From an uncultured Saprospiraceae bacterium (GTDB taxonomy: Bacteria; Bacteroidota; Bacteroidia; Chitinophagales; Saprospiraceae): a stretch of DNA of 38,174 bases. A program made the position numbers and the translations under genes. Below are positions 1 to 38,174 of the stretch, piece by piece. Location of the stretch: positions 1 to 38,174 of the forward strand of contig CALHBW010000097.1 in assembly GCA_937930625.1 (NCBI GenBank), written 5' to 3'. Below the pieces are notes generated by a model. That model was not told the DNA's origin, searched no databases, and was given only the letters and a program-made list of their open reading frames with translations. Each line of letters begins with the position of its first letter. Position 1 is the stretch's first letter.

Positions 1-12
1 TAAACGTGCAAA

Positions 13-40
13 GATGCCATGCTCAAAAGAGCATGACATC
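13..40 (-). terminator. Stem-loop just downstream of rpsD (12-bp stem, 4-nt loop)
   Basis: gatgccatgctc-aaaa-gagcatgacatc. The one non-Watson-Crick position is C.A on the + strand but G.U on the transcribed - strand. There is no clean U-run, so it may be a processing or stabilising hairpin. Confidence 0.4.
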
Positions 41-57
41 TTGTATATTTTAATCGA

Positions 58-669
58 TTATTTCGAGTATAATTCGACGATTAGCTGTTCGTTGATTTTT
101 TCAGGAATTGCCGCACGTTCCGGATATTCGAGGAATTTACCTTCCATTTTTTCTTGGTTGAATTCTAACCAACCAAAATTGCGGACATCACTTTTGCCAC
201 TTACTGAATTTCTAACCACTTCCAAACCTTGTGATTTGCCACGCACACCTACAATATCTCCCGGACGGATAGACATAGAAGGTACATTACTGACAACACC
301 ATTCACCACGACATGTTTGTGGCTGACCAACTGACGTGCAGCGCGGCGTGTAGGTGCAATACCCAAACGATAGACTACATTGTCGAGTCTGGCTTCGAGC
401 AACTGGAACAATACTTCACCCGTAACACCTTTCTTGTTACTCGCTTTCTTGAACAAGTTGCGGAATTGACGCTCCAATAAACCGTAAGTATATTTTGCTT
501 TTTGCTTTTCCATCAACTGGTTCGCGTAGTCAGATTTTTGCTTTCTACGCTTACTGTTACCGTGTTGACCGGGTTTGTATTTTCTTTTTTCAAAAGCTTT
601 GTCGTAGCCGAAAATCGCTTCGCCCAAGGCTCTTGCTTTTTTTGTAGTAGGTCCTGTATATCTTGCCAT
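58..669 (-). CDS. rpsD: 30S ribosomal protein S4
   Basis: 203 aa, [17 protein letters not shown]..., S4 N-terminal and S4 RNA-binding domain pattern. Follows rpsK as in the alpha operon. Confidence 0.97.
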
Positions 670-678
670 TTTTACTTT

Positions 679-815
679 AGTTCAAGTTCAAGTATCAAGT
701 ACAAACTCAATATTAAATTTCGCTACGCGAAATACTTGAATTATTTTTATTATATTGAATAAGTGCATGTGTCATAGGTAATATTGTACTTGAACTTGAC
801 ACTTGCACTTGCACT
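679..815. repeat. Word-palindrome, AGTTCA/AGTA words (rpsD|rpsK gap)
   Basis: Left arm agttcaagttcaagtatcaagtacaa; right arm ttgtacttgaacttgacacttgcacttgcact; central mini-hairpin atttcgc-tac-gcgaaat (717..733). Confidence 0.8.
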
Positions 816-818
816 TTT

Positions 819-1205
819 CTATACTCTTCTGCGTTTTGGTGGGCGACAACCATTGTGAGGAATTGGTGTCACGTCACGAATAATGCTCACTTTAATGCCT
901 TTAGAATCAATGGCACGAATGGCAGACTCTCTACCTGAACCCGGTCCTTTGACGAACACCTCCACGGTTCTCAAACCTGCTTCGTGTGCTTTGGAAGCAG
1001 CATCCGAAGCAGCTATCTGAGCTGCATATGGCGTATTTTTCTTAGACCCTCTAAAACCGGATTTACCGGCAGACGACCATGAAATCACCTGCCCTTGTCG
1101 ATTGGTCAAAGTGATGATGATATTATTAAAGCTGGCTTGGATATAAGCGTAACCTTTCGGTTCCACTTTCACCTTTCTTTTCTTCGCTTTTCTTGATTTT
1201 GCCAT
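819..1205 (-). CDS. rpsK: 30S ribosomal protein S11
   Basis: 128 aa, ...[17 protein letters not shown]...[10 protein letters not shown]-terminus typical of S11. Confidence 0.97.
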
Positions 1206-1215
1206 TATTTATTTT

Positions 1216-1297
1216 GTTTATTGAGTTTATTGAGTTTATTAGTTATTAGGTATGAGTTACCCCTTATGAACTTTATAAACTTAATAAACCAATCACT
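1216..1297. repeat. Word-palindrome, GTTTATTGAG words (rpsK|rpsM gap)
   Basis: Left arm gtttattgagtttattgagtttatt pairs with aactttataaacttaataaac (about 22/27). Confidence 0.8.
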
Positions 1298-1298
1298 A

Positions 1299-1676
1299 TT
1301 ATTTCGTTGCTTTCTTCTTGTTGGCGACTGTTTTACGTTTACCTTTACGGGTACGCGCATTGGTCTGAGTACGTTGTCCGCGTAAAGGCAAACCTTTACG
1401 GTGACGCAATCCTCTGTAACAACCAATATCCATCAATCGCTTGATATTCATCTGGATTTCTCCGCGCAAAGCACCTTCTACGGTATAGCTATCACCGATT
1501 GCCTCACGAACGTTTTTGATGTTATCGTCTGTCCAATCTTTCACTTTTACGCTCTCATCAATCTCGCATTTTGCCAAAATTTCTTTTGCGCGAGTATCAC
1601 CGATACCGAAGATGTACGTCAAGCCAATGACGCCTCTTTTATTTTTAGGTAAATCAACACCTGCTATCCTTGCCAT
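1299..1676 (-). CDS. rpsM: 30S ribosomal protein S13
   Basis: 125 aa, [14 protein letters not shown]..., basic C-terminal tail. Confidence 0.97.
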
Positions 1677-1696
1677 GATATTTATTTATTGTTTTA

Positions 1697-1822
1697 TTGT
1701 TTCATGGTTTCATGGTTTCATGGTTCGATTGTTTCATGGTAATAATGATAATTTGCAAAGCAAAATTATCATTAAATAAAAACAATGTAACAATGAAGCC
1801 ATATAGCAATGAAACAATGAAA
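1697..1822. repeat. Word-palindrome, TGGTTTCA words with TTTGCAAAGCAAA core (rpsM|rpmJ gap)
   Basis: Left arm ttgtttcatggtttcatggtttcatggttcgattgtttcatgg; core palindrome 1745..1772; right arm aacaatgtaacaatgaagccatatagcaatgaaacaatgaaa. Confidence 0.85.
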
Positions 1823-1824
1823 TC

Positions 1825-1941
1825 TTATCCTTGACGCTGTTTGAATCGCGGATTTTTTTTGTTAATGACGTATAATTTTCCTTTTCTGCGAACGATTTTG
1901 CAATCAGCAGAACGCTTTTTGATTGAAGCTCTTACTTTCAT
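1825..1941 (-). CDS. rpmJ: 50S ribosomal protein L36
   Basis: Absent from the ORF track (too short). Manual translation of the minus strand gives [38 protein letters not shown], 38 aa. Lies between infA and rpsM as expected. Confidence 0.93.
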
Positions 1942-1946
1942 AATTA

Positions 1947-2092
1947 ATGAGTGAATGAGTGAATTTGGAATGAGTGAATGGCTAATGAATGAGTGAATGA
2001 ATTATCAATGAATGAATCAGCTTACTTAGCTATGTAATTCATTCATTCTTTCATTCAAAATTCATTCATTGGCATTTCTCATCATTATTCAC
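1947..2092. repeat. Word-palindrome, GAATGAGT words (rpmJ|infA gap)
   Basis: Left arm aatgagtgaatgagtgaatttggaatgagtgaatgg...; right arm aattcattcattctttcattcaaaattcattcatt.... Confidence 0.85.
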
Positions 2093-2109
2093 AATATTTT
2101 ACATTAAAA

Positions 2110-2328
2110 TTATTTATATCTATATGTAATACGTCCTCTACTGAGGTCGTATGGTGACATTTCAACAGCTACTTTATCCGAGGGTAAGATACGAATGTAG
2201 TTCATACGCATTTTACCGGAGATAGTAGCAATGATTTCATGACCGTTTTCGAGACGCACTCTAAACGTTGCGTTAGAAAGTGCCTCTGAAACTGTGCCGT
2301 CTTGTTTGATTAAATCCTGTTTTGCCAT
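2110..2328 (-). CDS. infA: Translation initiation factor IF-1
   Basis: 72 aa, [13 protein letters not shown]...[10 protein letters not shown]1-like fold signature. Confidence 0.96.
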
Positions 2329-2354
2329 AGCTTAAAATTTTGGAGTGCAAATAT

Positions 2355-3188
2355 CTAGTTTTTTACTTGAAATTCCAAATTTATGACATTAGGATTGCTT
2401 TCCATGCCTTCGTAGGCGTAATCATGCGTGGTCAAGATTTCCGTTCCGCTCTTGCGTACTACGACGGTATGTTCGTAATGCGCTGATGGTTTTCTATCTG
2501 TCGAAACAACTGTCCAACCATCTCTCAAGGTCTTGACTCGTCGTGTTCCCATATTAATCATGGGTTCTATTGCAATGACTAAACCGTCTTGAAGCTTATT
2601 GCCTTTTCCACGTCTGCCGTAGTTGGGCACTTGAGGGTCTTCGTGCAAACTCTTTCCCAAACCATGTCCGACCAATTCGCGTACTACACCATATTTACAT
2701 TCGCGCTCTGCATAATTTTGTACCGCAAAACCAATATCGCCGATACGTTTACCCACTACCGCAACATCAATGGCGCGATACAAACATTCATTGGTGACCT
2801 CCATGAGTCGCATGACTTCAGGTTTTACCTCGCCAATCGGATAGGTAAATGCACAATCGCCATAATAATCATTCAGAATCACTCCGCAATCTACCGATAC
2901 GATATCGCCTTCTTCAAACGGCTTGTCTGACGGAATACCGTGTACGACTTGCTCATTGATAGATACGCATAAGGTAGCCGGAAAATCGCCATAACCTTTG
3001 AAGCCGGGAGTGGCATTATGGTCACGTATAAATTCTTCTGCCGCTTTGTCAATGTTTTCGCCCGTCTCTCCGGCGCGAATCATACTTGCTACTACTCCAT
3101 GTGTGCGCGAAACCAAGTCCGCGCTTAGGCGCATTAGCTCTATCTCCTCGTCTGTTTTATAATAAATCTGTTTATAACGTCTTCTCAT
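2355..3188 (-). CDS. map: Methionine aminopeptidase type I
   Basis: ORF 2355..3272 trimmed to Met29 (cat at 3186-3188). The upstream 28 codons translate a hairpin repeat and overlap the secY stop. MAP pattern: ...VVHGIP...DCGV..YYGD...GHGLG...IEPM...EHT. Confidence 0.9.
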   Translation of the reverse strand: MRRRYKQIYYKTDEEIELMRLSADLVSRTHGVVASMIRAGETGENIDKAAEEFIRDHNATPGFKGYGDFPATLCVSINEQVVHGIPSDKPFEEGDIVSVDCGVILNDYYGDCAFTYPIGEVKPEVMRLMEVTNECLYRAIDVAVVGKRIGDIGFAVQNYAERECKYGVVRELVGHGLGKSLHEDPQVPNYGRRGKGNKLQDGLVIAIEPMINMGTRRVKTLRDGWTVVSTDRKPSAHYEHTVVVRKSGTEILTTHDYAYEGMESNPNVINLEFQVKN

Positions 3189-3202
3189 TGTAGTTGCGTA
3201 AC

Positions 3203-3252
3203 ACAGACATTCTTGTCTGTAGTCCGGCAAGCACAGACAGGAATGTCTGTGA
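3203..3252. repeat. Twin hairpins / 19-bp inverted repeat (map|secY gap)
   Basis: cacagaca-ttct-tgtctgt, 11 nt, then cacagaca-ggaa-tgtctgtg. Each half is a hairpin, and the halves are also mutually complementary (1 mismatch). Confidence 0.8.
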
Positions 3253-3258
3253 TACGTT

Positions 3259-4632
3259 TTACATCGGCGCACCGATAGTCATGCCGCTTCTTCTACCTTT
3301 AACACGACCTGTTTTTACCAATCCGTCATAACGACGCATCAATAGGTGACTTTCAATTTGTTGTAAGGTATCAAGTACTACACCGACCATAATAAGGAGT
3401 GATGTACCACCAAAGAACATAGCGAAGCCAATATTTACACCTCCCAATCTTGCTGCAAAAGCAGGCAGGATAGAGATAAGTCCTAAGAAAATAGAACCCG
3501 GTAATGTAACGCGTGTCGTAACTGTATCAATAAATTCGGCAGTACTCTTACCCGGTTTCACACCCGGAATAAAAGCATTTTGACGCTTAAGGTATTCAGC
3601 GTGTTGCTGCGGATTTACAATCAAAGCCGTATATACGTAAGTAAAGATAACGACTAAGAAAAAGTAAATGATATTATATGGTGCAGATGTAAAATCGTTC
3701 AAAGCGGTGAGCCAAGCCGGTGGTGCTTCGTTTGCTCCCATCGCGAATTGTGCCAGAGTAGCCGGCAAGAACATCAATGCCTGTGCAAAGATGATAGGCA
3801 TTACCCCTGCTGCGTTGACCTTTACGGGAAGGTAATCACGCACACCTGTAACGGGTGCATTCGTTTGTCCGCGCCCGACCATGCGTTTGGCATATTGCAA
3901 GGGTATCCGGCGTACTGCCTGAATAATGAGTATCGTAACCGCCGTAACCGCGACAAGTGCCGCCAAGACAAGTACGAAACTAATCAAACCACCCGTTCCA
4001 CCTGATAGGCGTAAGTCGATTTCACCAAAGAACGCTGAAGGTAGTGTAGCGATAATACCAATCATGATGAGCAATGAAATACCATTACCGATACCTCTGT
4101 CGGTGATGCGCTCACCGAGCCACATCGCAAGGATAGTACCCGCCGTAAGGATAATAATATTGGACGCCCAGAACGTAAACGGACTGATACCGGGAGATAC
4201 TGCACCGGGGAAAGTCGCATTGATATAGGTCAGGTAACCACCTGCTTGTACAAGTGTGATGGCTACGGTCAACCAACGTGTAATTTGGTTGAGTTTTCTT
4301 CTGCCTGACTCGCCTTCTGTTTTTTGTAATTTTTGGAAATATGGTACAGCAAATCCCAAGAGTTGCACGATGATAGATGCCGAGATATAAGGCATGATAC
4401 CGAGTGCAAAGACCGCCGCATTGTTGAACGCACCACCCGTGAATGAATTGAGCAATCCGAGTAGGTTGTTTTGTCCGGCGGCTGCGTTTTCGAGTGCCGC
4501 AGGATTGATGCCGGGCAATACCACATACGAACCAAAACGGAACAACATCAATAGTGCCAACGTAAACAGGATGCGCTTACGAAGGTCTTCTATCGACCAA
4601 ATATTTTTGAGTGTGGTGATGAATTTGTTCAT
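3259..4632 (-). CDS. secY: Preprotein translocase subunit SecY
   Basis: 457 aa multi-pass membrane protein, MNKFITTLKNIWSIEDLRKRILFT.... Sits between rplO and map. Confidence 0.97.
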   Translation of the reverse strand: MNKFITTLKNIWSIEDLRKRILFTLALLMLFRFGSYVVLPGINPAALENAAAGQNNLLGLLNSFTGGAFNNAAVFALGIMPYISASIIVQLLGFAVPYFQKLQKTEGESGRRKLNQITRWLTVAITLVQAGGYLTYINATFPGAVSPGISPFTFWASNIIILTAGTILAMWLGERITDRGIGNGISLLIMIGIIATLPSAFFGEIDLRLSGGTGGLISFVLVLAALVAVTAVTILIIQAVRRIPLQYAKRMVGRGQTNAPVTGVRDYLPVKVNAAGVMPIIFAQALMFLPATLAQFAMGANEAPPAWLTALNDFTSAPYNIIYFFLVVIFTYVYTALIVNPQQHAEYLKRQNAFIPGVKPGKSTAEFIDTVTTRVTLPGSIFLGLISILPAFAARLGGVNIGFAMFFGGTSLLIMVGVVLDTLQQIESHLLMRRYDGLVKTGRVKGRRSGMTIGAPM

Positions 4633-4644
4633 TATACTATTTTT

Positions 4645-4732
4645 TAGTCCATAGTCCGTAGTCCATAGTCGATAGTTTGTCCCTAGCTCCCTTGCGTTTG
4701 CCTGCGGACTATTGACTATGGACTATCGACTA
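4645..4732. repeat. Word-palindrome, GTCCATA words (secY|rplO gap)
   Basis: tagtccatagtccgtagtccatagtcgatagt versus ggactattgactatggactatcgacta (about 22/25). The right arm overlaps the rplO stop codon. Confidence 0.85.
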
Positions 4733-5176
4733 CAAAGTAGTTGCTGTGCCGCCTTGTGCTTCGATAGCTGATTTGGCTTTTTCTGAAAAAGCGTGTGCCG
4801 TGACTTCAAGTTTGCAAGTCAAATCGCCATTAGCGAGTATTTTGATTTTGTCTTTTTTCTTGACAATACCGTTTTCGACAAGTGCTTCAGGCGTGATGGC
4901 TTTGATACCGAATTTCTCAGAAATCGTTTCTAATCGCGCCAAGTTAATCGGTACATATTCTACACGATTGATATTCTTGAAACCACGCTTTGGTGTACGC
5001 TGAATCAATGTGACGCCACCACCTTCAAAACCTTTCTTGCGAGAGTAGCCCGAACGCGACTGCGCCCCGTTGTGTCCGCGTGTAGATGTACCTCCTCTAC
5101 CAGAGCCTTGTCCTCTACCCACACGTTTGTTCTTTTTGACTGAACCTTTAGCCGGCTTTAAATTATGAAGTTGCAT
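4730..5176 (-). CDS. rplO: 50S ribosomal protein L15
   Basis: 148 aa, MQLHNLKPAKGSVKKNKRVGRGQGSGRGGT.... Confidence 0.97.
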   Translation of the reverse strand: MQLHNLKPAKGSVKKNKRVGRGQGSGRGGTSTRGHNGAQSRSGYSRKKGFEGGGVTLIQRTPKRGFKNINRVEYVPINLARLETISEKFGIKAITPEALVENGIVKKKDKIKILANGDLTCKLEVTAHAFSEKAKSAIEAQGGTATTL

Positions 5177-5184
5177 TATTTGTT

Positions 5185-5336
5185 AGTTTATTGGTGATTG
5201 GTTTATTGAGTTTATTGGGTTTATTAAGTTTATTAAGTTATTAGATTTTAATTATTTGATAAAAAATAATTCTGATTTATCTTTTGCTAACTTAATAAAC
5301 TGAATGAACTTAATAAACTAAATGAACTAATCACTA
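5185..5336. repeat. Word-palindrome, GTTTATTGAG words (rplO|rpmD gap)
   Basis: Left arm gtttattgagtttattgggtttattaagtttattaagttattag; core aattatttgataaaaaataatt; right arm ctaacttaataaactgaatgaacttaataaactaaatgaactaatcac. Confidence 0.85.
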
Positions 5337-5338
5337 CA

Positions 5339-5518
5339 TTAAAGTTCTTCCACTTTGACCAAGTGAGATACTTTTCTAATCATGCCCTCAATCTGAGGCG
5401 TCAAGTCATGCTCTACGGATTGGTGCATTTTGCGTAATCCGAGTGCTTTGACGGTGTCTTTTTGTCGCTTATTGCGGTCAATGACACTTTTGACTTGTGT
5501 AATTTTTACTCTTCCCAT
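5339..5518 (-). CDS. rpmD: 50S ribosomal protein L30
   Basis: ORF 5339..5626 trimmed to Met37 (cat 5516-5518): [30 protein letters not shown]..., 59 aa. The upstream codons translate a word repeat. Confidence 0.92.
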
Positions 5519-5527
5519 GATGAATAT

Positions 5528-5693
5528 GAGTTGACGAGTTGTTGAGTTGTTGAGTTGTTGTTTTGGTGAGTATCGGTTTGATGATTTGTCGGCTTGGTGA
5601 GTTGTTATGTTATCGTTTTTCGACAACTCTACAACTCGTTAATTCGTCAATTCATCAATTCGTCAACTCTACAACTCGTCAACTCACCAAAAC
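5528..5693. repeat. Word-palindrome, GAGTTGTT/GAGTTGAC words (rpmD|rpsE gap)
   Basis: gagttgacgagttgt (5528-5542) is the exact complement of acaactcgtcaactc (5671-5685). gttttggtgag (5560-5570) is the exact complement of ctcaccaaaac (5683-5693). Confidence 0.9.
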
Positions 5694-5698
5694 GTTGC

Positions 5699-6319
5699 TT
5701 ATCCGTTGAATAATTTATCCATTGTGATGCCGCGTGCTTTCGCAATTTCCATTGGGCTGCGAAGTTGTGAGAGGGCATCTAAGGTAGCTTTGATAACGTT
5801 GTGTGGATTGGGCGAACCTTGTGTTTTTGCCAATACGTTTTGAATACCGGCAATCTCCAATACTGCACGCATCGGACCACCCGCGATTACACCTGTACCA
5901 TCAGAAGCCGGCTTGATGAGGACTTTACCTGCACCGTATTTCCCTTTGACCGCATAAGGAATTGTTCCTTTGTGAAGTGGAAATTCGATGACGTTTTTCT
6001 TTGCATCATCAACAGCTTTGGCGATAGCCTCTTGTACGTCACGAGCTTTACCTAAGCCGTGCCCTACTTTGCCTTTGCCATTACCAACTACAACGACTGC
6101 CGCAAAACTGAATGTACGACCACCTTTGGTAACTTTTGCTACACGATTCAGGTTGACAAGTTTTTCTTTAAACTCGGATTCCTGAACGGATGCTTGTCTA
6201 TCGCCACGACCTCTGCCGCCTCTGCGATTGCCACCACGGTTATTACCTCCACCGCGATTGTTGCCACCACCACGGTTATCACCACCGCCGCGATTATTAT
6301 TATTTCTGTTATCAGCCAT
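5699..6319 (-). CDS. rpsE: 30S ribosomal protein S5 with a ~45-aa N-terminal RGG-rich extension
   Basis: 206 aa. The S5 core starts around [27 protein letters not shown]-terminus is [42 protein letters not shown]. Confidence 0.95.
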
Positions 6320-6333
6320 AATTAAGTCTTGTG

Positions 6334-6470
6334 AAGTTTAAGTTTAAGTCTAAGTTTAAGTTTAAAAATTATTTTTTTTCAAAAAATAATAATTTATTAT
6401 GAATTTACATTATATAAATTTAATTGAAAATTAAATTTTTAAACTTAAACTTAAACTTAAACTTAAACTT
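6334..6470. repeat. Word-palindrome, AGTTTA hexamers (rpsE|rplR gap)
   Basis: 33-nt arms 6334-6366 and 6438-6470 are complementary at 32/33. The 71-nt AT-rich loop contains the palindrome attattttttttc-aaaaaataat. Confidence 0.92.
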
Positions 6471-6471
6471 A

Positions 6472-6828
6472 TTATAGGTTAAGTCCTCCTTCGCGTGCGC
6501 CGTCAGCGAGTGCTTTTACGCGCCCGTGATAGAGGTAGCCGCTTCTGTCGAATACTACGCTTTCAATGTTATTGTCTTTTGCTTTGGAAGCCAATAGTTT
6601 ACCGACTTCTTTTGCTTGCCCGACTTTGTTGTCGCTACTGCCACAGGCTGCATCTCTGGATGATGCTGCACAGAGTGTTTCGCCACTCAAGTCGTCAATA
6701 ATTTGAGCGTAAATTTGCTTATTACTGCGAAATACGCATAGTCGCGGAATCGCAGATGTACCACTGATTTTTTTACGAATACGTCCCTTGATTTTTTTGC
6801 GACGTACTACTTTTTTAGCTGTTGCCAT
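6472..6828 (-). CDS. rplR: 50S ribosomal protein L18
   Basis: ORF 6472..6873 trimmed to Met16 (cat 6826-6828): [42 protein letters not shown]..., 118 aa. Confidence 0.93.
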
Positions 6829-6925
6829 TATATTGTTTACTTTGATTTGAAATGATCCACGACCAACGGACAAGAATGTCCGGGTTACGGGCTGCCATTT
6901 CGTAAGTAAAATATTTTAATTTTGA

Positions 6926-7047
6926 TGATTAGTTATTGAGTTGACTAAGTTTATTAAGTTGATAGGTGTGAATTATTTTTTTATGAAAAATAATAAACTC
7001 TTGTAAACTAATTGAACTTAATAAACTCCATGAACTAATAACTAACT
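6926..7047. repeat. Word-palindrome, GTTTATTGAG-type words (rplR|rplF gap)
   Basis: Left arm gattagttattgagttgactaagtttattaagttgatagg; core aattatttttttatgaaaaataataa; right arm cttgtaaactaattgaacttaataaactccatgaactaataactaactc. Confidence 0.85.
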
Positions 7048-7049
7048 CG

Positions 7050-7601
7050 TTATGCTCCTGCTGCCTTACCTTGTTTGCGGCGGATTTCTTCACCTGCAAA
7101 TCGAACACCTTTACCTTTGTATGGTTCAGGCTTACGGAAGGCGCGAATTTTAGCTGCTACTTGTCCGATGAGTTGCTTGTCAATGCTTTCCAAATCAATT
7201 CTCGGTGGCTGTCCTTTGACAGATTCCGTGACAACTTTCACCTCATCCGGCACGTAAAAATAAATCGGGTGCGAGTAGCCCATAGACATTTCCAAAAGCT
7301 GCCCTGAATTGGAGGCACGATAACCGACACCGTGCAATTCAAGGCTGATTTTATAGCCTTCAGAAACGCCTTGTACCATATTATTTATCAATGAACGGTA
7401 CAAACCGTGCATGGCACGATGACGTTTTTGCTCGGTAGGTCTTACGACTGTTAGCGTACCGTCTTCGATTTCGAGTTTCATATCCGGGTCAATCTTCTGC
7501 ATCAATTCCCCTTTTGGTCCTTTGACTGTGACCATGCTCTTGTCCACCTTAATTTCGACGCCCGAAGGTATGCTGATGGGTGCTTTTCCTATTCTTGACA
7601 T
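7050..7601 (-). CDS. rplF: 50S ribosomal protein L6
   Basis: 183 aa, MSRIGKAPISIPSGVEIKVD.... Confidence 0.97.
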   Translation of the reverse strand: MSRIGKAPISIPSGVEIKVDKSMVTVKGPKGELMQKIDPDMKLEIEDGTLTVVRPTEQKRHRAMHGLYRSLINNMVQGVSEGYKISLELHGVGYRASNSGQLLEMSMGYSHPIYFYVPDEVKVVTESVKGQPPRIDLESIDKQLIGQVAAKIRAFRKPEPYKGKGVRFAGEEIRRKQGKAAGA

Positions 7602-7606
7602 GACGT

Positions 7607-7688
7607 TTTAAGTTTAAGTTGAAGTTTAAGACTAAGTTTAAGTTCAGCTTCTATTTAAACTTGAACTTCAACTTAAACCTAAACTTAA
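7607..7688. repeat. Word-palindrome, AGTTTA/AGTTGA hexamers (rplF|rpsH gap)
   Basis: tttaagtttaagttgaagtttaagactaagtttaagtt versus aaacttgaacttcaacttaaacctaaacttaa. Confidence 0.85.
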
Positions 7689-7692
7689 TTTT

Positions 7693-8097
7693 TTAATAAA
7701 CGAAACAAAGGACTTCGCCGCCTACGTTTTCTCTTTTTGCTTCTTTACCGGTCATTACTCCTTTTGATGTGGAGATAATGGCAATACCCAACCCATTGAT
7801 AACACGCGGCAAATTGTTTGAATTTACGTATTTTCTCAATCCCGGCTTGCTGATTCTTTGTAATTTACGAATGACAGGCTTTTTCGTTCCTCTTTCGTAT
7901 TTAACGGCGATTTTGATGACACCTTGTGGACCTTCAGCATCTTCAAATTTGTATTTGAGAATGTAGCCTTGGTCGTACAAGATTTCTGTGATGCGTTTTT
8001 TGAGTTTAGATGCAGGAATCTCGACGATGCGGTGTCCTGCCATTTGAGCGTTGCGGAGCCTCGTAAGGAAATCCGCTATTGGATCTGTTACAATCAT
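7693..8097 (-). CDS. rpsH: 30S ribosomal protein S8
   Basis: 134 aa, ...[19 protein letters not shown].... Confidence 0.97.
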
Positions 8098-8135
8098 TTT
8101 TATATTTTTTCTTCAGCAACCTATCTTCTAATCTT

Positions 8136-8260
8136 GAATGAGTGAATTGTGAATGAGCGAATGGAATTTTTGATTTTCGGTTTAGTGATTTTTGATTATT
8201 CAATCAAAATTTAATATCACACAAAACCATTTAGCTCTTTCTTAATTCTTTTATTCAAAA
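8136..8260. repeat. Composite element GAATGAGTGAAT...TTTTTGATT-ATTC-AATCAAAA...ATCACAC (rpsH|rpsN gap)
   Basis: Clear paralogue of 13436..13537 (same order of blocks). The right outer arm is degenerate. Confidence 0.8.
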
Positions 8261-8435
8261 CAGAAGGCGCAGTGTGATTATCTGCTTAGTCTGTCCGAAT
8301 TCTTTTTTTAACGGCAAACGGTTTTTGCTTGCGTTAAATAAATAATCACTTGAAATCTCGGTGAATTTACCGGATTTTAGTTTGATAATTTTTTTCCTAT
8401 ATATCTGAACAAGCGAGATGCTTGCAGTTAGGTCG

Positions 8436-8705
8436 TTACCAACTTGCTTTGGTGACGCCGGGAATTTTACCTTCTAATGCCAATTTGCGGAAAGCGACAC
8501 GGCAGATGCCAAAGTCACGCATGTAACCTTTTGGACGCCCAGTGAGTCCACATCTGTTTTTGAGACGCACCGGAGAGGCGTTGCGCGGCAATTTGTCGAG
8601 TCCATCGTAGTCACCCGCAGCTTTGAGTGCAGCACGCTTTTCAGCATATTTGGCTACCATTCTTTCACGCTTTCTTTGACGTGCAATTACTGATTTTTTA
8701 GCCAT
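8436..8705 (-). CDS. rpsN: 30S ribosomal protein S14
   Basis: 89 aa, [25 protein letters not shown]...ends KASW. Confidence 0.96.
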
Positions 8706-8716
8706 AATTTTTTATT

Positions 8717-8795
8717 TAAATTCCAAAAAACAAATTCCAAATTTCAATTCGTTCTGCGCTCTACTTTCGTCTGGATTCTGATTATTGGTTATTTT
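8717..8795. repeat. TTCCAAA-word element (rpsN|rplE gap)
   Basis: aaattccaaaaaacaaattccaaa, about 30 nt, then a degenerate complement ctggattctgattattggttatttt. Contains the 21-nt motif at 8720-8740. Confidence 0.65.
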
Positions 8796-8801
8796 AATTT
8801 C

Positions 8802-9350
8802 TTATTTGTTTTGGTTTTGGAAGGGTAAACCCATCAATTTGAGCAATTCGAGTGCTTCGGCATCTGTTTTTGCAGTTGTGACAAAGGTGATGTCCATACC
8901 GGTGATTTTATTGATTTTATCAATATCAATCTCCGGGAATATGATTTGCTCTTTGATACCTACGGAATAGTTTCCGCGTCCATCAAAACTTTTGTCGCTG
9001 ATACCGCGAAAGTCACGTACACGAGGAAGTGCTACATTTACAAATCTGTCAAGAAATTCATACATCTGACCACCACGCAATGTAACTCGTACACCAATTG
9101 GCATTCCTTCACGCAACTTAAAGTTGGAGACAGATTTTTTGGCTTTGACAGCTACGGCTTTTTGTCCTGCAATGAGGGTCATTTCGCCGATGGCATTGTC
9201 CACCAATTTTTTATCCGAAGTCGCTTCACCTACACCTTGATTGATGCAAATTTTGGTGATTTTTGGCACCTCCATAATGGATTTATATTCAAATTTCTCC
9301 ATTAATGCAGGTACTGCTTCTTGTAAATATTTTTCTTTTAAACGTCCCAT
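8802..9350 (-). CDS. rplE: 50S ribosomal protein L5
   Basis: ORF 8802..9374 trimmed to Met9 (cat 9348-9350): [24 protein letters not shown].... The first 8 ORF codons (MNLNLNLI) translate the AAGTTC word array. Confidence 0.93.
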
Positions 9351-9354
9351 GATT

Positions 9355-9400
9355 AAGTTCAAGTTCAAGTTCAAGAATCAAGTTCAAGAATCAAGTTCAA
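9355..9400. repeat. One-armed AAGTTC/AAGAATC tandem array (rplE|rplX gap)
   Basis: aagttcaagttcaagttcaagaatcaagttcaagaatcaagttcaa fills the whole gap. No complementary arm nearby. Confidence 0.85.
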
Positions 9401-9727
9401 TTATCGTATCGTATTTCCTGATTTTTTTGAATAACGAACGATTTTTCCATCCTCCACTCTGCGTCCTATACGGGTACCTGTGCTGCCTTCCATCAACATC
9501 AAATTAGAAATATGAATGCTTGCAGGAATATCCGTAATTTCTCCCGGTTGGTCTTGGGTCGGTTTGCGGTGTTTCTTTTTCAAATTAACGTCAGAAACAA
9601 TCGCACGGTTTTTGTCAGGAAATACTTCCAAGACTTCACCTGCATCTCCTTTGTGAACGCCCGCAATGACTACTACGGTGTCTCCTTTTTTTATTTTTAA
9701 TTTCGGTGCGAATCTTTTCTTGCTCAT
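9401..9727 (-). CDS. rplX: 50S ribosomal protein L24
   Basis: 108 aa, KLKIKKGDTVVVIAGVHKGDAGEV (KOW motif). Confidence 0.95.
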   Translation of the reverse strand: MSKKRFAPKLKIKKGDTVVVIAGVHKGDAGEVLEVFPDKNRAIVSDVNLKKKHRKPTQDQPGEITDIPASIHISNLMLMEGSTGTRIGRRVEDGKIVRYSKKSGNTIR

Positions 9728-9737
9728 TTTAAATCGT

Positions 9738-9811
9738 ATTGTTGTGTTGTTGTGTTGTCGTGTTGTCGTCTTACTAAGGACAGCAACTTTTTTAACGACT
9801 GCTCAACAATC
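9738..9811. repeat. Word array GTGTTGTT/GTGTTGTC with weak complement (rplX|rplN gap)
   Basis: attgttgtgttgttgtgttgtcgtgttgtcgtc versus ggacagcaac..acgactgctcaacaatc. Only partly complementary. Confidence 0.6.
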
Positions 9812-9818
9812 AGACATT

Positions 9819-10187
9819 TTAAAGTACTTCCGGTGCGAGCGAGACAATTTTCATAAAATCTTTGTCGCGCAACTCACGGGCTACGGGTCCGAAGATACGA
9901 GTACCACGTGGTTCTTCAGAAGCATTGAGGAGGACAACTGCATTGTCGTCAAAACGGATATATGTACCGTCTTTTCTGCGAATCTCCTTTTTGGTGCGAA
10001 CGATAACGGCTTTGGATACGGTTCCTTTTTTTATCTCACTGCCGGCAGATGCAGATTTGACCGTAACGACAATCATATCGCCAATGGAAGCATATCTGCG
10101 CTTTGAGCCTCCCAACACGCGGATGCAGAGTACTTCTTTTGCTCCGCTATTGTCAGCGGCTTTTAGCCTTGATTCTTGCTGTATCAT
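9819..10187 (-). CDS. rplN: 50S ribosomal protein L14
   Basis: 122 aa, [27 protein letters not shown].... Confidence 0.97.
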
Positions 10188-10200
10188 TTTATTTTCTCTA

Positions 10201-10307
10201 GAATGAGTAAATGAGTAAATGAGTAAATGAATAAATGAGTAGATAAATTAAGGTTGAATATTGACAAACTGCATTTACTCATTTTGTCATCTATTCATTT
10301 ACTCATT
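10201..10307. repeat. Word-palindrome, AAATGAGT words (rplN|rpsQ gap)
   Basis: gaatgagtaaatgagtaaatgagtaaatgaataaatgagtagataaat versus catttactcattttgtcatctattcatttactcatt. Confidence 0.85.
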
Positions 10308-10308
10308 T

Positions 10309-10578
10309 TTATTTAGCTCTTTCTATTATTTCTACTAATTTCCAACGCTTTTTCTTGCTCAATGGGCGAGACTCGACGATTTTCACTTTGTCGCCAATGC
10401 CACATGAGTTTTCTTCGTCGTGCGCTGTGAATTTTTTGGATTTCTTAACGAACTTACCATACATCGGGTGCTGGAGGCGACGCTCTACTTTTACAGTAAT
10501 CGTCTTGTCCATTTTATCGCTGGTTACGACTCCGACTCTTTCTTTTTTTAAGCCCTGCTTTTGCTGCTGTTCTGACAT
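10309..10578 (-). CDS. rpsQ: 30S ribosomal protein S17
   Basis: 89 aa, ...[30 protein letters not shown].... Confidence 0.96.
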
Positions 10579-10586
10579 TTTTTATC

Positions 10587-10700
10587 AGTTTATTGAGTTT
10601 ATTGGGTTTATTGAGTTTGTTAAGTTATTAGAATGATTTTTTACAAAAAAAACCTGATTTACTCTTTATTAACTTAATGAACTCAATAAACGAATAAACT
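10587..10700. repeat. Word-palindrome, GTTTATTGAG words (rpsQ|rpmC gap)
   Basis: Left arm cagtttattgagtttattgggtttattgagtttgttaagttattag; core gattttttacaaaaaaaacc; right arm ctttattaacttaatgaactcaataaacgaataaact, which reaches the rpmC stop. Confidence 0.85.
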
Positions 10701-10962
10701 ATTTACTAAGTCTGCGACGAGCGCGAATTTTAGTTCTTTTAGCGAGTTGCTCCGGCGTCATTGCCGCGAGTTCGCGAGCGCGAACTTCGGTTCTGAGTCG
10801 GGCAATATCTCTTCTCAAATCTTTGATTTTCAAAGGATTTTCAAGTCCTGTTACAGAATTTTGAATTTTCATTCGATGCAATTCTGTTTCTGCCGCGAAA
10901 ATTTCATCGCGTAAGGCGTCATCTTCAAGACCTTTTATGCTGGTATATTTCTCCGATGCCAT
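10699..10962 (-). CDS. rpmC: 50S ribosomal protein L29 (with basic C-terminal extension)
   Basis: 87 aa, ...LRDEIFAAETELHRMKIQNSVTGLENPLKIKDLRRDIARLRTE.... Sits between rplP and rpsQ. Confidence 0.92.
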   Translation of the reverse strand: MASEKYTSIKGLEDDALRDEIFAAETELHRMKIQNSVTGLENPLKIKDLRRDIARLRTEVRARELAAMTPEQLAKRTKIRARRRLSK

Positions 10963-10970
10963 ATTGCGTT

Positions 10971-11042
10971 AGTTACGGGTTGCGGGTTACGGGTTACGGG
11001 TTATTTTCTTACAACCATTAACCATTAACCGTTAACCATTAT
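10971..11042. repeat. Heptamer arrays GGGTTAC versus TAACCAT (rpmC|rplP gap)
   Basis: gttacgggttgcgggttacgggttacgggtta, 9 nt, then taaccattaaccattaaccgttaaccatta. Only the GGTTA/TAACC core of each 7-mer is complementary. Confidence 0.75.
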
Positions 11043-11044
11043 TT

Positions 11045-11464
11045 TTACTCTGAGTAGTCTCTGCGAACTACAACTTTTGTTAGTACAGGCAGTTTTTGTG
11101 CTGCGAGGCGAAGTGCTTCGTTAGCAACTTTTCTCGGTACACCTTCAATCTCGAACATGATACGTCCGGGTTTGACAACAGCTACATAGTGGTCGAGTGC
11201 TCCTTTACCTTTACCCATACGTACTTCGGCGGGTTTGCTGGTAATCGGCTTGTCGGGAAAAATACGAATCCAGACCTGACCTTCCCTTTTCATATAACGA
11301 GTCATCGCAACACGCGCAGATTCTATTTGGCGGTTGGTAATTCGCCCTGCGTCGAGTGTTTTCAGTCCAAACGTGCCGAAAGCTAATGTAGCTCCGCGTT
11401 GCGCGTTGCCGCGTACACGTCCTTTCTGCATTTTACGATATTTCGTTCTCTTTGGCTGTAACAT
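11045..11464 (-). CDS. rplP: 50S ribosomal protein L16
   Basis: 139 aa, [16 protein letters not shown].... Confidence 0.97.
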
Positions 11465-11553
11465 TTTCTATAAATTTGTTGTCGTTCTATTGCCCCAAAT
11501 CTCAAACGGGGTGCGAAGGTACGACTAATCTGTCAAATATTGAAATTTTCTGA

Positions 11554-11660
11554 TGTTGTATGTTCGATTGCTGTATTGTTTGATGGTTCGATTGCTATAT
11601 AAAATTTTGCTTTGCAAAATTTCAATATAACAATGAAGCCATTCAACAATATAACAATGA
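11554..11660. repeat. Word-palindrome, GGTTCGATTG/TTGTTTGA words with TTTGCTTTGCAAA core (rplP|rpsC gap)
   Basis: Left arm gttgtatgttcgattgctgtattgtttgatggttcgattgctatat; core 11606-11618; right arm aatataacaatgaagccattcaacaatataacaatgag. Confidence 0.85.
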
Positions 11661-11663
11661 GTC

Positions 11664-12449
11664 CTATCTTCTATCTCTTCCGCCACCGCCACCTCTGTTG
11701 CCGCCGCGTCCTCTACCTCCACGTCCTCTGTCACGTCCGCCGCCGCGTCTGTCACGTCCGCCGCCTCTGCCGCCACGTCCGCCTTGCTCTTTCTTGACGC
11801 CTACATTTGGTGAAAGGTCGCGCTTGCCGAATACTTCTCCTTTGCAAATCCAGACTTTGACACCGATTTTTCCATAGATGGTTTGTGCTTCGCAAAGTGC
11901 GTAGTCAATATCCGCACGGAAAGTGTGCAGTGGTGTACGTCCATCTTTAAACTCTTCCGAACGTGCCATCTCCGCACCATTCAAACGTCCCGAAATACGT
12001 ACTTTGATGCCTTCTGCACCGGCACGCATGGTAGATTGAATAGACATTTTGGTCGCACGGCGATAGTTGATACGTGCTTCGAGTTGCTTTGCAATTTGCT
12101 CGGCTACGATAGCAGCATCCATTTCCGGTTTGCGAATCTCTACGATATTGATTTGTACATCTGTACCGGTCAATCGCTTGATTTCCTCGCGGATTCTATC
12201 TACTTCCTGACCACCTTTACCAATGATGATACCCGGACGTGATGTATGAATCGTAACGGTGATACGTTTGAGTGTACGCTCTATGATGATACGAGCAATA
12301 CCGCCTTTGCTGATTCTGGCTTTGAGATATTCACGGATTCTTTGGTCTTCTACGACCTTTTTTCCCATGTCTTTTCCACCAAACCAACTAGATTCCCAAC
12401 CTCTGATGATGCCAAGTCGATTGCCTATCGGATTTGTTTTCTGACCCAT
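11664..12449 (-). CDS. rpsC: 30S ribosomal protein S3 with a ~40-aa C-terminal RGG/RDR-rich tail
   Basis: 261 aa, [23 protein letters not shown]..., KH domain. Tail is [39 protein letters not shown]. Confidence 0.96.
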
Positions 12450-12452
12450 TTT

Positions 12453-12593
12453 ATTAGTTTATCAGTTTATTAAGTTAATTAGGTGTGTAGTGATATGATT
12501 TAAAGAATGAATTTTGAATATTCTACCTGCGCTATTATCAATTCACTTATTATTCAAAATTATTAATCACTAATCACCAATCACTAATTACTG
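12453..12593. repeat. Composite word element (rpsC|rplV gap)
   Basis: Left part attagtttatcagtttattaagttaattaggtgtgtagtgat..gaatgaattttgaata; right part attcacttattattcaaaattattaatcactaatcaccaatcactaatt. Confidence 0.65.
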
Positions 12594-12595
12594 TT

Positions 12596-13000
12596 TTACC
12601 CTTCTGTTTCTACAATTTCTTCATCAACGCCTTCTTGCTCTTCTTCGCCCGGCAGATAGACTCTGTTGTCCACGACGAGTTTGACGTGGCAAGTGTGCTT
12701 ACGGATGCGGTGTGCGCGACCGAATGGCACGGGGCGAATTCGCTTGAGTTGAGGACCTTGATTGACGAGAATTTCGCTAATATACAATTCATACTCATCC
12801 GGATCTTGACCGGAAGTTTTTTGCTCCCAGTTGTCAATCGCAGAAAGTAATAATTTCTCTAACCACGTTGCGGCTTCTTTGCGAGTGAATTTCAAAATAT
12901 CCAATGCCGCATCCGCGTCTTTTCCTCTTATGATGTCTGCCACTAATCGCATTTTACGCGCCGACATTGGGCAGTTACTAAGTTTAGCTCTTGCTAACAT
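12596..13000 (-). CDS. rplV: 50S ribosomal protein L22 (acidic C-terminal tail)
   Basis: 134 aa, ...MSARKMRLVADIIRGKDADAALDILKF...; C-terminus EEEQEGVDEEIVETEG. Confidence 0.95.
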   Translation of the reverse strand: MLARAKLSNCPMSARKMRLVADIIRGKDADAALDILKFTRKEAATWLEKLLLSAIDNWEQKTSGQDPDEYELYISEILVNQGPQLKRIRPVPFGRAHRIRKHTCHVKLVVDNRVYLPGEEEQEGVDEEIVETEG

Positions 13001-13003
13001 GAT

Positions 13004-13076
13004 AAGTTCAAGTTCAAGTTCAAGTTCAAGTTCAAATTAGTTTTGATGAAAATTTAAACTTGTTATCAGAACTTAG
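13004..13076. repeat. AAGTTC hexamer array with short partial complement (rplV|rpsS gap)
   Basis: (aagttc)x5 at 13004-13036. Partial complement tttaaacttgttatcagaacttag. Confidence 0.75.
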
Positions 13077-13148
13077 TTAATAATTGATTTGAAATGAATA
13101 GTGAGTGAAAAAACACTCAATTATGCACTCTCAATTTTCAATTAAAAA

Positions 13149-13421
13149 TTATTTCTTCTTATTACCTGCGTGACCTCTGAAGTTGCGGGTCGGTGAAAAT
13201 TCACCCAATTTGTGACCCACCATATTTTCAGTAACGAAGACAGGCACGAAGGTTTTTCCATTATGCACGGCAATAGTTTCTCCCACCATTGTCGGTATAA
13301 TCATGGATGAACGCGACCACGTTTTGATAACGCTTTTGCGCTTCGTATTTTCTTTCGCTTTTTCTAATTTGACCAATAGTTTGTGATAAACGTATGGTCC
13401 TTTCTTTAATGAACGAGGCAT
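13149..13421 (-). CDS. rpsS: 30S ribosomal protein S19
   Basis: 90 aa, [16 protein letters not shown]...[23 protein letters not shown]. Confidence 0.97.
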
Positions 13422-13435
13422 ACTGTATTAATTTT

Positions 13436-13537
13436 GAATGAGTGAATTTTGAATGAGTGAATTATTTTTGATTCAGCGATTTTAGATTTTTGATTGTTCA
13501 ATCAAAAATCACTAAATCTAAAATCACACAATCTCTC
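13436..13537. repeat. Composite element GAATGAGTGAAT...TTTTTGATT-GTTC-AATCAAAAA...ATCACAC (rpsS|rplB gap)
   Basis: Paralogue of 8136..8260. Inner stem gattttagattt..ttgattg / caatcaa..aaatctaaaatc. Confidence 0.85.
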
Positions 13538-13538
13538 A

Positions 13539-14372
13539 TTACTTCTTCTTCGCGTTTCTTCTACTGATAATCAATTTATTCGATGGTTTTTTCGGATTGC
13601 GCGTTTTCTGACCTTTTGCCATGACGCCTGTGCGCGAGCGTGGGTGTCCACCTGATGCGCGACCTTCACCACCACCCATTGGGTGATCGACAGGGTTCAT
13701 GGCTACACCACGTACTCTTGGTCTGCGTCCTTTCCAACGGTTGCGACCAGCTTTACCCATGATTTCGAGTGAGTGGTCAACGTTGGATACGCGTCCAATC
13801 GTGGCTCTGCATGTCAAAAGGATTCTGCGGGTTTCGCCTGATGGCAATTTCAAGATGGCGTATTTGCCTTCACGTCCTTGCAATTCTGCGTAAGTTCCTG
13901 CACTTCTTGCCATTGCCGCGCCTTTGCCCGGCTGCATTTCTACTGCGTGAATGGACGAACCGAGTGGAATGTCACTCAAAAACATGGTGTGTCCTGTTTC
14001 AGGCAATGCGTGTTTTCCGGAGCGTACTGCGTCACCGACTTTGATTCCGTCGGGTGCGAGCATATATTTCTTTTCACCGTCTTCATATTGCAAAAGCGCG
14101 ATGAATGCCGAGCGGTTCGGGTCGTACTCAATGGTCAAGACCTTTGCTGACATATCATCTTTGTTGCGTTTGAAGTCGATGATACGGTATTTGCGTTTGT
14201 GTCCGCCACCTCTGTTGCGAACGGTCATACGTCCTTGTGAGTTACGCCCACCGGATTTCTTGATTCCTACGGTAAGGCTTTTTTCCGGTTTGTTCGTCGT
14301 GATTTCCTCGTATGTATTGGAAACACGGTGACGAAGTCCCGGTGTCATTGGTCTATACTTTTTGACTGGCAT
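13539..14372 (-). CDS. rplB: 50S ribosomal protein L2
   Basis: 277 aa, [15 protein letters not shown]...[16 protein letters not shown]. Confidence 0.97.
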
Positions 14373-14397
14373 TGTTCTTTATTTTTGAGAAATGTGG

Positions 14398-14532
14398 ACT
14401 TTCATTGTTACATGGTTTCATGGTTGTATTGTTTCATTGTTTTTTTTATTATTTATGAATTTTGCAAAGCAAAATTTAATAACTATATGAACATAAAAAC
14501 AATAAAGCAATCGAGCAATGAAACAATGAAAC
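14398..14532. repeat. Word-palindrome, TGGTTTCA words with TTTGCAAAGCAAA core (rplB|rplW gap)
   Basis: Left arm ctttcattgttacatggtttcatggttgtattgtttcattg; core 14461-14473; right arm caataaagcaatcgagcaatgaaacaatgaaacc. Confidence 0.85.
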
Positions 14533-14679
14533 CTGCTTACGGTATCGCCTTTTGCGATTACTCAATGCCTTGTAAGCAGTTCCAACCTTCTCTGATTTTC
14601 AAATTGTACCGACGATTTTAATGCCGAGTTGTACACTTTTATATATTTACATGGCGATTGAAATCGCCTGTACAGCTTC

Positions 14680-14973
14680 TTATAATTCACCGTAGATGTC
14701 GAGTTCTTCGCCATCCGGTATCATAACGATTGCTTTTTTGTAGGAAGCCTTGCGACCTTTGATGACACCGCTGCGGGTCATACGGTTTTTGGTTCTTGCA
14801 GGCATGATCATGGTGTTGACAGATACAACGGGTACACCATACATTTCTTCAATTGCCTTCTTGATTTCAATCTTGTTCGCCTTTTTATGCACGATAAATG
14901 TGTGACGATTCATTGTCTCTGACAATTTTTCCGTCTTTTCCGTGATGTGTGGCTTTATGATGATATTTTTCAT
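14680..14973 (-). CDS. rplW: 50S ribosomal protein L23
   Basis: 97 aa, ...IIKPHITEKTEKLSE...HTFIVHKKANKIEIKKAIEEMYGV. Confidence 0.95.
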   Translation of the reverse strand: MKNIIIKPHITEKTEKLSETMNRHTFIVHKKANKIEIKKAIEEMYGVPVVSVNTMIMPARTKNRMTRSGVIKGRKASYKKAIVMIPDGEELDIYGEL

Positions 14974-14986
14974 AACGTATATTTCC

Positions 14987-15014
14987 GTATAGATGCGATT
15001 AATCGCGTCTCTAC
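14987..15014. repeat. 28-nt near-palindrome (rplW|rplD gap)
   Basis: gtatagatgcgatt|aatcgcgtctctac, 12/14 complementary. A related ggcgat-tgaa-atcgcc lies at 14653-14668. Confidence 0.7.
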
Positions 15015-15023
15015 CGTATGATT

Positions 15024-15656
15024 TTATGACAGCGTTTCAGTTATTTTTTCGATAGCACCTTCCGAAAGGATGAGGCATTTATTATTAAGAATATCGTAAG
15101 TACTAAGGTCGCTGGCTAATTTGACATTTGCTTTGGGAATATTGCGACTGGAGAGGTAAACGTTGTCGTCGTTTTCGCTGAGTACCAGAAGTGTTCTCTT
15201 GCCTGTCAACTCAAGGCTGTTGAGTATGTCGGCGTACTGGCGTGTGCTTGGTGCGTCGAAGGTAAAATCTTCTAATACGAGGATTTCTTCGTTTTGTGCT
15301 TTGCCGGAAAGGGCAGATTTACGCGCCAATGCTTTGACTTTTCTATTGAGTTTTTGGTTGTATGTGCGTGGTCTGGGTCCAAATATACGTCCACCACCTC
15401 TGAATATCGGGCTTTTGATACTACCTGCACGAGCTGTACCTGTTCCTTTCTGACGCTTTATTTTTTTGGTCGAACCTGTAATTTCGCCACGCTCTTTTGC
15501 TTTGTGCGTACCCTGACGCTGATTGGCTAAATATTGTTTGACGGCGAGATATACCACATGCTCATTCGGCTCAATACCAAATATCTCATCAGGCAAATTT
15601 GCTTGTTTACCTGTACTTTCGCCGTTTATATTTTTAATATCTAATTGCATAACCAA
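15024..15656 (-). CDS. rplD: 50S ribosomal protein L4
   Basis: 210 aa, ...QRQGTHKAKERGEITGSTKKIKRQKGTGTARAGSIKSPIFRGGG.... The start could be Met1 or Met3. Confidence 0.95.
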   Translation of the reverse strand: MVMQLDIKNINGESTGKQANLPDEIFGIEPNEHVVYLAVKQYLANQRQGTHKAKERGEITGSTKKIKRQKGTGTARAGSIKSPIFRGGGRIFGPRPRTYNQKLNRKVKALARKSALSGKAQNEEILVLEDFTFDAPSTRQYADILNSLELTGKRTLLVLSENDDNVYLSSRNIPKANVKLASDLSTYDILNNKCLILSEGAIEKITETLS

Positions 15657-15659
15657 GTT

Positions 15660-15719
15660 GTAAGTTTAAGTTTAAGTTTAAGTTTAAGTTTAAGTCTAAA
15701 AATAAAACTTGACTTAAAT
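15660..15719. repeat. AGTTTA hexamer array with short complement (rplD|rplC gap)
   Basis: gtaagtttaagtttaagtttaagtttaagtttaagtctaaa, then aaacttgacttaaat. The arms are strongly asymmetric. Confidence 0.8.
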
Positions 15720-15824
15720 CCATTTTGGAAATAACAAGCGTTTTGAAATCGGTTGTTATTTAGCTTTCTTTTTGAATCTGATGAATGTCGATAAAACGAA
15801 TTACGAATTAACGAATCGCGATTT

Positions 15825-16454
15825 TTATTTTTCAACAATGACGTAACCGCCTTTGTGTCCGGGTACTGCGCCACTAATGAGTATCAGGTTTTTTTCCGGG
15901 TAAATTTTTAAAATTCGGAGGTTTTGAGTTTTTACGCGCTTGCCGCCCATGCGTCCTGCCATTCGCATACCTTTGAATACTCGTGCAGGGTAAGATGCTG
16001 CACCAATAGAACCCGGCGCACGCAATCTGTTGTGCTGACCGTGTGTAGCATCACCAACGCCTCGGAATTTGTGACGCTTGACAACCCCCTGAAAGCCTTT
16101 ACCTTTAGATTTGCCGACAACACTGACTACGTCACCTTCTGCAAATACATCTTCTACGGTAATGGTATCGCCTAATGATTTTTCAATTTCAAAATCGCGA
16201 AACTCTACAACTTCACGCTTGGGTGTAGTACCTGCTTTGGCGAAGTGTCCTTTCAATGGTTTAGTAGTGGCATTTCTACCTTCTACTTTTGCTTCGTCAA
16301 ACCCTAATTGAAGGGCGTTGTACTTGTCTGTATCTTCTGTCTTCACTTGCGTAACTACACAAGGTCCGGCTTCTACGACTGTACAAGCGATATTTTTTCC
16401 GTCTTCGGTATGAATACTGGTCATACCTATCTTTTTACCGATAAGACCTTCCAT
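15825..16454 (-). CDS. rplC: 50S ribosomal protein L3
   Basis: 209 aa, [20 protein letters not shown]...[11 protein letters not shown]. Confidence 0.97.
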
Positions 16455-16457
16455 ATA

Positions 16458-16588
16458 AGTTTATTGAGTCAATAGTTTATTGAGTTTATTAGGTTTATTG
16501 AGTTTATAAAGTTATTAGGTGTGAATTATTTTCCTAATGAACTCTATCAACTAAATGAACTTAGTAAACTAAATAAGCTGATAACTAA
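16458..16588. repeat. Word-palindrome, GTTTATTGAG words (rplC|rpsJ gap)
   Basis: agtttattgagtcaatagtttattgagtttattaggtttattgagtttataaagttattagg versus cctaatgaactctatcaactaaatgaacttagtaaactaaataagctgataacta. Confidence 0.85.
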
Positions 16589-16702
16589 TTTTTTGAATAA
16601 ATGCGTAGCCGTTAAGCCTTTTAATTCGCATTAAAAGGCAACTAAAGTGTACCGTCGTAACTTTTGAACTACTTCGATACCAATTCCGACTTAGTAATTT
16701 TG

Positions 16703-16732
16703 AATGAGTGTCCCGATAGCTATCGGGATGAA
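16703..16732. repeat. 30-nt repeat containing the 18-bp perfect palindrome TCCCGATAGCTATCGGGA (copy 1)
   Basis: aatgagtgtcccgatagctatcgggatgaa is identical to 20966..20995. Confidence 0.9.
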
Positions 16733-16768
16733 ATTTACTTATTCATCTTACTTATCCACAGGGAAAGA

Positions 16769-17077
16769 TTACGTCAATTTCACTTGGATGTCAACACCAC
16801 TTGGCAATTCCAGCTTGGAGAGTGCATCTACGGTTTTGGGCGTAGGCGTGTAAATCTCTATCAAGCGTTTGTGTGTACACAATTGGAACTGCTCGCGCGA
16901 CTTTTTATTGACGTGAGGAGACCGTAGTACGGTGTAAATCTTTTTCTCTGTGGGCAGCGGAATCGGTCCTGCCACTACAGCACCGCTGTTGCGGACAGTT
17001 TTGATAATCTTTTCCGTTGATTTGTCCACTAAATTGTGGTCATAAGAACGGAGTTTAATTCTAATCTTTTGATTCAT
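16769..17077 (-). CDS. rpsJ: 30S ribosomal protein S10
   Basis: 102 aa, [20 protein letters not shown]...[14 protein letters not shown]. Confidence 0.97.
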
Positions 17078-17084
17078 AACCCCA

Positions 17085-17129
17085 GTTAAGTTTAAGTTTA
17101 GACTTAATTCGTAAACTTATACTTAGTTT
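17085..17129. repeat. Short AGTTTA-word hairpin in the rpsJ 5' leader
   Basis: gttaagtttaagtttagactta / taaacttatacttagttt. Followed by the hairpin gcgga-ctat-tccgc at 17138-17151. Confidence 0.65.
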
Positions 17130-17214
17130 GTGCTAATGCGGACTATTCCGCTTTTCGCACGTTTTTGAATGATTTTATTTATTAATTTGGTAGCTGTTCG
17201 CTTTTAAAGCGGTG

Positions 17215-17246
17215 CAAAGGTAGAAATTTATTTTCGATAATCCAAA
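17215..17246 (-). promoter_or_regulatory. Candidate Bacteroidota sigma-A promoter for the S10 operon
   Basis: The minus strand reads TTTG (17246-17243), a 20-nt spacer, then TACCTTTG (17222-17215). This matches the TTTG-N19-21-TAnnTTTG consensus. It lies about 140 nt upstream of the rpsJ ATG. Confidence 0.55.
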
Positions 17247-17302
17247 ACCTCATTAGCTTTTTTTATAGTATTTATGAGGAATGTTTTTGTATTGAGTTTT
17301 GA

Positions 17303-17489
17303 TTACAATTTTCGTTTCAAATCAGCTATCAAGGATTGCATCTGCGAGCCACGATAGTCAAGGGTTTCGCGTAAGTATTCGATGTAATCTTCGGCTTTCA
17401 CACCTGTTGATTGGGTTAGCTTTCAGTGGTTTTTTTTCAATTTCTATGGAATTTATTTTTTCAACACGACCAATATTACCAAAAGACAT
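17303..17489 (-). pseudogene. Possible frameshifted remnant of a ~60-aa small protein
   Basis: From the ATG at 17489, frame A reads MSFGNIGRVEKINSIEIEKKPLKANPINR.. then turns unnatural and stops at 17358. A second frame (offset by one nt) reads ..VKAEDYIEYLRETLDYRGSQMQSLIADLKRKL* with its stop at 17303-17305. An A8 homopolymer lies upstream of the junction. Confidence 0.3.
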
Positions 17490-17633
17490 AATTAAATAAG
17501 ATTGTAAACAAATACAAATATACAAAAAAAGCCCCACCAAAACACGCCCTTTCCGAATGATGTTTTTTAGCTAAAAAGCACCCAAAACCGACAATTCAAT
17601 CCCGAATTTCGTATCTTACACAAAAATACAGAC

Positions 17634-17870
17634 ATGGAATTATTGCAACGCATTACGATAGACCCACAAATATCGCATGGCAAGCCCGTCATACGCGGTA
17701 TGCGTTATCCGGTGGAGAGTATCTTGGAATATCTTGCCGGAGGTGATACGATTGAGGATATTTTGGCAGAATTTGAGGATTTAGAGCATGAAGATATACT
17801 TGCTTGTATTGCTTATGCCGCTGCCGCTATTAAAACCAAAAGCATCTTGGTTACTGACATCGCCGCCTGA
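17634..17870 (+). CDS. DUF433-family antitoxin-like protein
   Basis: 78 aa, ..ITIDPQISHGKPVIRGMRYPVESILEYLAGGDTIEDILAEFEDLEHEDILACIAYAA, a typical DUF433 pattern. The stop is followed 1 nt later by the partner's ATG. Confidence 0.85.
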   Translation: MELLQRITIDPQISHGKPVIRGMRYPVESILEYLAGGDTIEDILAEFEDLEHEDILACIAYAAAAIKTKSILVTDIAA

Positions 17871-17871
17871 T

Positions 17872-18225
17872 ATGATTTTTATTATTGATGCTCACTTACC
17901 GCGTGTAATTGTCCGGCAAATCGAAGCACTCGGACACGAAGCGGTACACACTTCCGACTTGGAAATGGGTAATAAAACACCCGACAAACTCATCACCGAA
18001 CTCGCTGTAGAACGCATGGCAACTGTTATCAGTAAAGACACCGATTTTTACAATACTTTCCTGCTACACCGCCAACCGCCTAAACTCATTATGGTCAAAG
18101 TCGGTAATATGCGCCTTCGGGAGTTGAGCGCACTCTTTGAAATTTCACTGCCCAAACTCATTGAAGCCCTTGCCGGATATGATTTGATTGAACTGCATCG
18201 GGATAAAATTATTGGGATAGATTAA
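17872..18225 (+). CDS. DUF5615-family (PIN-like) toxin-like protein
   Basis: ORF 17788..18225 trimmed to the Met at 17872: MIFIIDAHLPRVIVRQIEALGHEAVHTSDL..., 117 aa. DUF433/DUF5615 pairs are a known predicted type II TA arrangement. Confidence 0.8.
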   Translation: MIFIIDAHLPRVIVRQIEALGHEAVHTSDLEMGNKTPDKLITELAVERMATVISKDTDFYNTFLLHRQPPKLIMVKVGNMRLRELSALFEISLPKLIEALAGYDLIELHRDKIIGID

Positions 18226-18235
18226 TTTGTCAAAG

Positions 18236-18724
18236 TTAAAACGGAGAATTTTTATCCTCAATAAGCCACCAATACCTGCCCAATCTTCTTTTTCTACCTT
18301 GCATACTTTTATAATGAAAAGATAGTTCTTCTGTTTCCTCATAAACAAGATAGATATTAATTTCATCTAAAAGAGGATGTTTTGAAGGAATAAAATCTAA
18401 ATAAAATTCAAAACTATTTTTTTCATGGGTTAATAAAACAGTATCAAACAAGTCTAATGAAAATATTTCCTCAAGCGTATCCTGTTGCTGTGAAAAACAT
18501 CCTCTCATAAGTCCGCGATAGCTTATTTGTAAATAGTTTTTGTCAATTGCACATGGAGACATCATGAGTTCCTTGTGCGCTTCTTTAAGGTAGTTTTTAA
18601 TACTGCTGAAATTTTCCTTATTATCATTGTAATGCGTAATATAGGTGTTAAAATTGTGGGCATTACTACATGCGTTTACGATGAAGAGTAAGATGACAAA
18701 TAAGCCGTACTTTAGTTGATTCAT
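18236..18724 (-). CDS. Hypothetical lipoprotein
   Basis: 162 aa. N-terminal signal MNQLKYGLFVILLFIVNAC with a lipobox-like Cys. No family recognised. AT-rich. Convergent with the TA toxin (10-nt gap). Confidence 0.6.
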   Translation of the reverse strand: MNQLKYGLFVILLFIVNACSNAHNFNTYITHYNDNKENFSSIKNYLKEAHKELMMSPCAIDKNYLQISYRGLMRGCFSQQQDTLEEIFSLDLFDTVLLTHEKNSFEFYLDFIPSKHPLLDEINIYLVYEETEELSFHYKSMQGRKRRLGRYWWLIEDKNSPF

Positions 18725-18740
18725 TGGTATTTTAGTTAGT

Positions 18741-18782
18741 AAAAAATAGAAAAAGCCGAACCACTAAAAGTAGTCCGGCTTT
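18741..18782 (-). terminator. Rho-independent terminator after fusA
   Basis: The minus strand reads aaagccggac-11 nt-gttcggcttt (10-bp stem, 1 mismatch) followed by TTTTCTATTTTTT. A second 7-bp hairpin attgagc-aaat-gctcaat lies at 18797..18814, directly after the stop. Confidence 0.7.
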
Positions 18783-18820
18783 CCGTATAAATTCAAATTG
18801 AGCAAATGCTCAATGTCATC

Positions 18821-20944
18821 TTAACTCTTAGCTTCCTCAATAATTTTCTCTGCCAAGTTCTTAGGAACATTAGCGTAGTGAGAAAATTCCATAGAAGAGT
18901 TGGCTCTACCTGATGTGATAGTACGTAACTGTGTCACGTAACCAAACATCTCCGAAAGTGGCACTTCAGCCGTAATCGAAACTGCACCTCCTGTACGTGG
19001 CTCTTGCCCTTTGGGCATTCCACGACGGCGGTTGAGGTCACCGATTACGTTACCGGTGTATTCTTCCGGTGTGATGATTTCGACCTTCATGATAGGCTCT
19101 TGTATAACTGAACCGGCTTTTCCGGCAGCAGCTTTGAAGCCTTCTTTTGCACAAAGCTCGAAGGCAATTGGCTTAGAATCCACTGCGTGCATGCCACCGT
19201 CATATACTCTGACTTTCATAGAATCAATGGTGAATCCGGCAAGTACACCGTTTTCCATCATTGCGAGGAAACCGTCTTTGATGGGTTTTTGGTAGTTTTT
19301 ATCAATAGAACCACCTGTGATTCCCCATTCAAATTCGAGTTTCTCTTTGCCTGATTTGAACTCATCGCTTTCTAAAAACTCTGCACTCGCAGGGCTGAGT
19401 TCGAATGACATATCGGCGAAAAGACCGGAACCACCTGATTGTTTTTTCAAACGCTCGCGGTGATCGACCACTTTTGTCAGAGCCTCTTTATAATTTACCT
19501 GCGGTTGTCCTTGATTACATTCGACGCCAAACTCACGACGGAGACGGTCAACGATAATTTCCAAGTGCAACTCACCCATACCACTAATAATGGTCTGGCT
19601 AGAGTGTTCGTCTGTACGTACTTTGAAGGTTGGGTCTTCTTCAGCTAATTTACCTAAGCCCAAGCCCAATTTATCAAAGTCTTTCTGCGACTTCGGTTCT
19701 ACTGCGATAGAGATAACCGGGTCAGGGAAGGTCATATCTTCCAAGACGATTGGGTGTTTCTCATCACATAATGTATCCCCTGTACGGATGTTTTTAAAAC
19801 CAACACCTGCTGCAATATCTCCTGCTTCTACGCGGTCAATCGGGTTTTGCTTATTGGAGTGCATTTGGTAAATACGTGAGATACGCTCTTTTTTGCCGGA
19901 GCGTGTATTTTTCACATACGAACCTGCATCCAAAACACCCGAATAAACACGGAAGAAACACAAACGACCTACGTATGGGTCAGTCGCAATTTTGAATGCC
20001 AAAGCTGCGAAAGGCTCATCTACGTTTGGTTTGCGTAGGAGTGGTTCATCTGTATCAGGATGTGTACCTTCTACTGCATCAATATCAAGTGGTGATGGCA
20101 AGAAAGCACAAACGGCATCCAATAATAACTGTACGCCTTTGTTTTTGAAGGCAGAACCGCACATCATCGGAATGATTTTCATATCAATGACCGCCGCACG
20201 AATCGCATCACGCATATCCTGACGAGTGATAGAATCCGGGTCTTCGAAGAATTTTTCGAGCAACTCATCGTCGTATTCAGCAATTTGCTCTACGAGATTT
20301 GCGCGGTATTTGGCTACATCATCGGCAATGTCAGCAGGAATATCGATGGTGTCAAACTCCATTCCCATTGATTCATCTTTCCAAACAATCGCCTGATTGT
20401 CGAGCAAGTCAACAACGCCTCTAAATTCATGCTCCGAACCAATCGGATAAACAATCGGCACTGGATTGGCACCAAGTTTTTCTTTGACTTGATTACAAAC
20501 ATCAAAGAAATCAGCCCCTGAACGGTCCATTTTATTGACAAAACCAATACGCGGTACTTTGTAGCGGTCAGCCTGACGCCAAACGGTTTCAGACTGTGGC
20601 TCTACACCACCTACCGCACAGAACAAAGCCACTGTACCATCCAATACACGCAAAGAACGCTCTACCTCTACGGTAAAGTCAACGTGACCGGGAGTATCAA
20701 TGATATTGAGTGAAAACTCTTTATTGTCCCATTGCCATTCAGTCTTGGTAGCTGCAGAAGTAATCGTGATACCACGCTCCTGCTCCTGCTCCATCCAGTC
20801 CATTGTCGCACCACCGTCGTGTACTTCACCGATTTTGTGCGTCAATCCTGTGTAATAAAGGATACGCTCCGTCGTCGTAGTTTTACCTGCGTCAATGTGG
20901 GCAGCGATACCTATATTTCTTGTGTATTTAAGATCCTTAGCCAT
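18821..20944 (-). CDS. fusA: Elongation factor G
   Basis: 707 aa, ...[24 protein letters not shown]...DTPGHVDF.... Confidence 0.98.
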
Positions 20945-20957
20945 TGCTTTTATTTCT

Positions 20958-21270
20958 AATGAGTAAATGAGTGTCCCGATAGCTATCGGGATGAATGAGT
21001 GAATATTTTCCCTTCATATTTTTTTTAAATAAATTCAAAATTTTCACTCAATAAATTCTTTTAATTTAAAATCTAATTAGCTGTTATTCATCACAAACAA
21101 AATTATTGTTGGCAACAGATAACTCACATTAAATTAAAGTTAAGTTTTTCAATAAGGTCTTATTAAAATTTAAAATGATATTTACCATGTGGCAAATATC
21201 ATTTTAAAACTTGTATTTATATTGTACGAGAGAATTGGCGATTTTGATTCATTCACCCATTCACTCATTA
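20958..21270. repeat. GAATGAGT-word arms flanking a ~240-nt interior (fusA|rpsG gap)
   Basis: taatgagtaaatgagtg (20957-20973) versus cacccattcactcatta (21254-21270), about 15/17. The left arm carries palindrome copy 2 (20966..20995). The interior holds a 15-bp AT stem at 21169..21208. Confidence 0.7.
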
Positions 21271-21276
21271 AACCAA

Positions 21277-21741
21277 TTATCTGTAATGAGCAAATGCTCT
21301 GTTGGACTCTGCCATACGGTGGGTATCTTCTTTCCGCTTTACGGCTGCACCTTCACCTTTGGCTGCTGCCATGATTTCGGCAGCTAATTTTTGAGCCATT
21401 CCTTTACCGCTTCTTTTGCGCGCAAATTCTATCATCCACTTCATTCCCTTTGAAATTTTGGTGGCAGGACGAATTTCGGTCGGAATTTGGAAAGTAGCAC
21501 CACCGATACGACGGCTTCGTACTGCAATTCCTGGCATGACGTTGTTCAAAGCTTTTTTCCAAATGTCGTGTGGATTATTACCTGTTTTTTCGGCAACTAT
21601 ATCCATTGCATCATAAAAAACTGTGAACGCGACATTTTTCTTTCCGCTTTTCATCATGTTGTTGACGAATTGAGTGACCATTGGGTCATTGTATCTCGTA
21701 TCCGGCAACAGCGTCCGCGGTTTTGGCTTCCTTTTTCTCAT
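21277..21741 (-). CDS. rpsG: 30S ribosomal protein S7
   Basis: 154 aa, [35 protein letters not shown].... Confidence 0.97.
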
Positions 21742-21820
21742 AATTAAATTGTAATAGAGGAACGCTAATTAAAAATTCAAGTAAAAACAATCACTTTACT
21801 TCGCGTTCATAATTAATAAA

Positions 21821-22195
21821 TTACTTTTTAGGTCGTTTTGCACCGTACTTAGATCGGCTTTGAAGGCGTCCGTCCACACCAGCAGTATCTAATGCACCGC
21901 GTACAATGGTGTAACGTACACCCGGCAAGTCTTTCACCCTACCTCCGCGAATCAACACAATAGAGTGCTCTTGCAGATTGTGTCCCTCACCGGGAATGTA
22001 GGCGATAACCTCAATACCGTTGGTCAAACGTACCTTAGCGACTTTACGAAGGGCAGAATTCGGCTTCTTAGGCGTCGTCGTATATACACGAGTGCATACA
22101 CCACGCTTTTGCGGGCAAGAATCCAATGCTCTGGATTTGCTGGCAACTTTGATTTGTTTTCTACCCTTGCGAACGAGTTGATTAATCGTAGGCAT
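21821..22195 (-). CDS. rpsL: 30S ribosomal protein S12
   Basis: 124 aa, [14 protein letters not shown]...[11 protein letters not shown].... Confidence 0.98.
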
Positions 22196-22209
22196 GTTAA
22201 TTAATTTTT

Positions 22210-22284
22210 AAAAATTCCAAAAAACAAATTCCAAAAAACAATTGAAGCACGTTTTGGAATTTAGTGCTTGAAATTTGGAAATTT
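22210..22284. repeat. TTCCAAA-word hairpin in the rpsL 5' leader
   Basis: aaattccaaaaaacaaattccaaaaaac..gaagcac-gttttggaattta-gtgcttg-aaatttggaaattt. Contains the 21-nt motif at 22214-22234. Confidence 0.8.
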
Positions 22285-22352
22285 ACTTAGTTTTTGCTTG
22301 AAAATGAGGTGGTTTTATCCAAAAAACCTAGCCCTACCCTCGAAAGCGAGTG

Positions 22353-22383
22353 CAAAGATAGGGTTTTTTGTTGATAAATCAAA
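22353..22383 (-). promoter_or_regulatory. Candidate Bacteroidota sigma-A promoter for the str operon
   Basis: The minus strand reads TTTG (22383-22380), a 19-nt spacer, then TATCTTTG (22360-22353). It lies about 160 nt upstream of the rpsL ATG, so the TTCCAAA hairpin would fall in the 5' UTR. Confidence 0.55.
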
Positions 22384-22442
22384 TAGTCGGCAGATATTTT
22401 ATAATGGGTAATCCTGAACATTGTCGTTGCTTGCTTAACCAG

Positions 22443-22607
22443 AACCGTCTTTCTGAATTTATTTCAGAATCTCCTAAGCCACAAGCACAATATTAAGTGT
22501 GAGTTTAAATTTTCGCACCTTACTCATAACCAATAAGTTATGGACTTTTGTTCAGTATTGGCTTTCTATCGTCCGGGAGATTCTGAAATAAATTCAGAAA
22601 GACGGTT
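22443..22607. repeat. 32-bp perfect inverted repeat flanking 101 bp (MITE-like or structured RNA)
   Basis: aaccgtctttctgaatttatttcagaatctcc (22443-22474) is the exact reverse complement of 22576-22607. Each arm holds its own hairpin ttctgaa-tttat-ttcagaa. Followed by gcttttgttttttttttatttt. Confidence 0.9.
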
Positions 22608-22767
22608 GCTTTTGTTTTTTTTTATTTTGAGTGATCGCCACCGTTTTATGATATACTCAATTTAAATCAAAAAAACCGCCATATGGTTTCCTATCCCCTA
22701 CTTAAAATTTACCTTTACCGATATTTTACAATATAAACATATTTCACACAAAAATATCGGCTAAATC

Positions 22768-23565
22768 ATGAAGTTACTCGAAGGAAAAAAGGGCATCATC
22801 TTCGGTGCATTGGACGACAAATCTATTGCTTGGAAAGTTGCGGAAAGTTGCGTAGCACATGGTGCGAAAATCACTTTGACGAATGCCCCCGTTGCACTGC
22901 GTTTTGGTACAATCAATGAACTGGGCGAAAAACTCAATGCTGAAATTATCCCCGCTGATGCGACAAACCTCGAAGACCTCGAAAACCTCCTCACCAAATC
23001 TATGGAAATACTCGGTGGCAAGGTCGATTTTATATTACATTCGATTGGGATGTCTGTCAATGTTCGCAAAAAACGCGAATATACCAACATCAAATACGAG
23101 TGGATGCAAAAGACCTTCGACATCTCCGCCATTTCCTTCCATAAGCTCATGCAAACCACACTCAAACTCGACGCTATCAATGATTGGGGGTCGGTACTCG
23201 CGCTGACGTACATTGCCGCGCAACGCACCTTCCCCGACTACAACGAGATGGCAGAGTCAAAAGCCTTGTTGGAATCTTTTGCACGGAGTTTTGGTTATCA
23301 TTTTGGCGACCAAAAAAAGGTGCGTGTCAATACCATTTCACAATCTCCTACTATGACTACCGCCGGTAGCGGCGTGAAGGGATTCGACGAATTTTTCGGT
23401 TATGCCGACCGCATGTCGCCACTTGGCAACGCCACCGCCGAAGCTTGTGCCGACTACTGCGTCACCATGTTTTCTGACCTTACACGATACGTGACCATGC
23501 AAAATCTTTATCACGATGGCGGCTTTTCTATGATGGGAATGAGTGAGAAGGTATTAAAAGGATAA
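22768..23565 (+). CDS. fabI: Enoyl-ACP reductase (NADH), FabI
   Basis: 265 aa, MKLLEGKKGIIFGALDDKSIAWKVAE...NAPVALRFG...SIGMS...Y...K pattern of FabI-type SDRs. Confidence 0.9.
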   Translation: MKLLEGKKGIIFGALDDKSIAWKVAESCVAHGAKITLTNAPVALRFGTINELGEKLNAEIIPADATNLEDLENLLTKSMEILGGKVDFILHSIGMSVNVRKKREYTNIKYEWMQKTFDISAISFHKLMQTTLKLDAINDWGSVLALTYIAAQRTFPDYNEMAESKALLESFARSFGYHFGDQKKVRVNTISQSPTMTTAGSGVKGFDEFFGYADRMSPLGNATAEACADYCVTMFSDLTRYVTMQNLYHDGGFSMMGMSEKVLKG

Positions 23566-23576
23566 ATAGGTATCTA

Positions 23577-23597
23577 GGGCAAGGCATGTCCTTGCCC
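23577..23597 (+). terminator. GC-rich stem-loop after fabI
   Basis: gggcaagg-catgt-ccttgccc (8-bp stem), 12 nt after the fabI stop. The following sequence is T-rich but not a clean U-run. Confidence 0.5.
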
Positions 23598-23606
23598 CTA
23601 CTGCTA

Positions 23607-23725
23607 TTATTCGTTGACTCGTTATTCGTTTTTTAACTAAAAAAAAATCAATAACTTAATGTAATTTTTAGTTTTTGGTCATCCATCTAACTTTACCTAA
23701 AGCGAATACTCGTCAGACGAATCAC
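23607..23725. repeat. CGAATAA-word element after fabI
   Basis: Left arm ttattcgttgactcgttattcg; right arm gcgaatactcgtcagacgaatcac. The first 34 nt are identical to 32697-32730, and similarity continues to about 64 nt. Confidence 0.85.
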
Positions 23726-23834
23726 TTTATTCAGTGCGAATATTTTATGAGACAAATCACTACATTTCACAAAAAACCTTCGTCAGACGAGTGCGCCCCA
23801 CAACTTGAGTTCGGCAAATTCTTATTCTTATTTT

Positions 23835-23864
23835 AAGTTGAAGTTGAAGTTGCGGTTGAAGTTC
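23835..23864. repeat. One-armed GAAGTT hexamer array
   Basis: aagttgaagttgaagttgcggttgaagttc abuts the stop codon of the 23865 gene. Confidence 0.8.
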
Positions 23865-24965
23865 TCACACTTTCACAATAATATTCTTGCGATGCAGTAC
23901 ATAAGCGAATAACCAAACAAACATTGTAAAACAAAAAGCAAAGGCAAAACTCGCCAACTTAGGAGAGAAAATTGCCGAGAAAACATCCGAATACAAGTAA
24001 GCATATAAATTGGTATCGCCCCATTTGATGACTTGCAAAAACAGCTTCACAAATACCCCGGACAGAATGTAACTAAACAATGGATTTTTGCCAAATACCC
24101 GAAAAATCCACGCCCATTTTACCAGTTGCCGTTTATCCACGACTTCTATCAACACCAATAATAATGCAGTAACAATCGCCGAAGTATAAATCACATAAGA
24201 ACCTGTCCATAAGGGTTTATTGATGGGTAAAATGAAATTCCACAATTTAGCGACAACAAATAATCCTAGGGATAAATACAAAACATGAAGGATTCTTTTG
24301 TTGGTATTTTCCTGATGTTTAAATAAATATTTACCTATCAAATATCCGATTAATACCTGACTCATACCTGTAAGCGTACCCAACAAACCTTCCGGGTCAA
24401 ATGGCATTCCAAAACCACCATAAACATGCTTTTCACCCACAAGGAAATTATCAATATACCGACCTATATTATGCTCTAAAGCATACGGATCATTCCCTCC
24501 AAAAAAATACAAAATACCCCAATGAAGCAACAACAGCAACACCGCCGCAGCAATCAACCAATTCCTTTTTTTCAATAATACAATCAAAATCCCCGCGCCA
24601 AAAAACGAAAGCGCGATACGCTGCAAGACCCCAAAAATCCTCAATTCAGAAGGCGGTGTAAGGTAAAACGGAAACCAATTCAACAACAGCCCAATTAAAA
24701 ATATCAGTCCTGCCCGAACGGTGATTTTCTTCATTAATTTGCCGGAATCCGCCGTATCCAAATTCCGAAATGACTGCGACATCGACAAGCCCACTACGAA
24801 TAAAAACGAAGGAAAAACAAGGTCGGTCAAAGTACATCCGTGCCACTTGGCGTGCAGCAAAGGCGCATATACATGCGACCAAGACCCCGGCGTATTGACG
24901 ATAATCATCAGAAAAATAGTCAGCCCCCGGAGTACGTCGATAGAGATAATTCGTTTTGGATTCAT
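23865..24965 (-). CDS. Membrane acyltransferase, DUF5009/DUF1624 (heparan-alpha-glucosaminide N-acetyltransferase-like)
   Basis: 366 aa polytopic. The N-terminus RIISIDVLRGLTIFLMIIVNTPGSWSHVYAPLLHAKWHGCTLTDLVFPSFLFVVG is characteristic of this family. Confidence 0.75.
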   Translation of the reverse strand: MNPKRIISIDVLRGLTIFLMIIVNTPGSWSHVYAPLLHAKWHGCTLTDLVFPSFLFVVGLSMSQSFRNLDTADSGKLMKKITVRAGLIFLIGLLLNWFPFYLTPPSELRIFGVLQRIALSFFGAGILIVLLKKRNWLIAAAVLLLLLHWGILYFFGGNDPYALEHNIGRYIDNFLVGEKHVYGGFGMPFDPEGLLGTLTGMSQVLIGYLIGKYLFKHQENTNKRILHVLYLSLGLFVVAKLWNFILPINKPLWTGSYVIYTSAIVTALLLVLIEVVDKRQLVKWAWIFRVFGKNPLFSYILSGVFVKLFLQVIKWGDTNLYAYLYSDVFSAIFSPKLASFAFAFCFTMFVWLFAYVLHRKNIIVKV

Positions 24966-25088
24966 AGCGAAATGGTATAAATGTAATTTGAAGTTAAATA
25001 TAGAATAATTTTAATGAATTTTATGATCATTCATAAGCAGATGTATCAAAACGAAGGATGACAGCAAAGGTGAATGACAAATCATTCG

Positions 25089-25096
25089 TATCTTTG
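25089..25096 (+). promoter_or_regulatory. Possible -7 box (TATCTTTG) for the 25148 cassette
   Basis: Exact TAnnTTTG match 52 nt upstream of the ATG at 25148. No clear -33 TTTG. Confidence 0.3.
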
Positions 25097-25147
25097 CCCT
25101 TGCAAACAAGTCGAAAAAATCATAAATTGAGCAAAAAGACTATAAGT

Positions 25148-25588
25148 ATGAATACAAAAGTCGGCGATTACAAACATAAAATTGAATTAAACGGTAAAGT
25201 CATACACACTTTGCCCAATAGTTTATTGTCTTTACAAAAATCAATAGAAAAATCGAAATATATCCTTGATTTACAGCCAAATTGGGATGGAGAAAACGCA
25301 GAGGCTTACACCGAAACTACATGGATAAAAGCGGTGTCTTTTCTCTGTGAATTTTCCATTGACATCTCTAATACTTTCGCAAAAACACCTGTCACACCTG
25401 CTATTTATCACGGACCGGAAGGTAGCATTGATATTTTATGGAAAACAAACGATCTCAATTTGCTGCTCAACATTCCCAAAGGTGAACAACCTGCCACGTT
25501 TTCAGGCGAAAATTCATTAGGACAAGAATATGAAGGCAGCCTGAATATCAATAATTACAGTTTATCGTTTTTACCTCATCCTTTTTAA
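25148..25588 (+). CDS. Hypothetical protein (146 aa)
   Basis: ORF 25058..25588. The start is probably Met31 (25148), downstream of the -7 box. Contains ..LQPNWDGENAEAY...HGPEGSIDILW.... No family recognised by eye. Confidence 0.6.
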   Translation: MNTKVGDYKHKIELNGKVIHTLPNSLLSLQKSIEKSKYILDLQPNWDGENAEAYTETTWIKAVSFLCEFSIDISNTFAKTPVTPAIYHGPEGSIDILWKTNDLNLLLNIPKGEQPATFSGENSLGQEYEGSLNINNYSLSFLPHPF

Positions 25589-25597
25589 GTTATTTTT

Positions 25598-25978
25598 ATG
25601 TGGGAAATTGAGTTGATTCCTGATGATGCTATTTTGTATTATCGTGTACACAAAGGGTTTGTGGTAGAAGGTCAGTTGATTCCGGGAGCATTTAAAGAAA
25701 GAGGCGAAGGTAAAAACAGAGGCATGTCAACCGATTGGAACAAATATTCAACAGTAGAAGAAGCACGCTCACGTTCGAAAAATGCTAAGGATAATGGCAT
25801 CGTGAGTTTCATTGTAGGTGAGGCGCGCAACATCAAAGATATTGTGGTAGAACATGCTCCTCAACCTGACAATCAAGCGCATAGTCACATCAAAGGGATT
25901 CCACAAAAAAAGCCAATGAAAACCCGTATTCGCCGTCAATTATTGGATGCTTGTACTTGGGAAGTTAAACCTGGATAA
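25598..25978 (+). CDS. Hypothetical protein (126 aa)
   Basis: Starts 9 nt after the preceding stop. MWEIELIPDDAILYYRVHKGF...GMSTDWNKY...VVEHAPQPDNQAHSHIKG.... No family recognised by eye. Confidence 0.6.
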   Translation: MWEIELIPDDAILYYRVHKGFVVEGQLIPGAFKERGEGKNRGMSTDWNKYSTVEEARSRSKNAKDNGIVSFIVGEARNIKDIVVEHAPQPDNQAHSHIKGIPQKKPMKTRIRRQLLDACTWEVKPG

Positions 25979-26008
25979 AATAACTCACTCAACTTAGTTC
26001 AATAAAAA

Positions 26009-26581
26009 ATGCAAACAAAAATACCAACAACACACCAACTCAAAACCCCAAGATTTCTATTGAGAATACCCAATAAAGCAGACATTCCCTTCGTGTTTTC
26101 TGCAACAAGATTCGAGGGATTTAATGATGGAATGGTCTGGAATCCGCCTGAAAAAATAGAAGATTTGCACGAACCTCTACAAAACAACATCAAAGCATGG
26201 GAAGCCGGAAAGGGCTACGCTTTCACCATCACAGAAAAAGAGGATGGTAAACCATTAGGCAGAATTTCCATCCGAAAAACGAACAAAGCCAACAGATGGA
26301 ACGTTGGATTCTGGACGCATCCCGAATCGCAAAAAAAAGGCGTAATGACCGAAGCTCTCAAAGCGGTTTTGAACTTTGGATTTGAAGAATTGTCAGCTAC
26401 CGAAATCGAAGCCTGTCATGCCCTCTGGAACAAAGCCAGCGAAAAAGTATTGCTACGAAACGGGATGAAATTTGAGCGTTATCTTGCAGAAGGCTTCCAA
26501 AAAAACGGACAATGGATAGAAGAAAATTTGCTCGTCATTGACAGCAAACAATGGAACAAAATCAGGAAAAGTCACACATGA
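26009..26581 (+). CDS. GNAT family N-acetyltransferase (RimJ/RimL-like)
   Basis: 190 aa, ..TPRFLLRIPNKADIPFVF...WTHPESQKKGVMTEALKAVLNFGFEEL...NKASEKVLLRNGMKFE. Confidence 0.8.
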   Translation: MQTKIPTTHQLKTPRFLLRIPNKADIPFVFSATRFEGFNDGMVWNPPEKIEDLHEPLQNNIKAWEAGKGYAFTITEKEDGKPLGRISIRKTNKANRWNVGFWTHPESQKKGVMTEALKAVLNFGFEELSATEIEACHALWNKASEKVLLRNGMKFERYLAEGFQKNGQWIEENLLVIDSKQWNKIRKSHT

Positions 26582-27189
26582 ACGAATCACCGATCACCAA
26601 GCAATTAGACTTTGAAAAAGGCGGCGGCATCCTCCCCGCCATCATTCAGGATAGCGACACCCGCCAAGTCCTCATGCTCGGCTACATGAACCGCGAAGCA
26701 CTCAACAAAACCCTCGCAGAAGGGCGCGTCACCTTCTACAGTCGCAGCAAAGAACGCCTCTGGACAAAAGGCAAAACCTCCGGCAACTACCTCACTATCA
26801 AGGAAATAAAAATAGATTGTGACAACGATACGATACTCGTACAGGCAAGCCCCGCAGGTCCCGTCTGTCATACGGGCAGCGATACTTGCTTTGATGAAAC
26901 CAACGAAAACCAACACTTTTTACAGCACTTGGAGCGCGTTATACAGCAGCGACGCGACGAGCCTTCGGGCGAGTCCTACACCAGTTCGTTATTCCGCAAA
27001 GGCATCAACAAAGTCGCCCAAAAAGTAGGCGAAGAAGCCGTAGAACTCGTCATCGAAGCCAAAGACGACAACGACGACCTCTTTCTCGGCGAAGCGGCAG
27101 ATTTGATGTATCATTACCTCGTCCTGCTTGCCGCCAAAGGCAAAACCCTCAAAGATGTCATCCAAGTACTCGAATCAAGGCATAAATGA
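26578..27189 (+). CDS. hisIE: Bifunctional phosphoribosyl-AMP cyclohydrolase / phosphoribosyl-ATP pyrophosphatase
   Basis: ORF 26551..27189 trimmed to the Met at 26578 (ATGA overlap with the GNAT stop). HisI motifs LPAIIQD...YSRSKERLWTKGKTSGN...CDNDT...CHTG and a HisE C-terminal half. Confidence 0.9.
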   Translation: MNESPITKQLDFEKGGGILPAIIQDSDTRQVLMLGYMNREALNKTLAEGRVTFYSRSKERLWTKGKTSGNYLTIKEIKIDCDNDTILVQASPAGPVCHTGSDTCFDETNENQHFLQHLERVIQQRRDEPSGESYTSSLFRKGINKVAQKVGEEAVELVIEAKDDNDDLFLGEAADLMYHYLVLLAAKGKTLKDVIQVLESRHK

Positions 27190-27196
27190 TAATTAC

Positions 27197-27320
27197 ATTG
27201 TTTCATAGTTTCATGGTTCGATTGTTTGATGGTTCGATTGCCAGATGGTTTAGCCGTTTTTTTGCTTCGCAAAAAAACGATAATAATAATGAAACAATGA
27301 AACCATCAAACAATCGAATC
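27197..27320. repeat. Word-palindrome, GGTTCGATTGTTTGATGG words with TTTGCTTCGCAAA core; overlaps the glycosyltransferase start
   Basis: Left arm attgtttcatagtttcatggttcgattgtttgatggttcgattg; core 27257-27277; right arm aatgaaacaatgaaaccatcaaacaatcgaatc. An 18-nt run, ttcgattgtttgatggtt, is complementary. The ATG at 27297 lies in the right arm. Confidence 0.88.
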
Positions 27321-28862
27321 ATCCTCATTTTCTTCGCCTTTTTCTTCCTCATTCGGCTCATCGGCATTACCAATTCGCCACTCGAAATCGGGCATAATTG
27401 GCGGCAATGCCTCACGAATATGGTCGCAAGAAATTTCCTCGAAATCGACGCGAATATTTTCTTTCCACGCATCGACATTGCAGGCGAGAAAACGGGCATT
27501 ATGGGCGCAGAATTTCCACTGTTCAATTACTTGATTTACTTGGCTTCGTGGCTCTTTGGTGAGACGCATTGGCATGGTCGGTGGATAAATTTAATCGTCT
27601 CTACCGCAGGTATTTATTATTATTTTTTATTGGTAAAAGAATTATTTAACAAAAAAATAGCCGCTTACGCGACCATTATTTTGACCGTATCTGTATGGTT
27701 TGATTTTTCGCGTAAAATAATGCCCGACACCTTCAGCGTCGCGCTCGTGCTAATTGGGTTTTACTACGGTTTTTGCTATCTCAAAAAAGGAAATTTTTGG
27801 CGACTTGCACTCTTTTTTGCACTCATTACATTAGGCATTTTAAGCAAATTATCTGCCCTTAGCCTAATGAGCTTTCTGCTGATTCCCCTCTTAATTCCAC
27901 AAATAAAAATCGGACGTAAAATCGCTATGACATTGGCGGCTGCCTTGTGCGTCACATTGGTCGGCGCATGGTATTTTTATTGGGTGCCACATTTAGCAGA
28001 AGCGTATGGTTACATGCTTTATTTCCCAAGAAGCCTTGCAGAAGGCGCAGCAGAAATCGCAGTATTATGGCAACTGACTTTGGAGAAATTTTACTTTAGT
28101 GCCTTTCATTCTTATGTGGCTTTTGCGTGTTTTTTGGTGGGTTTGTTTGTTTTATTTTTTAATAATTTTTGGACTCGAAATAAAATCGAAAATTCGCGCT
28201 CTGTGTCGTCCTCCCCCCAGCCCCCTCCAAAGGGGGAGACGAATGCGAGTAGTTCTTCGCTTCGCGAAGAATCTCCCCCTTTGGAGGGGGCTGGGGGGTG
28301 GAAAAACGGTAAAGCGCATTTTTTTAATTTAATTAATGATAAAAAAATATTTTATTTAAAGATAGGAATAATCACATTCGCACTGATTTTCTTTTTATTT
28401 ATGCTAAAAACGGGCGAAGTATTCCCTCTGCATAATTATTACATCATTCCTGCTGTGCCTTTGATGGCTTTAGTTGCTGCTTTATTTCTCGCTAATTTAA
28501 AACCCAAATACGCGCTAATTATTCTGACCGTCATCACAATTGAAGGCATTGCCAATCAGTACCATGAATTTTTTATCAAAAAAAATGAGCGTTATAAATT
28601 AACATTGGAAAGCATTGCAGATAAGATAACGCAAGCAGACGACCTCATCATCATCAACGACGGCAGCCGCAACCCACAACAAATGTACTTCGCCCACCGC
28701 AAAGGCTGGACGATTAATCAGGAAGACCTCAACCCCGCACATATCGCTCAAATGCAGACACTTGGCGCAAGTTATTTATTCGTCAACAAAAATTTATCAC
28801 AACAAAAATTTGAATATAAAACAGTGTACGAAGACAAGCATTACATCATCTACAAATTATAA
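27297..28862 (+). CDS. ArnT/PMT-like (GT39/GT83-type) membrane glycosyltransferase
   Basis: ORF 27186..28862. All candidate starts lie inside a repeat; Met38 (27297) precedes the first TM. Polytopic N-terminal part with a soluble C-terminal part. Carries an in-frame GC-rich palindrome at 28213..28298. Confidence 0.7.
   Translation: MKPSNNRIILIFFAFFFLIRLIGITNSPLEIGHNWRQCLTNMVARNFLEIDANIFFPRIDIAGEKTGIMGAEFPLFNYLIYLASWLFGETHWHGRWINLIVSTAGIYYYFLLVKELFNKKIAAYATIILTVSVWFDFSRKIMPDTFSVALVLIGFYYGFCYLKKGNFWRLALFFALITLGILSKLSALSLMSFLLIPLLIPQIKIGRKIAMTLAAALCVTLVGAWYFYWVPHLAEAYGYMLYFPRSLAEGAAEIAVLWQLTLEKFYFSAFHSYVAFACFLVGLFVLFFNNFWTRNKIENSRSVSSSPQPPPKGETNASSSSLREESPPLEGAGGWKNGKAHFFNLINDKKIFYLKIGIITFALIFFLFMLKTGEVFPLHNYYIIPAVPLMALVAALFLANLKPKYALIILTVITIEGIANQYHEFFIKKNERYKLTLESIADKITQADDLIIINDGSRNPQQMYFAHRKGWTINQEDLNPAHIAQMQTLGASYLFVNKNLSQQKFEYKTVYEDKHYIIYKL
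28213..28298. repeat. GC-rich palindromic element (27-bp perfect IR) inside a CDS
   Basis: ccccccagccccctccaaagggggaga (28213-28239) is the exact reverse complement of 28272-28298. The spacer holds ttcttcgc-ttc-gcgaagaa. Translated in frame as SPQPPPKGETNASSSSLREESPPLEGAGGW. Confidence 0.92.
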
Positions 28863-28863
28863 A

Positions 28864-28982
28864 CCCGTCAACTCATCAATTCGTCACCTCATCAACCCGT
28901 CAACTCATCAATTCATGAACCCGTCACCTCATCAACTCGTCAACTCGTCAACTCATCAACCCGTCAATTCATCAACCCGTCA
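28864..28982. repeat. One-armed ~119-bp tandem array of CCGTCAACTCATCAAC-type words
   Basis: About 7 units with a period near 16 nt. Same word family as the right arm of 5528..5693. No complementary arm nearby. Confidence 0.88.
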
Positions 28983-29020
28983 AAAAAAAATGGTCTGCCG
29001 CGAAAAACGCATCAGACCAT
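28982..29020 (-). terminator. Second terminator-like hairpin downstream of hutH
   Basis: The minus strand reads atggtctg-15 nt-cagaccat followed by T9 (A9 at 28982-28990 on +). Confidence 0.55.
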
Positions 29021-29040
29021 TGATTCACACAAAACAAACC

Positions 29041-29061
29041 TTAAAACCGGAATTTTTCCGG
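29041..29061 (-). terminator. Terminator-like hairpin directly after hutH
   Basis: ccggaa-ttt-ttccgg (6-bp stem), followed on the minus strand by TTTTAAGG. Confidence 0.5.
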
Positions 29062-29097
29062 CTTGATTTAATTCTCCAAATTTCAAGCCAAAGAATG

Positions 29098-30588
29098 TTA
29101 AAAAACGAGCTTTTGCAAAAAATCAATGGTCTTTTGTATATCGGGTTGTAGGTAGCGGTCATCTTCTAAAGTCGTCACAACTTCCCGATATTGCCCGACA
29201 ATTTTTTCAATTTGCGGCGATGATAATGCAGGACGACGAAATTCTAATGCTTGCATACCAATCATAAATTCTATGGCGAGCAGTCGCTCCAGATTTTGCA
29301 CGACGCGATAGGCTTTGGTCGCGGCATTCGCAGCCATACTTACGTGGTCTTCTTGTCCATTCGACGAGACAATGCTATCCACCGAAGCAGGTGTGCAAAG
29401 CTGTTTGTTCTGACTCACAATTGCGGCAGCGAGATATTGCAACATCATCAAACCGGAATTTAACCCTGAATTTTTCGCTAAAAAAACAGGCAAACCACGC
29501 GCTCCCGAAATGATTTGATACAAACGTCGCTCTGAAATATTCCCCAATTCTGCTAAGGCAATCGCCAACATATCCAAAGGCAAAGCAAGCGGTTGAGCAT
29601 GAAAATTTCCGCCGGAAAGCACCGCATCAGTTTCATCAAAAACATTGGGATTGTCGGTCACTGAATTGGCTTCCGTAAATACGGCTTGGCGTATATATGC
29701 GAGGGCGTCCTTGCTCGCGCCATGCACTTGCGGTACGCAACGAAAGGCGTAAGGGTCTTGAACGGAGTATTTTTCGAGTTGAGCTATTTTACTGCCTTTC
29801 AGCCAATTACGAATGGTCGCAGCCGTTTCAATTTGTCCGGTATGCGGACGAATATCATGCAGACGTGCATCAAAAGGTGTGAGTTGACATTGAAAAGCAT
29901 CGACAGAAATAGCGGCATTGAGGTCGGCGAGTTGACTAAGACGATTGGCTTGCGTGACACACCAAACGGCATATGCCAACGAAAATTGCGTCCCGTTCAA
30001 CAAAGCCAAACCTTCCTTTGATTGCAATTTGACAGGCGGAAAAGCCACCTCTGCAGGCAAGTCACTCACAGGTATTTTTCTGCCTTTATAATATATATTT
30101 CCGATGCCGATAAGCGCGAGACTCATATGCGCCAAAGGAATCAAATCACCCGAAGCGCCAAGCGAACCTTGTTCAAATATTTCCGGTAAAATATCGTGAT
30201 TATACAAATGTATCAATCGCTCCACTGTCTCCAATCGCACTGCTGAATGTCCGTAAGAAAGGCTCTGAATCTTGAGCAACAACATCAGACGTATCACTTC
30301 GAGCGGGACAGCATCGCCCGTCCCGCAAGCGTGCGAAACGACCAAATTATATTGTAGTTGTTCGAGTTTTTCTTGCGAAATGCGAATATCGCAGAGTTTT
30401 CCGAAGCCTGTATTGACCCCATAAATCGCTGCATCTGTTTCGCTTAAAATGCGTTCCAAATAGGCGCGATTTTTCTGTATCATCTGGCGGCTTGCCTTTG
30501 ATAATTCAAGTTGGTGGGGCGTAGCGATGAGTTCTGCCAAACGTTCGAGCGTCAGCGTATCCGGGCTGATTTGGTGAATATGTACCAT
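29098..30588 (-). CDS. hutH: Histidine ammonia-lyase
   Basis: ORF 29098..30720 trimmed to Met45 (cat 30586-30588): MVHIHQISPDTLTLERLAE..., 496 aa. MIO-forming GASGDL motif. The upstream ORF part translates repeats and a hairpin. Confidence 0.9.
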   Translation of the reverse strand: MVHIHQISPDTLTLERLAELIATPHQLELSKASRQMIQKNRAYLERILSETDAAIYGVNTGFGKLCDIRISQEKLEQLQYNLVVSHACGTGDAVPLEVIRLMLLLKIQSLSYGHSAVRLETVERLIHLYNHDILPEIFEQGSLGASGDLIPLAHMSLALIGIGNIYYKGRKIPVSDLPAEVAFPPVKLQSKEGLALLNGTQFSLAYAVWCVTQANRLSQLADLNAAISVDAFQCQLTPFDARLHDIRPHTGQIETAATIRNWLKGSKIAQLEKYSVQDPYAFRCVPQVHGASKDALAYIRQAVFTEANSVTDNPNVFDETDAVLSGGNFHAQPLALPLDMLAIALAELGNISERRLYQIISGARGLPVFLAKNSGLNSGLMMLQYLAAAIVSQNKQLCTPASVDSIVSSNGQEDHVSMAANAATKAYRVVQNLERLLAIEFMIGMQALEFRRPALSSPQIEKIVGQYREVVTTLEDDRYLQPDIQKTIDFLQKLVF

Positions 30589-30608
30589 GCGAAAAAAAAA
30601 TTTGACTG

Positions 30609-30616
30609 CAAATGTA
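30609..30616 (-). promoter_or_regulatory. Possible -7 box (TACATTTG) for hutH
   Basis: Exact TAnnTTTG match on the minus strand, 20 nt upstream of the hutH ATG. The -33 spacing is ambiguous. Confidence 0.3.
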
Positions 30617-30812
30617 CTCAAATTCCAAATTCCAAAAAACAAATTCCAACCGTTGCGTACTGCCTTCGGCTTGCGTCGCGTACTAATTAGCCAAACTAAT
30701 GTGGCGCAAGCCGGAGGCATTGCGCTAGGGTTTGTCCAAATTACAATTTGATACGGAGAATTTGCAATTTCTTGTTTGATTCACACGAAAATGTAGTATT
30801 TTTGTTTCTCTA

Positions 30813-31028
30813 TTGTCGTTGATTCGTTATTCGTTGATTCGTTATCCGTGTATTCGTTACTCGTGTATTCGTTATTCGTTGACTCGTTATTTGTTGATTT
30901 TATTTGCCAAAGGCAAAATAAAAAAACAAGTACACGAATAACGAGTACACGAAATAACGGGTACACAAATAACGAATACACGAGTCAACGAAACACGAAT
31001 AACGAATCAACGAATAACGAATACACGA
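30813..31028. repeat. ~216-bp word-palindrome, CGAATAA/CGTGTAT words with TTTGCCAAAGGCAAA core
   Basis: ~86-nt left arm and ~104-nt right arm. For example attcgttattcgttgattcgttatccgtgt is complementary, bar 1 mismatch, to acacgaataacgaatcaacgaataacgaat. Core at 30903-30917. The right arm ends 1 nt before the recN ATG. Confidence 0.9.
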
Positions 31029-31029
31029 A

Positions 31030-32685
31030 ATGATAACTCGTTTACAAATAAAAAATTACGCGATTATTGAGAAGGTCGAAATCGACTTTTCCGATAATCT
31101 GACCATTATTACCGGGGAGACAGGTGCGGGAAAGTCAATTTTACTGGGCGCATTGGGTTTGATTATGGGCAAACGCGCAGATACGCGCGTACTGTACGAA
31201 GCAGAGAAAAAATGCGTAGTGGAAGCCGAATTTGATATTCGCAAGTATAAATTGAAAAGTTTTTTTGAGGAAAATGACCTGTTTTATGATAAAGATACGA
31301 CGATTCGACGGGAGCTTTTTCCTTCCGGCAAATCACGGGCTTTTATCAACGATACACCGGTCAATTTGAATTTGATGAAGCAATTGAGTGCTGCGCTGAT
31401 TGATTTGCACCAGCAATTTGATACGATGGATATTCATAATGTATCATTCCAATTGCGGATGTTGGATGCGCTGGCAAATAACAGTGATTTGCTGGATGAT
31501 TACACGGAATTATACGCCAAATATCGTGTGAATGTCAACCGCCTCAATCAACTCATTGCCCATCAAAATGACTCTACGCGCGAGATGGATTTCCTCAAAT
31601 TCCAACTCGACGAACTCCACTCCGCAGAACTCATAGAAGGTCAACAAACCGAACTTGAAGACGAACTCAACACCCTCGCCAATGCCGAAGGTATTAAATT
31701 TGCATTGGGAAAAAGTTATCGACAAATCAGTGAAGATGAGGCGAGTATCATTAGTCAATTGACCGAACTCGGCAATGAATTGAGCGGTTTTGTAGATTTC
31801 AATGCGACATTGAGCAAATCGTATGACCGACTGATTAATGTGCGGGAAGAATTGCAGGATTTGGCAGGTGAATTTGAAAGCCTGAATGAAGACATAGAAC
31901 ACGACGAGGCGCGTATCATTGAGGTAAAAGAACGCCTTGATTTGATGTATAAATTGCAACAAAAACACAACGTACAATCGTTGCCCGAACTCCTCGCCAT
32001 TCAAACCGACCTTGAAAATAAATTAAGTATGTTTGGCGATAATACCGCCGAAATAACCGAATTAGAAGGGAAAATTGCGAAACAAGAAGATAAATTACAG
32101 AAGATAGCTAAAAAACTTTCCGAAAAACGCCATGCAGTGATTCCTGATTTTGAGGCGAAAATTCACAAGATGCTCACCTTGCTTTCGATGCAACACGCTC
32201 GCTTGAAAATCGACGTACAAACCACCGAAGCCCTCACGCCATCGGGTACAGACGAAGTAAATTTCTTATTTGCCGCGAATCAAGGCAGTCGTTTTGATTT
32301 GATAAAAAATGTAGCTTCGGGCGGTGAATTGTCCCGACTGACACTTAGCACAAAATCGCTCGTAGCCAGTGCGATTCCTTTACCGACCTTGATTTTTGAT
32401 GAAATCGACTCCGGCGTATCGGGCGATGTAGCACTCAAAATGGGCGACATCCTCACACGCCTTGCCAAGAAGCATCAAGTTGTTTCTATCACACACTCGC
32501 CGCAGGTCGCTGCCCGTGCAAATACGCATTACCACGTCAAGAAAAAAGCGAAAGACGGACGCACCTTTACGCGCATAAAAGAATTGGACAGAGAGGATAG
32601 AATCACCGAAATTGCGACGATGTTGAGCGGTAGTCCGCCTTCCGAATCAGCGAAAAAGAATGCAGCGGATTTGTTGGCGCGATGA
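31030..32685 (+). CDS. recN: DNA repair protein RecN
   Basis: 551 aa, MITRLQIKNYAIIEKVEIDF...ITGETGAGKSILLGAL...coiled coil...SGGELSRL...FDEIDSG. Confidence 0.95.
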   Translation: MITRLQIKNYAIIEKVEIDFSDNLTIITGETGAGKSILLGALGLIMGKRADTRVLYEAEKKCVVEAEFDIRKYKLKSFFEENDLFYDKDTTIRRELFPSGKSRAFINDTPVNLNLMKQLSAALIDLHQQFDTMDIHNVSFQLRMLDALANNSDLLDDYTELYAKYRVNVNRLNQLIAHQNDSTREMDFLKFQLDELHSAELIEGQQTELEDELNTLANAEGIKFALGKSYRQISEDEASIISQLTELGNELSGFVDFNATLSKSYDRLINVREELQDLAGEFESLNEDIEHDEARIIEVKERLDLMYKLQQKHNVQSLPELLAIQTDLENKLSMFGDNTAEITELEGKIAKQEDKLQKIAKKLSEKRHAVIPDFEAKIHKMLTLLSMQHARLKIDVQTTEALTPSGTDEVNFLFAANQGSRFDLIKNVASGGELSRLTLSTKSLVASAIPLPTLIFDEIDSGVSGDVALKMGDILTRLAKKHQVVSITHSPQVAARANTHYHVKKKAKDGRTFTRIKELDREDRITEIATMLSGSPPSESAKKNAADLLAR

Positions 32686-32696
32686 CCGTAGTGCCG

Positions 32697-32874
32697 TTAT
32701 TCGTTGACTCGTTATTCGTTTTTTAACTAATTAATAATCAATGACTTACTGCAATTTTTAATTGTCAATGAATTACGAATCAAACCAGTATGCGAATTTT
32801 ATACTTATAATTTTGCGAAGCAAAATCCAATCAAAAATCAAAAATCACTCACTCCATCAAAAATCATTTCACTC
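32697..32874. repeat. Composite element after recN (CGAATAA words, TTTGCGAAGCAAA core, AATCAAAAATCAC words)
   Basis: 32697-32730 is identical to 23607-23640. Core at 32812-32824. The tail tccaatcaaaaatcaaaaatcactcactccatcaaaaatcatttcactc runs into the stop of the 32864 gene. Confidence 0.8.
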
Positions 32875-34411
32875 GTAGTTCTTTCTTCAAAATTTTCCCT
32901 GTTGCACTCATTGGCAGTGCATCCAGAAACTCAATTTTACGCGGATATTTGTAGGCGGCAATACGTTCTTTTGTCCATGCCATCAGGTCGGTTTCGGAGA
33001 GCGAAGCCCCTTCATTGAGCACTACGCAGGCTTGTATTTCTTCGCCAAATTGCTCGTCGGGAATACCGATAACTGCCACCAATGAAACCGCTTCGTGTTT
33101 CATAATCACCTCTTCCACTTCACGCGGATAGACATTCAAGCCACCGCGAATAATCATATCTTTGGTACGGTCAACGATATAGAAAAAGCCGTCTTCGTCT
33201 TTGATAGCGACATCGCCGGAGTGCAGCCAGCCATTTCTGATAGTTTTCGCATTGGCTTCGGGTTTTTTGTAGTAACCTTTGGTGACGTTGTGACCGCGAT
33301 AGATGAGTTCGCCTTTTTCGCCGACGGGCATTTCGTTGCCTTCTTCGTCCACGATTTTAACCTCGACACCCCATACGGGTGTGCCTACGCTACCCGGCTT
33401 GCGCCCGGTGTCCAAATGATTGAAGGTAACCACAGGCGAACCTTCCGACATGCCGTAACCTTCGAGTATTTTTGCATTAAATTTTTTCTCAAAATTTTCC
33501 AATACATTCACGGGTAAAGATGCGCCACCAGATGCACACATTTTCAGATTGGCAGCAATAGCTTCGAGGTCAAAATTGCTGGTATCGGCATTGAGTAAGC
33601 CCCAATACATGGTCGGTACTCCTGCGAAAATAGAGACTTTATGTTTCTGCATCAATCCCAAGACCGCCTGCCCATCAAATCGCGGTAATAATACATTTTT
33701 AGTGCCTTTATAAATACCCGCATTCATCAAAACGACCATCGCAAAAATATGGAATAAGGGCAACACGATGAGTTGTACATCGTCGGCGGTGCAGTCGGTG
33801 ATTCCGGTGCAAAGGATGGTGTTCAACAAGATGTTGGAGTGGGTGAGTTCCGCGCCTTTTGGACGCCCCGTAGTGCCTGATGTATAAATGATGACGGCTG
33901 TATCTTCCGCGCCTGTTTGTGCAGTTTCGGTGGTGGCGGGCTGCCCGTTCATCAGCATACCAAGCGTCTTGGTGCCGGCTATCGGCGAGGGGTCGGTGGG
34001 CTTGGCGGTAATCATAAAGAAGTGTTCGCAAGCATCCACGCGCTCAAATCCTGCGTGACCTTCTGCGCCCATCGGCAGTTCATTCGTCCCTTCAAAACAA
34101 AAATAGGCTTTGGCATCAGAGTCCTTCAGGTGGTACTCCACTTCGTCGCGTTTGAGCAAGACACTCAAAGGCACGACCACCGCCCCGGCTTTCAAAATCC
34201 CAAAATAAACCATCGGAAAGTAAGGCAGATTGAGACAACTCAAGCCCACTTTATCGCCTTGCTTGATTCCTGCGGCGCGTAATCCGTTGGCAATTTGATT
34301 GGCTGCACCATTGATTTGGGCGTAACTGACGTGGGTGTCCATAAAGACAAAAGCATCTTTGGTCGGGTATTTTCTTGCGCTGTCTTCGAGTATAACGGAT
34401 AGATTTAGCAT
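32864..34411 (-). CDS. AMP-dependent acyl-CoA synthetase (long-chain fatty acid-CoA ligase-like)
   Basis: 515 aa, AMP-binding motif IIYTSGTTGRPKGAELTH and ..GWLHSGD... Confidence 0.9.
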   Translation of the reverse strand: MLNLSVILEDSARKYPTKDAFVFMDTHVSYAQINGAANQIANGLRAAGIKQGDKVGLSCLNLPYFPMVYFGILKAGAVVVPLSVLLKRDEVEYHLKDSDAKAYFCFEGTNELPMGAEGHAGFERVDACEHFFMITAKPTDPSPIAGTKTLGMLMNGQPATTETAQTGAEDTAVIIYTSGTTGRPKGAELTHSNILLNTILCTGITDCTADDVQLIVLPLFHIFAMVVLMNAGIYKGTKNVLLPRFDGQAVLGLMQKHKVSIFAGVPTMYWGLLNADTSNFDLEAIAANLKMCASGGASLPVNVLENFEKKFNAKILEGYGMSEGSPVVTFNHLDTGRKPGSVGTPVWGVEVKIVDEEGNEMPVGEKGELIYRGHNVTKGYYKKPEANAKTIRNGWLHSGDVAIKDEDGFFYIVDRTKDMIIRGGLNVYPREVEEVIMKHEAVSLVAVIGIPDEQFGEEIQACVVLNEGASLSETDLMAWTKERIAAYKYPRKIEFLDALPMSATGKILKKELRVK

Positions 34412-34416
34412 AGCTT

Positions 34417-34490
34417 GGAATGAGTGAATGATTTTTTAATGCTACAATGCGATAATGATGCAATGCTACAATAATTTACTTATTTATTTT
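34417..34490. repeat. Short word element (GAATGAGT; AATGCTACAAT x2)
   Basis: ggaatgagtgaatga..aatgctacaatgcgataatgatgcaatgctacaataatttacttatttat. CAATGCTACAAT recurs at 36584. Confidence 0.6.
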
Positions 34491-34533
34491 TGCTAAATTA
34501 CGTTATTCCAAATATAATTTTTAATTTTTTGTG

Positions 34534-34573
34534 AAATAAAAAACGCACGAACAGGGGTTCCCATTCGTGCGTT
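34534..34573 (-). terminator. Rho-independent terminator (bidirectional in form)
   Basis: Perfect 10-bp stem aacgcacgaa/ttcgtgcgtt with a 12-nt loop. The minus strand continues TTTTTTATTT and the plus strand continues GTTATTTTT. Lies 29 nt after the stop of the 34602 gene. Confidence 0.75.
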
Positions 34574-34601
34574 GTTATTTTTCTATCTGAATCAATTAAA
34601 A

Positions 34602-35486
34602 TTAGAACTTCCCGTTCTGGTTTTTCCACTCAGATTTTGCCGGAATATTCTGTATCACATCCCAATGCTCGACGATTTTTCCACCTTCGATTCTAAATAA
34701 ATCGTAGTACGCTACGTGGTCGCCTTTGCCGAATTTCCCTTCGCTTGCAGTGAGTACAAAGTTACCTTCGCCTAATACTTTGTGCACTTTGTCATATTCC
34801 ATGACCAAGCCATTCTCTGCAAAATATTTCAATGCAGCACCCAATCCATCCAATCCATCAGCAACTGCCGAATTGTGTTGGTGGTAAGTTTCTGTGCTAA
34901 CGTAATCGGTGATTTTATCCGGTGCGCCACCCATTAGGATGTCATTTACGAATCCTTTGACCAATTCCTTATTAGCGGTAGTTTTGTCGGTATCGGTGAT
35001 GTCGGTGGCTCCGTCGAGTTGTGTTCTTCCACTTGGGTTTGGCGGTGTAATGTCGGCAAGGTTGTCCCAATGTTCTACGATAAGCCCGTTTTCAAAACGG
35101 AAGATATCAAAACCCGCTTTTGGTCCAAAAAAGTCGTACTCGGTATGTGTAAACACGAAATCGCCATCCTCAAATGCTCTGATGACTTTGGCTTTGAAAC
35201 CACCTTCGGGTGCATTGGCAAGGACTGCACCAAATCCTTCCAAACCATCACCGACCGCCAAATTGTGTTGAGTGTATTTTTCCGCATTGATGTAAGCTAC
35301 GGGTTCTTTCGCGCCTGTTTGGAGACTTTCAAGAAGCGCAACGGCTTTTTGTTTGTTTGTTAATCCCATTTTTTTCTCTGTTTTAGTTTGTGAATTATCA
35401 GATTGTGAATTTGTTTTGTTTGTACCGCAACTGCTGAATAATACAATGACGGTTAGGAGTAAGCTGAATAGTGTGACTGATTTCAT
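34602..35486 (-). CDS. Lipoprotein with two SnoaL/NTF2-like domains
   Basis: 294 aa. Signal MKSVTLFSLLLTVIVLFSSC. Two similar halves, each ending ..F(R)..G(L/K)IVEHWD. Confidence 0.7.
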   Translation of the reverse strand: MKSVTLFSLLLTVIVLFSSCGTNKTNSQSDNSQTKTEKKMGLTNKQKAVALLESLQTGAKEPVAYINAEKYTQHNLAVGDGLEGFGAVLANAPEGGFKAKVIRAFEDGDFVFTHTEYDFFGPKAGFDIFRFENGLIVEHWDNLADITPPNPSGRTQLDGATDITDTDKTTANKELVKGFVNDILMGGAPDKITDYVSTETYHQHNSAVADGLDGLGAALKYFAENGLVMEYDKVHKVLGEGNFVLTASEGKFGKGDHVAYYDLFRIEGGKIVEHWDVIQNIPAKSEWKNQNGKF

Positions 35487-35593
35487 CTTTGTAGTAATTT
35501 ATTGCTAAAATTGATACTGCAAAGATGAAGGTATTTTTAATTTGAATAGATATAATAAAAAGCCGGATGACTGTAAAAATGGGAAAATCTAAA

Positions 35594-35716
35594 AAATGAG
35601 CAAATGAATATATGAGTAAATTTTTGAATGTAACAATGATTCAATGTGATAATATTTTTATCTAATTTTTGAGGTAAAACATTTACTCATTTTATCATTT
35701 ACTCATCTACTCATTT
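35594..35716. repeat. Word-palindrome, AAATGAGT words; right arm overlaps the AraC stop codon
   Basis: aaatgagcaaatgaatatatgagtaaat versus catttactcattttatcatttactcatctactcattt. Confidence 0.8.
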
Positions 35717-36581
35717 CAAGCCTAAATCGTTCGGGTGTGGTATGTGTTTGGCGTTTGAAATATTTATAGAAATTGGTGGTTTCTTCAAAACCGGAAGCAA
35801 ATGCAATTTCTTTGATGGAAAGTTTGGTATTAATGAGCTGTCTTTTGATTTGTTTGGTGCAGATTTCGTCCACAAATTCTTTCGCAGTTTTGTGAGTGAT
35901 GGTTTTGGAAATATTGTTAAGAGTTTTGGTGCTCACACCCATCATTTTAGCATAGTCTTGCACTCGTGTGGTTTCCCTTACATTATGTTCCACTAATTTT
36001 TGGAACTCAATGAATTCACCCAAATATTTTTTGTCGAAGATAATTTGCTTTCTTTTTGATTTTATCCTGTATAATTTGGTGATTAATATGTGCAATTCGC
36101 TCCTGATAATTTCCAGAGAATATTTATCATTTGTACTAAAATATTCGTTTTGCATTCGATTGATGAGGTCAGCAATTTCTTCCATTTCGGTGGTCGATAA
36201 TTGAATTTTGGGAGTACCTAATAATTCATTGAATATCTGCAACGACTTAAAGGCTTCTAATTGTTCGAGATAGCTCACCAGAAAGTCATCTGTAAACAAT
36301 AGCATACTTCCGGTCAAATTACCTCTGAAAAATTTTTGAAGCTGGTCTTTTCTTACGGTTAAAATTGTTCCTGCCTCACAAGCATAATCCCTGAAATCAA
36401 CGGTATGATAGCCTTCTCCGGTTTCAATAAAAATAATAATATAAAATTCCACAACATGTAGCTCGTCAGGCGAATGGTCAGTACCTACTATATCAAATAA
36501 TTCCTCTATCCGCACTAAGTCAAATTCAGCATTCGGATTTTGCTGATTATTAAACTTTATATGTACGGTATTTTCTTTCAT
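35703..36581 (-). CDS. AraC family transcriptional regulator
   Basis: 292 aa. C-terminal double HTH ..MMGVSTKTLNNISK...IKEIAFASGFEETTNFYKYFKRQTHTTPERFR. Confidence 0.88.
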   Translation of the reverse strand: MKENTVHIKFNNQQNPNAEFDLVRIEELFDIVGTDHSPDELHVVEFYIIIFIETGEGYHTVDFRDYACEAGTILTVRKDQLQKFFRGNLTGSMLLFTDDFLVSYLEQLEAFKSLQIFNELLGTPKIQLSTTEMEEIADLINRMQNEYFSTNDKYSLEIIRSELHILITKLYRIKSKRKQIIFDKKYLGEFIEFQKLVEHNVRETTRVQDYAKMMGVSTKTLNNISKTITHKTAKEFVDEICTKQIKRQLINTKLSIKEIAFASGFEETTNFYKYFKRQTHTTPERFRLEMSR

Positions 36582-36609
36582 TTCAATGCTACAATATTAC
36601 AATGTAAAT

Positions 36610-36660
36610 CACGCAGAGAACGCAGAGATTTGATAATGAACCCTCTGCGAACTCTGCGTG
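36610..36660. repeat. Hairpin of CGCAGAG words (between the anti-sigma gene and the AraC gene)
   Basis: cacgcagagaacgcagag, 15 nt, then ctctgcgaactctgcgtg (16/18 complementary). Possible terminator of the sigma/anti-sigma operon. Confidence 0.75.
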
Positions 36661-36704
36661 AAAAAGTGCTAACTACTTTTACGGCAAATCTAAACATGCC
36701 TAAA

Positions 36705-36723
36705 ATTTACTCATCTACTCATT
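36705..36723. repeat. 19-nt exact copy of ATTTACTCATCTACTCATT overlapping a stop codon
   Basis: Identical to 35697-35715. In both copies a tca within the shared 19-mer (different positions in the two copies) is the minus-strand TGA stop of a gene. Confidence 0.85.
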
Positions 36724-37411
36724 CGTATTTTTTAAGAATGTTTTGAGTCGTTTCGCAAAGCGTTTCATCGTTTCCTTCGGGGCAGATTCTTTCAAGGGTT
36801 TTTCGAGCCTCCGTTTTTTTGTCGAGTCGATGTAGGGCGTCGGCTTTGAGGAATAAGGCAGTGGGGCGGTCTTCGGGATTTTCTTTGATGATTTGGTCAA
36901 ATGATGTGATGGCGGCTTGGTAATTTTCTTGTTGAAATAATTGAATGGCTTCACCGAGCGGAGTGGGTTGCGGTACAGGAACGCCCTTGCTACCTCCTAC
37001 GTAAAGTTCGATAAGTTTGGTGCCTGTATCTGCGAGCGGATTGTTTTCTTTTTGAGTGAAAGGAAATAGAAAATATAACAGTAATAAAGGTATTAATACT
37101 GCCGCTATTCGCATTGCCCAGAGCCTTATCTGACGGTTATCTTTTTCTTCTTTATTTCTAATGACTTCCATTTGGGGTTTGGGAGTTTCTTTTTCTTCTG
37201 CTGCTATTTCATTTTCAACCTCCGCTATACGCGATTTAAATTCCTGAAGACGAGCATCTTCGCTATGTTGCACACCTGCTATGGCGAGTTGGTGTAGCTT
37301 CACTTCGTTGGCAAGATCGGGGTCGTTTTTGACTTGTTGTTCAAAGGCGGCGGCTTCTTCGGGAGCCATTTCGCCGTCCAAGTATTTATCTATGATTTCT
37401 GTGTATTTCAT
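36719..37411 (-). CDS. Anti-sigma-factor-like membrane protein with TPR-like C-terminal region
   Basis: 230 aa. N-terminus MKYTEIIDKYLDGEMAPEEAAAFEQQVKNDP, one TM (IRLWAMRIAAVLIPLLLLYFLF). Starts 3 nt after the sigma gene stop. Confidence 0.65.
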   Translation of the reverse strand: MKYTEIIDKYLDGEMAPEEAAAFEQQVKNDPDLANEVKLHQLAIAGVQHSEDARLQEFKSRIAEVENEIAAEEKETPKPQMEVIRNKEEKDNRQIRLWAMRIAAVLIPLLLLYFLFPFTQKENNPLADTGTKLIELYVGGSKGVPVPQPTPLGEAIQLFQQENYQAAITSFDQIIKENPEDRPTALFLKADALHRLDKKTEARKTLERICPEGNDETLCETTQNILKKYE

Positions 37412-37413
37412 GA

Positions 37414-38001
37414 TTAATTTGTTAGTAGTCCTTTGAGATAATATTCTAATTTCGGGTCTTCTTTAATGAGGTTTTTGAGTTCGTTCATACATTTGGAACT
37501 GTTGTTTCTGACGGTGCCGAGTTTCAGACCTATTGCTTCGGCAATCTCCTCCAGTTTCATTCCTTCCACATAACGCATCAGAATGATTTCTTGACACATC
37601 TGTTTAAGTTTGGCTTGAAAAAGCCGACCGACATTTTCTAATATTTCTTCATCAAACACCTTCATCGTTGTTGAAAATTTGCTTTCATGTCCAGGTGTTA
37701 TTCCATCTAATTTTTTTCGTCTAATCTCATTCAAAATCTTTCTATCTATCAAGGTGTAGAGAAATGCCTCAAGTGATCCTTTGTTTTTGTATTCAAACTT
37801 GCCCGCCTTGATTTTTTCAAACAAGGTCGTTATTCCATAAATGAAAACGCTGTGCTTATCCTCATCATTAAAATAAGCCGGAATACGCTTACTATGCTTT
37901 CGCATCAAGTAGGCTTCATCCTTAATGAGCCATTTCACTCCTTCGTTTTCCTCCTTCCGGTTGCCGGAACTGAGCAGGTCGTAGATTTTCTTGTCGTCCA
38001 T
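37414..38001 (-). CDS. RNA polymerase sigma-70 family (ECF-like) factor
   Basis: 195 aa. Region-4 HTH ..ILMRYVEGMKLEEIAEAIGLKLGTVRNNSSKCMNELK. Confidence 0.75.
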   Translation of the reverse strand: MDDKKIYDLLSSGNRKEENEGVKWLIKDEAYLMRKHSKRIPAYFNDEDKHSVFIYGITTLFEKIKAGKFEYKNKGSLEAFLYTLIDRKILNEIRRKKLDGITPGHESKFSTTMKVFDEEILENVGRLFQAKLKQMCQEIILMRYVEGMKLEEIAEAIGLKLGTVRNNSSKCMNELKNLIKEDPKLEYYLKGLLTN

Positions 38002-38106
38002 AATTCGTGGTGTGTTATTATATGTCTTTGCAGGGCTTTTGGGTCATCGAATATACATGTTTTTTTTGAATAGACATATTCAGAAATAACTTTTACTAAT
38101 GTTTTC

Positions 38107-38174
38107 CTCCCCCCAACCCCCTCCAAAGGGGGAGACTTTCGCGGATATATGTCCCCCTTTGGAGGGGGTTGGGG
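38107..38174. repeat. Second copy of the GC-rich palindromic element (truncated by the window end)
   Basis: ccccccaaccccctccaaagggggaga has 1 mismatch to 28213-28239. The right arm tccccctttggagggggttgggg runs off the window. Confidence 0.85.

Follow-up and report, generated by a model that had tools for sequence, protein, structure and literature searches.

In filamentous cyanobacteria, hairpins of short tandemly repeated (STRR) units are found between co-transcribed genes, and those lying between hupS and hupL have been suggested to act in translational coupling or in stabilising the transcript (PMC2670836). In Beggiatoaceae and a few Bacteroidetes, tandem heptamers occur just ahead of start codons, including those of ribosomal protein operons, and bS1 was suggested as a binder of the TAACTGA repeats (PMC4679880). 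These are the closest precedents for the elements described here, from a 38,174-nt stretch of an uncultured Saprospiraceae genome (GCA_937930625.1, CALHBW010000097.1:1-38174; hereafter, the window), which resemble the STRR hairpins in having arms built of tandem words, and the TAACTGA repeats in the position of their arrays ahead of start codons. A first-pass annotation of this DNA could not assign the hairpins to a named element class; an Rfam search gave no matches, and the statement needs to be amended in view of these similar hairpins and heptamers. We consider it probable that the hairpins are genome-wide, lineage-specific intergenic palindromic repeats with arms of 6-9 nt word arrays, and that they are selfish or neutral passengers rather than a dedicated regulator of ribosomal protein genes.

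Tandem-Word Hairpins in the Ribosomal Protein Cluster

The cluster is encoded on the minus strand in the order rpsL-rpsG-fusA-(hypothetical)-rpsJ...rpsD. Its 27 spacers from rpsJ to rpsD, within positions 670-17133, span 26-338 nt (median 146 nt, 3,910 nt in total). In the same cluster of 80 other species, the median spacer is ~5 nt in Cytophagales and reaches 115 nt in some Saprospiraceae, with spacers of 5-30 nt in most relatives, and the gaps are indeed as unusually long as had been noted. Sense-strand folding energies give z scores of -4 to -11 for most gaps, compared with 100 dinucleotide shuffles. Defining a strong palindrome as one with an alignment score of at least 30 that also exceeds all 50 shuffles, we found one in 18 of the 29 window gaps of at least 45 nt, 17 of them within 670-17133, compared with a maximum of seven in any of the 80 other species. 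The hairpins are thus real, and the saturation of the ribosomal protein cluster is a peculiarity of this lineage.

Tandem-word arms, with words of 6-9 nt, are present in 16 of the 17 strong palindromes in this range, the exception being secY-map (Table 1). Five other gaps (rpsN-rpsH, rplP-rpmC, rplV-rpsC, rplN-rplX, and rplE-rpsN) contain complementary word arrays with weaker pairing, and in three (rplX-rplE, rpsS-rplV, and rplC-rplD) the arrays are essentially one-armed; among the 27 cluster spacers surveyed, map-infA has neither a tandem-word array nor a hairpin. The earlier estimate of hairpins in 25 of 30 gaps was therefore generous, as a robust element is present in 16-21 of the 27 spacers, or in 24 when one-armed arrays are counted. 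The two pairings singled out previously are exact: positions 6334-6366 match 6438-6470 at 32 of 33 sites, and 5528-5542 and 5671-5685 form an exact 15-mer. TRF assigned periods of 6, 7, 8, and 9 nt. Tandem repeats make up 2.4% of coding sequence, whereas the share is 14.9% for intergenic sequence and 22.5% for the cluster spacers.

Contigs sometimes break within arrays, as at the ends of L186 and L210, which might point to an assembly artefact; however, the same architecture recurs in assemblies made independently (JGI, ENA, and Logan), and scores above all dinucleotide shuffles argue against chance low-complexity sequence, so that we give either explanation next to no weight.

Table 1. Hairpins and word arrays of the window (score, palindrome score; z, z score against shuffles).
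Gap	Position	Strand	Element	Score, z, or TRF result	Remarks
rpsK-rpsD	679..815 (5' arm 779-815, 3' arm 679-715)	-	Hairpin, CAAGT/CTTGAA words	42.5 (shuffle maximum 23.5), z -5.2	94% identity in L081
rpsM-rpsK	1213..1292	-	Hairpin, GTTTATTGAG/AATAAACTC family	33, z -4.0	TTCCAAA-type element instead in L081
rpmJ-rpsM	1692..1822	-	Hairpin, GTTTCATG/CATGAAAC words, apex TTTTGCTTTGCAAA	52, z -6.5	L081: other 8-nt words, apex of same kind
infA-rpmJ	1954..2086	-	Hairpin, GAATGA(GT)/ACTCATTC family	42, z -5.8	
secY-map	3197..3256	-	Hairpin CACAGACATTCCTGTCTGTG..., without tandem words	39, z -6.4	Different dispersed palindrome family; same element at L203 11053-11113
rplO-secY	4648..4729	-	Hairpin, TAGTCCA/GGACTAT 7-nt words	32.5, z -5.2	L081: loop deleted, arms conserved
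rpmD-rplO	5194..5334	-	Hairpin, AGTTYATT/AATAAACTY family	62.5, z -8.5 (antisense z -12.1)	L081: 5' arm shorter by 10 nt, 3' arm by 6 nt
rpsE-rpmD	5527..5686	-	Hairpin, GAGTTGWY/CAACTC 8-nt words	52, z -9.8	Both arms shorter in L081; L081 and L082 one 8-nt word apart
rplR-rpsE	6334..6470	-	Hairpin, (AAGTTT)5/(AAACTT)5, AT-rich loop	73.5, z -11.1	Conspecific contig L210: different, imperfect version, apex TTTTGGCGAAGCCAAAA
rplF-rplR	6928..7039	-	Hairpin, AGTTYATT family	46, z -5.7	L081: additional GAATGA-family element (~150 nt) downstream of hairpin
rpsH-rplF	7608..7688	-	Hairpin, AAGTTT/AAACTT family	41, z -5.5	91% identity in L081
rpsN-rpsH	8125..8266	-	Composite, GATTTT/AAAATC element nested inside GAATGA/TCATTC arms	28 (shuffle maximum 27)	L081 without inner element
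rplE-rpsN	8714..8798	-	Weak hairpin, reversed-polarity TTCCAAA/TTTGGAA family	19, z -0.8 (not significant against shuffles)	Length of 96 nt constant across three lineages
rplX-rplE	9351..9400	-	One-armed (CTTGAA)n array abutting start codon	TRF period 6/13	No partner arm; core conserved in L081 and L085
rplN-rplX	9747..9809	-	Weak hairpin, (CAACA/CGACAACA)n 3' array	16.5, sense z -1.2, antisense z -3.6	
rpsQ-rplN	10209..10308	-	Hairpin, AAATGAGT/ACTCATTT 8-nt words	49.5, z -8.0	Other family in L081; L085 retains the window's family, with indels
rpmC-rpsQ	10598..10698	-	Hairpin, GTTTATTGAG/AATAAACTC family	40, z -5.7	More words in both arms of L081
rplP-rpmC	10972..11041	-	Arrays of 7-nt words, GGTTAAT x4 and CCGTAAC x4, partly complementary	20, z -1.8; TRF matches 92% and 90%	7-nt words differ in L081
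rpsC-rplP	11567..11658	-	Hairpin, CATTGTTA/CAATCGAAC words, apex TTTTGCAAAGCAAAA at 11605	41.5, z -5.8	
rplV-rpsC	12476..12590	-	Weak hairpin, GTGATTA words, AATAAACT-type 3' end	24.5, z -2.2	
rpsS-rplV	13004..13035	-	Mostly one-armed (CTTGAA)5 array ahead of start codon	TRF matches 100%	Partner arm weak
rplB-rpsS	13450..13538	-	Hairpin, GATTTT/AAAATC words	33, z -4.5	Followed by ACTCATTCAAAATTC array at 13430-13468
rplW-rplB	14407..14532	-	Hairpin, GTTTCATT/CATGAAAC family, apex TTTTGCTTTGCAAAA at 14460	46.5	
rplC-rplD	15655..15699	-	Mostly one-armed (AACTTA)7 array ahead of start codon	TRF matches 94%	Partner arm weak
rpsJ-rplC	16467..16586	-	Hairpin, AGTTYAYT/AATAAACTC family	50.5	
Outside cluster	23835-23863		One-armed array		
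hisIE-glycosyltransferase	27196..27323	+	Same architecture, CATGAAAC family, apex TTTTGCTTCGCAAAA		From sequence and TRF
Convergent gap	28862..28983	+	One-armed 122-nt array (CAACTCATCAACCCGT...)	TRF score 139-176	No partner arm
Upstream of recN	30816..31029	+	Giant hairpin, GTTATTC/GTTGATTC versus ACGAATA words, apex TTTGCCAAAGGCAAA	TRF 5.6-13 copies	Gap folds at -118 kcal/mol

Elements Outside the Cluster

The first-pass annotation treated the pattern as a property of the ribosomal protein supercluster, which proves too narrow, since the same elements also lie beside a glycosyltransferase gene and recN, and beside many housekeeping genes of related contigs. In the related metagenome contigs L186, L203, and L206, the architecture adjoins genes encoding RimK, AstE, GT4, CrcB, ExbB, Tdk, Rpe, YhdP, and RNase G, with some elements nested and arrays of up to ~14 words. 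The elements are also found in convergent, divergent, and non-operonic gaps. Across the sample, comprising 38 kb of this genome and fragments of its relatives, they characterise the genome as a whole rather than its ribosomal genes in particular. Neither a transposase, nor a target-site duplication, nor a clean empty site turned up in the 38 kb and the relatives' fragments, which counts against the passenger reading.

The words are restricted to this lineage, and AATAAACTC, ACTCATT, AACTTA, CTTGAA, and CATGAAAC each recur in 3-6 gaps. Several word families have apex or junction motifs in common, among them the apex TTTTGCnnnGCAAAA, in which 3 nt separate the halves of a perfect inverted repeat and whose loop is seen in either orientation. 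E. coli REPs bind gyrase and IHF. By analogy, this apex, or cruciforms, could be putative binding or structural sites acting at the DNA level, e.g., for a protein of recombination or of the nucleoid, or in managing supercoils in heavily transcribed DNA, and the recurrence of one symmetrical apex across word families would suit such a role. However, the motif occurs in only a minority of elements and no candidate protein was found, making this reading a long shot.

Turnover Between Close Relatives

The sister species represented by contig L081 shares 93.2% coding identity with the window, and the two diverge by 20.5% at 4-fold sites. Where spacer columns could be aligned, identity lies between 41% and 96% (mean ~77%), and ~770 more columns are indels. 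Another word family or element occupies 6 of 19 gaps in L081, and other gaps are resized in both arms by word units, while several whole hairpins are 91-94% identical; aligning the operon of relatives, as proposed beforehand, thus showed some hairpins to be kept and others to be resized or replaced. The strains L081 and L082 are 99.8% identical, with only two indels, both inside hairpins, and one of these amounts to exactly one 8-nt word. L210 shares 99.6% identity with the window, yet its rplR-rpsE hairpin differs, and the apex triloop of this hairpin is GAA in L210 versus TTC in L081. Overall, the elements change fast, with words gained or lost, arms resized, and hairpins replaced or nested, both between close relatives and within species.

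In the alignable L081 spacers, divergence is 10.8% at paired positions, compared with 18.7% at unpaired positions and 20.5% at 4-fold sites. The lower stem divergence could reflect purifying selection on stems, or it could be an artefact of aligners sliding along tandem arrays and of the choice of gaps as alignable. Changes within stems comprise 4 compensatory versus 52 pair-breaking cases.

Of the roles listed in the first-pass annotation, which favoured none of them, that of a selfish palindromic element growing by slippage has the strongest support, given the genome-wide distribution, word-unit indels, a hairpin polymorphic within the species, and replacement or resizing between sister species. 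Such elements would have spread into most spacers between cistrons of the str/S10/spc/alpha cluster as well as into ordinary intergenic DNA. Their arrays would lengthen and shorten via replication slippage, and the complementarity of the arms may be maintained by intrastrand template switching (quasipalindrome correction) or inverted-repeat recombination, which would also explain the flipped apex loops.

Geometry, Polarity, and RNA-Level Signals

The 5' arm begins 0-12 nt past the stop codon in 14 of the 17 strong hairpins, and the 3' arm ends 6-22 nt ahead of the start codon in 13 of the 17. Together the two flanks amount to ~10-35 nt, similar to the spacers seen in compact relatives, a geometry that fits insertion into short ancestral spacers. 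Under the passenger reading, selection would filter surviving insertions, each element occupying a formerly short ancestral spacer. A compact hairpin without a U-tail would neither terminate transcription nor expose long single-stranded RNA; it would present a G-poor, A/C-rich arm towards the start codon and leave unpaired the A-rich initiation region needed by the Shine-Dalgarno-blind ribosomes of Bacteroidota. The start region is indeed largely free, with a mean unpaired probability of 0.66 at positions -12 to -1. The effect of the elements on mRNA would then be modulatory at most.

Strong hairpins within transcribed spacers might also be transcription attenuators or intrinsic terminators, but the attenuator role suggested earlier is unsupported: terminator-like sites are not enriched (16 found versus 16.1 expected), the sequence after the 3' arms is rich in A, not in U, and it is hardly plausible that transcription of an essential operon would end at each of its gaps. 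We find this explanation barely credible.

A more serious alternative is that the hairpins, whatever their origin, are functional intercistronic punctuation in polycistronic mRNA. They might serve as processing sites for a double-strand-specific (RNase III-type) nuclease, or block 3'-exonucleases and so set cistron-specific stability, or they could bring stop and start codons together, so that non-Shine-Dalgarno ribosomes re-initiate across a spacer of 100-300 nt. Stems of 25-60 bp in the position described above, a hairpin in nearly every gap despite differing sequence, the lower divergence of stems in alignable gaps, and the joint resizing of both arms in rpsE-rpmD and rpmD-rplO are consistent with such a function, as are the same roles proposed for the hupS-hupL hairpins and the influence on translation of E. 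coli REP hairpins located at most 15 nt from a stop codon (as summarised in PMC12306157). However, convergent, divergent, and non-operonic gaps contain these elements as well, hairpins have degenerated, disappeared, or given way to others in the sister species and even among conspecifics, and spacers of 5-30 nt suffice in most relatives. The sense strand carries 22 G.U-type versus 41 A.C-type mismatches, indicating that the antisense strand usually folds better; the count thus shows no excess of G.U when read as mRNA, and, with so few compensatory changes, the sequence lacks the marks that would speak for a structure acting in the mRNA, as regards the earlier suggestions of RNA processing, stability punctuation, and translational insulation. 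Furthermore, forcing open the stem base at the stop codon barely alters start-site accessibility (0.66 to 0.69). A punctuation function therefore seems doubtful to us.

The 5' arm is G/T-rich, as first described, with T.A (290) and G.C (112) stem pairs, the base of the 5' arm given first, outnumbering A.T (193) and C.G (28), and the G/T arm is 5' in roughly 20 cases to 2, although a palindrome shows this polarity on both strands and the bias is uninformative on orientation relative to the gene. Every one-armed array beside a start codon belongs to the A/C-rich type (rplX-rplE, rpsS-rplV, rplC-rplD, and upstream of yhdP in L206), and the 40 nt upstream of start codons contain 10% G and 41% A. 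These arrays and this base composition raise the prospect that the functional part is the 3' arm, its A/C/U-rich, G-poor words acting as multivalent landing pads, e.g., for ribosomal protein bS1, and so enhancing Shine-Dalgarno-independent initiation, with the G/U-rich 5' arm as a tuning or coupling mask. The shared position of the TAACTGA repeats and their suggested binder accord with this proposal, and in F. johnsoniae, A-rich, unstructured initiation regions favour translation (PMC6847099). Against it, words differ wholly between gaps and between sister species, which implies no specific binder, arrays also follow stop codons in convergent gaps without a downstream start codon, most arrays are sequestered within long stems, and relatives lack them; we judge it improbable. 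The polarity and the A/C-rich one-armed arrays nevertheless imply that selection acts on the mRNA or on translation, which is compatible with either a filter or a function. As a counterpoint to the passenger reading, the near-saturation of gaps in an essential operon exceeds simple tolerance.

Spacer Lengths in the Ribosomal Protein Cluster

No gene array in bacteria is more conserved or more tightly packed than the str/S10/spc/alpha cluster, whose short spacers are usually ascribed to translational coupling. In the window, the supercluster is encoded on the minus strand: rpsL-rpsG-fusA come first, a 162-aa ORF follows, and then rpsJ through rpsD. After start codons were corrected for rpmD, rplR, rplE, rplD, and map, and rpmJ was located, the 27 spacers from rpsJ to rpsD measured 26–338 nt (median 146 nt), with a sum of 3,910 nt, or ~24% of the cluster. 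The same cluster was annotated for comparison in 80 other species retrieved with uL5. Within this set, the median spacer is ~5 nt in Cytophagales and mostly 15–55 nt in Saprospiraceae, with medians of up to 81–115 nt in the contigs L013, L018, L003, and L009. The closest uL5 matches to the window are Saprospiraceae, at 77–79% identity, which points to an unsampled member of this family as its source. A same-species genome was absent from the scanned genome contigs (best uL5 79%), and close relatives were obtained by exact-protein look-ups instead.

Architecture of the Spacer Hairpins

In the mRNA sense, a typical spacer consists of four parts that precede the ATG: a run of 6–9 nt words, an AT-rich centre, a complementary word run, and a short A-rich tract. 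The arms reach 30–65 nt, with TRF periods of 6, 7, 8, and 9 nt in 3–13 copies, and tandem repeats cover 14.9% of intergenic DNA compared with 2.4% of coding DNA. Most gaps fold more stably than their dinucleotide-shuffled controls (minimum free energy z of −4 to −11). By a mismatch-tolerant palindrome score, 18 of the 29 gaps of at least 45 nt reached at least 30 and exceeded all 50 shuffles; the maximum number of strong palindromic gaps in any of the 80 other species is seven. Within 670-17133 there are 17 strong palindromic gaps, 16 of which have tandem-word arms. Five further gaps pair weakly, three contain essentially one-armed arrays abutting the start codon, and the map→infA gap (gaps are named by their flanking genes in transcription order) contains no element. 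The phenomenon described at first is real, but the robust count is 16–21 of 27 gaps, lower than the 25 of 30 initially given. The positions originally given for a 32/33 stem and for a 15-mer proved exact on re-check. Overall, the feature is real, striking, and well over chance level, and chance or an assembly artefact is effectively ruled out, being the least credible of all the readings considered here.

As described in the first-pass annotation, the 5′ arm is mostly G/T-rich and the 3′ arm A/C-rich. This polarity is real (112 G·C vs. 28 C·G stem pairs) but provides no evidence of orientation relative to the genes, because a palindrome reads alike on both strands. Arm polarity was consequently rejected as an orientation marker, and one-armed arrays, loops, and mismatch types alone are informative. 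The one-armed arrays adjoining start codons are all of the A/C-rich type.

Occurrence Beyond the Cluster and Word Families

Although the elements were initially presented as a property of the r-protein supercluster, where their density is indeed unusual, the same architecture is present in the ~16 kb of the window beyond the cluster (see table), including smaller hairpins near acs, araC, and a lipoprotein gene, and in related contigs. When metagenomes were scanned with the 16-mer word pair AATAAACTCAATAAAC, most of the matches were due to chance and lay in unrelated AT-rich contigs; only L186, L203, L206, L164, and a few others were usable. These four contigs contain several of the window's word families together with dispersed palindromes, and for this reason they probably come from related organisms. 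Their hairpins neighbour genes for RimK, AstE, a GT4 glycosyltransferase, CrcB, ExbB, thymidine kinase, Rpe, YhdP, and RNase G. Nesting occurs in some of these elements, and the longest arrays contain ~14 words. Word families that recur at several loci are AATAAACTC, ACTCATT, AACTTA, CTTGAA, and CATGAAAC, each found at 3–6 loci as well as in related contigs. The window's words are limited to its own lineage, and other Saprospiraceae with enlarged spacers carry separate words.

Coordinates of hairpins, palindromes, and other features (window positions unless a contig is named)
Feature	Position	Location	Remark
Giant hairpin, 214 nt	30816-31029	upstream of recN	gap folds at −118 kcal/mol
Hairpin	27196-27323	hisIE→glycosyltransferase spacer	same architecture
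One-armed arrays	28862-28983 and 23835-23863	convergent gaps	
Tandem-word hairpin	6334-6470	rplR→rpsE	(AAGTTT)5/(AAACTT)5
G+C-rich palindrome CCTCCAAAGGGGGAG...CTCCCCCTTTGGAGG, copy 1	28224-28287	PMT_2 glycosyltransferase gene	in frame, reads ...PQPPPKGE...SPPLEGAGGW...
G+C-rich palindrome, copy 2	38120-38165	window end	
18-nt perfect palindrome TCCCGATAGCTATCGGGA	16711-16728 and 20974-20991		nested in ACTCATT-type arrays
Hairpin CACAGACATTCCTGTCTGTG...CAGACAAGAATGTCTGTG	3197-3256	secY→map	without tandem words
Near-unchanged copy of the secY→map hairpin	L203 11053-11113	unrelated gap	
TTCCAAA/TTTGGAA element	8714-8798	upstream of rpsN	reversed polarity, with TTTGGAATTTGTTTTTTGGAATTT
TTCCAAA/TTTGGAA element	22196-22290	upstream of rpsL	reversed polarity, with TTTGGAATTTGTTTTTTGGAATTT
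Palindrome CCAAAGCTAAAGCTTTGGACTCCA	L206 9000-11610	successive intergenic gaps	many copies
ORFs running through hairpin arms	5519-5626, 6829-6873, 9351-9374, 27186-27329; L081 4392-4475		
(TGGTTAA)n array	L186 12406-12478		public contig ends in array
Box TAnnTTTGCAC(T/C)CC	2329-2354	upstream of infA	
Box TAnnTTTGCAC(T/C)CC	~17100-17160	upstream of rpsJ	
Box TAnnTTTGCAC(T/C)CC	~11490-11520	upstream of rplP	
DUF433 + DUF5615/PIN-like gene pair	17634-18225 (+)	between fusA and rpsJ	opposite cluster strand
18-nt tandem repeat	6231-6299	rpsE	codes uS5 extension
21-nt tandem repeat	11727-11783	rpsC	codes uS3 tail

Turnover Between Relatives

Compared with the sister species contig L081, the proteins of the window are 93–100% identical, coding DNA is 93.2% identical, and 4-fold sites have diverged by 20.5%. 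Some hairpins are well kept (rpsK→rpsD 94%, rpsH→rplF 91%, and rplO→secY 91%), and others have been resized: in L081, the rpsE→rpmD element is 16 nt shorter in the 5′ arm and ~23 nt shorter in the 3′ arm, and the rpmD→rplO element has lost 10 nt and 6 nt from these arms, respectively. At 6 of 19 gaps (rplP→rpmC, rpsQ→rplN, secY→map, infA→rpmJ, rpmJ→rpsM, and rpsM→rpsK), L081 has another word family or element, and at rplF→rplR and rpsN→rpsH whole elements have been added or nested. The aligned spacer columns are ~77% identical, which is close to synonymous sites, and there are a further ~770 indel columns. The gap comparison with L081 yielded no clean target-site duplications or empty sites, but replacements and resizing instead.

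Changes are also visible between strains. L081 and its close strain L082 are 99.8% identical over 8.7 kb and differ by only two indels, both in hairpins, one of which is exactly one 8-nt word. The contig L210 is 99.6% identical to the window and thus conspecific with it, yet at rplR→rpsE it has a different element with imperfect arms and the apex TTTTGGCGAAGCCAAAA, whereas in the window the arms are perfect (AAGTTT)5 arrays and the loop is AT-rich. Because a conspecific contig differs at this position, the near-perfect stem noted at first is a recent, strain-level state. The apex triloop of this gap is flipped between the two relatives, reading GAA in L210 but TTC in L081. An apex mini-palindrome, TTTTGCnnnGCAAAA, is common to elements with differing words, and a DNA-level binding or structural role of the apex palindromes was considered; we regard it as very improbable.

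Tests for a Function at the mRNA Level

Searching the whole window against Rfam at gathering thresholds gave no matches, including none to curated r-protein leaders or autoregulatory RNAs. The elements might be thought to act as attenuators, but this is effectively ruled out: terminator-like sites number 16 where 16.1 are expected, none of them at word hairpins, and the sequence 3′ of the hairpins is A-rich, not U-rich. The word hairpins likewise do not have the form of an intrinsic terminator, i.e., a G+C-rich hairpin with a U-run. Scanning for sigma-70 promoters showed no enrichment, for a consensus that is not the Bacteroidota promoter.

The most interesting alternative is that the repeats have been domesticated as punctuation, serving in processing, in stability, or in re-initiation across the stem; we consider this unlikely. 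If an mRNA hairpin were under selection, a bias towards G·U would be expected in its stem mismatches, and A·C-type mismatches are in excess instead (41 vs. 22 G·U-type, mRNA sense). The mismatch count proposed in the first-pass annotation for inferring the selected RNA strand therefore speaks against the mRNA, and the antisense fold is usually more stable than the sense fold. From the window to L081, 52 stem pairs were broken and 4 compensated, and 112 of 514 pairs were lost to indels, in a comparison that has low power and uses a structure derived from the window. On the other hand, paired positions in the alignable gaps have diverged from L081 by 10.8%, less than unpaired positions (18.7%) and 4-fold sites (20.5%). 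This low divergence may indicate constraint, or it may come from alignment sliding in tandem arrays and the choice of alignable gaps.

A more specific scheme, which we hold to be somewhat less likely still, makes the domesticated repeats obligatory intercistronic devices in this Saprospiraceae lineage. The stop codon of one cistron would be kept close to the A-rich start region of the following one, Shine-Dalgarno-blind ribosomes would re-initiate or shunt over the 100–300 nt spacer, and each device might be cut or capped, so that mRNA stability would be set separately for each cistron. Word arrays of any sequence would then do, provided that they form a complementary pair, which would explain a constant architecture with free sequence. 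It is also conceivable, but improbable, that the 3′ words act as a translation enhancer and the 5′ arm as its mask. Even when the hairpin is folded, most of the start region (−12 to −1) is predicted to remain unpaired (probability 0.66). Unmasking by a ribosome terminating at the stop codon was rejected, as forcing the stem base open raised accessibility only from 0.66 to 0.69.

Origin and Persistence of the Elements

We judge it probable that palindromic tandem-word repeats populate the whole genome and that the hairpins are copies of them, tolerated in operons under a selective filter. Their genome-wide distribution, family structure, word-unit indels, within-species polymorphism, sister-species replacement, and apex flips were all observed. 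[quoted passage not shown] The two flanks together amount to ~10–35 nt, as do the spacers of compact relatives, and this geometry fits insertion of the elements into short ancestral spacers. The arrays would then grow and shrink by replication slippage, while the complementarity of the arms could be upheld by intrastrand template switching or inverted-repeat recombination. Within operons, the elements would be tolerated rather than required, and the survivors of the filter would be those that fold compactly, lack a U-tail, and place their G-poor arm, together with an A-rich tract left free, beside the start codon. Such a filter agrees with initiation in Bacteroidota, in which Shine-Dalgarno pairing is unused and A-rich, unstructured start regions favour translation (PMC6847099).

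Comparison with Known Repeats

Several known repeat classes share features with these elements. In filamentous cyanobacteria, STRRs (short tandemly repeated repetitive sequences) consist of tandem units, usually of 7 bp, and can fold into a hairpin where two genes are co-transcribed (e.g., hupS-hupL). They have been called “not unusual”, and a role in transcript stability or translational coupling has been proposed for them (PMC2670836). The elements in the window are similarly short head-to-tail units that are intergenic, common in the genome, and capable of forming hairpins between co-transcribed genes. However, their units are 6–9 nt long and belong to many lineage-specific word families, they fill most r-protein spacers with such long arms, and their host is a member of the Bacteroidota rather than a filamentous cyanobacterium. 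The STRR consensus heptamers are CCCCAGT, TTGGTCA, and CAACAGT, none of which has tandem copies in the window.

Direct TAACTGA heptamer repeats occur in Beggiatoaceae, cyanobacteria, and a few Bacteroidetes, just before start codons and also in r-protein operons; in some Bacteroidetes the arrays are long and missing from close relatives (PMC4679880). The resemblance lies in intergenic tandem short words. Those of the TAACTGA type end a few nucleotides before a start codon in one orientation, a placement that the 3′ arms and one-armed arrays of the window, at the distances given above, may share. TAACTGA sets are direct only, with a single inverted case and no predicted secondary structure (PMC4679880), whereas most arrays here are paired with a complementary array into long, strong hairpins. 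TAACTGA itself is present in the window as three single copies, none in tandem.

REP/BIME/REPIN sequences of proteobacteria are known to influence both the stability of the mRNA and how the gene upstream is translated (PMC3116915, PMC12306157). They are high-copy extragenic palindromes in operons, often right after stop codons, that form families, evolve fast, and nest or cluster, and the elements described here are likewise high-copy, dispersed, extragenic, imperfect palindromes in sequence families. A REP stem, by contrast, is a unique 20–40 nt sequence and not a tandem-word array, and REPs have conserved family tags (end tag GTAG/CGTC) and depend on a cognate transposase, the IS200-like RAYT; the 38-kb window and the relatives' fragments showed no transposase. 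E. coli r-protein operons are not known to be filled with REPs. Cyanobacteria and other bacteria also contain MITEs and small dispersed repeats, which are often palindromic, nest in one another, and replace conserved intergenic sequence, much like the 18-nt TCCCGATAGCTATCGGGA unit nested in arrays here. However, the comparison with L081 revealed no terminal inverted repeats flanked by target-site duplications, and each element consists mostly of an array that is itself repetitive. The RNase III sites between the cistrons of phage T7 early mRNA also place long hairpins between the stop and start codons of a polycistronic transcript. They are specific structures, conserved and with internal loops, whereas the hairpins in the window are hypervariable and predicted from sequence. 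The words are contiguous, 6–9 nt long, and without spacers, which distinguishes them from CRISPR arrays.

Overall, the elements resemble a blend of STRR, TAACTGA, and REP/REPIN yet belong to none of these, because they have no tandem STRR or TAACTGA words, occur in another phylum than the STRR hosts, form paired arrays, and have word-array stems instead of unique REP stems. They are best filed as a palindromic tandem repeat of the STRR/REP type that occurs in a new phylum and is unusually dense inside the r-protein cluster, not as a new class of ribosomal regulator. Reports of 6–9 nt repeat units are rare in bacteria (PMC4692102), and our literature search found no description of such elements in Saprospiraceae.

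Significance

About a quarter of this cluster (3.9 kb) is structured, hypervariable repeat DNA, and the organism evidently still makes ribosomes. If the elements are passengers, they set an upper bound on the structured spacer that such operons tolerate in a phylum without Shine-Dalgarno use; if they are used, they represent a new form of operon punctuation. STRR/TAACTGA-like tandem-word repeats are now extended to Saprospiraceae, and as these repeats evolve as palindromes, in which comparisons of strains reveal word-unit slippage and flipped apices, they offer a good natural system for palindrome dynamics. There are practical consequences as well. Because ORFs cross hairpin arms, both mechanical and public gene calls contain false N-terminal extensions, such as rplR called at 146 aa in L081 and a glycosyltransferase called from 27186. 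The repeats also break short-read assemblies, as public contigs end inside arrays (L186, and L210 at its 3′ end in the rplR→rpsE hairpin), and their abundance is probably under-represented in MAGs.

Other Palindromes and Features of the Cluster

The two copies of CCTCCAAAGGGGGAG...CTCCCCCTTTGGAGG represent a separate dispersed palindrome family that is able to sit in coding sequence. The palindrome TCCCGATAGCTATCGGGA is also present in L081, L013, and L002, and a variant breaks up a (CTTGAA)n array before rplE in L085; it looks like a very small mobile palindrome common to several Saprospiraceae. In L206, CCAAAGCTAAAGCTTTGGACTCCA forms a REP-like family separate from the hairpins made of tandem words. 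At the secY→map site, L081 has a tandem-word element in place of CACAGACATTCCTGTCTGTG...CAGACAAGAATGTCTGTG. The rplE→rpsN spacer, which contains a TTCCAAA/TTTGGAA element, has the same length of exactly 96 nt in three lineages, a constancy that most other gaps do not show, and this element may be a genuine leader element and not a passenger.

The str operon is separated from the S10 operon by the 162-aa ORF (18236-18724, minus strand), which has no Pfam match, and by the DUF433 + DUF5615/PIN-like pair, which looks like a toxin-antitoxin module; tuf is absent between fusA and rpsJ in the window. The box TAnnTTTGCAC(T/C)CC resembles the Bacteroidota −7 promoter element, and its recurrence before infA, rpsJ, and rplP, both in the window and in other Saprospiraceae (L003, L013, and L018), suggests conserved internal promoters within the cluster. 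Finally, tandem repeat DNA encodes an N-terminal NNRGGG-repeat extension of uS5 and an RGG-rich C-terminal tail of uS3, and comparison of the window with L081 shows a 9-nt length difference in rpsE and in rpsQ.

Follow-up and report, generated by a model that had tools for sequence, protein, structure and literature searches.

The window, by which we mean the whole 38,174-nt stretch of DNA from an uncultured Saprospiraceae bacterium that was analyzed, carries ribosomal-protein genes together with hisIE, PMT_2 glycosyltransferase, recN-like, and AMP-ligase genes, and long palindromes lie in their spacers and, in one case, inside a gene (Table 1). Eight sites had been listed in an earlier reading made from the letters alone (the sequence-only reading), and all eight were found where it had placed them: five are exact TTTGC-N3-GCAAA hairpins, hereinafter cores (1752, 11606, 14461, 27261, and 32812), and three are variants, namely, TTTGCC-AAA-GGCAAA at 30903 and two members of a sister class, TTCGC-N3-GCGAA, at 717 and 28253. 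When folded as single-stranded DNA, five long hairpins of the window gave z scores of -3.4 to -10.8, while no Rfam family matched the window at the gathering score. In the element at 1691-1823, the G-opposite-A mismatch reported for each word was confirmed and arises because GTTTCATG and GTTTCATT words alternate with a 16-nt period; the rpsM/rpmJ spacer of the congener G004 contains no palindrome. The 15-mer at 32811-32825 lacks a left arm and is thus a truncated copy of the GATTTTT composite family, and the GC-rich element at 28209-28302 belongs to a high-copy family found across the whole genus.

Table 1. Cores, sister-class tips, and palindromes of the window, in order of position.
Feature	Positions	Setting	z of ssDNA fold
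Sister-class tip ATTTCGC-TAC-GCGAAAT	717-733	rpsD/rpsK spacer, off-centre; AGTTCA array 679-704, TTGAAC array 784-816	
Word palindrome, 133 nt, with core at 1752	1691-1823	GTTTCATG/GTTTCATT arms, 72% complementary; TRF period 8/16	
Core TTTGC-AAA-GCAAA	1752-1764	Apex of hairpin 1691-1823, rpsM/rpmJ spacer (flanking genes by Pfam)	-6.6
Core TTTGC-TTT-GCAAA	11606-11618	Apex of 92-nt word palindrome 11567-11658, rplP/rpsC spacer	-5.0
Core TTTGC-AAA-GCAAA	14461-14473	Apex of 126-nt word palindrome 14407-14532, rplB/rplW spacer	-3.4
Word palindrome, 110 nt, with core at 27261	27213-27322	GTTCGATT/GTTTGATG words	
Core TTTTTTTGC-TTC-GCAAAAAAA	27261-27273	Apex, spacer from hisIE to PMT_2 glycosyltransferase gene	-8.5
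Sister-class tip TTCTTCGC-TTC-GCGAAGAA	28253-28271	Apex of GC-rich REP-like palindrome 28209-28302, inside PMT_2 gene	-10.8
TCGTTAT/TCGTTGAT palindrome, 214 nt	30816-31029	Arms 77 nt, 84% complementary	
Variant core TTTGCC-AAA-GGCAAA	30903-30917	Apex of palindrome 30816-31029, upstream of recN-like gene	
Full 15-mer TTTTGC-GAA-GCAAAA	32811-32825	Convergent recN-like/AMP-ligase spacer; followed by AATCAAAAATC words 32826-32874	

The core is strongly enriched. Dinucleotide shuffles of the window contained 0.14 exact matches on average, and none of 100 shuffles reached the five observed; genome-wide, TTTGC-N3-GCAAA occurs 129 times in 4.18 Mb, compared with ~4.9 copies expected from base composition, and ~108 of these copies are non-coding. 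A position matrix of 106 copies yielded the 17-mer consensus W-TTTTGC-[G/A]AA-GCAAAA-W, beyond which the flanks have background composition and carry no information. The unit originally described as TTTGC-NNN-GCAAA therefore stands as a core, although its stem is longer (6 bp, with the extra positions being T in 89% and A in 93% of copies) and its loop is not a free NNN (position 1, G 73% or A 26%; position 2, A 80%; position 3, A 92%). The full 15-mer TTTTGC-GAA-GCAAAA is present in 62 copies, while AAA/TTT loops, which are not the optimal GNA form, account for 24 copies (19% of the 129 matches). The sister class, typified by TTCGC-GTA-GCGAA, has 107 genome copies and favors GTA/TAC and GCA/TGC loops (GTA 30, TAC 23). 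Another core type proposed by the sequence-only reading does exist and is minor, with 9 strict and 29 relaxed genome matches. Intergenic DNA (0.76 Mb) contains perfect 5-bp triloop hairpins closed by GC with the loops GAA (41), TTC (39), GTA (34), and TAC (26), compared with 0 to 0.6 each in shuffles, and GNA/TNC loops make up 60% of the 274 non-coding 5-bp GC-N3-GC hairpins, against 12.5% expected and 23% in coding DNA. The core contains the GC-GNA-GC heptamer, with its C-G closing pair and G..A triloop; written as a DNA strand, the cap is d(TTTTGCGAAGCAAAA). Judged by its letters, the core is thus the mini-hairpin DNA motif d(GC-GNA-GC), embedded in an A/T tract that melts easily.

The sequence surrounding each core was folded directly, and random positions served as controls: at least 20 pairs enclose 81% of the 108 non-coding cores (random intergenic positions, 42%; spacer midpoints, 49%) and at least 30 pairs enclose 67% of them (20% and 28%, respectively). 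Accordingly, neither the frequency of the motif nor the inverted arrays around it correspond to background. The core had been thought to be centered between complementary arms, and in 29 of the 34 long-hairpin cases it lies at 0.4 to 0.6 of the hairpin length. The arms use different words, as previously noticed: 56 types of canonical words adjoin the core, and at least seven unrelated word families have it in common. Word palindromes were cataloged by TRF-based pairing of arrays, which gave 564 inverted pairs, with a median span of 115 nt, versus 46 direct pairs, in 113 word families. Catalogs seeded on exact 6-mers or derived from whole-spacer folds missed cores with imperfect arms or in multibranch folds and recovered only 30 to 50 of the 129. 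The cap sits on 30 of 563 (5%) strictly defined word palindromes and is thus not required for such hairpins to exist.

These word palindromes have long inverted arms built from short tandem repeats, as is typical of foldback elements. G and C are unequal in 543 palindromes; in 480 of these, irrespective of gene orientation, the 5'->3' direction of the array's G-rich strand points to the dyad. A translation-based account of this polarity, with stops in the 5' arm and no starts in the 3' arm, was rejected, given that tandem GTTTCATG has no stop in any frame and the complement arm has an ATG. One group, sub-family A, is a dispersed element of ~190 nt with defined ends and 77 to 94% identity among copies; no clear terminal inverted repeat or target-site duplication was seen in the eight copies inspected, and BLAST of the element against the genome assembly (70% complete and fragmented) returned no related autonomous insertion sequence.

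The distribution of the core is lineage specific. Copies of the 15-mer number 2, 11, 34, 62, 84, and 89 in the six species of the genus, five of which have the core in common, and 134 in one other genus (G063), compared with 0 to 6 in 78 other Saprospiraceae genera. The core caps word palindromes in G004 and GC-rich near-perfect hairpins in G063. In G063, the arms are distinct in 26 of 32 core copies, although mismatches affect just 14 of 748 arm positions (1.9%), and with respect to the flanks, the core loop is found either way round. Its sharing by at least seven word families, five of six species, and a second genus agrees with the earlier view that the core is kept independently of the arms and does not result from plain slippage. 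The same holds at rplP/rpsC, where the core stem is invariant in four species and the arms have diverged beyond alignment; the loop there is TTT in the studied genome and G083, TTC in G082, and GAA (flipped) in G084. At the other four of five orthologous sites, the core is found only in the studied genome; the flanks and outermost words are conserved, and the interior is rebuilt. For instance, the rplB/rplW spacer of G082, G083, and G084 contains a TAATGTA-word palindrome with an AT-only tip, and the hisIE/PMT_2 site of G082 and G083 has GATTGTAT words around a different, GC-rich center. The site corresponding to 30816-31029 shares only the outermost words with G082 and G083, which have neither the right arm nor the tip, while the recN-like/AMP-ligase spacer is unrelated in G082 and G083 and holds an independent core-bearing element in G004. 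Moreover, hairpins of at least 25 pairs occupy 16 of 29 ribosomal-protein spacers in the studied genome, against one of 29 in G004, and the elements turn over between species that are 91 to 96% identical in ribosomal protein L2.

Location and orientation bear on what the core could do. GC-closed triloop hairpins (cores included) reach 0.72 per kb of spacer between convergent genes, 0.45 between codirectional genes, and 0.13 between divergent genes, a pattern that is typical of REPs and MITEs. Least credible is the proposal, made in the sequence-only reading, that TTTG on both strands supplies the -33 and -7 elements of Bacteroidota sigma-A promoters. TTTG does occur on both strands by construction, and the minus strand at 1761-1768 reads TAATTTTG as described, but TAnnTTTG is found on 24 of 215 core arms (11%), compared with 13.4% of any intergenic TTTG; the triloop hairpins are 5.6-fold rarer per kb in divergent than in convergent spacers, and 28 of the 129 cores are flanked by convergent genes, whose spacers require no promoter. 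It is also extremely improbable that TTTTGC-N3-GCAAAA serves as a 6+6 dyad for a dimeric DNA-binding protein. Sequence conservation and perfect symmetry of the two half-sites, together with one orthologous site kept across four species, would fit such an operator, but the sites are least frequent in divergent promoter regions, restriction of the center to GNA/TNC is unusual for an uncontacted spacer, most sites sit on top of long hairpins, and the copy number ranges from 2 to 89 among congeners. A supercoil-buffering cruciform is also disfavored by the convergent enrichment, because positive supercoils accumulate in convergent spacers. That the hairpins act in transcripts, as 3'-end stabilizers, RNase III-type processing sites, or attenuators whose UUUUGC/GCAAAA apical stem would be recognized by an RNA-binding protein or nuclease, is unlikely but carries real weight. 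Consistent with such a role, the repeats separate co-transcribed genes and occupy a majority of the spacers in the ribosomal-protein cluster, they are concentrated downstream of genes, the rplP/rpsC core is conserved in four species, and the stem, being palindromic, would give the same RNA stem in either orientation, so that this reading is equally orientation independent. Against it, the sense strand carries GNA and TNC loops equally (40 versus 42), and half of the transcripts would therefore carry UNC loops; an early split of 27 versus 13 at 40 sites vanished with 82 to 103 sites, and GNA lies on the G-rich contig strand 49 times and on the C-rich strand 48 times (contig GC skew as a replication proxy). 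Furthermore, C-G-closed GNA triloops are the DNA-stable form and much weaker as RNA (PMC13037366), while the classical stable RNA caps, UNCG and GNRA tetraloops, show no comparable excess and no strand preference in intergenic counts. In the position matrix, neither strand shows a U-tract after the hairpin; Rfam searches by gathering score and by E-value returned no family, with copies from G063 and G004 yielding nothing but microRNA-like noise below threshold; and most sites are unconserved even among 93 to 96% identical relatives. An intrinsic terminator was rejected as well, the core stem being AT-rich and the downstream flank A-rich on both strands.

Like REPs, the cores are short, high-copy extragenic hairpin repeats that lie mainly downstream of genes, and the core could accordingly be a REP mobilized by a REP-associated tyrosine transposase (RAYT; an IS200/IS605-type Y1 HUH enzyme), and the sequence-only reading had named such an enzyme as an example of a protein whose copy number might track the element. 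Y1 genes are present in four of the six species of the genus and in G063, and the congener with two cores has none. Yet no Y1 gene was found in the studied genome, which has 62 15-mers, although transposases and other genes with repeats at their borders may be missing from the assembly (4.18 Mb, 70% complete, 587 contigs). Across the family, Y1 is encoded in 60 of 81 genomes, only three of which have the core in numbers. The Y1 genes of G004 are flanked by another REP (GCCCT-GAA-AGGGC plus CAGGGC-AAC-GCCCTG) that has zero copies in the studied genome, and the Y1 gene of G063 is flanked by other palindromes, with the nearest core 2.4 kb away. In addition, the GTAG/CGTC tetranucleotide is absent beside the core (position matrix, 106 copies). 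Overall, this route is very improbable, and a search covering the Y1 family revealed no transposase encoded by or matching the elements. Alternatively, the core may have no function, all copies descending from one ancestral hairpin whose arms turn over by slippage and inter-arm template switching while the tip persists as the loop-proximal stem, the part least affected by slippage. We consider this unlikely, though it deserves serious attention: the arms are slippage-prone tandem arrays, arm changes are mirrored in the partner arm, as the low mismatch rate in G063 indicates, and loops are inverted at the orthologous site in G084 and within the G063 family, as intramolecular template switching predicts. 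Nevertheless, the 15-mer caps unrelated arms (AT-rich words here, GC-rich stems in G063) and appears de novo where close relatives have another center or none, so that descent with decay does not explain the pattern; constraint is indicated by the GNA excess (60% versus 12.5%) and by the division into two discrete classes (TTTTGC-GAA and TTCGC-GTA).

We tentatively favor, at somewhat less than even confidence, the reading that the core serves as an apical, modular cap that nucleates, at the DNA level, the folding of REP/MITE-like non-autonomous foldback repeats. Such repeats, comprising word palindromes of ~70 to 200 nt and some GC-rich REP-like hairpins, would have colonized the intergenic spacers of the genus, including most spacers of the ribosomal-protein gene cluster. 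Whenever the DNA becomes single-stranded or torsionally stressed, the GC-clamped triloop would fold first and set the register for zipping of the long, repetitive, slippage-prone arms. The folded form would be needed by the element for persistence and spread, either through hairpin-dependent mobilization or through template switching across the dyad, and the cap would therefore travel, or be gained, as a unit at the center of spacer palindromes in either orientation. Folded DNA is probably the relevant form, and mobility is suggested by distribution, given that no transposase, target-site duplication, or excision product was found. The invariant stem amid diverged arms at rplP/rpsC could instead reflect host-level purifying selection, as opposed to selfish spread, and a protein or nuclease recognition site or a replication or transposition origin at the core, as initially proposed, is possible. 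A more far-reaching idea, which we regard as quite unlikely, is that the cap marks the growing point of self-renewing bacterial DNA, with spacer interiors being rebuilt repeatedly from the dyad outward, either because mini-hairpin modules insert in a nested fashion into the tips of existing hairpins or because 3' ends pointing at the dyad direct tandem synthesis. This would explain why the G-rich strand runs towards the dyad in most palindromes, why flanks and outer words persist from species to species as interiors and tips are replaced, and why the same GNA caps occur on unrelated arms in two genera.

Intergenic short tandem repeats of heptamer/octamer-type words occur in cyanobacteria as STRR, and the small dispersed repeats of Nostoc (Elhai et al., 2008, Genome Res 18:1484) reportedly set a precedent for very small (~20-nt) repeated units. 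Together with the entry of IS1397-type elements into REP loops (cited in PMC3116915), they also provide a precedent for insertions that target hairpins and tandem-repeat contexts. Both the Nostoc repeats and IS1397 differ from the present elements in sequence, host, and architecture, and it is our between-species comparisons that suggest that the cap may insert as a unit. The closest structural match is the mini-hairpin d(GCGNAGC)/d(GCGNNAGC) of Hirao and colleagues, whose DNA form resists heat and nucleases to an extraordinary degree, whereas the RNA form is much less stable: r(GCGAAAGC) melts at 39 C, a far lower Tm than that of the DNA version (PMC13037366). Natural mini-hairpins act on single-stranded or extruded DNA at the origins of phages G4, St-1, and alpha3 and in RSF1010 ssiA priming, and the hairpin promoters of the N4 virion RNA polymerase have a 5-bp stem with a GGA or GAA loop (PMC13037366). 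The core shares the GC-GNA-GC heptamer, with a sheared G-A triloop closed by C-G, and differs in its fixed TTTT/AAAA extension, its 60 to 130 chromosomal copies, and its place atop long tandem-word hairpins.

REP/BIME/REPIN elements with RAYTs (PMC3733652, PMC2817692, and PMC3116915) likewise consist of short hairpin repeats in intergenic DNA, number from tens to hundreds of copies, lie mostly downstream of genes, and vary in copy number between related species, and a congener of the studied genome has a classical RAYT with its own flanking REPs. Unlike REPs, the elements described here have no GTAG/CGTC tag, no RAYT association, and an AT-rich rather than GC-rich stem, with the core at the apex of 70- to 200-nt tandem-word palindromes. 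Foldback transposons (Drosophila FB, Galileo, and Tetris; PMC3573991, PMC3688188, and PMC4079207) resemble them in their short-tandem-repeat inverted arms, arm length that varies among copies, and small middle domain; they differ in being eukaryotic, kilobase-scale, and served by known transposases binding the repeats, while 113 word families and the lack of any transposase found here make one enzyme per word family implausible. The bacterial TAACTGA repeats (Beggiatoaceae, Cyanobacteria, and some Bacteroidetes; PMC4679880) are similar intergenic arrays of 7- to 9-nt words with a patchy phylogeny. Those arrays are direct and oriented towards the downstream start codon, with one inverted case reported among 170 sets (PMC4679880), whereas the arrays here form facing pairs with a hairpin cap between them. 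Our literature searches on Saprospiraceae and Bacteroidota turned up no previous account of GNA-capped tandem-word palindromes.

Both short tandem word repeats and REP-like hairpins were recognized in bacteria decades ago, and apart from the RAYT-linked REPs, their origin is unexplained. This genus ties the two kinds together by placing facing word arrays under a defined DNA mini-hairpin cap, a structure that has until now been encountered chiefly in N4 hairpin promoters and in the single-strand origins of phages and plasmids. The elements fill more than half of the spacers of a highly conserved gene cluster by the 25-pair criterion and leave the cluster undisrupted, although the resulting stem-loops between ribosomal-protein genes reach -20 to -50 kcal/mol with ssDNA parameters and about -35 to -95 kcal/mol with RNA parameters. 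The fragmentation of assemblies from this group, which run to hundreds of contigs, is probably also due to the repeats. If the cap does mark a growing point, a hairpin-specific enzyme or repair pathway would generate the long-unexplained heptamer/octamer repeats of bacteria. The genus thus offers a natural system for the birth and replacement of foldback repeats, for the folding of GNA mini-hairpins in vivo, and for the tolerance of operons to stem-loops.

The source genome (4.18 Mb in 587 contigs, 70% complete, 40% GC) shares no more than 74 to 75% ribosomal protein L2 identity with Saprospiraceae genomes assembled from metagenomes. Most spacers in the window, which carries the str/S10/spc/alpha ribosomal-protein cluster, hold a 70- to 200-nt imperfect hairpin whose arms are tandem words of 6 to 9 nt (hereafter, word palindromes), and single-stranded DNA folding of the window elements gave z-scores from -3.4 to -10.8. 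All eight mini-hairpins listed by the sequence-only reading were located correctly: the window holds five exact copies of the core TTTGC-N3-GCAAA (0.14 expected from shuffles), and the mini-hairpins at 717 and 28253 are members of a sister class, TTCGC-N3-GCGAA. According to Pfam, three of the window cores are flanked by genes for S13, IF-1, L16, S3, L2, and L23, and the other two by genes for HisIE, a PMT_2 glycosyltransferase, a RecN-like ATPase, and an AMP-dependent ligase; the copy at 32812 is a truncated member of the GATTTTT family.

Genome-wide, the core occurs in 129 copies, against ∼5 expected from base composition, and ∼108 of these are non-coding. Moreover, at least 20 enclosing pairs surround 81% of the non-coding cores (42% of random intergenic positions), and at least 30 surround 67% (versus 20%), with the core lying centrally within long hairpins, so that the original observation of a centered mini-hairpin was confirmed. 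Intergenic 5-bp GC-closed triloop hairpins with the loops GAA, TTC, GTA, and TAC numbered 26 to 41 each, versus 0 to 0.6 in shuffles. An alignment-free position matrix of 106 copies gave the consensus W-TTTTGC-N3-GCAAAA-W, the loop positions being G (.73) or A (.26), A (.80), and A (.92), with no conservation outside it. Thus, the proposed stem holds and extends to 6 bp, while the loop is a GNA (or AAA) triloop rather than an arbitrary N3. The sister class (107 copies) prefers the loops GTA/TAC and GCA/TGC, and GNA or TNC, one triloop read on either strand, accounts for 60% of the 274 non-coding 5-bp GC-N3-GC hairpins, compared with 12.5% expected and 23% among coding ones. The core heptamer, d(GC-GNA-GC), matches the sequence definition of the "mini-hairpin DNA" motif. 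As DNA this motif is extraordinarily stable, far more so than its RNA form; in nature it is known to act where DNA is single-stranded or extruded, at phage G4-type origins, RSF1010 ssiA, and N4 hairpin promoters (PMC13037366).

To place these caps among the word palindromes, arrays of period 5 to 10 were collected with TRF (7,153 rows, 4,386 non-redundant); strict pairing yielded 564 facing (inverted) pairs in 113 word families, and 46 direct pairs. The core sits at the center of 30/563 word palindromes (5%) and is thus a recurrent yet minority cap. TTCGC-class tips are roughly as numerous, and other tips recur, e.g., TTTAT-TTC-ATAAA; the "second core type" of the sequence-only reading is present but minor, with nine strict hits. 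Canonical words adjoining the core number 56, mainly in the groups GATTTTT, GTTTCATG-like, TCGTTAT, GGGTTAC, TAATGGT, and GACGTGCT. G exceeds C in the 5' arm and C exceeds G in the 3' arm in 480 of the 543 word palindromes with unequal G and C, a rule seen in the window and genome-wide, with polarity fixed within each word family. Unpaired arrays are laid out likewise, whether the spacer is convergent, divergent, or codirectional (G>C at relative position 0.19 to 0.27, C>G at 0.67 to 0.81), indicating that the G-rich strand runs 5' to 3' towards the spacer center regardless of gene orientation. The same arm polarity was found in Neolewinella persica and two other relatives.

At least some core-bearing elements are dispersed repeats. 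Sub-family A is a ∼190-nt composite with defined ends, whose copies are 77 to 94% identical and lie beside unrelated genes; it comprises a GTGGC-GAA-GCCAC mini-hairpin at the left end, a GTTTCATG-word palindrome capped by TTTTTTGC-GAA-GCAAAAAA, and a CTCTTGC..GCAAGAG hairpin. A near-identical center occurs at a non-orthologous site in the congener G004. The GATTTTT family is likewise composite, with one TTTTGC-TTC-GCAAAA and one TTCGC-GTA-GCGAA hairpin, that is, one GNA cap per strand. In addition, a GC-rich REP-like family is present in high copy in 6/6 species of the genus (33 to 107 strand matches per genome), and its isolated 32-nt arms are often 100% identical.

Positions of the elements and neighboring features (C97 is the window; other contigs are from the same genome; sub-family A has further copies)
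Feature	Contig	Position	Remark
Ribosomal-protein cluster	C97	58-22195	Minus strand
Word palindromes showing arm polarity	C97	1691-1823; 5194-5334; 30816-31029	
Conserved 85 nt	C97	11465-11550	By rplP start codon
Repetitive rpsC 3' end	C97	11664-11790	
Palindrome before PMT_2 gene	C97	27213-27322	Window 27186-27330
Long ORF	C97	27186-28862	Traverses 27213-27322
GC-rich REP-like palindrome	C97	28209-28302	Window 28205-28306; in frame inside PMT_2 glycosyltransferase gene
GC-rich REP-like family	C97	38102-38143	
GC-rich REP-like family	C582	5516-5613	
Sub-family A	C443	3598-3793	
Sub-family A	C464	6431-6591	
Sub-family A	C210	2321-2502	
Sub-family A	C67	14194-14339	

Regarding the long ORF in the table, the protein translated from 27333, with its PMT_2 domain, still matches Pfam; translation therefore probably begins past the element, leaving the palindrome intergenic.

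The 15-mer TTTTGCGAAGCAAAA occurs 62 times in this genome; 2, 11, 34, 84, and 89 times in five congeners; 134 times in one genome of another genus (G063); and 0 to 6 times in 78 other genera, its reversed control giving 0 to 1 copies. In G004, it tops word palindromes made of other words. In G063, it tops a GC-rich near-perfect hairpin within a ∼170-nt composite repeat (∼134 copies; e.g., loci L087-L096 and L121-L140) that has three further GNA/TNC mini-hairpins. The 22-nt arms of the main hairpin there are distinct in 26/32 copies, yet complementary (14/748 arm positions mismatched, 1.9%), and the apical loop reads GAA or TTC relative to the flanks, in both orientations. These arms also hold nested CC-GAAA-GG or CC-GCAA-GG mini-palindromes.

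Orthologous spacers differ strongly between congeners. Hairpins of at least 25 pairs occupy 16/29 ribosomal-protein spacers here versus 1/29 in G004 (∼85% protein identity), with summed spacer lengths of 5.9 and 2.2 kb, respectively; the expanded spacers are common to G082 and G083 (96% L2 identity) and G084 (91%). At rplP|rpsC, the core is present in 4/4 species with an invariant stem and the loops TTT, TTC, TTT, and GAA (flipped), and the arms cannot be aligned between species, yet pair with themselves within each. This bears out the claim that the core is a unit conserved apart from its arms and not a product of slippage. Three other sites (rplB|rplW, hisIE|PMT_2, and the one upstream of the recN-like gene) retain their flanks and outermost words and differ in the interior; among the relatives compared, only this genome has the core there, and in the others the tip is AT-only, a GC-rich hairpin is nested instead, or the right arm is absent. 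In the convergent recN-like|ligase spacer, the relatives' sequence is unrelated to that here, and G004 carries its own, independent core-bearing element. Taken together, these comparisons suggest that the cap has been gained or replaced at spacer centers over a short evolutionary time and, at one site, was kept while the arms changed. Separately, conservation across four congeners is good in the 85 nt beside rplP but not in the adjacent palindrome; the 85-nt stretch contains a small GCCCC..GGGGTGC hairpin that may be a leader or regulatory structure. At its 3' end, rpsC codes for a tail of GC-rich CCGCC-type repeats with a 21-nt period, apparently variable in length among congeners; tblastn matches end early, so the extra sequence was counted as "spacer."

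We tentatively favor, at somewhat under even odds, the reading that the cap is a folding nucleus and that folded DNA enables these elements to persist, correct arm against arm, and spread. The A/T tract would open easily and the GC-clamped GNA triloop snap shut, together fixing the register of long repetitive arms otherwise pairable in many registers; the folded form would let foldback elements persist and spread, and arm-against-arm correction would be in keeping with the loop flips and mirrored arm changes. Orientation showed no bias, with 40 GNA versus 42 TNC on the sense strand of codirectional spacers, and 49 GNA strands on the G-rich versus 48 on the C-rich strand by contig skew. Inside each family, the loop keeps one orientation relative to the asymmetric flanks; orientation differences thus reflect placement of the whole element, as expected for insertions. 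Triloop hairpins are densest in convergent spacers (0.72 per kb, versus 0.45 in codirectional and 0.13 in divergent ones). A role as an RNA-level stem-loop seems unlikely; the stable RNA caps UNCG and GNRA showed no comparable excess in this genome. Equally doubtful is a neutral by-product of common descent and template switching.

Of the functions proposed by the sequence-only reading, neither sigma-A promoter boxes nor a REP-associated tyrosine transposase (RAYT) was upheld. TAnnTTTG is no more frequent on core arms (11%) than in the background (13.4%), and cores are depleted in divergent spacers, which makes promoter boxes the least credible explanation; a duplex operator is scarcely more so. 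Mobilization as a REP by a RAYT is improbable, albeit less remote than these: Y1 genes occur in 60/81 family genomes and number 0, 2, 2, 4, and 9 in five congeners, but none was found in this 70%-complete assembly, and those of G004 and G063 are flanked by other palindromes. The G004 genes (L114 on C38, L115 on C37) have the classical RAYT arrangement, with REP doublets (GCCCT-GAA-AGGGC plus CAGGGC-AAC-GCCCTG) on either side, and this genome has zero REPs of that type. At L114, the doublets continue directly into arrays of TGAAACCA words, which are complementary to the TGGTTTCA words of the window, a hint that REPs and some word arrays can be physically linked.

Among known systems, the elements resemble REP/BIME/REPIN and MITEs in copy number and placement, but showed neither the tag nor the RAYT of REPs; of MITE features, eight inspected copies of sub-family A gave no clear terminal inverted repeat or target duplication, and BLAST of the element against this fragmented, 70%-complete assembly found no parent insertion sequence. 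Eukaryotic foldback transposons (FB, Galileo, and Tetris) have the same build, with long inverted short-tandem-repeat arms around a small middle. The unexplained heptamer repeats of Beggiatoaceae, Cyanobacteria, and some Bacteroidetes are related by their word arrays, but were described as direct arrays (PMC4679880), whereas the elements here are facing pairs. Literature searches yielded no earlier account of GNA mini-hairpins capping tandem-word palindromes. We class the elements as REP/MITE-like foldback repeats that carry an unusually well-defined DNA mini-hairpin module.

Follow-up and report, generated by a model that had tools for sequence, protein, structure and literature searches.

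Structure of the palindrome-bearing glycosyltransferase gene

The window analyzed in this study is a 38,174-nt stretch of contig CALHBW010000097.1, originating from the metagenome-assembled genome (MAG, 70% complete) of an uncultured Saprospiraceae bacterium. It harbors a gene for a membrane glycosyltransferase that is traversed by a GC-rich palindrome embedded in AT-rich sequence. The following features were distinguished:

27297..28862, + strand: host gene encoding a GT39/PMT_2 membrane glycosyltransferase of the GT-C fold; alternative upstream start at 27186
28155..28340, + strand: whole inserted element, ~180 nt, boundaries +/-10 nt; encodes roughly FNNFWTRNKIENSRSVSSSPQPPPKGETNASSSSLREESPPLEGAGGWKNGKAHFFNLIND
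28155..28209, + strand: AT-rich shell on the left side, with relatedness to the left terminus of the MITE family that has the terminal inverted repeat (TIR) GGTTCTTTGACAATTTTTGCA
28210..28240, + strand: C-rich arm TCCTCCCCCCAGCCCCCTCCAAAGGGGGAGA, of which 28213-28239 belong to the perfect inverted repeat
28240..28271, + strand: spacer of 32 nt with a mini-hairpin inside; slot of the DUF559 open reading frame in full-length relatives
28272..28302, + strand: G-rich arm TCTCCCCCTTTGGAGGGGGCTGGGGGGTGGA; three-block layout C5-N6-G5-N2-G6, resembling the TMECO consensus of PMC4666352
28303..28340, + strand: right AT-rich shell, pairing partially with the left shell; right TIR not recognizable
38107..38174, no strand assigned: GC core in a second copy, located between genes and truncated by the contig end; spacer of 16 nt

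The palindrome corresponds to the description given in the initial annotation, namely a 27-nt perfect inverted repeat composed of CCCCCCAGCCCCCTCCAAAGGGGGAGA (28213-28239) and its exact reverse complement (28272-28298), separated by a 32-nt spacer carrying the mini-hairpin TTCTTCGC-TTC-GCGAAGAA at 28253-28271. Pairing runs slightly beyond these arms (TCC..GGA, 28210-28302, one W mismatch), and the arm itself is organized in three blocks, C5/G5/G6 (CCCCC-TTTGGA-GGGGG-CT-GGGGGG). Its 18-mer core occurs four times within the window and was absent from 100 shuffles. Predicted folds of the palindrome are very stable, both as RNA (-93.6 kcal/mol, z -11.4) and as DNA (-55.2 kcal/mol, z -11.6), and reach into the shells via GCGCT..AGCGC. 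The claim that the reading frame passes through the element was likewise borne out, as the open reading frame 27186/27297..28862 is uninterrupted and yields SSSPQPPPKGETNASSSSLREESPPLEGAGGW. The arm is free of stop codons in all six frames; since the same applies to 49% of composition-matched shuffles, this property is a product of GC richness alone and was dropped as evidence for an adaptation. A second copy had been reported upstream of a sigma-factor gene and was found at 38107-38174, approximately 106 nt upstream of the sigma-factor-like open reading frame 37414..38001 (- strand), with one arm mismatch and a spacer differing from that of the first copy.

Searches of Rfam returned no fitting curated family, only generic hairpin (miRNA precursor) matches and, for a single arm, a sub-threshold match to whalefall-1 (22 bits versus a gathering score of 37). 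Moreover, blastn against a plasmid collection gave no match to the repeat, and the arm sequence appeared in no paper of the literature searched.

The host protein matches Pfam PF13231 (E 3e-14) and has more than 1000 homologues of ~467-475 aa; its best fold matches are ArnT (5F15/5EZM), PglB and PMT4. In the AF2 model, residues ~291-346, representing the insert, show pLDDT values of 27-42 and form a coil between confidently predicted helices. The model thus places the insert, as a disordered loop, between two transmembrane helices, in agreement with the earlier placement of the element in a loop between two hydrophobic segments. Comparison of the host gene with those of relatives resulted in dN/dS values of 0.09-0.12 at dS 0.35-1.05. 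These values indicate that the gene has remained functional and under purifying selection since the insertion and speak against a split or inactive gene, an outcome raised in the initial annotation. Based on frame conservation and dN/dS, the insert is probably translated as a Pro/Gly/Ser-rich disordered loop.

Occupied and empty insertion sites

Insert size was deduced from two conserved motifs, KFYFSAFHSY and LKTGEVFPLH, which are 288 nt apart in the window, compared to 108 nt in orthologue L001, where the site is empty. The insert is missing from more than 100 orthologues, one of them 72% identical. Alignment with orthologues, proposed as a check in the initial annotation, thereby identified the element as a lineage-specific insertion lacking outside a small clade. 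The insert of ~30 residues (86 nt) assumed previously stands as the GC core, but its size had to be revised, the real unit being ~180 nt (~60 aa) and including the AT-rich shell.

Four to five close relatives (P0002-P0006) are occupied at the same GT39 site, with interiors differing between them; for three of these (L002, L003 and L004) the DNA was read. Inter-motif distances at occupied sites are 288, 210, 249 and 540 nt and differ from the 108 nt of the empty site by multiples of three in every case. All four length variants are stop-free, and the frame of the host gene is kept by every surviving insert variant. One relative reads the arm in a different frame. The spacer module of the window copy recurs in L004 and at the MAG locus C582 with its loop flipped (TTC to GAA) and is inverted in L002, while L002 and L004 have kept the arms and lack the shell. 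These differences indicate that the interior was remodelled after insertion by inversion of the spacer between the arms, duplication of 33-nt tandem units and loss of the shell.

Among the relatives, the arms are identical at 58-61 of 62 positions, compared to ~80% nucleotide identity for the gene (pS 0.54, dS about 1), an unusual degree of conservation that goes beyond neutrality. The distribution of occupied sites points to a single insertion in the common ancestor of a small clade within the Saprospiraceae or, alternatively, to repeated occupation of one hot-spot site, two histories that the data do not separate. A target-site duplication (TSD) was not recoverable at the window copy, and dS versus the empty-site orthologue is saturated.

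The repeat family in the genome and in the phylum

In total, 100 arm matches representing approximately 58 loci were detected in the MAG, including 48 exact copies of the 26-mer arm. Besides single arms, head-to-head and tail-to-tail arrangements joined by specific linkers were encountered. Roughly one in four loci (~15 of 58) is read through in a long open reading frame, among them the genes encoding PBP1C, KdtA, GT4 and a second GT39-like protein. At all eight loci featuring long open flanks on both sides, the same frame is kept. The copy count proposed earlier accordingly uncovered a family, roughly one fourth of which lies inside long open reading frames. Concerning its distribution, the exact arm was found in none of 400 sampled Bacteroidota genomes and is present in records of Saprospiraceae, Cytophagales, Flavobacteriales and Bacteroidales.

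The AT-rich shell

Over 60 ungapped nucleotides, the left shell is 62-67% identical to the shells of three intergenic copies (C575, C415 and C582), exceeding the background obtained from other arm flanks (median 27%, 95th percentile 46%). When compared as an inverted repeat, left and right flank reach an identity of 0.42, and no right terminal repeat is recognizable at the window copy. The shell family possessing the TIR GGTTCTTTGACAATTTTTGCA comprises ~45 copies with varied cargo, and 21 of the 30 pairs display an 8-bp TSD. The GC pair is likewise present in a second family of shells (TIR AAGGGTTTTCTCATAAAA), three type-1 copies of which feature TSDs of 9-10 bp. On sequence comparison, the window copy is thus a composite of a MITE-like AT-rich shell and a GC core. 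An autonomous IS with the TIRs of either family was not assembled in the 70%-complete MAG; candidate IS ends are located at two contig ends only (C13:9907 and C78:5305).

It is conceivable that the element is an ordinary MITE, moved by a DDE transposase acting on the shell terminal repeats, in which the GC pair is passive cargo and the nearness of DUF559 genes described below is incidental. The similarity of the left shell to the first family, the abundance, diverse cargo and TSDs of that family, and the presence of the GC pair in the second one all fit this possibility. However, conservation across species and orders belongs to the GC arms and not to the shells, the arms outlast the shell in L002 and L004, the adjacency of arms and DUF559 is far above the expectation from arm density, and the transposase source would be an IS represented by two candidate ends only. 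Hence, an explanation by the shell alone is considered possible, albeit clearly the less probable one.

Association of the arms with DUF559 nuclease genes

DUF559, a domain whose function is unknown, is very common. Arms of the same type, or variants of them, were located ~20-250 nt from DUF559 genes in no fewer than 13 genomes and additionally at locus C575, where the DUF559 copy, truncated by the contig end, adjoins the most similar element of the MAG. In one 2.6-Mb genome, the sole arm lies 19 nt past the DUF559 stop codon; five of 20 arm-bearing genomes are without detectable DUF559. Furthermore, other DUF559 subfamilies are accompanied by co-varying arm variants, and the flanking arms in other Bacteroidota follow the pattern CCTCACCCC-NN-CCCTCTCC-loop-GGAGAGGG, a close fit to the TMECO layout. 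By eye, a GC-rich arm-type repeat flanks DUF559 at ~24 of 28 loci, and 12 of the 28 exceed the 95th percentile of a control composed of mismatched upstream/downstream pairs from different loci, a conservative choice given that different loci have related arm variants. These results indicate that one and the same module forms the arms of the window copy and, in many Bacteroidota, the bracket around small DUF559 nuclease genes (Vsr-like, PD-(D/E)xK). No paper tying DUF559 to repeats was found in the literature searched.

In other Bacteroidota, DUF559 was also found nested in frame within LeuRS, MetH, Acs, iPGM and HsdR, flanked by arm-encoded peptides in the order C-arm, DUF559, G-arm. At least 13 such cassettes are in frame and stop-free. 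The LeuRS cassette occupies one site, between QRNWIG.SEG and EVFTTRPDT, in four genomes (L125, L133, L135 and L140), and the LeuRS gene of the MAG represents the empty site. Pfam analysis of three nested cassettes recovered host domains and DUF559 only. Judged from these sequences, an arm-DUF559-arm cassette resides in frame inside housekeeping genes of other genomes. In the window copy, the arms are separated by 32 nt, with no nuclease open reading frame. As DUF559 is encoded in relatives that share its arms, this copy is at most a derivative of a nuclease element; it presumably represents a nuclease-less miniature of the cassette. A cognate DUF559 protein may recognize the arms and thereby maintain or spread them, and such recognition would explain their near-invariance across species and orders. 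Alternatively, gene conversion among the ~100 arms of the genome could account for their conservation with no nuclease involved.

Proposed origin of the insert

Taken together, the 86-nt palindrome is interpreted as the core of a ~180-nt non-autonomous mobile element that is read through in frame, consists of a MITE-like shell and GC arms, and is linked to DUF559 cassettes by its arms, with an estimated probability of about 0.8. The element, an AT-rich MITE-like shell surrounding an inverted pair of GC-rich three-block arms, entered a short loop between two transmembrane helices of the GT39 glycosyltransferase. Arms would be kept or spread by putative recognition through a cognate DUF559 protein; the jump into the glycosyltransferase gene may alternatively have been accomplished via the shell terminal repeats and a DDE transposase. 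From the initial suggestion of a mobile palindromic REP/MITE-like unit tolerated as a protein loop, insertion, tolerance and MITE-like character are retained, and the classical REP assignment is given up, as the RAYT-like genes possess their own GTAG-tagged REPs.

A more general proposal, for which the odds appear about even, is that GC three-block arms and DUF559 constitute a selfish element residing inside coding genes without an intron or intein. For the nuclease, the arms would be putative sites of recognition or maintenance; at the same time they would encode stop-poor Pro/Gly linkers, so that cassette or miniature is translated as a harmless loop, and BoxC/TMECO motifs beside Escherichia coli ycjD would be the proteobacterial face of the same element. 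The literature searched contains no description of a selfish element composed of GC arms and DUF559.

Three further explanations were weighed against the mobile element and found very improbable. The hairpin could be a feature selected by the host, either as an mRNA structure pausing translation for membrane insertion or as a useful loop. Its persistence over dS ~1 in a gene under purifying selection and its extremely stable RNA fold are compatible with a host function; yet the same module occurs at ~58 unrelated loci, coding as well as intergenic, each relative has an insert with an interior and a length of its own, one of them using another arm frame, and more than 100 orthologues work without it.

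Removal of the insert before the protein matures, by stem-guided RNA excision, ribosomal bypassing or protein splicing, is hardly to be expected either. GC-rich hop elements of yeast mitochondria and T4 gene 60 provide precedents, and the 30-bp GC stem formed by the arms draws the flanks together. This possibility is disfavored by the frame statistics, comprising the four stop-free length variants differing by multiples of three, the frame kept at 8/8 intragenic copies and the at least 13 nested DUF559 cassettes in frame without stops, as well as by Pfam, which identified no intein domain in three nested cassettes. Moreover, the window insert is not an intein because ~60 aa is too small for one.

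Finally, a classical REP/REPIN (BIME-like) family mobilized by a RAYT (Y1/HUH) transposase was rejected: the BIME-like single, head-to-head and tail-to-tail arms with specific linkers and the two RAYT-like genes of the genome (C500 and C342) would be in favor of it, but each of these genes belongs with a different REP family, being flanked by its own GTAG-tagged REPs (CGTTTACTAAAC..GTTTAGTAAACGTAG and GTAGGGACAGGTCGCGACCTGTCCCTAC), roughly one copy in four lies inside a gene, and the GC arm TCCWCCCCCCARCCCCCTCCAAAGGGGGAGA contains neither GTAG nor CGTC, one of which is by definition conserved as a tetranucleotide at one end of a REP palindrome (PMC3733652).

Comparison with known repeat and nuclease systems

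In behavior, the element resembles the Rickettsia palindromic elements (RPEs; Ogata et al. 2000/2002), which the summary given in PMC10969869 describes as dispersed palindromes of ~100-150 nt in an AT-rich genome. According to the same summary, RPEs often lie in frame within housekeeping genes that are unrelated to each other and remain functional, and the insert is predicted to form a tolerated surface loop. The family described here behaves likewise (58 loci, ~15 of them in long open reading frames, frame kept at 8/8, host dN/dS 0.09-0.12). The likeness is an analogy of behavior and does not imply membership, because phylum and base composition differ: the host belongs to the Bacteroidota and not to the Alphaproteobacteria, and the core is GC-rich with a three-block arm. 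In further contrast to RPEs, a candidate partner nuclease, DUF559, is available, and full-length forms bearing it are also read in frame.

Bacterial MITEs such as QMITE1 of Coxiella, the Anabaena MITEs and ERIC (PMC10969869) are likewise small and non-autonomous, have inverted termini as do the related shell families, and occasionally form translational fusions with host open reading frames; the 8-10-bp TSDs of related shells also fit this pattern. In the present family, however, conservation resides in the internal GC pair and not in the termini, and neither a TSD nor a right TIR is recognizable at the window copy.

A pattern shared with REP/REPIN-RAYT systems ('REPtrons', PMC3733652) is a single-copy nuclease-type gene flanked by inverted short palindromes, with gene-less copies dispersed and the repeat sequence co-varying with the enzyme subfamily. 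Differences concern the enzyme, which is a Vsr-like PD-(D/E)xK DUF559 protein and not a Y1/HUH transposase, the missing GTAG/CGTC tag, and the copies, which are often intragenic and probably translated.

BoxC/PIT/TMECO are intrastrand-triplex motifs known from E. coli as well as from further Proteobacteria, with the TMECO consensus CCCTCNCCC N3-6 GGGNGAGGG N3 GGGNGAGGG (Holder et al. 2015, PMC4666352). They were described for Proteobacteria only, as intergenic motifs of unknown function; in that publication the term 'endonuclease' is never used, and 'coding' refers to strand labels and to flanking or non-coding regions, never to in-frame copies (PMC4666352). In sequence layout alone, the window arm is similar to them, featuring a C-block, a loop, a G-block, a short loop and a second G-block, and both repeats often form inverted pairs, are patchy between strains and lie in variable regions. 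In addition, motifs of the BoxC/TMECO type form the end of ycjD, a DUF559 gene of E. coli, and also follow it. The strict TMECO consensus gave no match in the genome, and with its C5/G5/G6 blocks the window arm was not assigned to the TMECOs in the strict sense.

Regarding the enzyme, the nuclease of the related cassettes belongs to the same clan (Vsr/DUF559) as Vsr-like homing endonucleases, including I-Bth0305I and those of 'fractured genes' (Dassa et al. 2009, PMC2677866; PD-(D/E)xK survey, PMC3424549). These target conserved sites of conserved genes, and a comparable situation was encountered here, the GT39 site being filled in four to five relatives and the LeuRS site in four genomes, with empty alleles elsewhere. 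Known cases, however, are free-standing open reading frames that break the host gene and need split inteins or group I introns, whereas the cassettes of this study are read through without intron or intein, their GC-rich inverted arms encode linkers, and the window copy is devoid of any nuclease.

Fungal mitochondria, with their AT-rich genomes, likewise contain short GC-rich palindromic mobile elements, known as GC clusters and double-hairpin elements, some of which lie in coding regions. These are organellar and unrelated in sequence, and some of them are bypassed by the ribosome and not translated.

Implications for protein evolution and annotation

To our knowledge, in-frame 'selfish DNA in proteins' has so far been essentially limited to the Rickettsia RPEs, for which we know of no partner or mobilizing enzyme. 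The family reported here would represent a second RPE-like bacterial case, with DUF559 as a concrete candidate enzyme and with nuclease-bearing forms that are predicted to be translated inside the essential enzymes LeuRS, MetH, Acs and iPGM. The nature of BoxC/TMECO, the role of solitary Vsr-like proteins and the origin of new protein loops and domains thereby become approachable questions. For genome annotation, such elements result in inflated protein lengths and spurious low-complexity peptides of the 'PLEGAGG/PQPPPKGE' type. Many contigs of the MAG terminate in the repeat; repeats of this family accordingly break short-read assemblies.

Structure of the palindrome and its position in the host protein

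The gene carrying the palindromic element encodes a GT39/PMT_2 membrane glycosyltransferase (PF13231), the AlphaFold model of which matches ArnT, PglB, ALG9/12 and Pmt4, all sharing the GT-C fold. The sequence features described in the initial annotation were recovered as follows:

28213-28239, forward strand: left arm, CCCCCCAGCCCCCTCCAAAGGGGGAGA
Between the arms: 32-nt spacer with the mini-hairpin TTCTTCGC-TTC-GCGAAGAA
28272-28298, forward strand: right arm, exact reverse complement of CCCCCCAGCCCCCTCCAAAGGGGGAGA, completing a perfect 27-nt inverted repeat
38107-38174: second copy with one arm mismatch and a different, 16-nt spacer, cut by the contig end, approx. 106 nt upstream of a sigma-factor-like ORF (minus strand)

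An 18-mer core of the arm occurred four times in the window and in none of 100 shuffles. For positions 28180-28330, fold energies of -93.6 kcal/mol (RNA; z = -11.4) and -55.2 kcal/mol (DNA) were calculated. The reading frame (27186/27297..28862, two candidate starts) indeed passes uninterrupted through the palindrome, and the arm is stop-free in six frames, as are 49% of shuffles.

More than 1000 homologues of the host protein were found, with a typical length of 465-475 aa. In the alignment, the insert is located after a helix ending in CFLVGLF and before a helix starting with YLKIG. It is absent from all distant orthologues, including P0007 (protein of record L001) at 72% identity. DNA records of three close relatives (L002, L003, L004) feature an element at the same site with differing interiors. 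Insert sizes were gauged as the spacing of the flanking conserved motifs, with L001 as the empty-site reference.

Spacing of conserved motifs flanking the insertion site
Window: 288 nt
L002: 210 nt; arm read in another frame (SPPPSPLQRGR)
L003: 249 nt
L004: 540 nt; spacer holds eight 33-nt tandem units
L001 (empty site): 108 nt

All spacing differences among these five sequences are multiples of 3. Moreover, the mini-hairpin loop is flipped (TTC to GAA) in the spacers of L004 and contig C582 of this genome relative to the window, and L002 harbors the window's spacer module in opposite orientation. Such flips and inversions would be the expected outcome of recombination between inverted arms.

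The proposal that the insert forms a protein loop agrees with the AlphaFold2 model, in which residues ~291-346 are coil (pLDDT 27-42) between confidently modeled transmembrane helices. Since GT-C enzymes have a periplasmic C-terminal domain, and since both the native loop and the one lying two helices downstream are rich in Lys, the insert loop is predicted to be cytoplasmic. Directly after the glycosyltransferase stop codon, an 8-nt-period tandem array of CCCGTCAACTCATCAA-like words (28864-28990) was observed, akin to the array at 5611-5706 (family D1).

Selection on the host gene and on the arms

Among insert-bearing lineages, dN/dS of the glycosyltransferase gene was 0.09-0.12, showing that the gene is still alive despite its insert. 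Its dS amounted to 0.35 between the window and L002, to 0.95-1.05 for L003 and L004, and was saturated relative to the empty-site orthologue. Over the same divergence, only 1-4 of the 62 positions in the two 31-nt arms changed, whereas neutral loop DNA would be expected to have changed at roughly half of its sites. Judged by these comparisons, the arms are abnormally conserved. The few changes between relatives are located at W/R positions that also vary among genomic copies.

Genomic repeat family and its shells

The metagenome-assembled genome GCA_937930625.1 comprises 587 contigs (4.18 Mb, 40% GC, 70% completeness). Counting of copies corroborated a genome-wide family: 100 arm matches (≤3 mismatches) in 58 loci, including 48 exact 26-mer arms. 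These are organized as C-arm-spacer-G-arm pairs of the window type, G-arm-14 nt-C-arm pairs in the middle of 300-nt palindromes, single arms, and arrays containing 30-nt sub-repeats. Numerous contigs terminate within the repeat. The intragenic fraction, likewise addressed, comprises approx. 15 of the 58 loci, which lie within long open frames. Hosts include PBP1C, KdtA, GT4, a second GT39-like gene (two inserts), other membrane proteins, an aminotransferase fusion and a HisC-IGPD frame. The frame is kept across the element in all eight loci having at least 90 open codons on each side.

At C519:6020-6087, the GC element represents the linker in a continuous 630-aa frame joining a HisC-like aminotransferase and an IGP-dehydratase domain, the latter without its own start codon; this gene fusion may have been mediated or hosted by the repeat. 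Translated tandem 30-33-nt units expanded in spacer or arms were seen in the glycosyltransferase gene of L004 (3001-4950), at C159:2155-2356 and at C445:8254-8572 (e.g., KEIKVDTLSSN x8, PPKGEMKKGS x3). Between identical flanks, C62:3002-3075 carries a full G-arm-loop-C-arm pair and C418:7011-7028 only the short palindrome CTCCCCCTCCAAAGGGGGAG, consistent with a filled and a collapsed state arising by deletion between CCCCC runs.

The window element extends over approx. 180 nt rather than 86 nt. Its left 60 nt share 62-67% identity with the left shells of intergenic copies on C575, C415 and C582 (background: median 27%, 95th percentile 46%). These shells are those of a MITE family whose TIR is GGTTCTTTGACAATTTTTGCA and for which 91 TIR matches, several different interiors and 8-bp TSDs in 21 of 30 complete pairs were obtained (e.g., C28:13640-13781, C187:4265-4406, C416:9470-9611). 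A second MITE family (TIR AAGGGTTTTCTCATAAAA, TSD 9-10 bp; C393:3676-3854, C344:3237-3414, C563:5976-6153) carries the same GC pair at its centre. The GC pair thus represents a module occurring in different shells. For the window copy, neither a TSD nor the right TIR was recoverable. TIR AAGGGTTTTCTCATAAAA also occurs at the contig ends C13:9907 and C78:5305, adjoining the beginning of an ORF in one case and the end of an ORF in the other; the two sites may mark the termini of an autonomous IS missing from the assembly.

A classical REP interpretation of the GC arm was rejected, as the two RAYT-like genes of this genome (C500:1446-2180 and C342:2020-2436; scores of 58 and 49 bits against NF047646, which has a cut-off of 80) are each bordered not by the GC arm but by their own GTAG-tagged REP doublets, one by CGTTTACTAAACTTTTCAAGTTTAGTAAACGTAG (~57 genomic copies), the other by GTAGGGACAGGTCGCGACCTGTCCCTAC.

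Association of the arms with DUF559 nuclease genes

In three Flavobacteriales records, a gene encoding a 125-143-aa protein with the Vsr-like nuclease domain DUF559 (PF04480, E 1e-26 to 1e-28) is bordered by arm pairs on both sides. The only DUF559 match in this genome (C575:2819-3004, cut by the contig end) lies approx. 220 nt away from a GC element, namely the one with the shell most similar to that of the window copy, and its product is ~90% identical to a Saprospiraceae DUF559 protein encoded between exact arms. DUF559 genes were detected in 15 of 20 arm-bearing genomes searched, and in at least 10 of these, canonical or variant arms lie ~20-250 nt from such a gene; the single arm of a 2.6-Mb Cryomorphaceae genome is positioned 19 nt past the DUF559 stop codon. 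Arms and nuclease genes co-vary, in that DUF559 paralogues without the canonical arm are bordered by other GC-rich inverted motifs in the same layout, e.g., TCACCCTCCGCCTTCGGCACCTCCCTCAAGGGAGGAGGG and CCTCACCCCCCAGCCCCTCTCC..GAGAGGGG. Of 28 DUF559 loci sampled at random from the class, ~24 featured flanking repeats of this layout, judged by eye.

Furthermore, many sampled DUF559 domains reside mid-frame in long stop-free frames, within the following hosts:

LeuRS (same site in four genomes)
MetH (two cases) and HsdR (two cases)
Acs, iPGM, a MeaB-type protein and IleRS

Arm-encoded peptides occur on both sides of these domains (P.L.KGE upstream, SPSPLE.G.GE downstream). The C-arm-DUF559-G-arm layout corresponds to that of the window element, with the nuclease replacing the 32-nt spacer. 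Pfam places DUF559 within LeuRS, Acs and iPGM and returned no intein in these cassettes. One LeuRS cassette contains a near-canonical arm; the LeuRS of this genome has an empty cassette site. The arm-DUF559 association is statistically strong, any biochemical link being putative. In L125, L133, L135 and L140 (four genera), the LeuRS cassette is located immediately ahead of the editing domain; the same proteins carry arm-only scars elsewhere, e.g., PPPPPGEAGWG (L125) and SFGEGRDEA (L133).

Distribution across genomes

None of 400 Bacteroidota genomes, drawn evenly, contained the exact 26-mer arm. It was found in several Saprospiraceae MAGs, a Cytophagales MAG, Bacteroidales MAGs, Cryomorphaceae, Fluviicola, two Brumimicrobium isolates, Capnocytophaga, Mariniphaga and Thermoflexibacter, at 1 to 115 copies per genome. 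One exact arm is located on a contig assigned to a Ca. Kuenenia bin (Planctomycetota; L058:559-584), so that either this contig was binned wrongly or the arm has spread outside Bacteroidota. The patchy distribution and the near-identity between orders together fit an element that moves horizontally and is constrained in sequence.

Comparison with known systems

In-frame palindromic elements were described as RPE in Rickettsia, with sporadic cases among other MITEs (PMC10969869). Free-standing genes for Vsr-like homing endonucleases have been described in phage "fractured genes" and in group I introns (PMC2677866; PMC3424549), and the DUF559 proteins include VsrA of Caulobacter (PMC12907096). 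In layout, the window arm resembles the TMECO/BoxC/PIT motif of Proteobacteria (CCCTCNCCC N3-6 GGGNGAGGG N3 GGGNGAGGG), which is intergenic, has no known function and is tied to local instability according to a paper that does not mention an endonuclease (PMC4666352). However, the arm does not match the strict consensus, nor was any match to it obtained in this genome. The E. coli K-12 DUF559 gene ycjD ends in the BoxC/TMECO-like TCACCCTCTCCC..GAGGGGG, with CCCCTCTGGGGAGAGGGTTAGGGTGAGGGG 190 nt further on. After ycjD, a partial duplicate of its 3' end and a full TMECO-type motif were observed (L153, NC_000913.3 1351039-1351839). Literature searches retrieved no paper containing the arm sequence and none tying DUF559 to repeats.

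The reading of the palindrome as a mobile unit tolerated as a translated loop is upheld in both observation and interpretation. Two routes of movement would be compatible with the evidence: a DDE transposase may act on the shell, or a DUF559-dependent process on the arms.

Most intergenic gaps of the window contain long AT-rich hairpins of tandem 6-9-nt "words" (e.g., TTTCATGG, GTTTATTGA, TTAAGT), namely at 1692-1822, 5194-5334, 6334-6470, 14400-14531 and 30816-31028, the largest having 77-nt arms with 84% complementarity.
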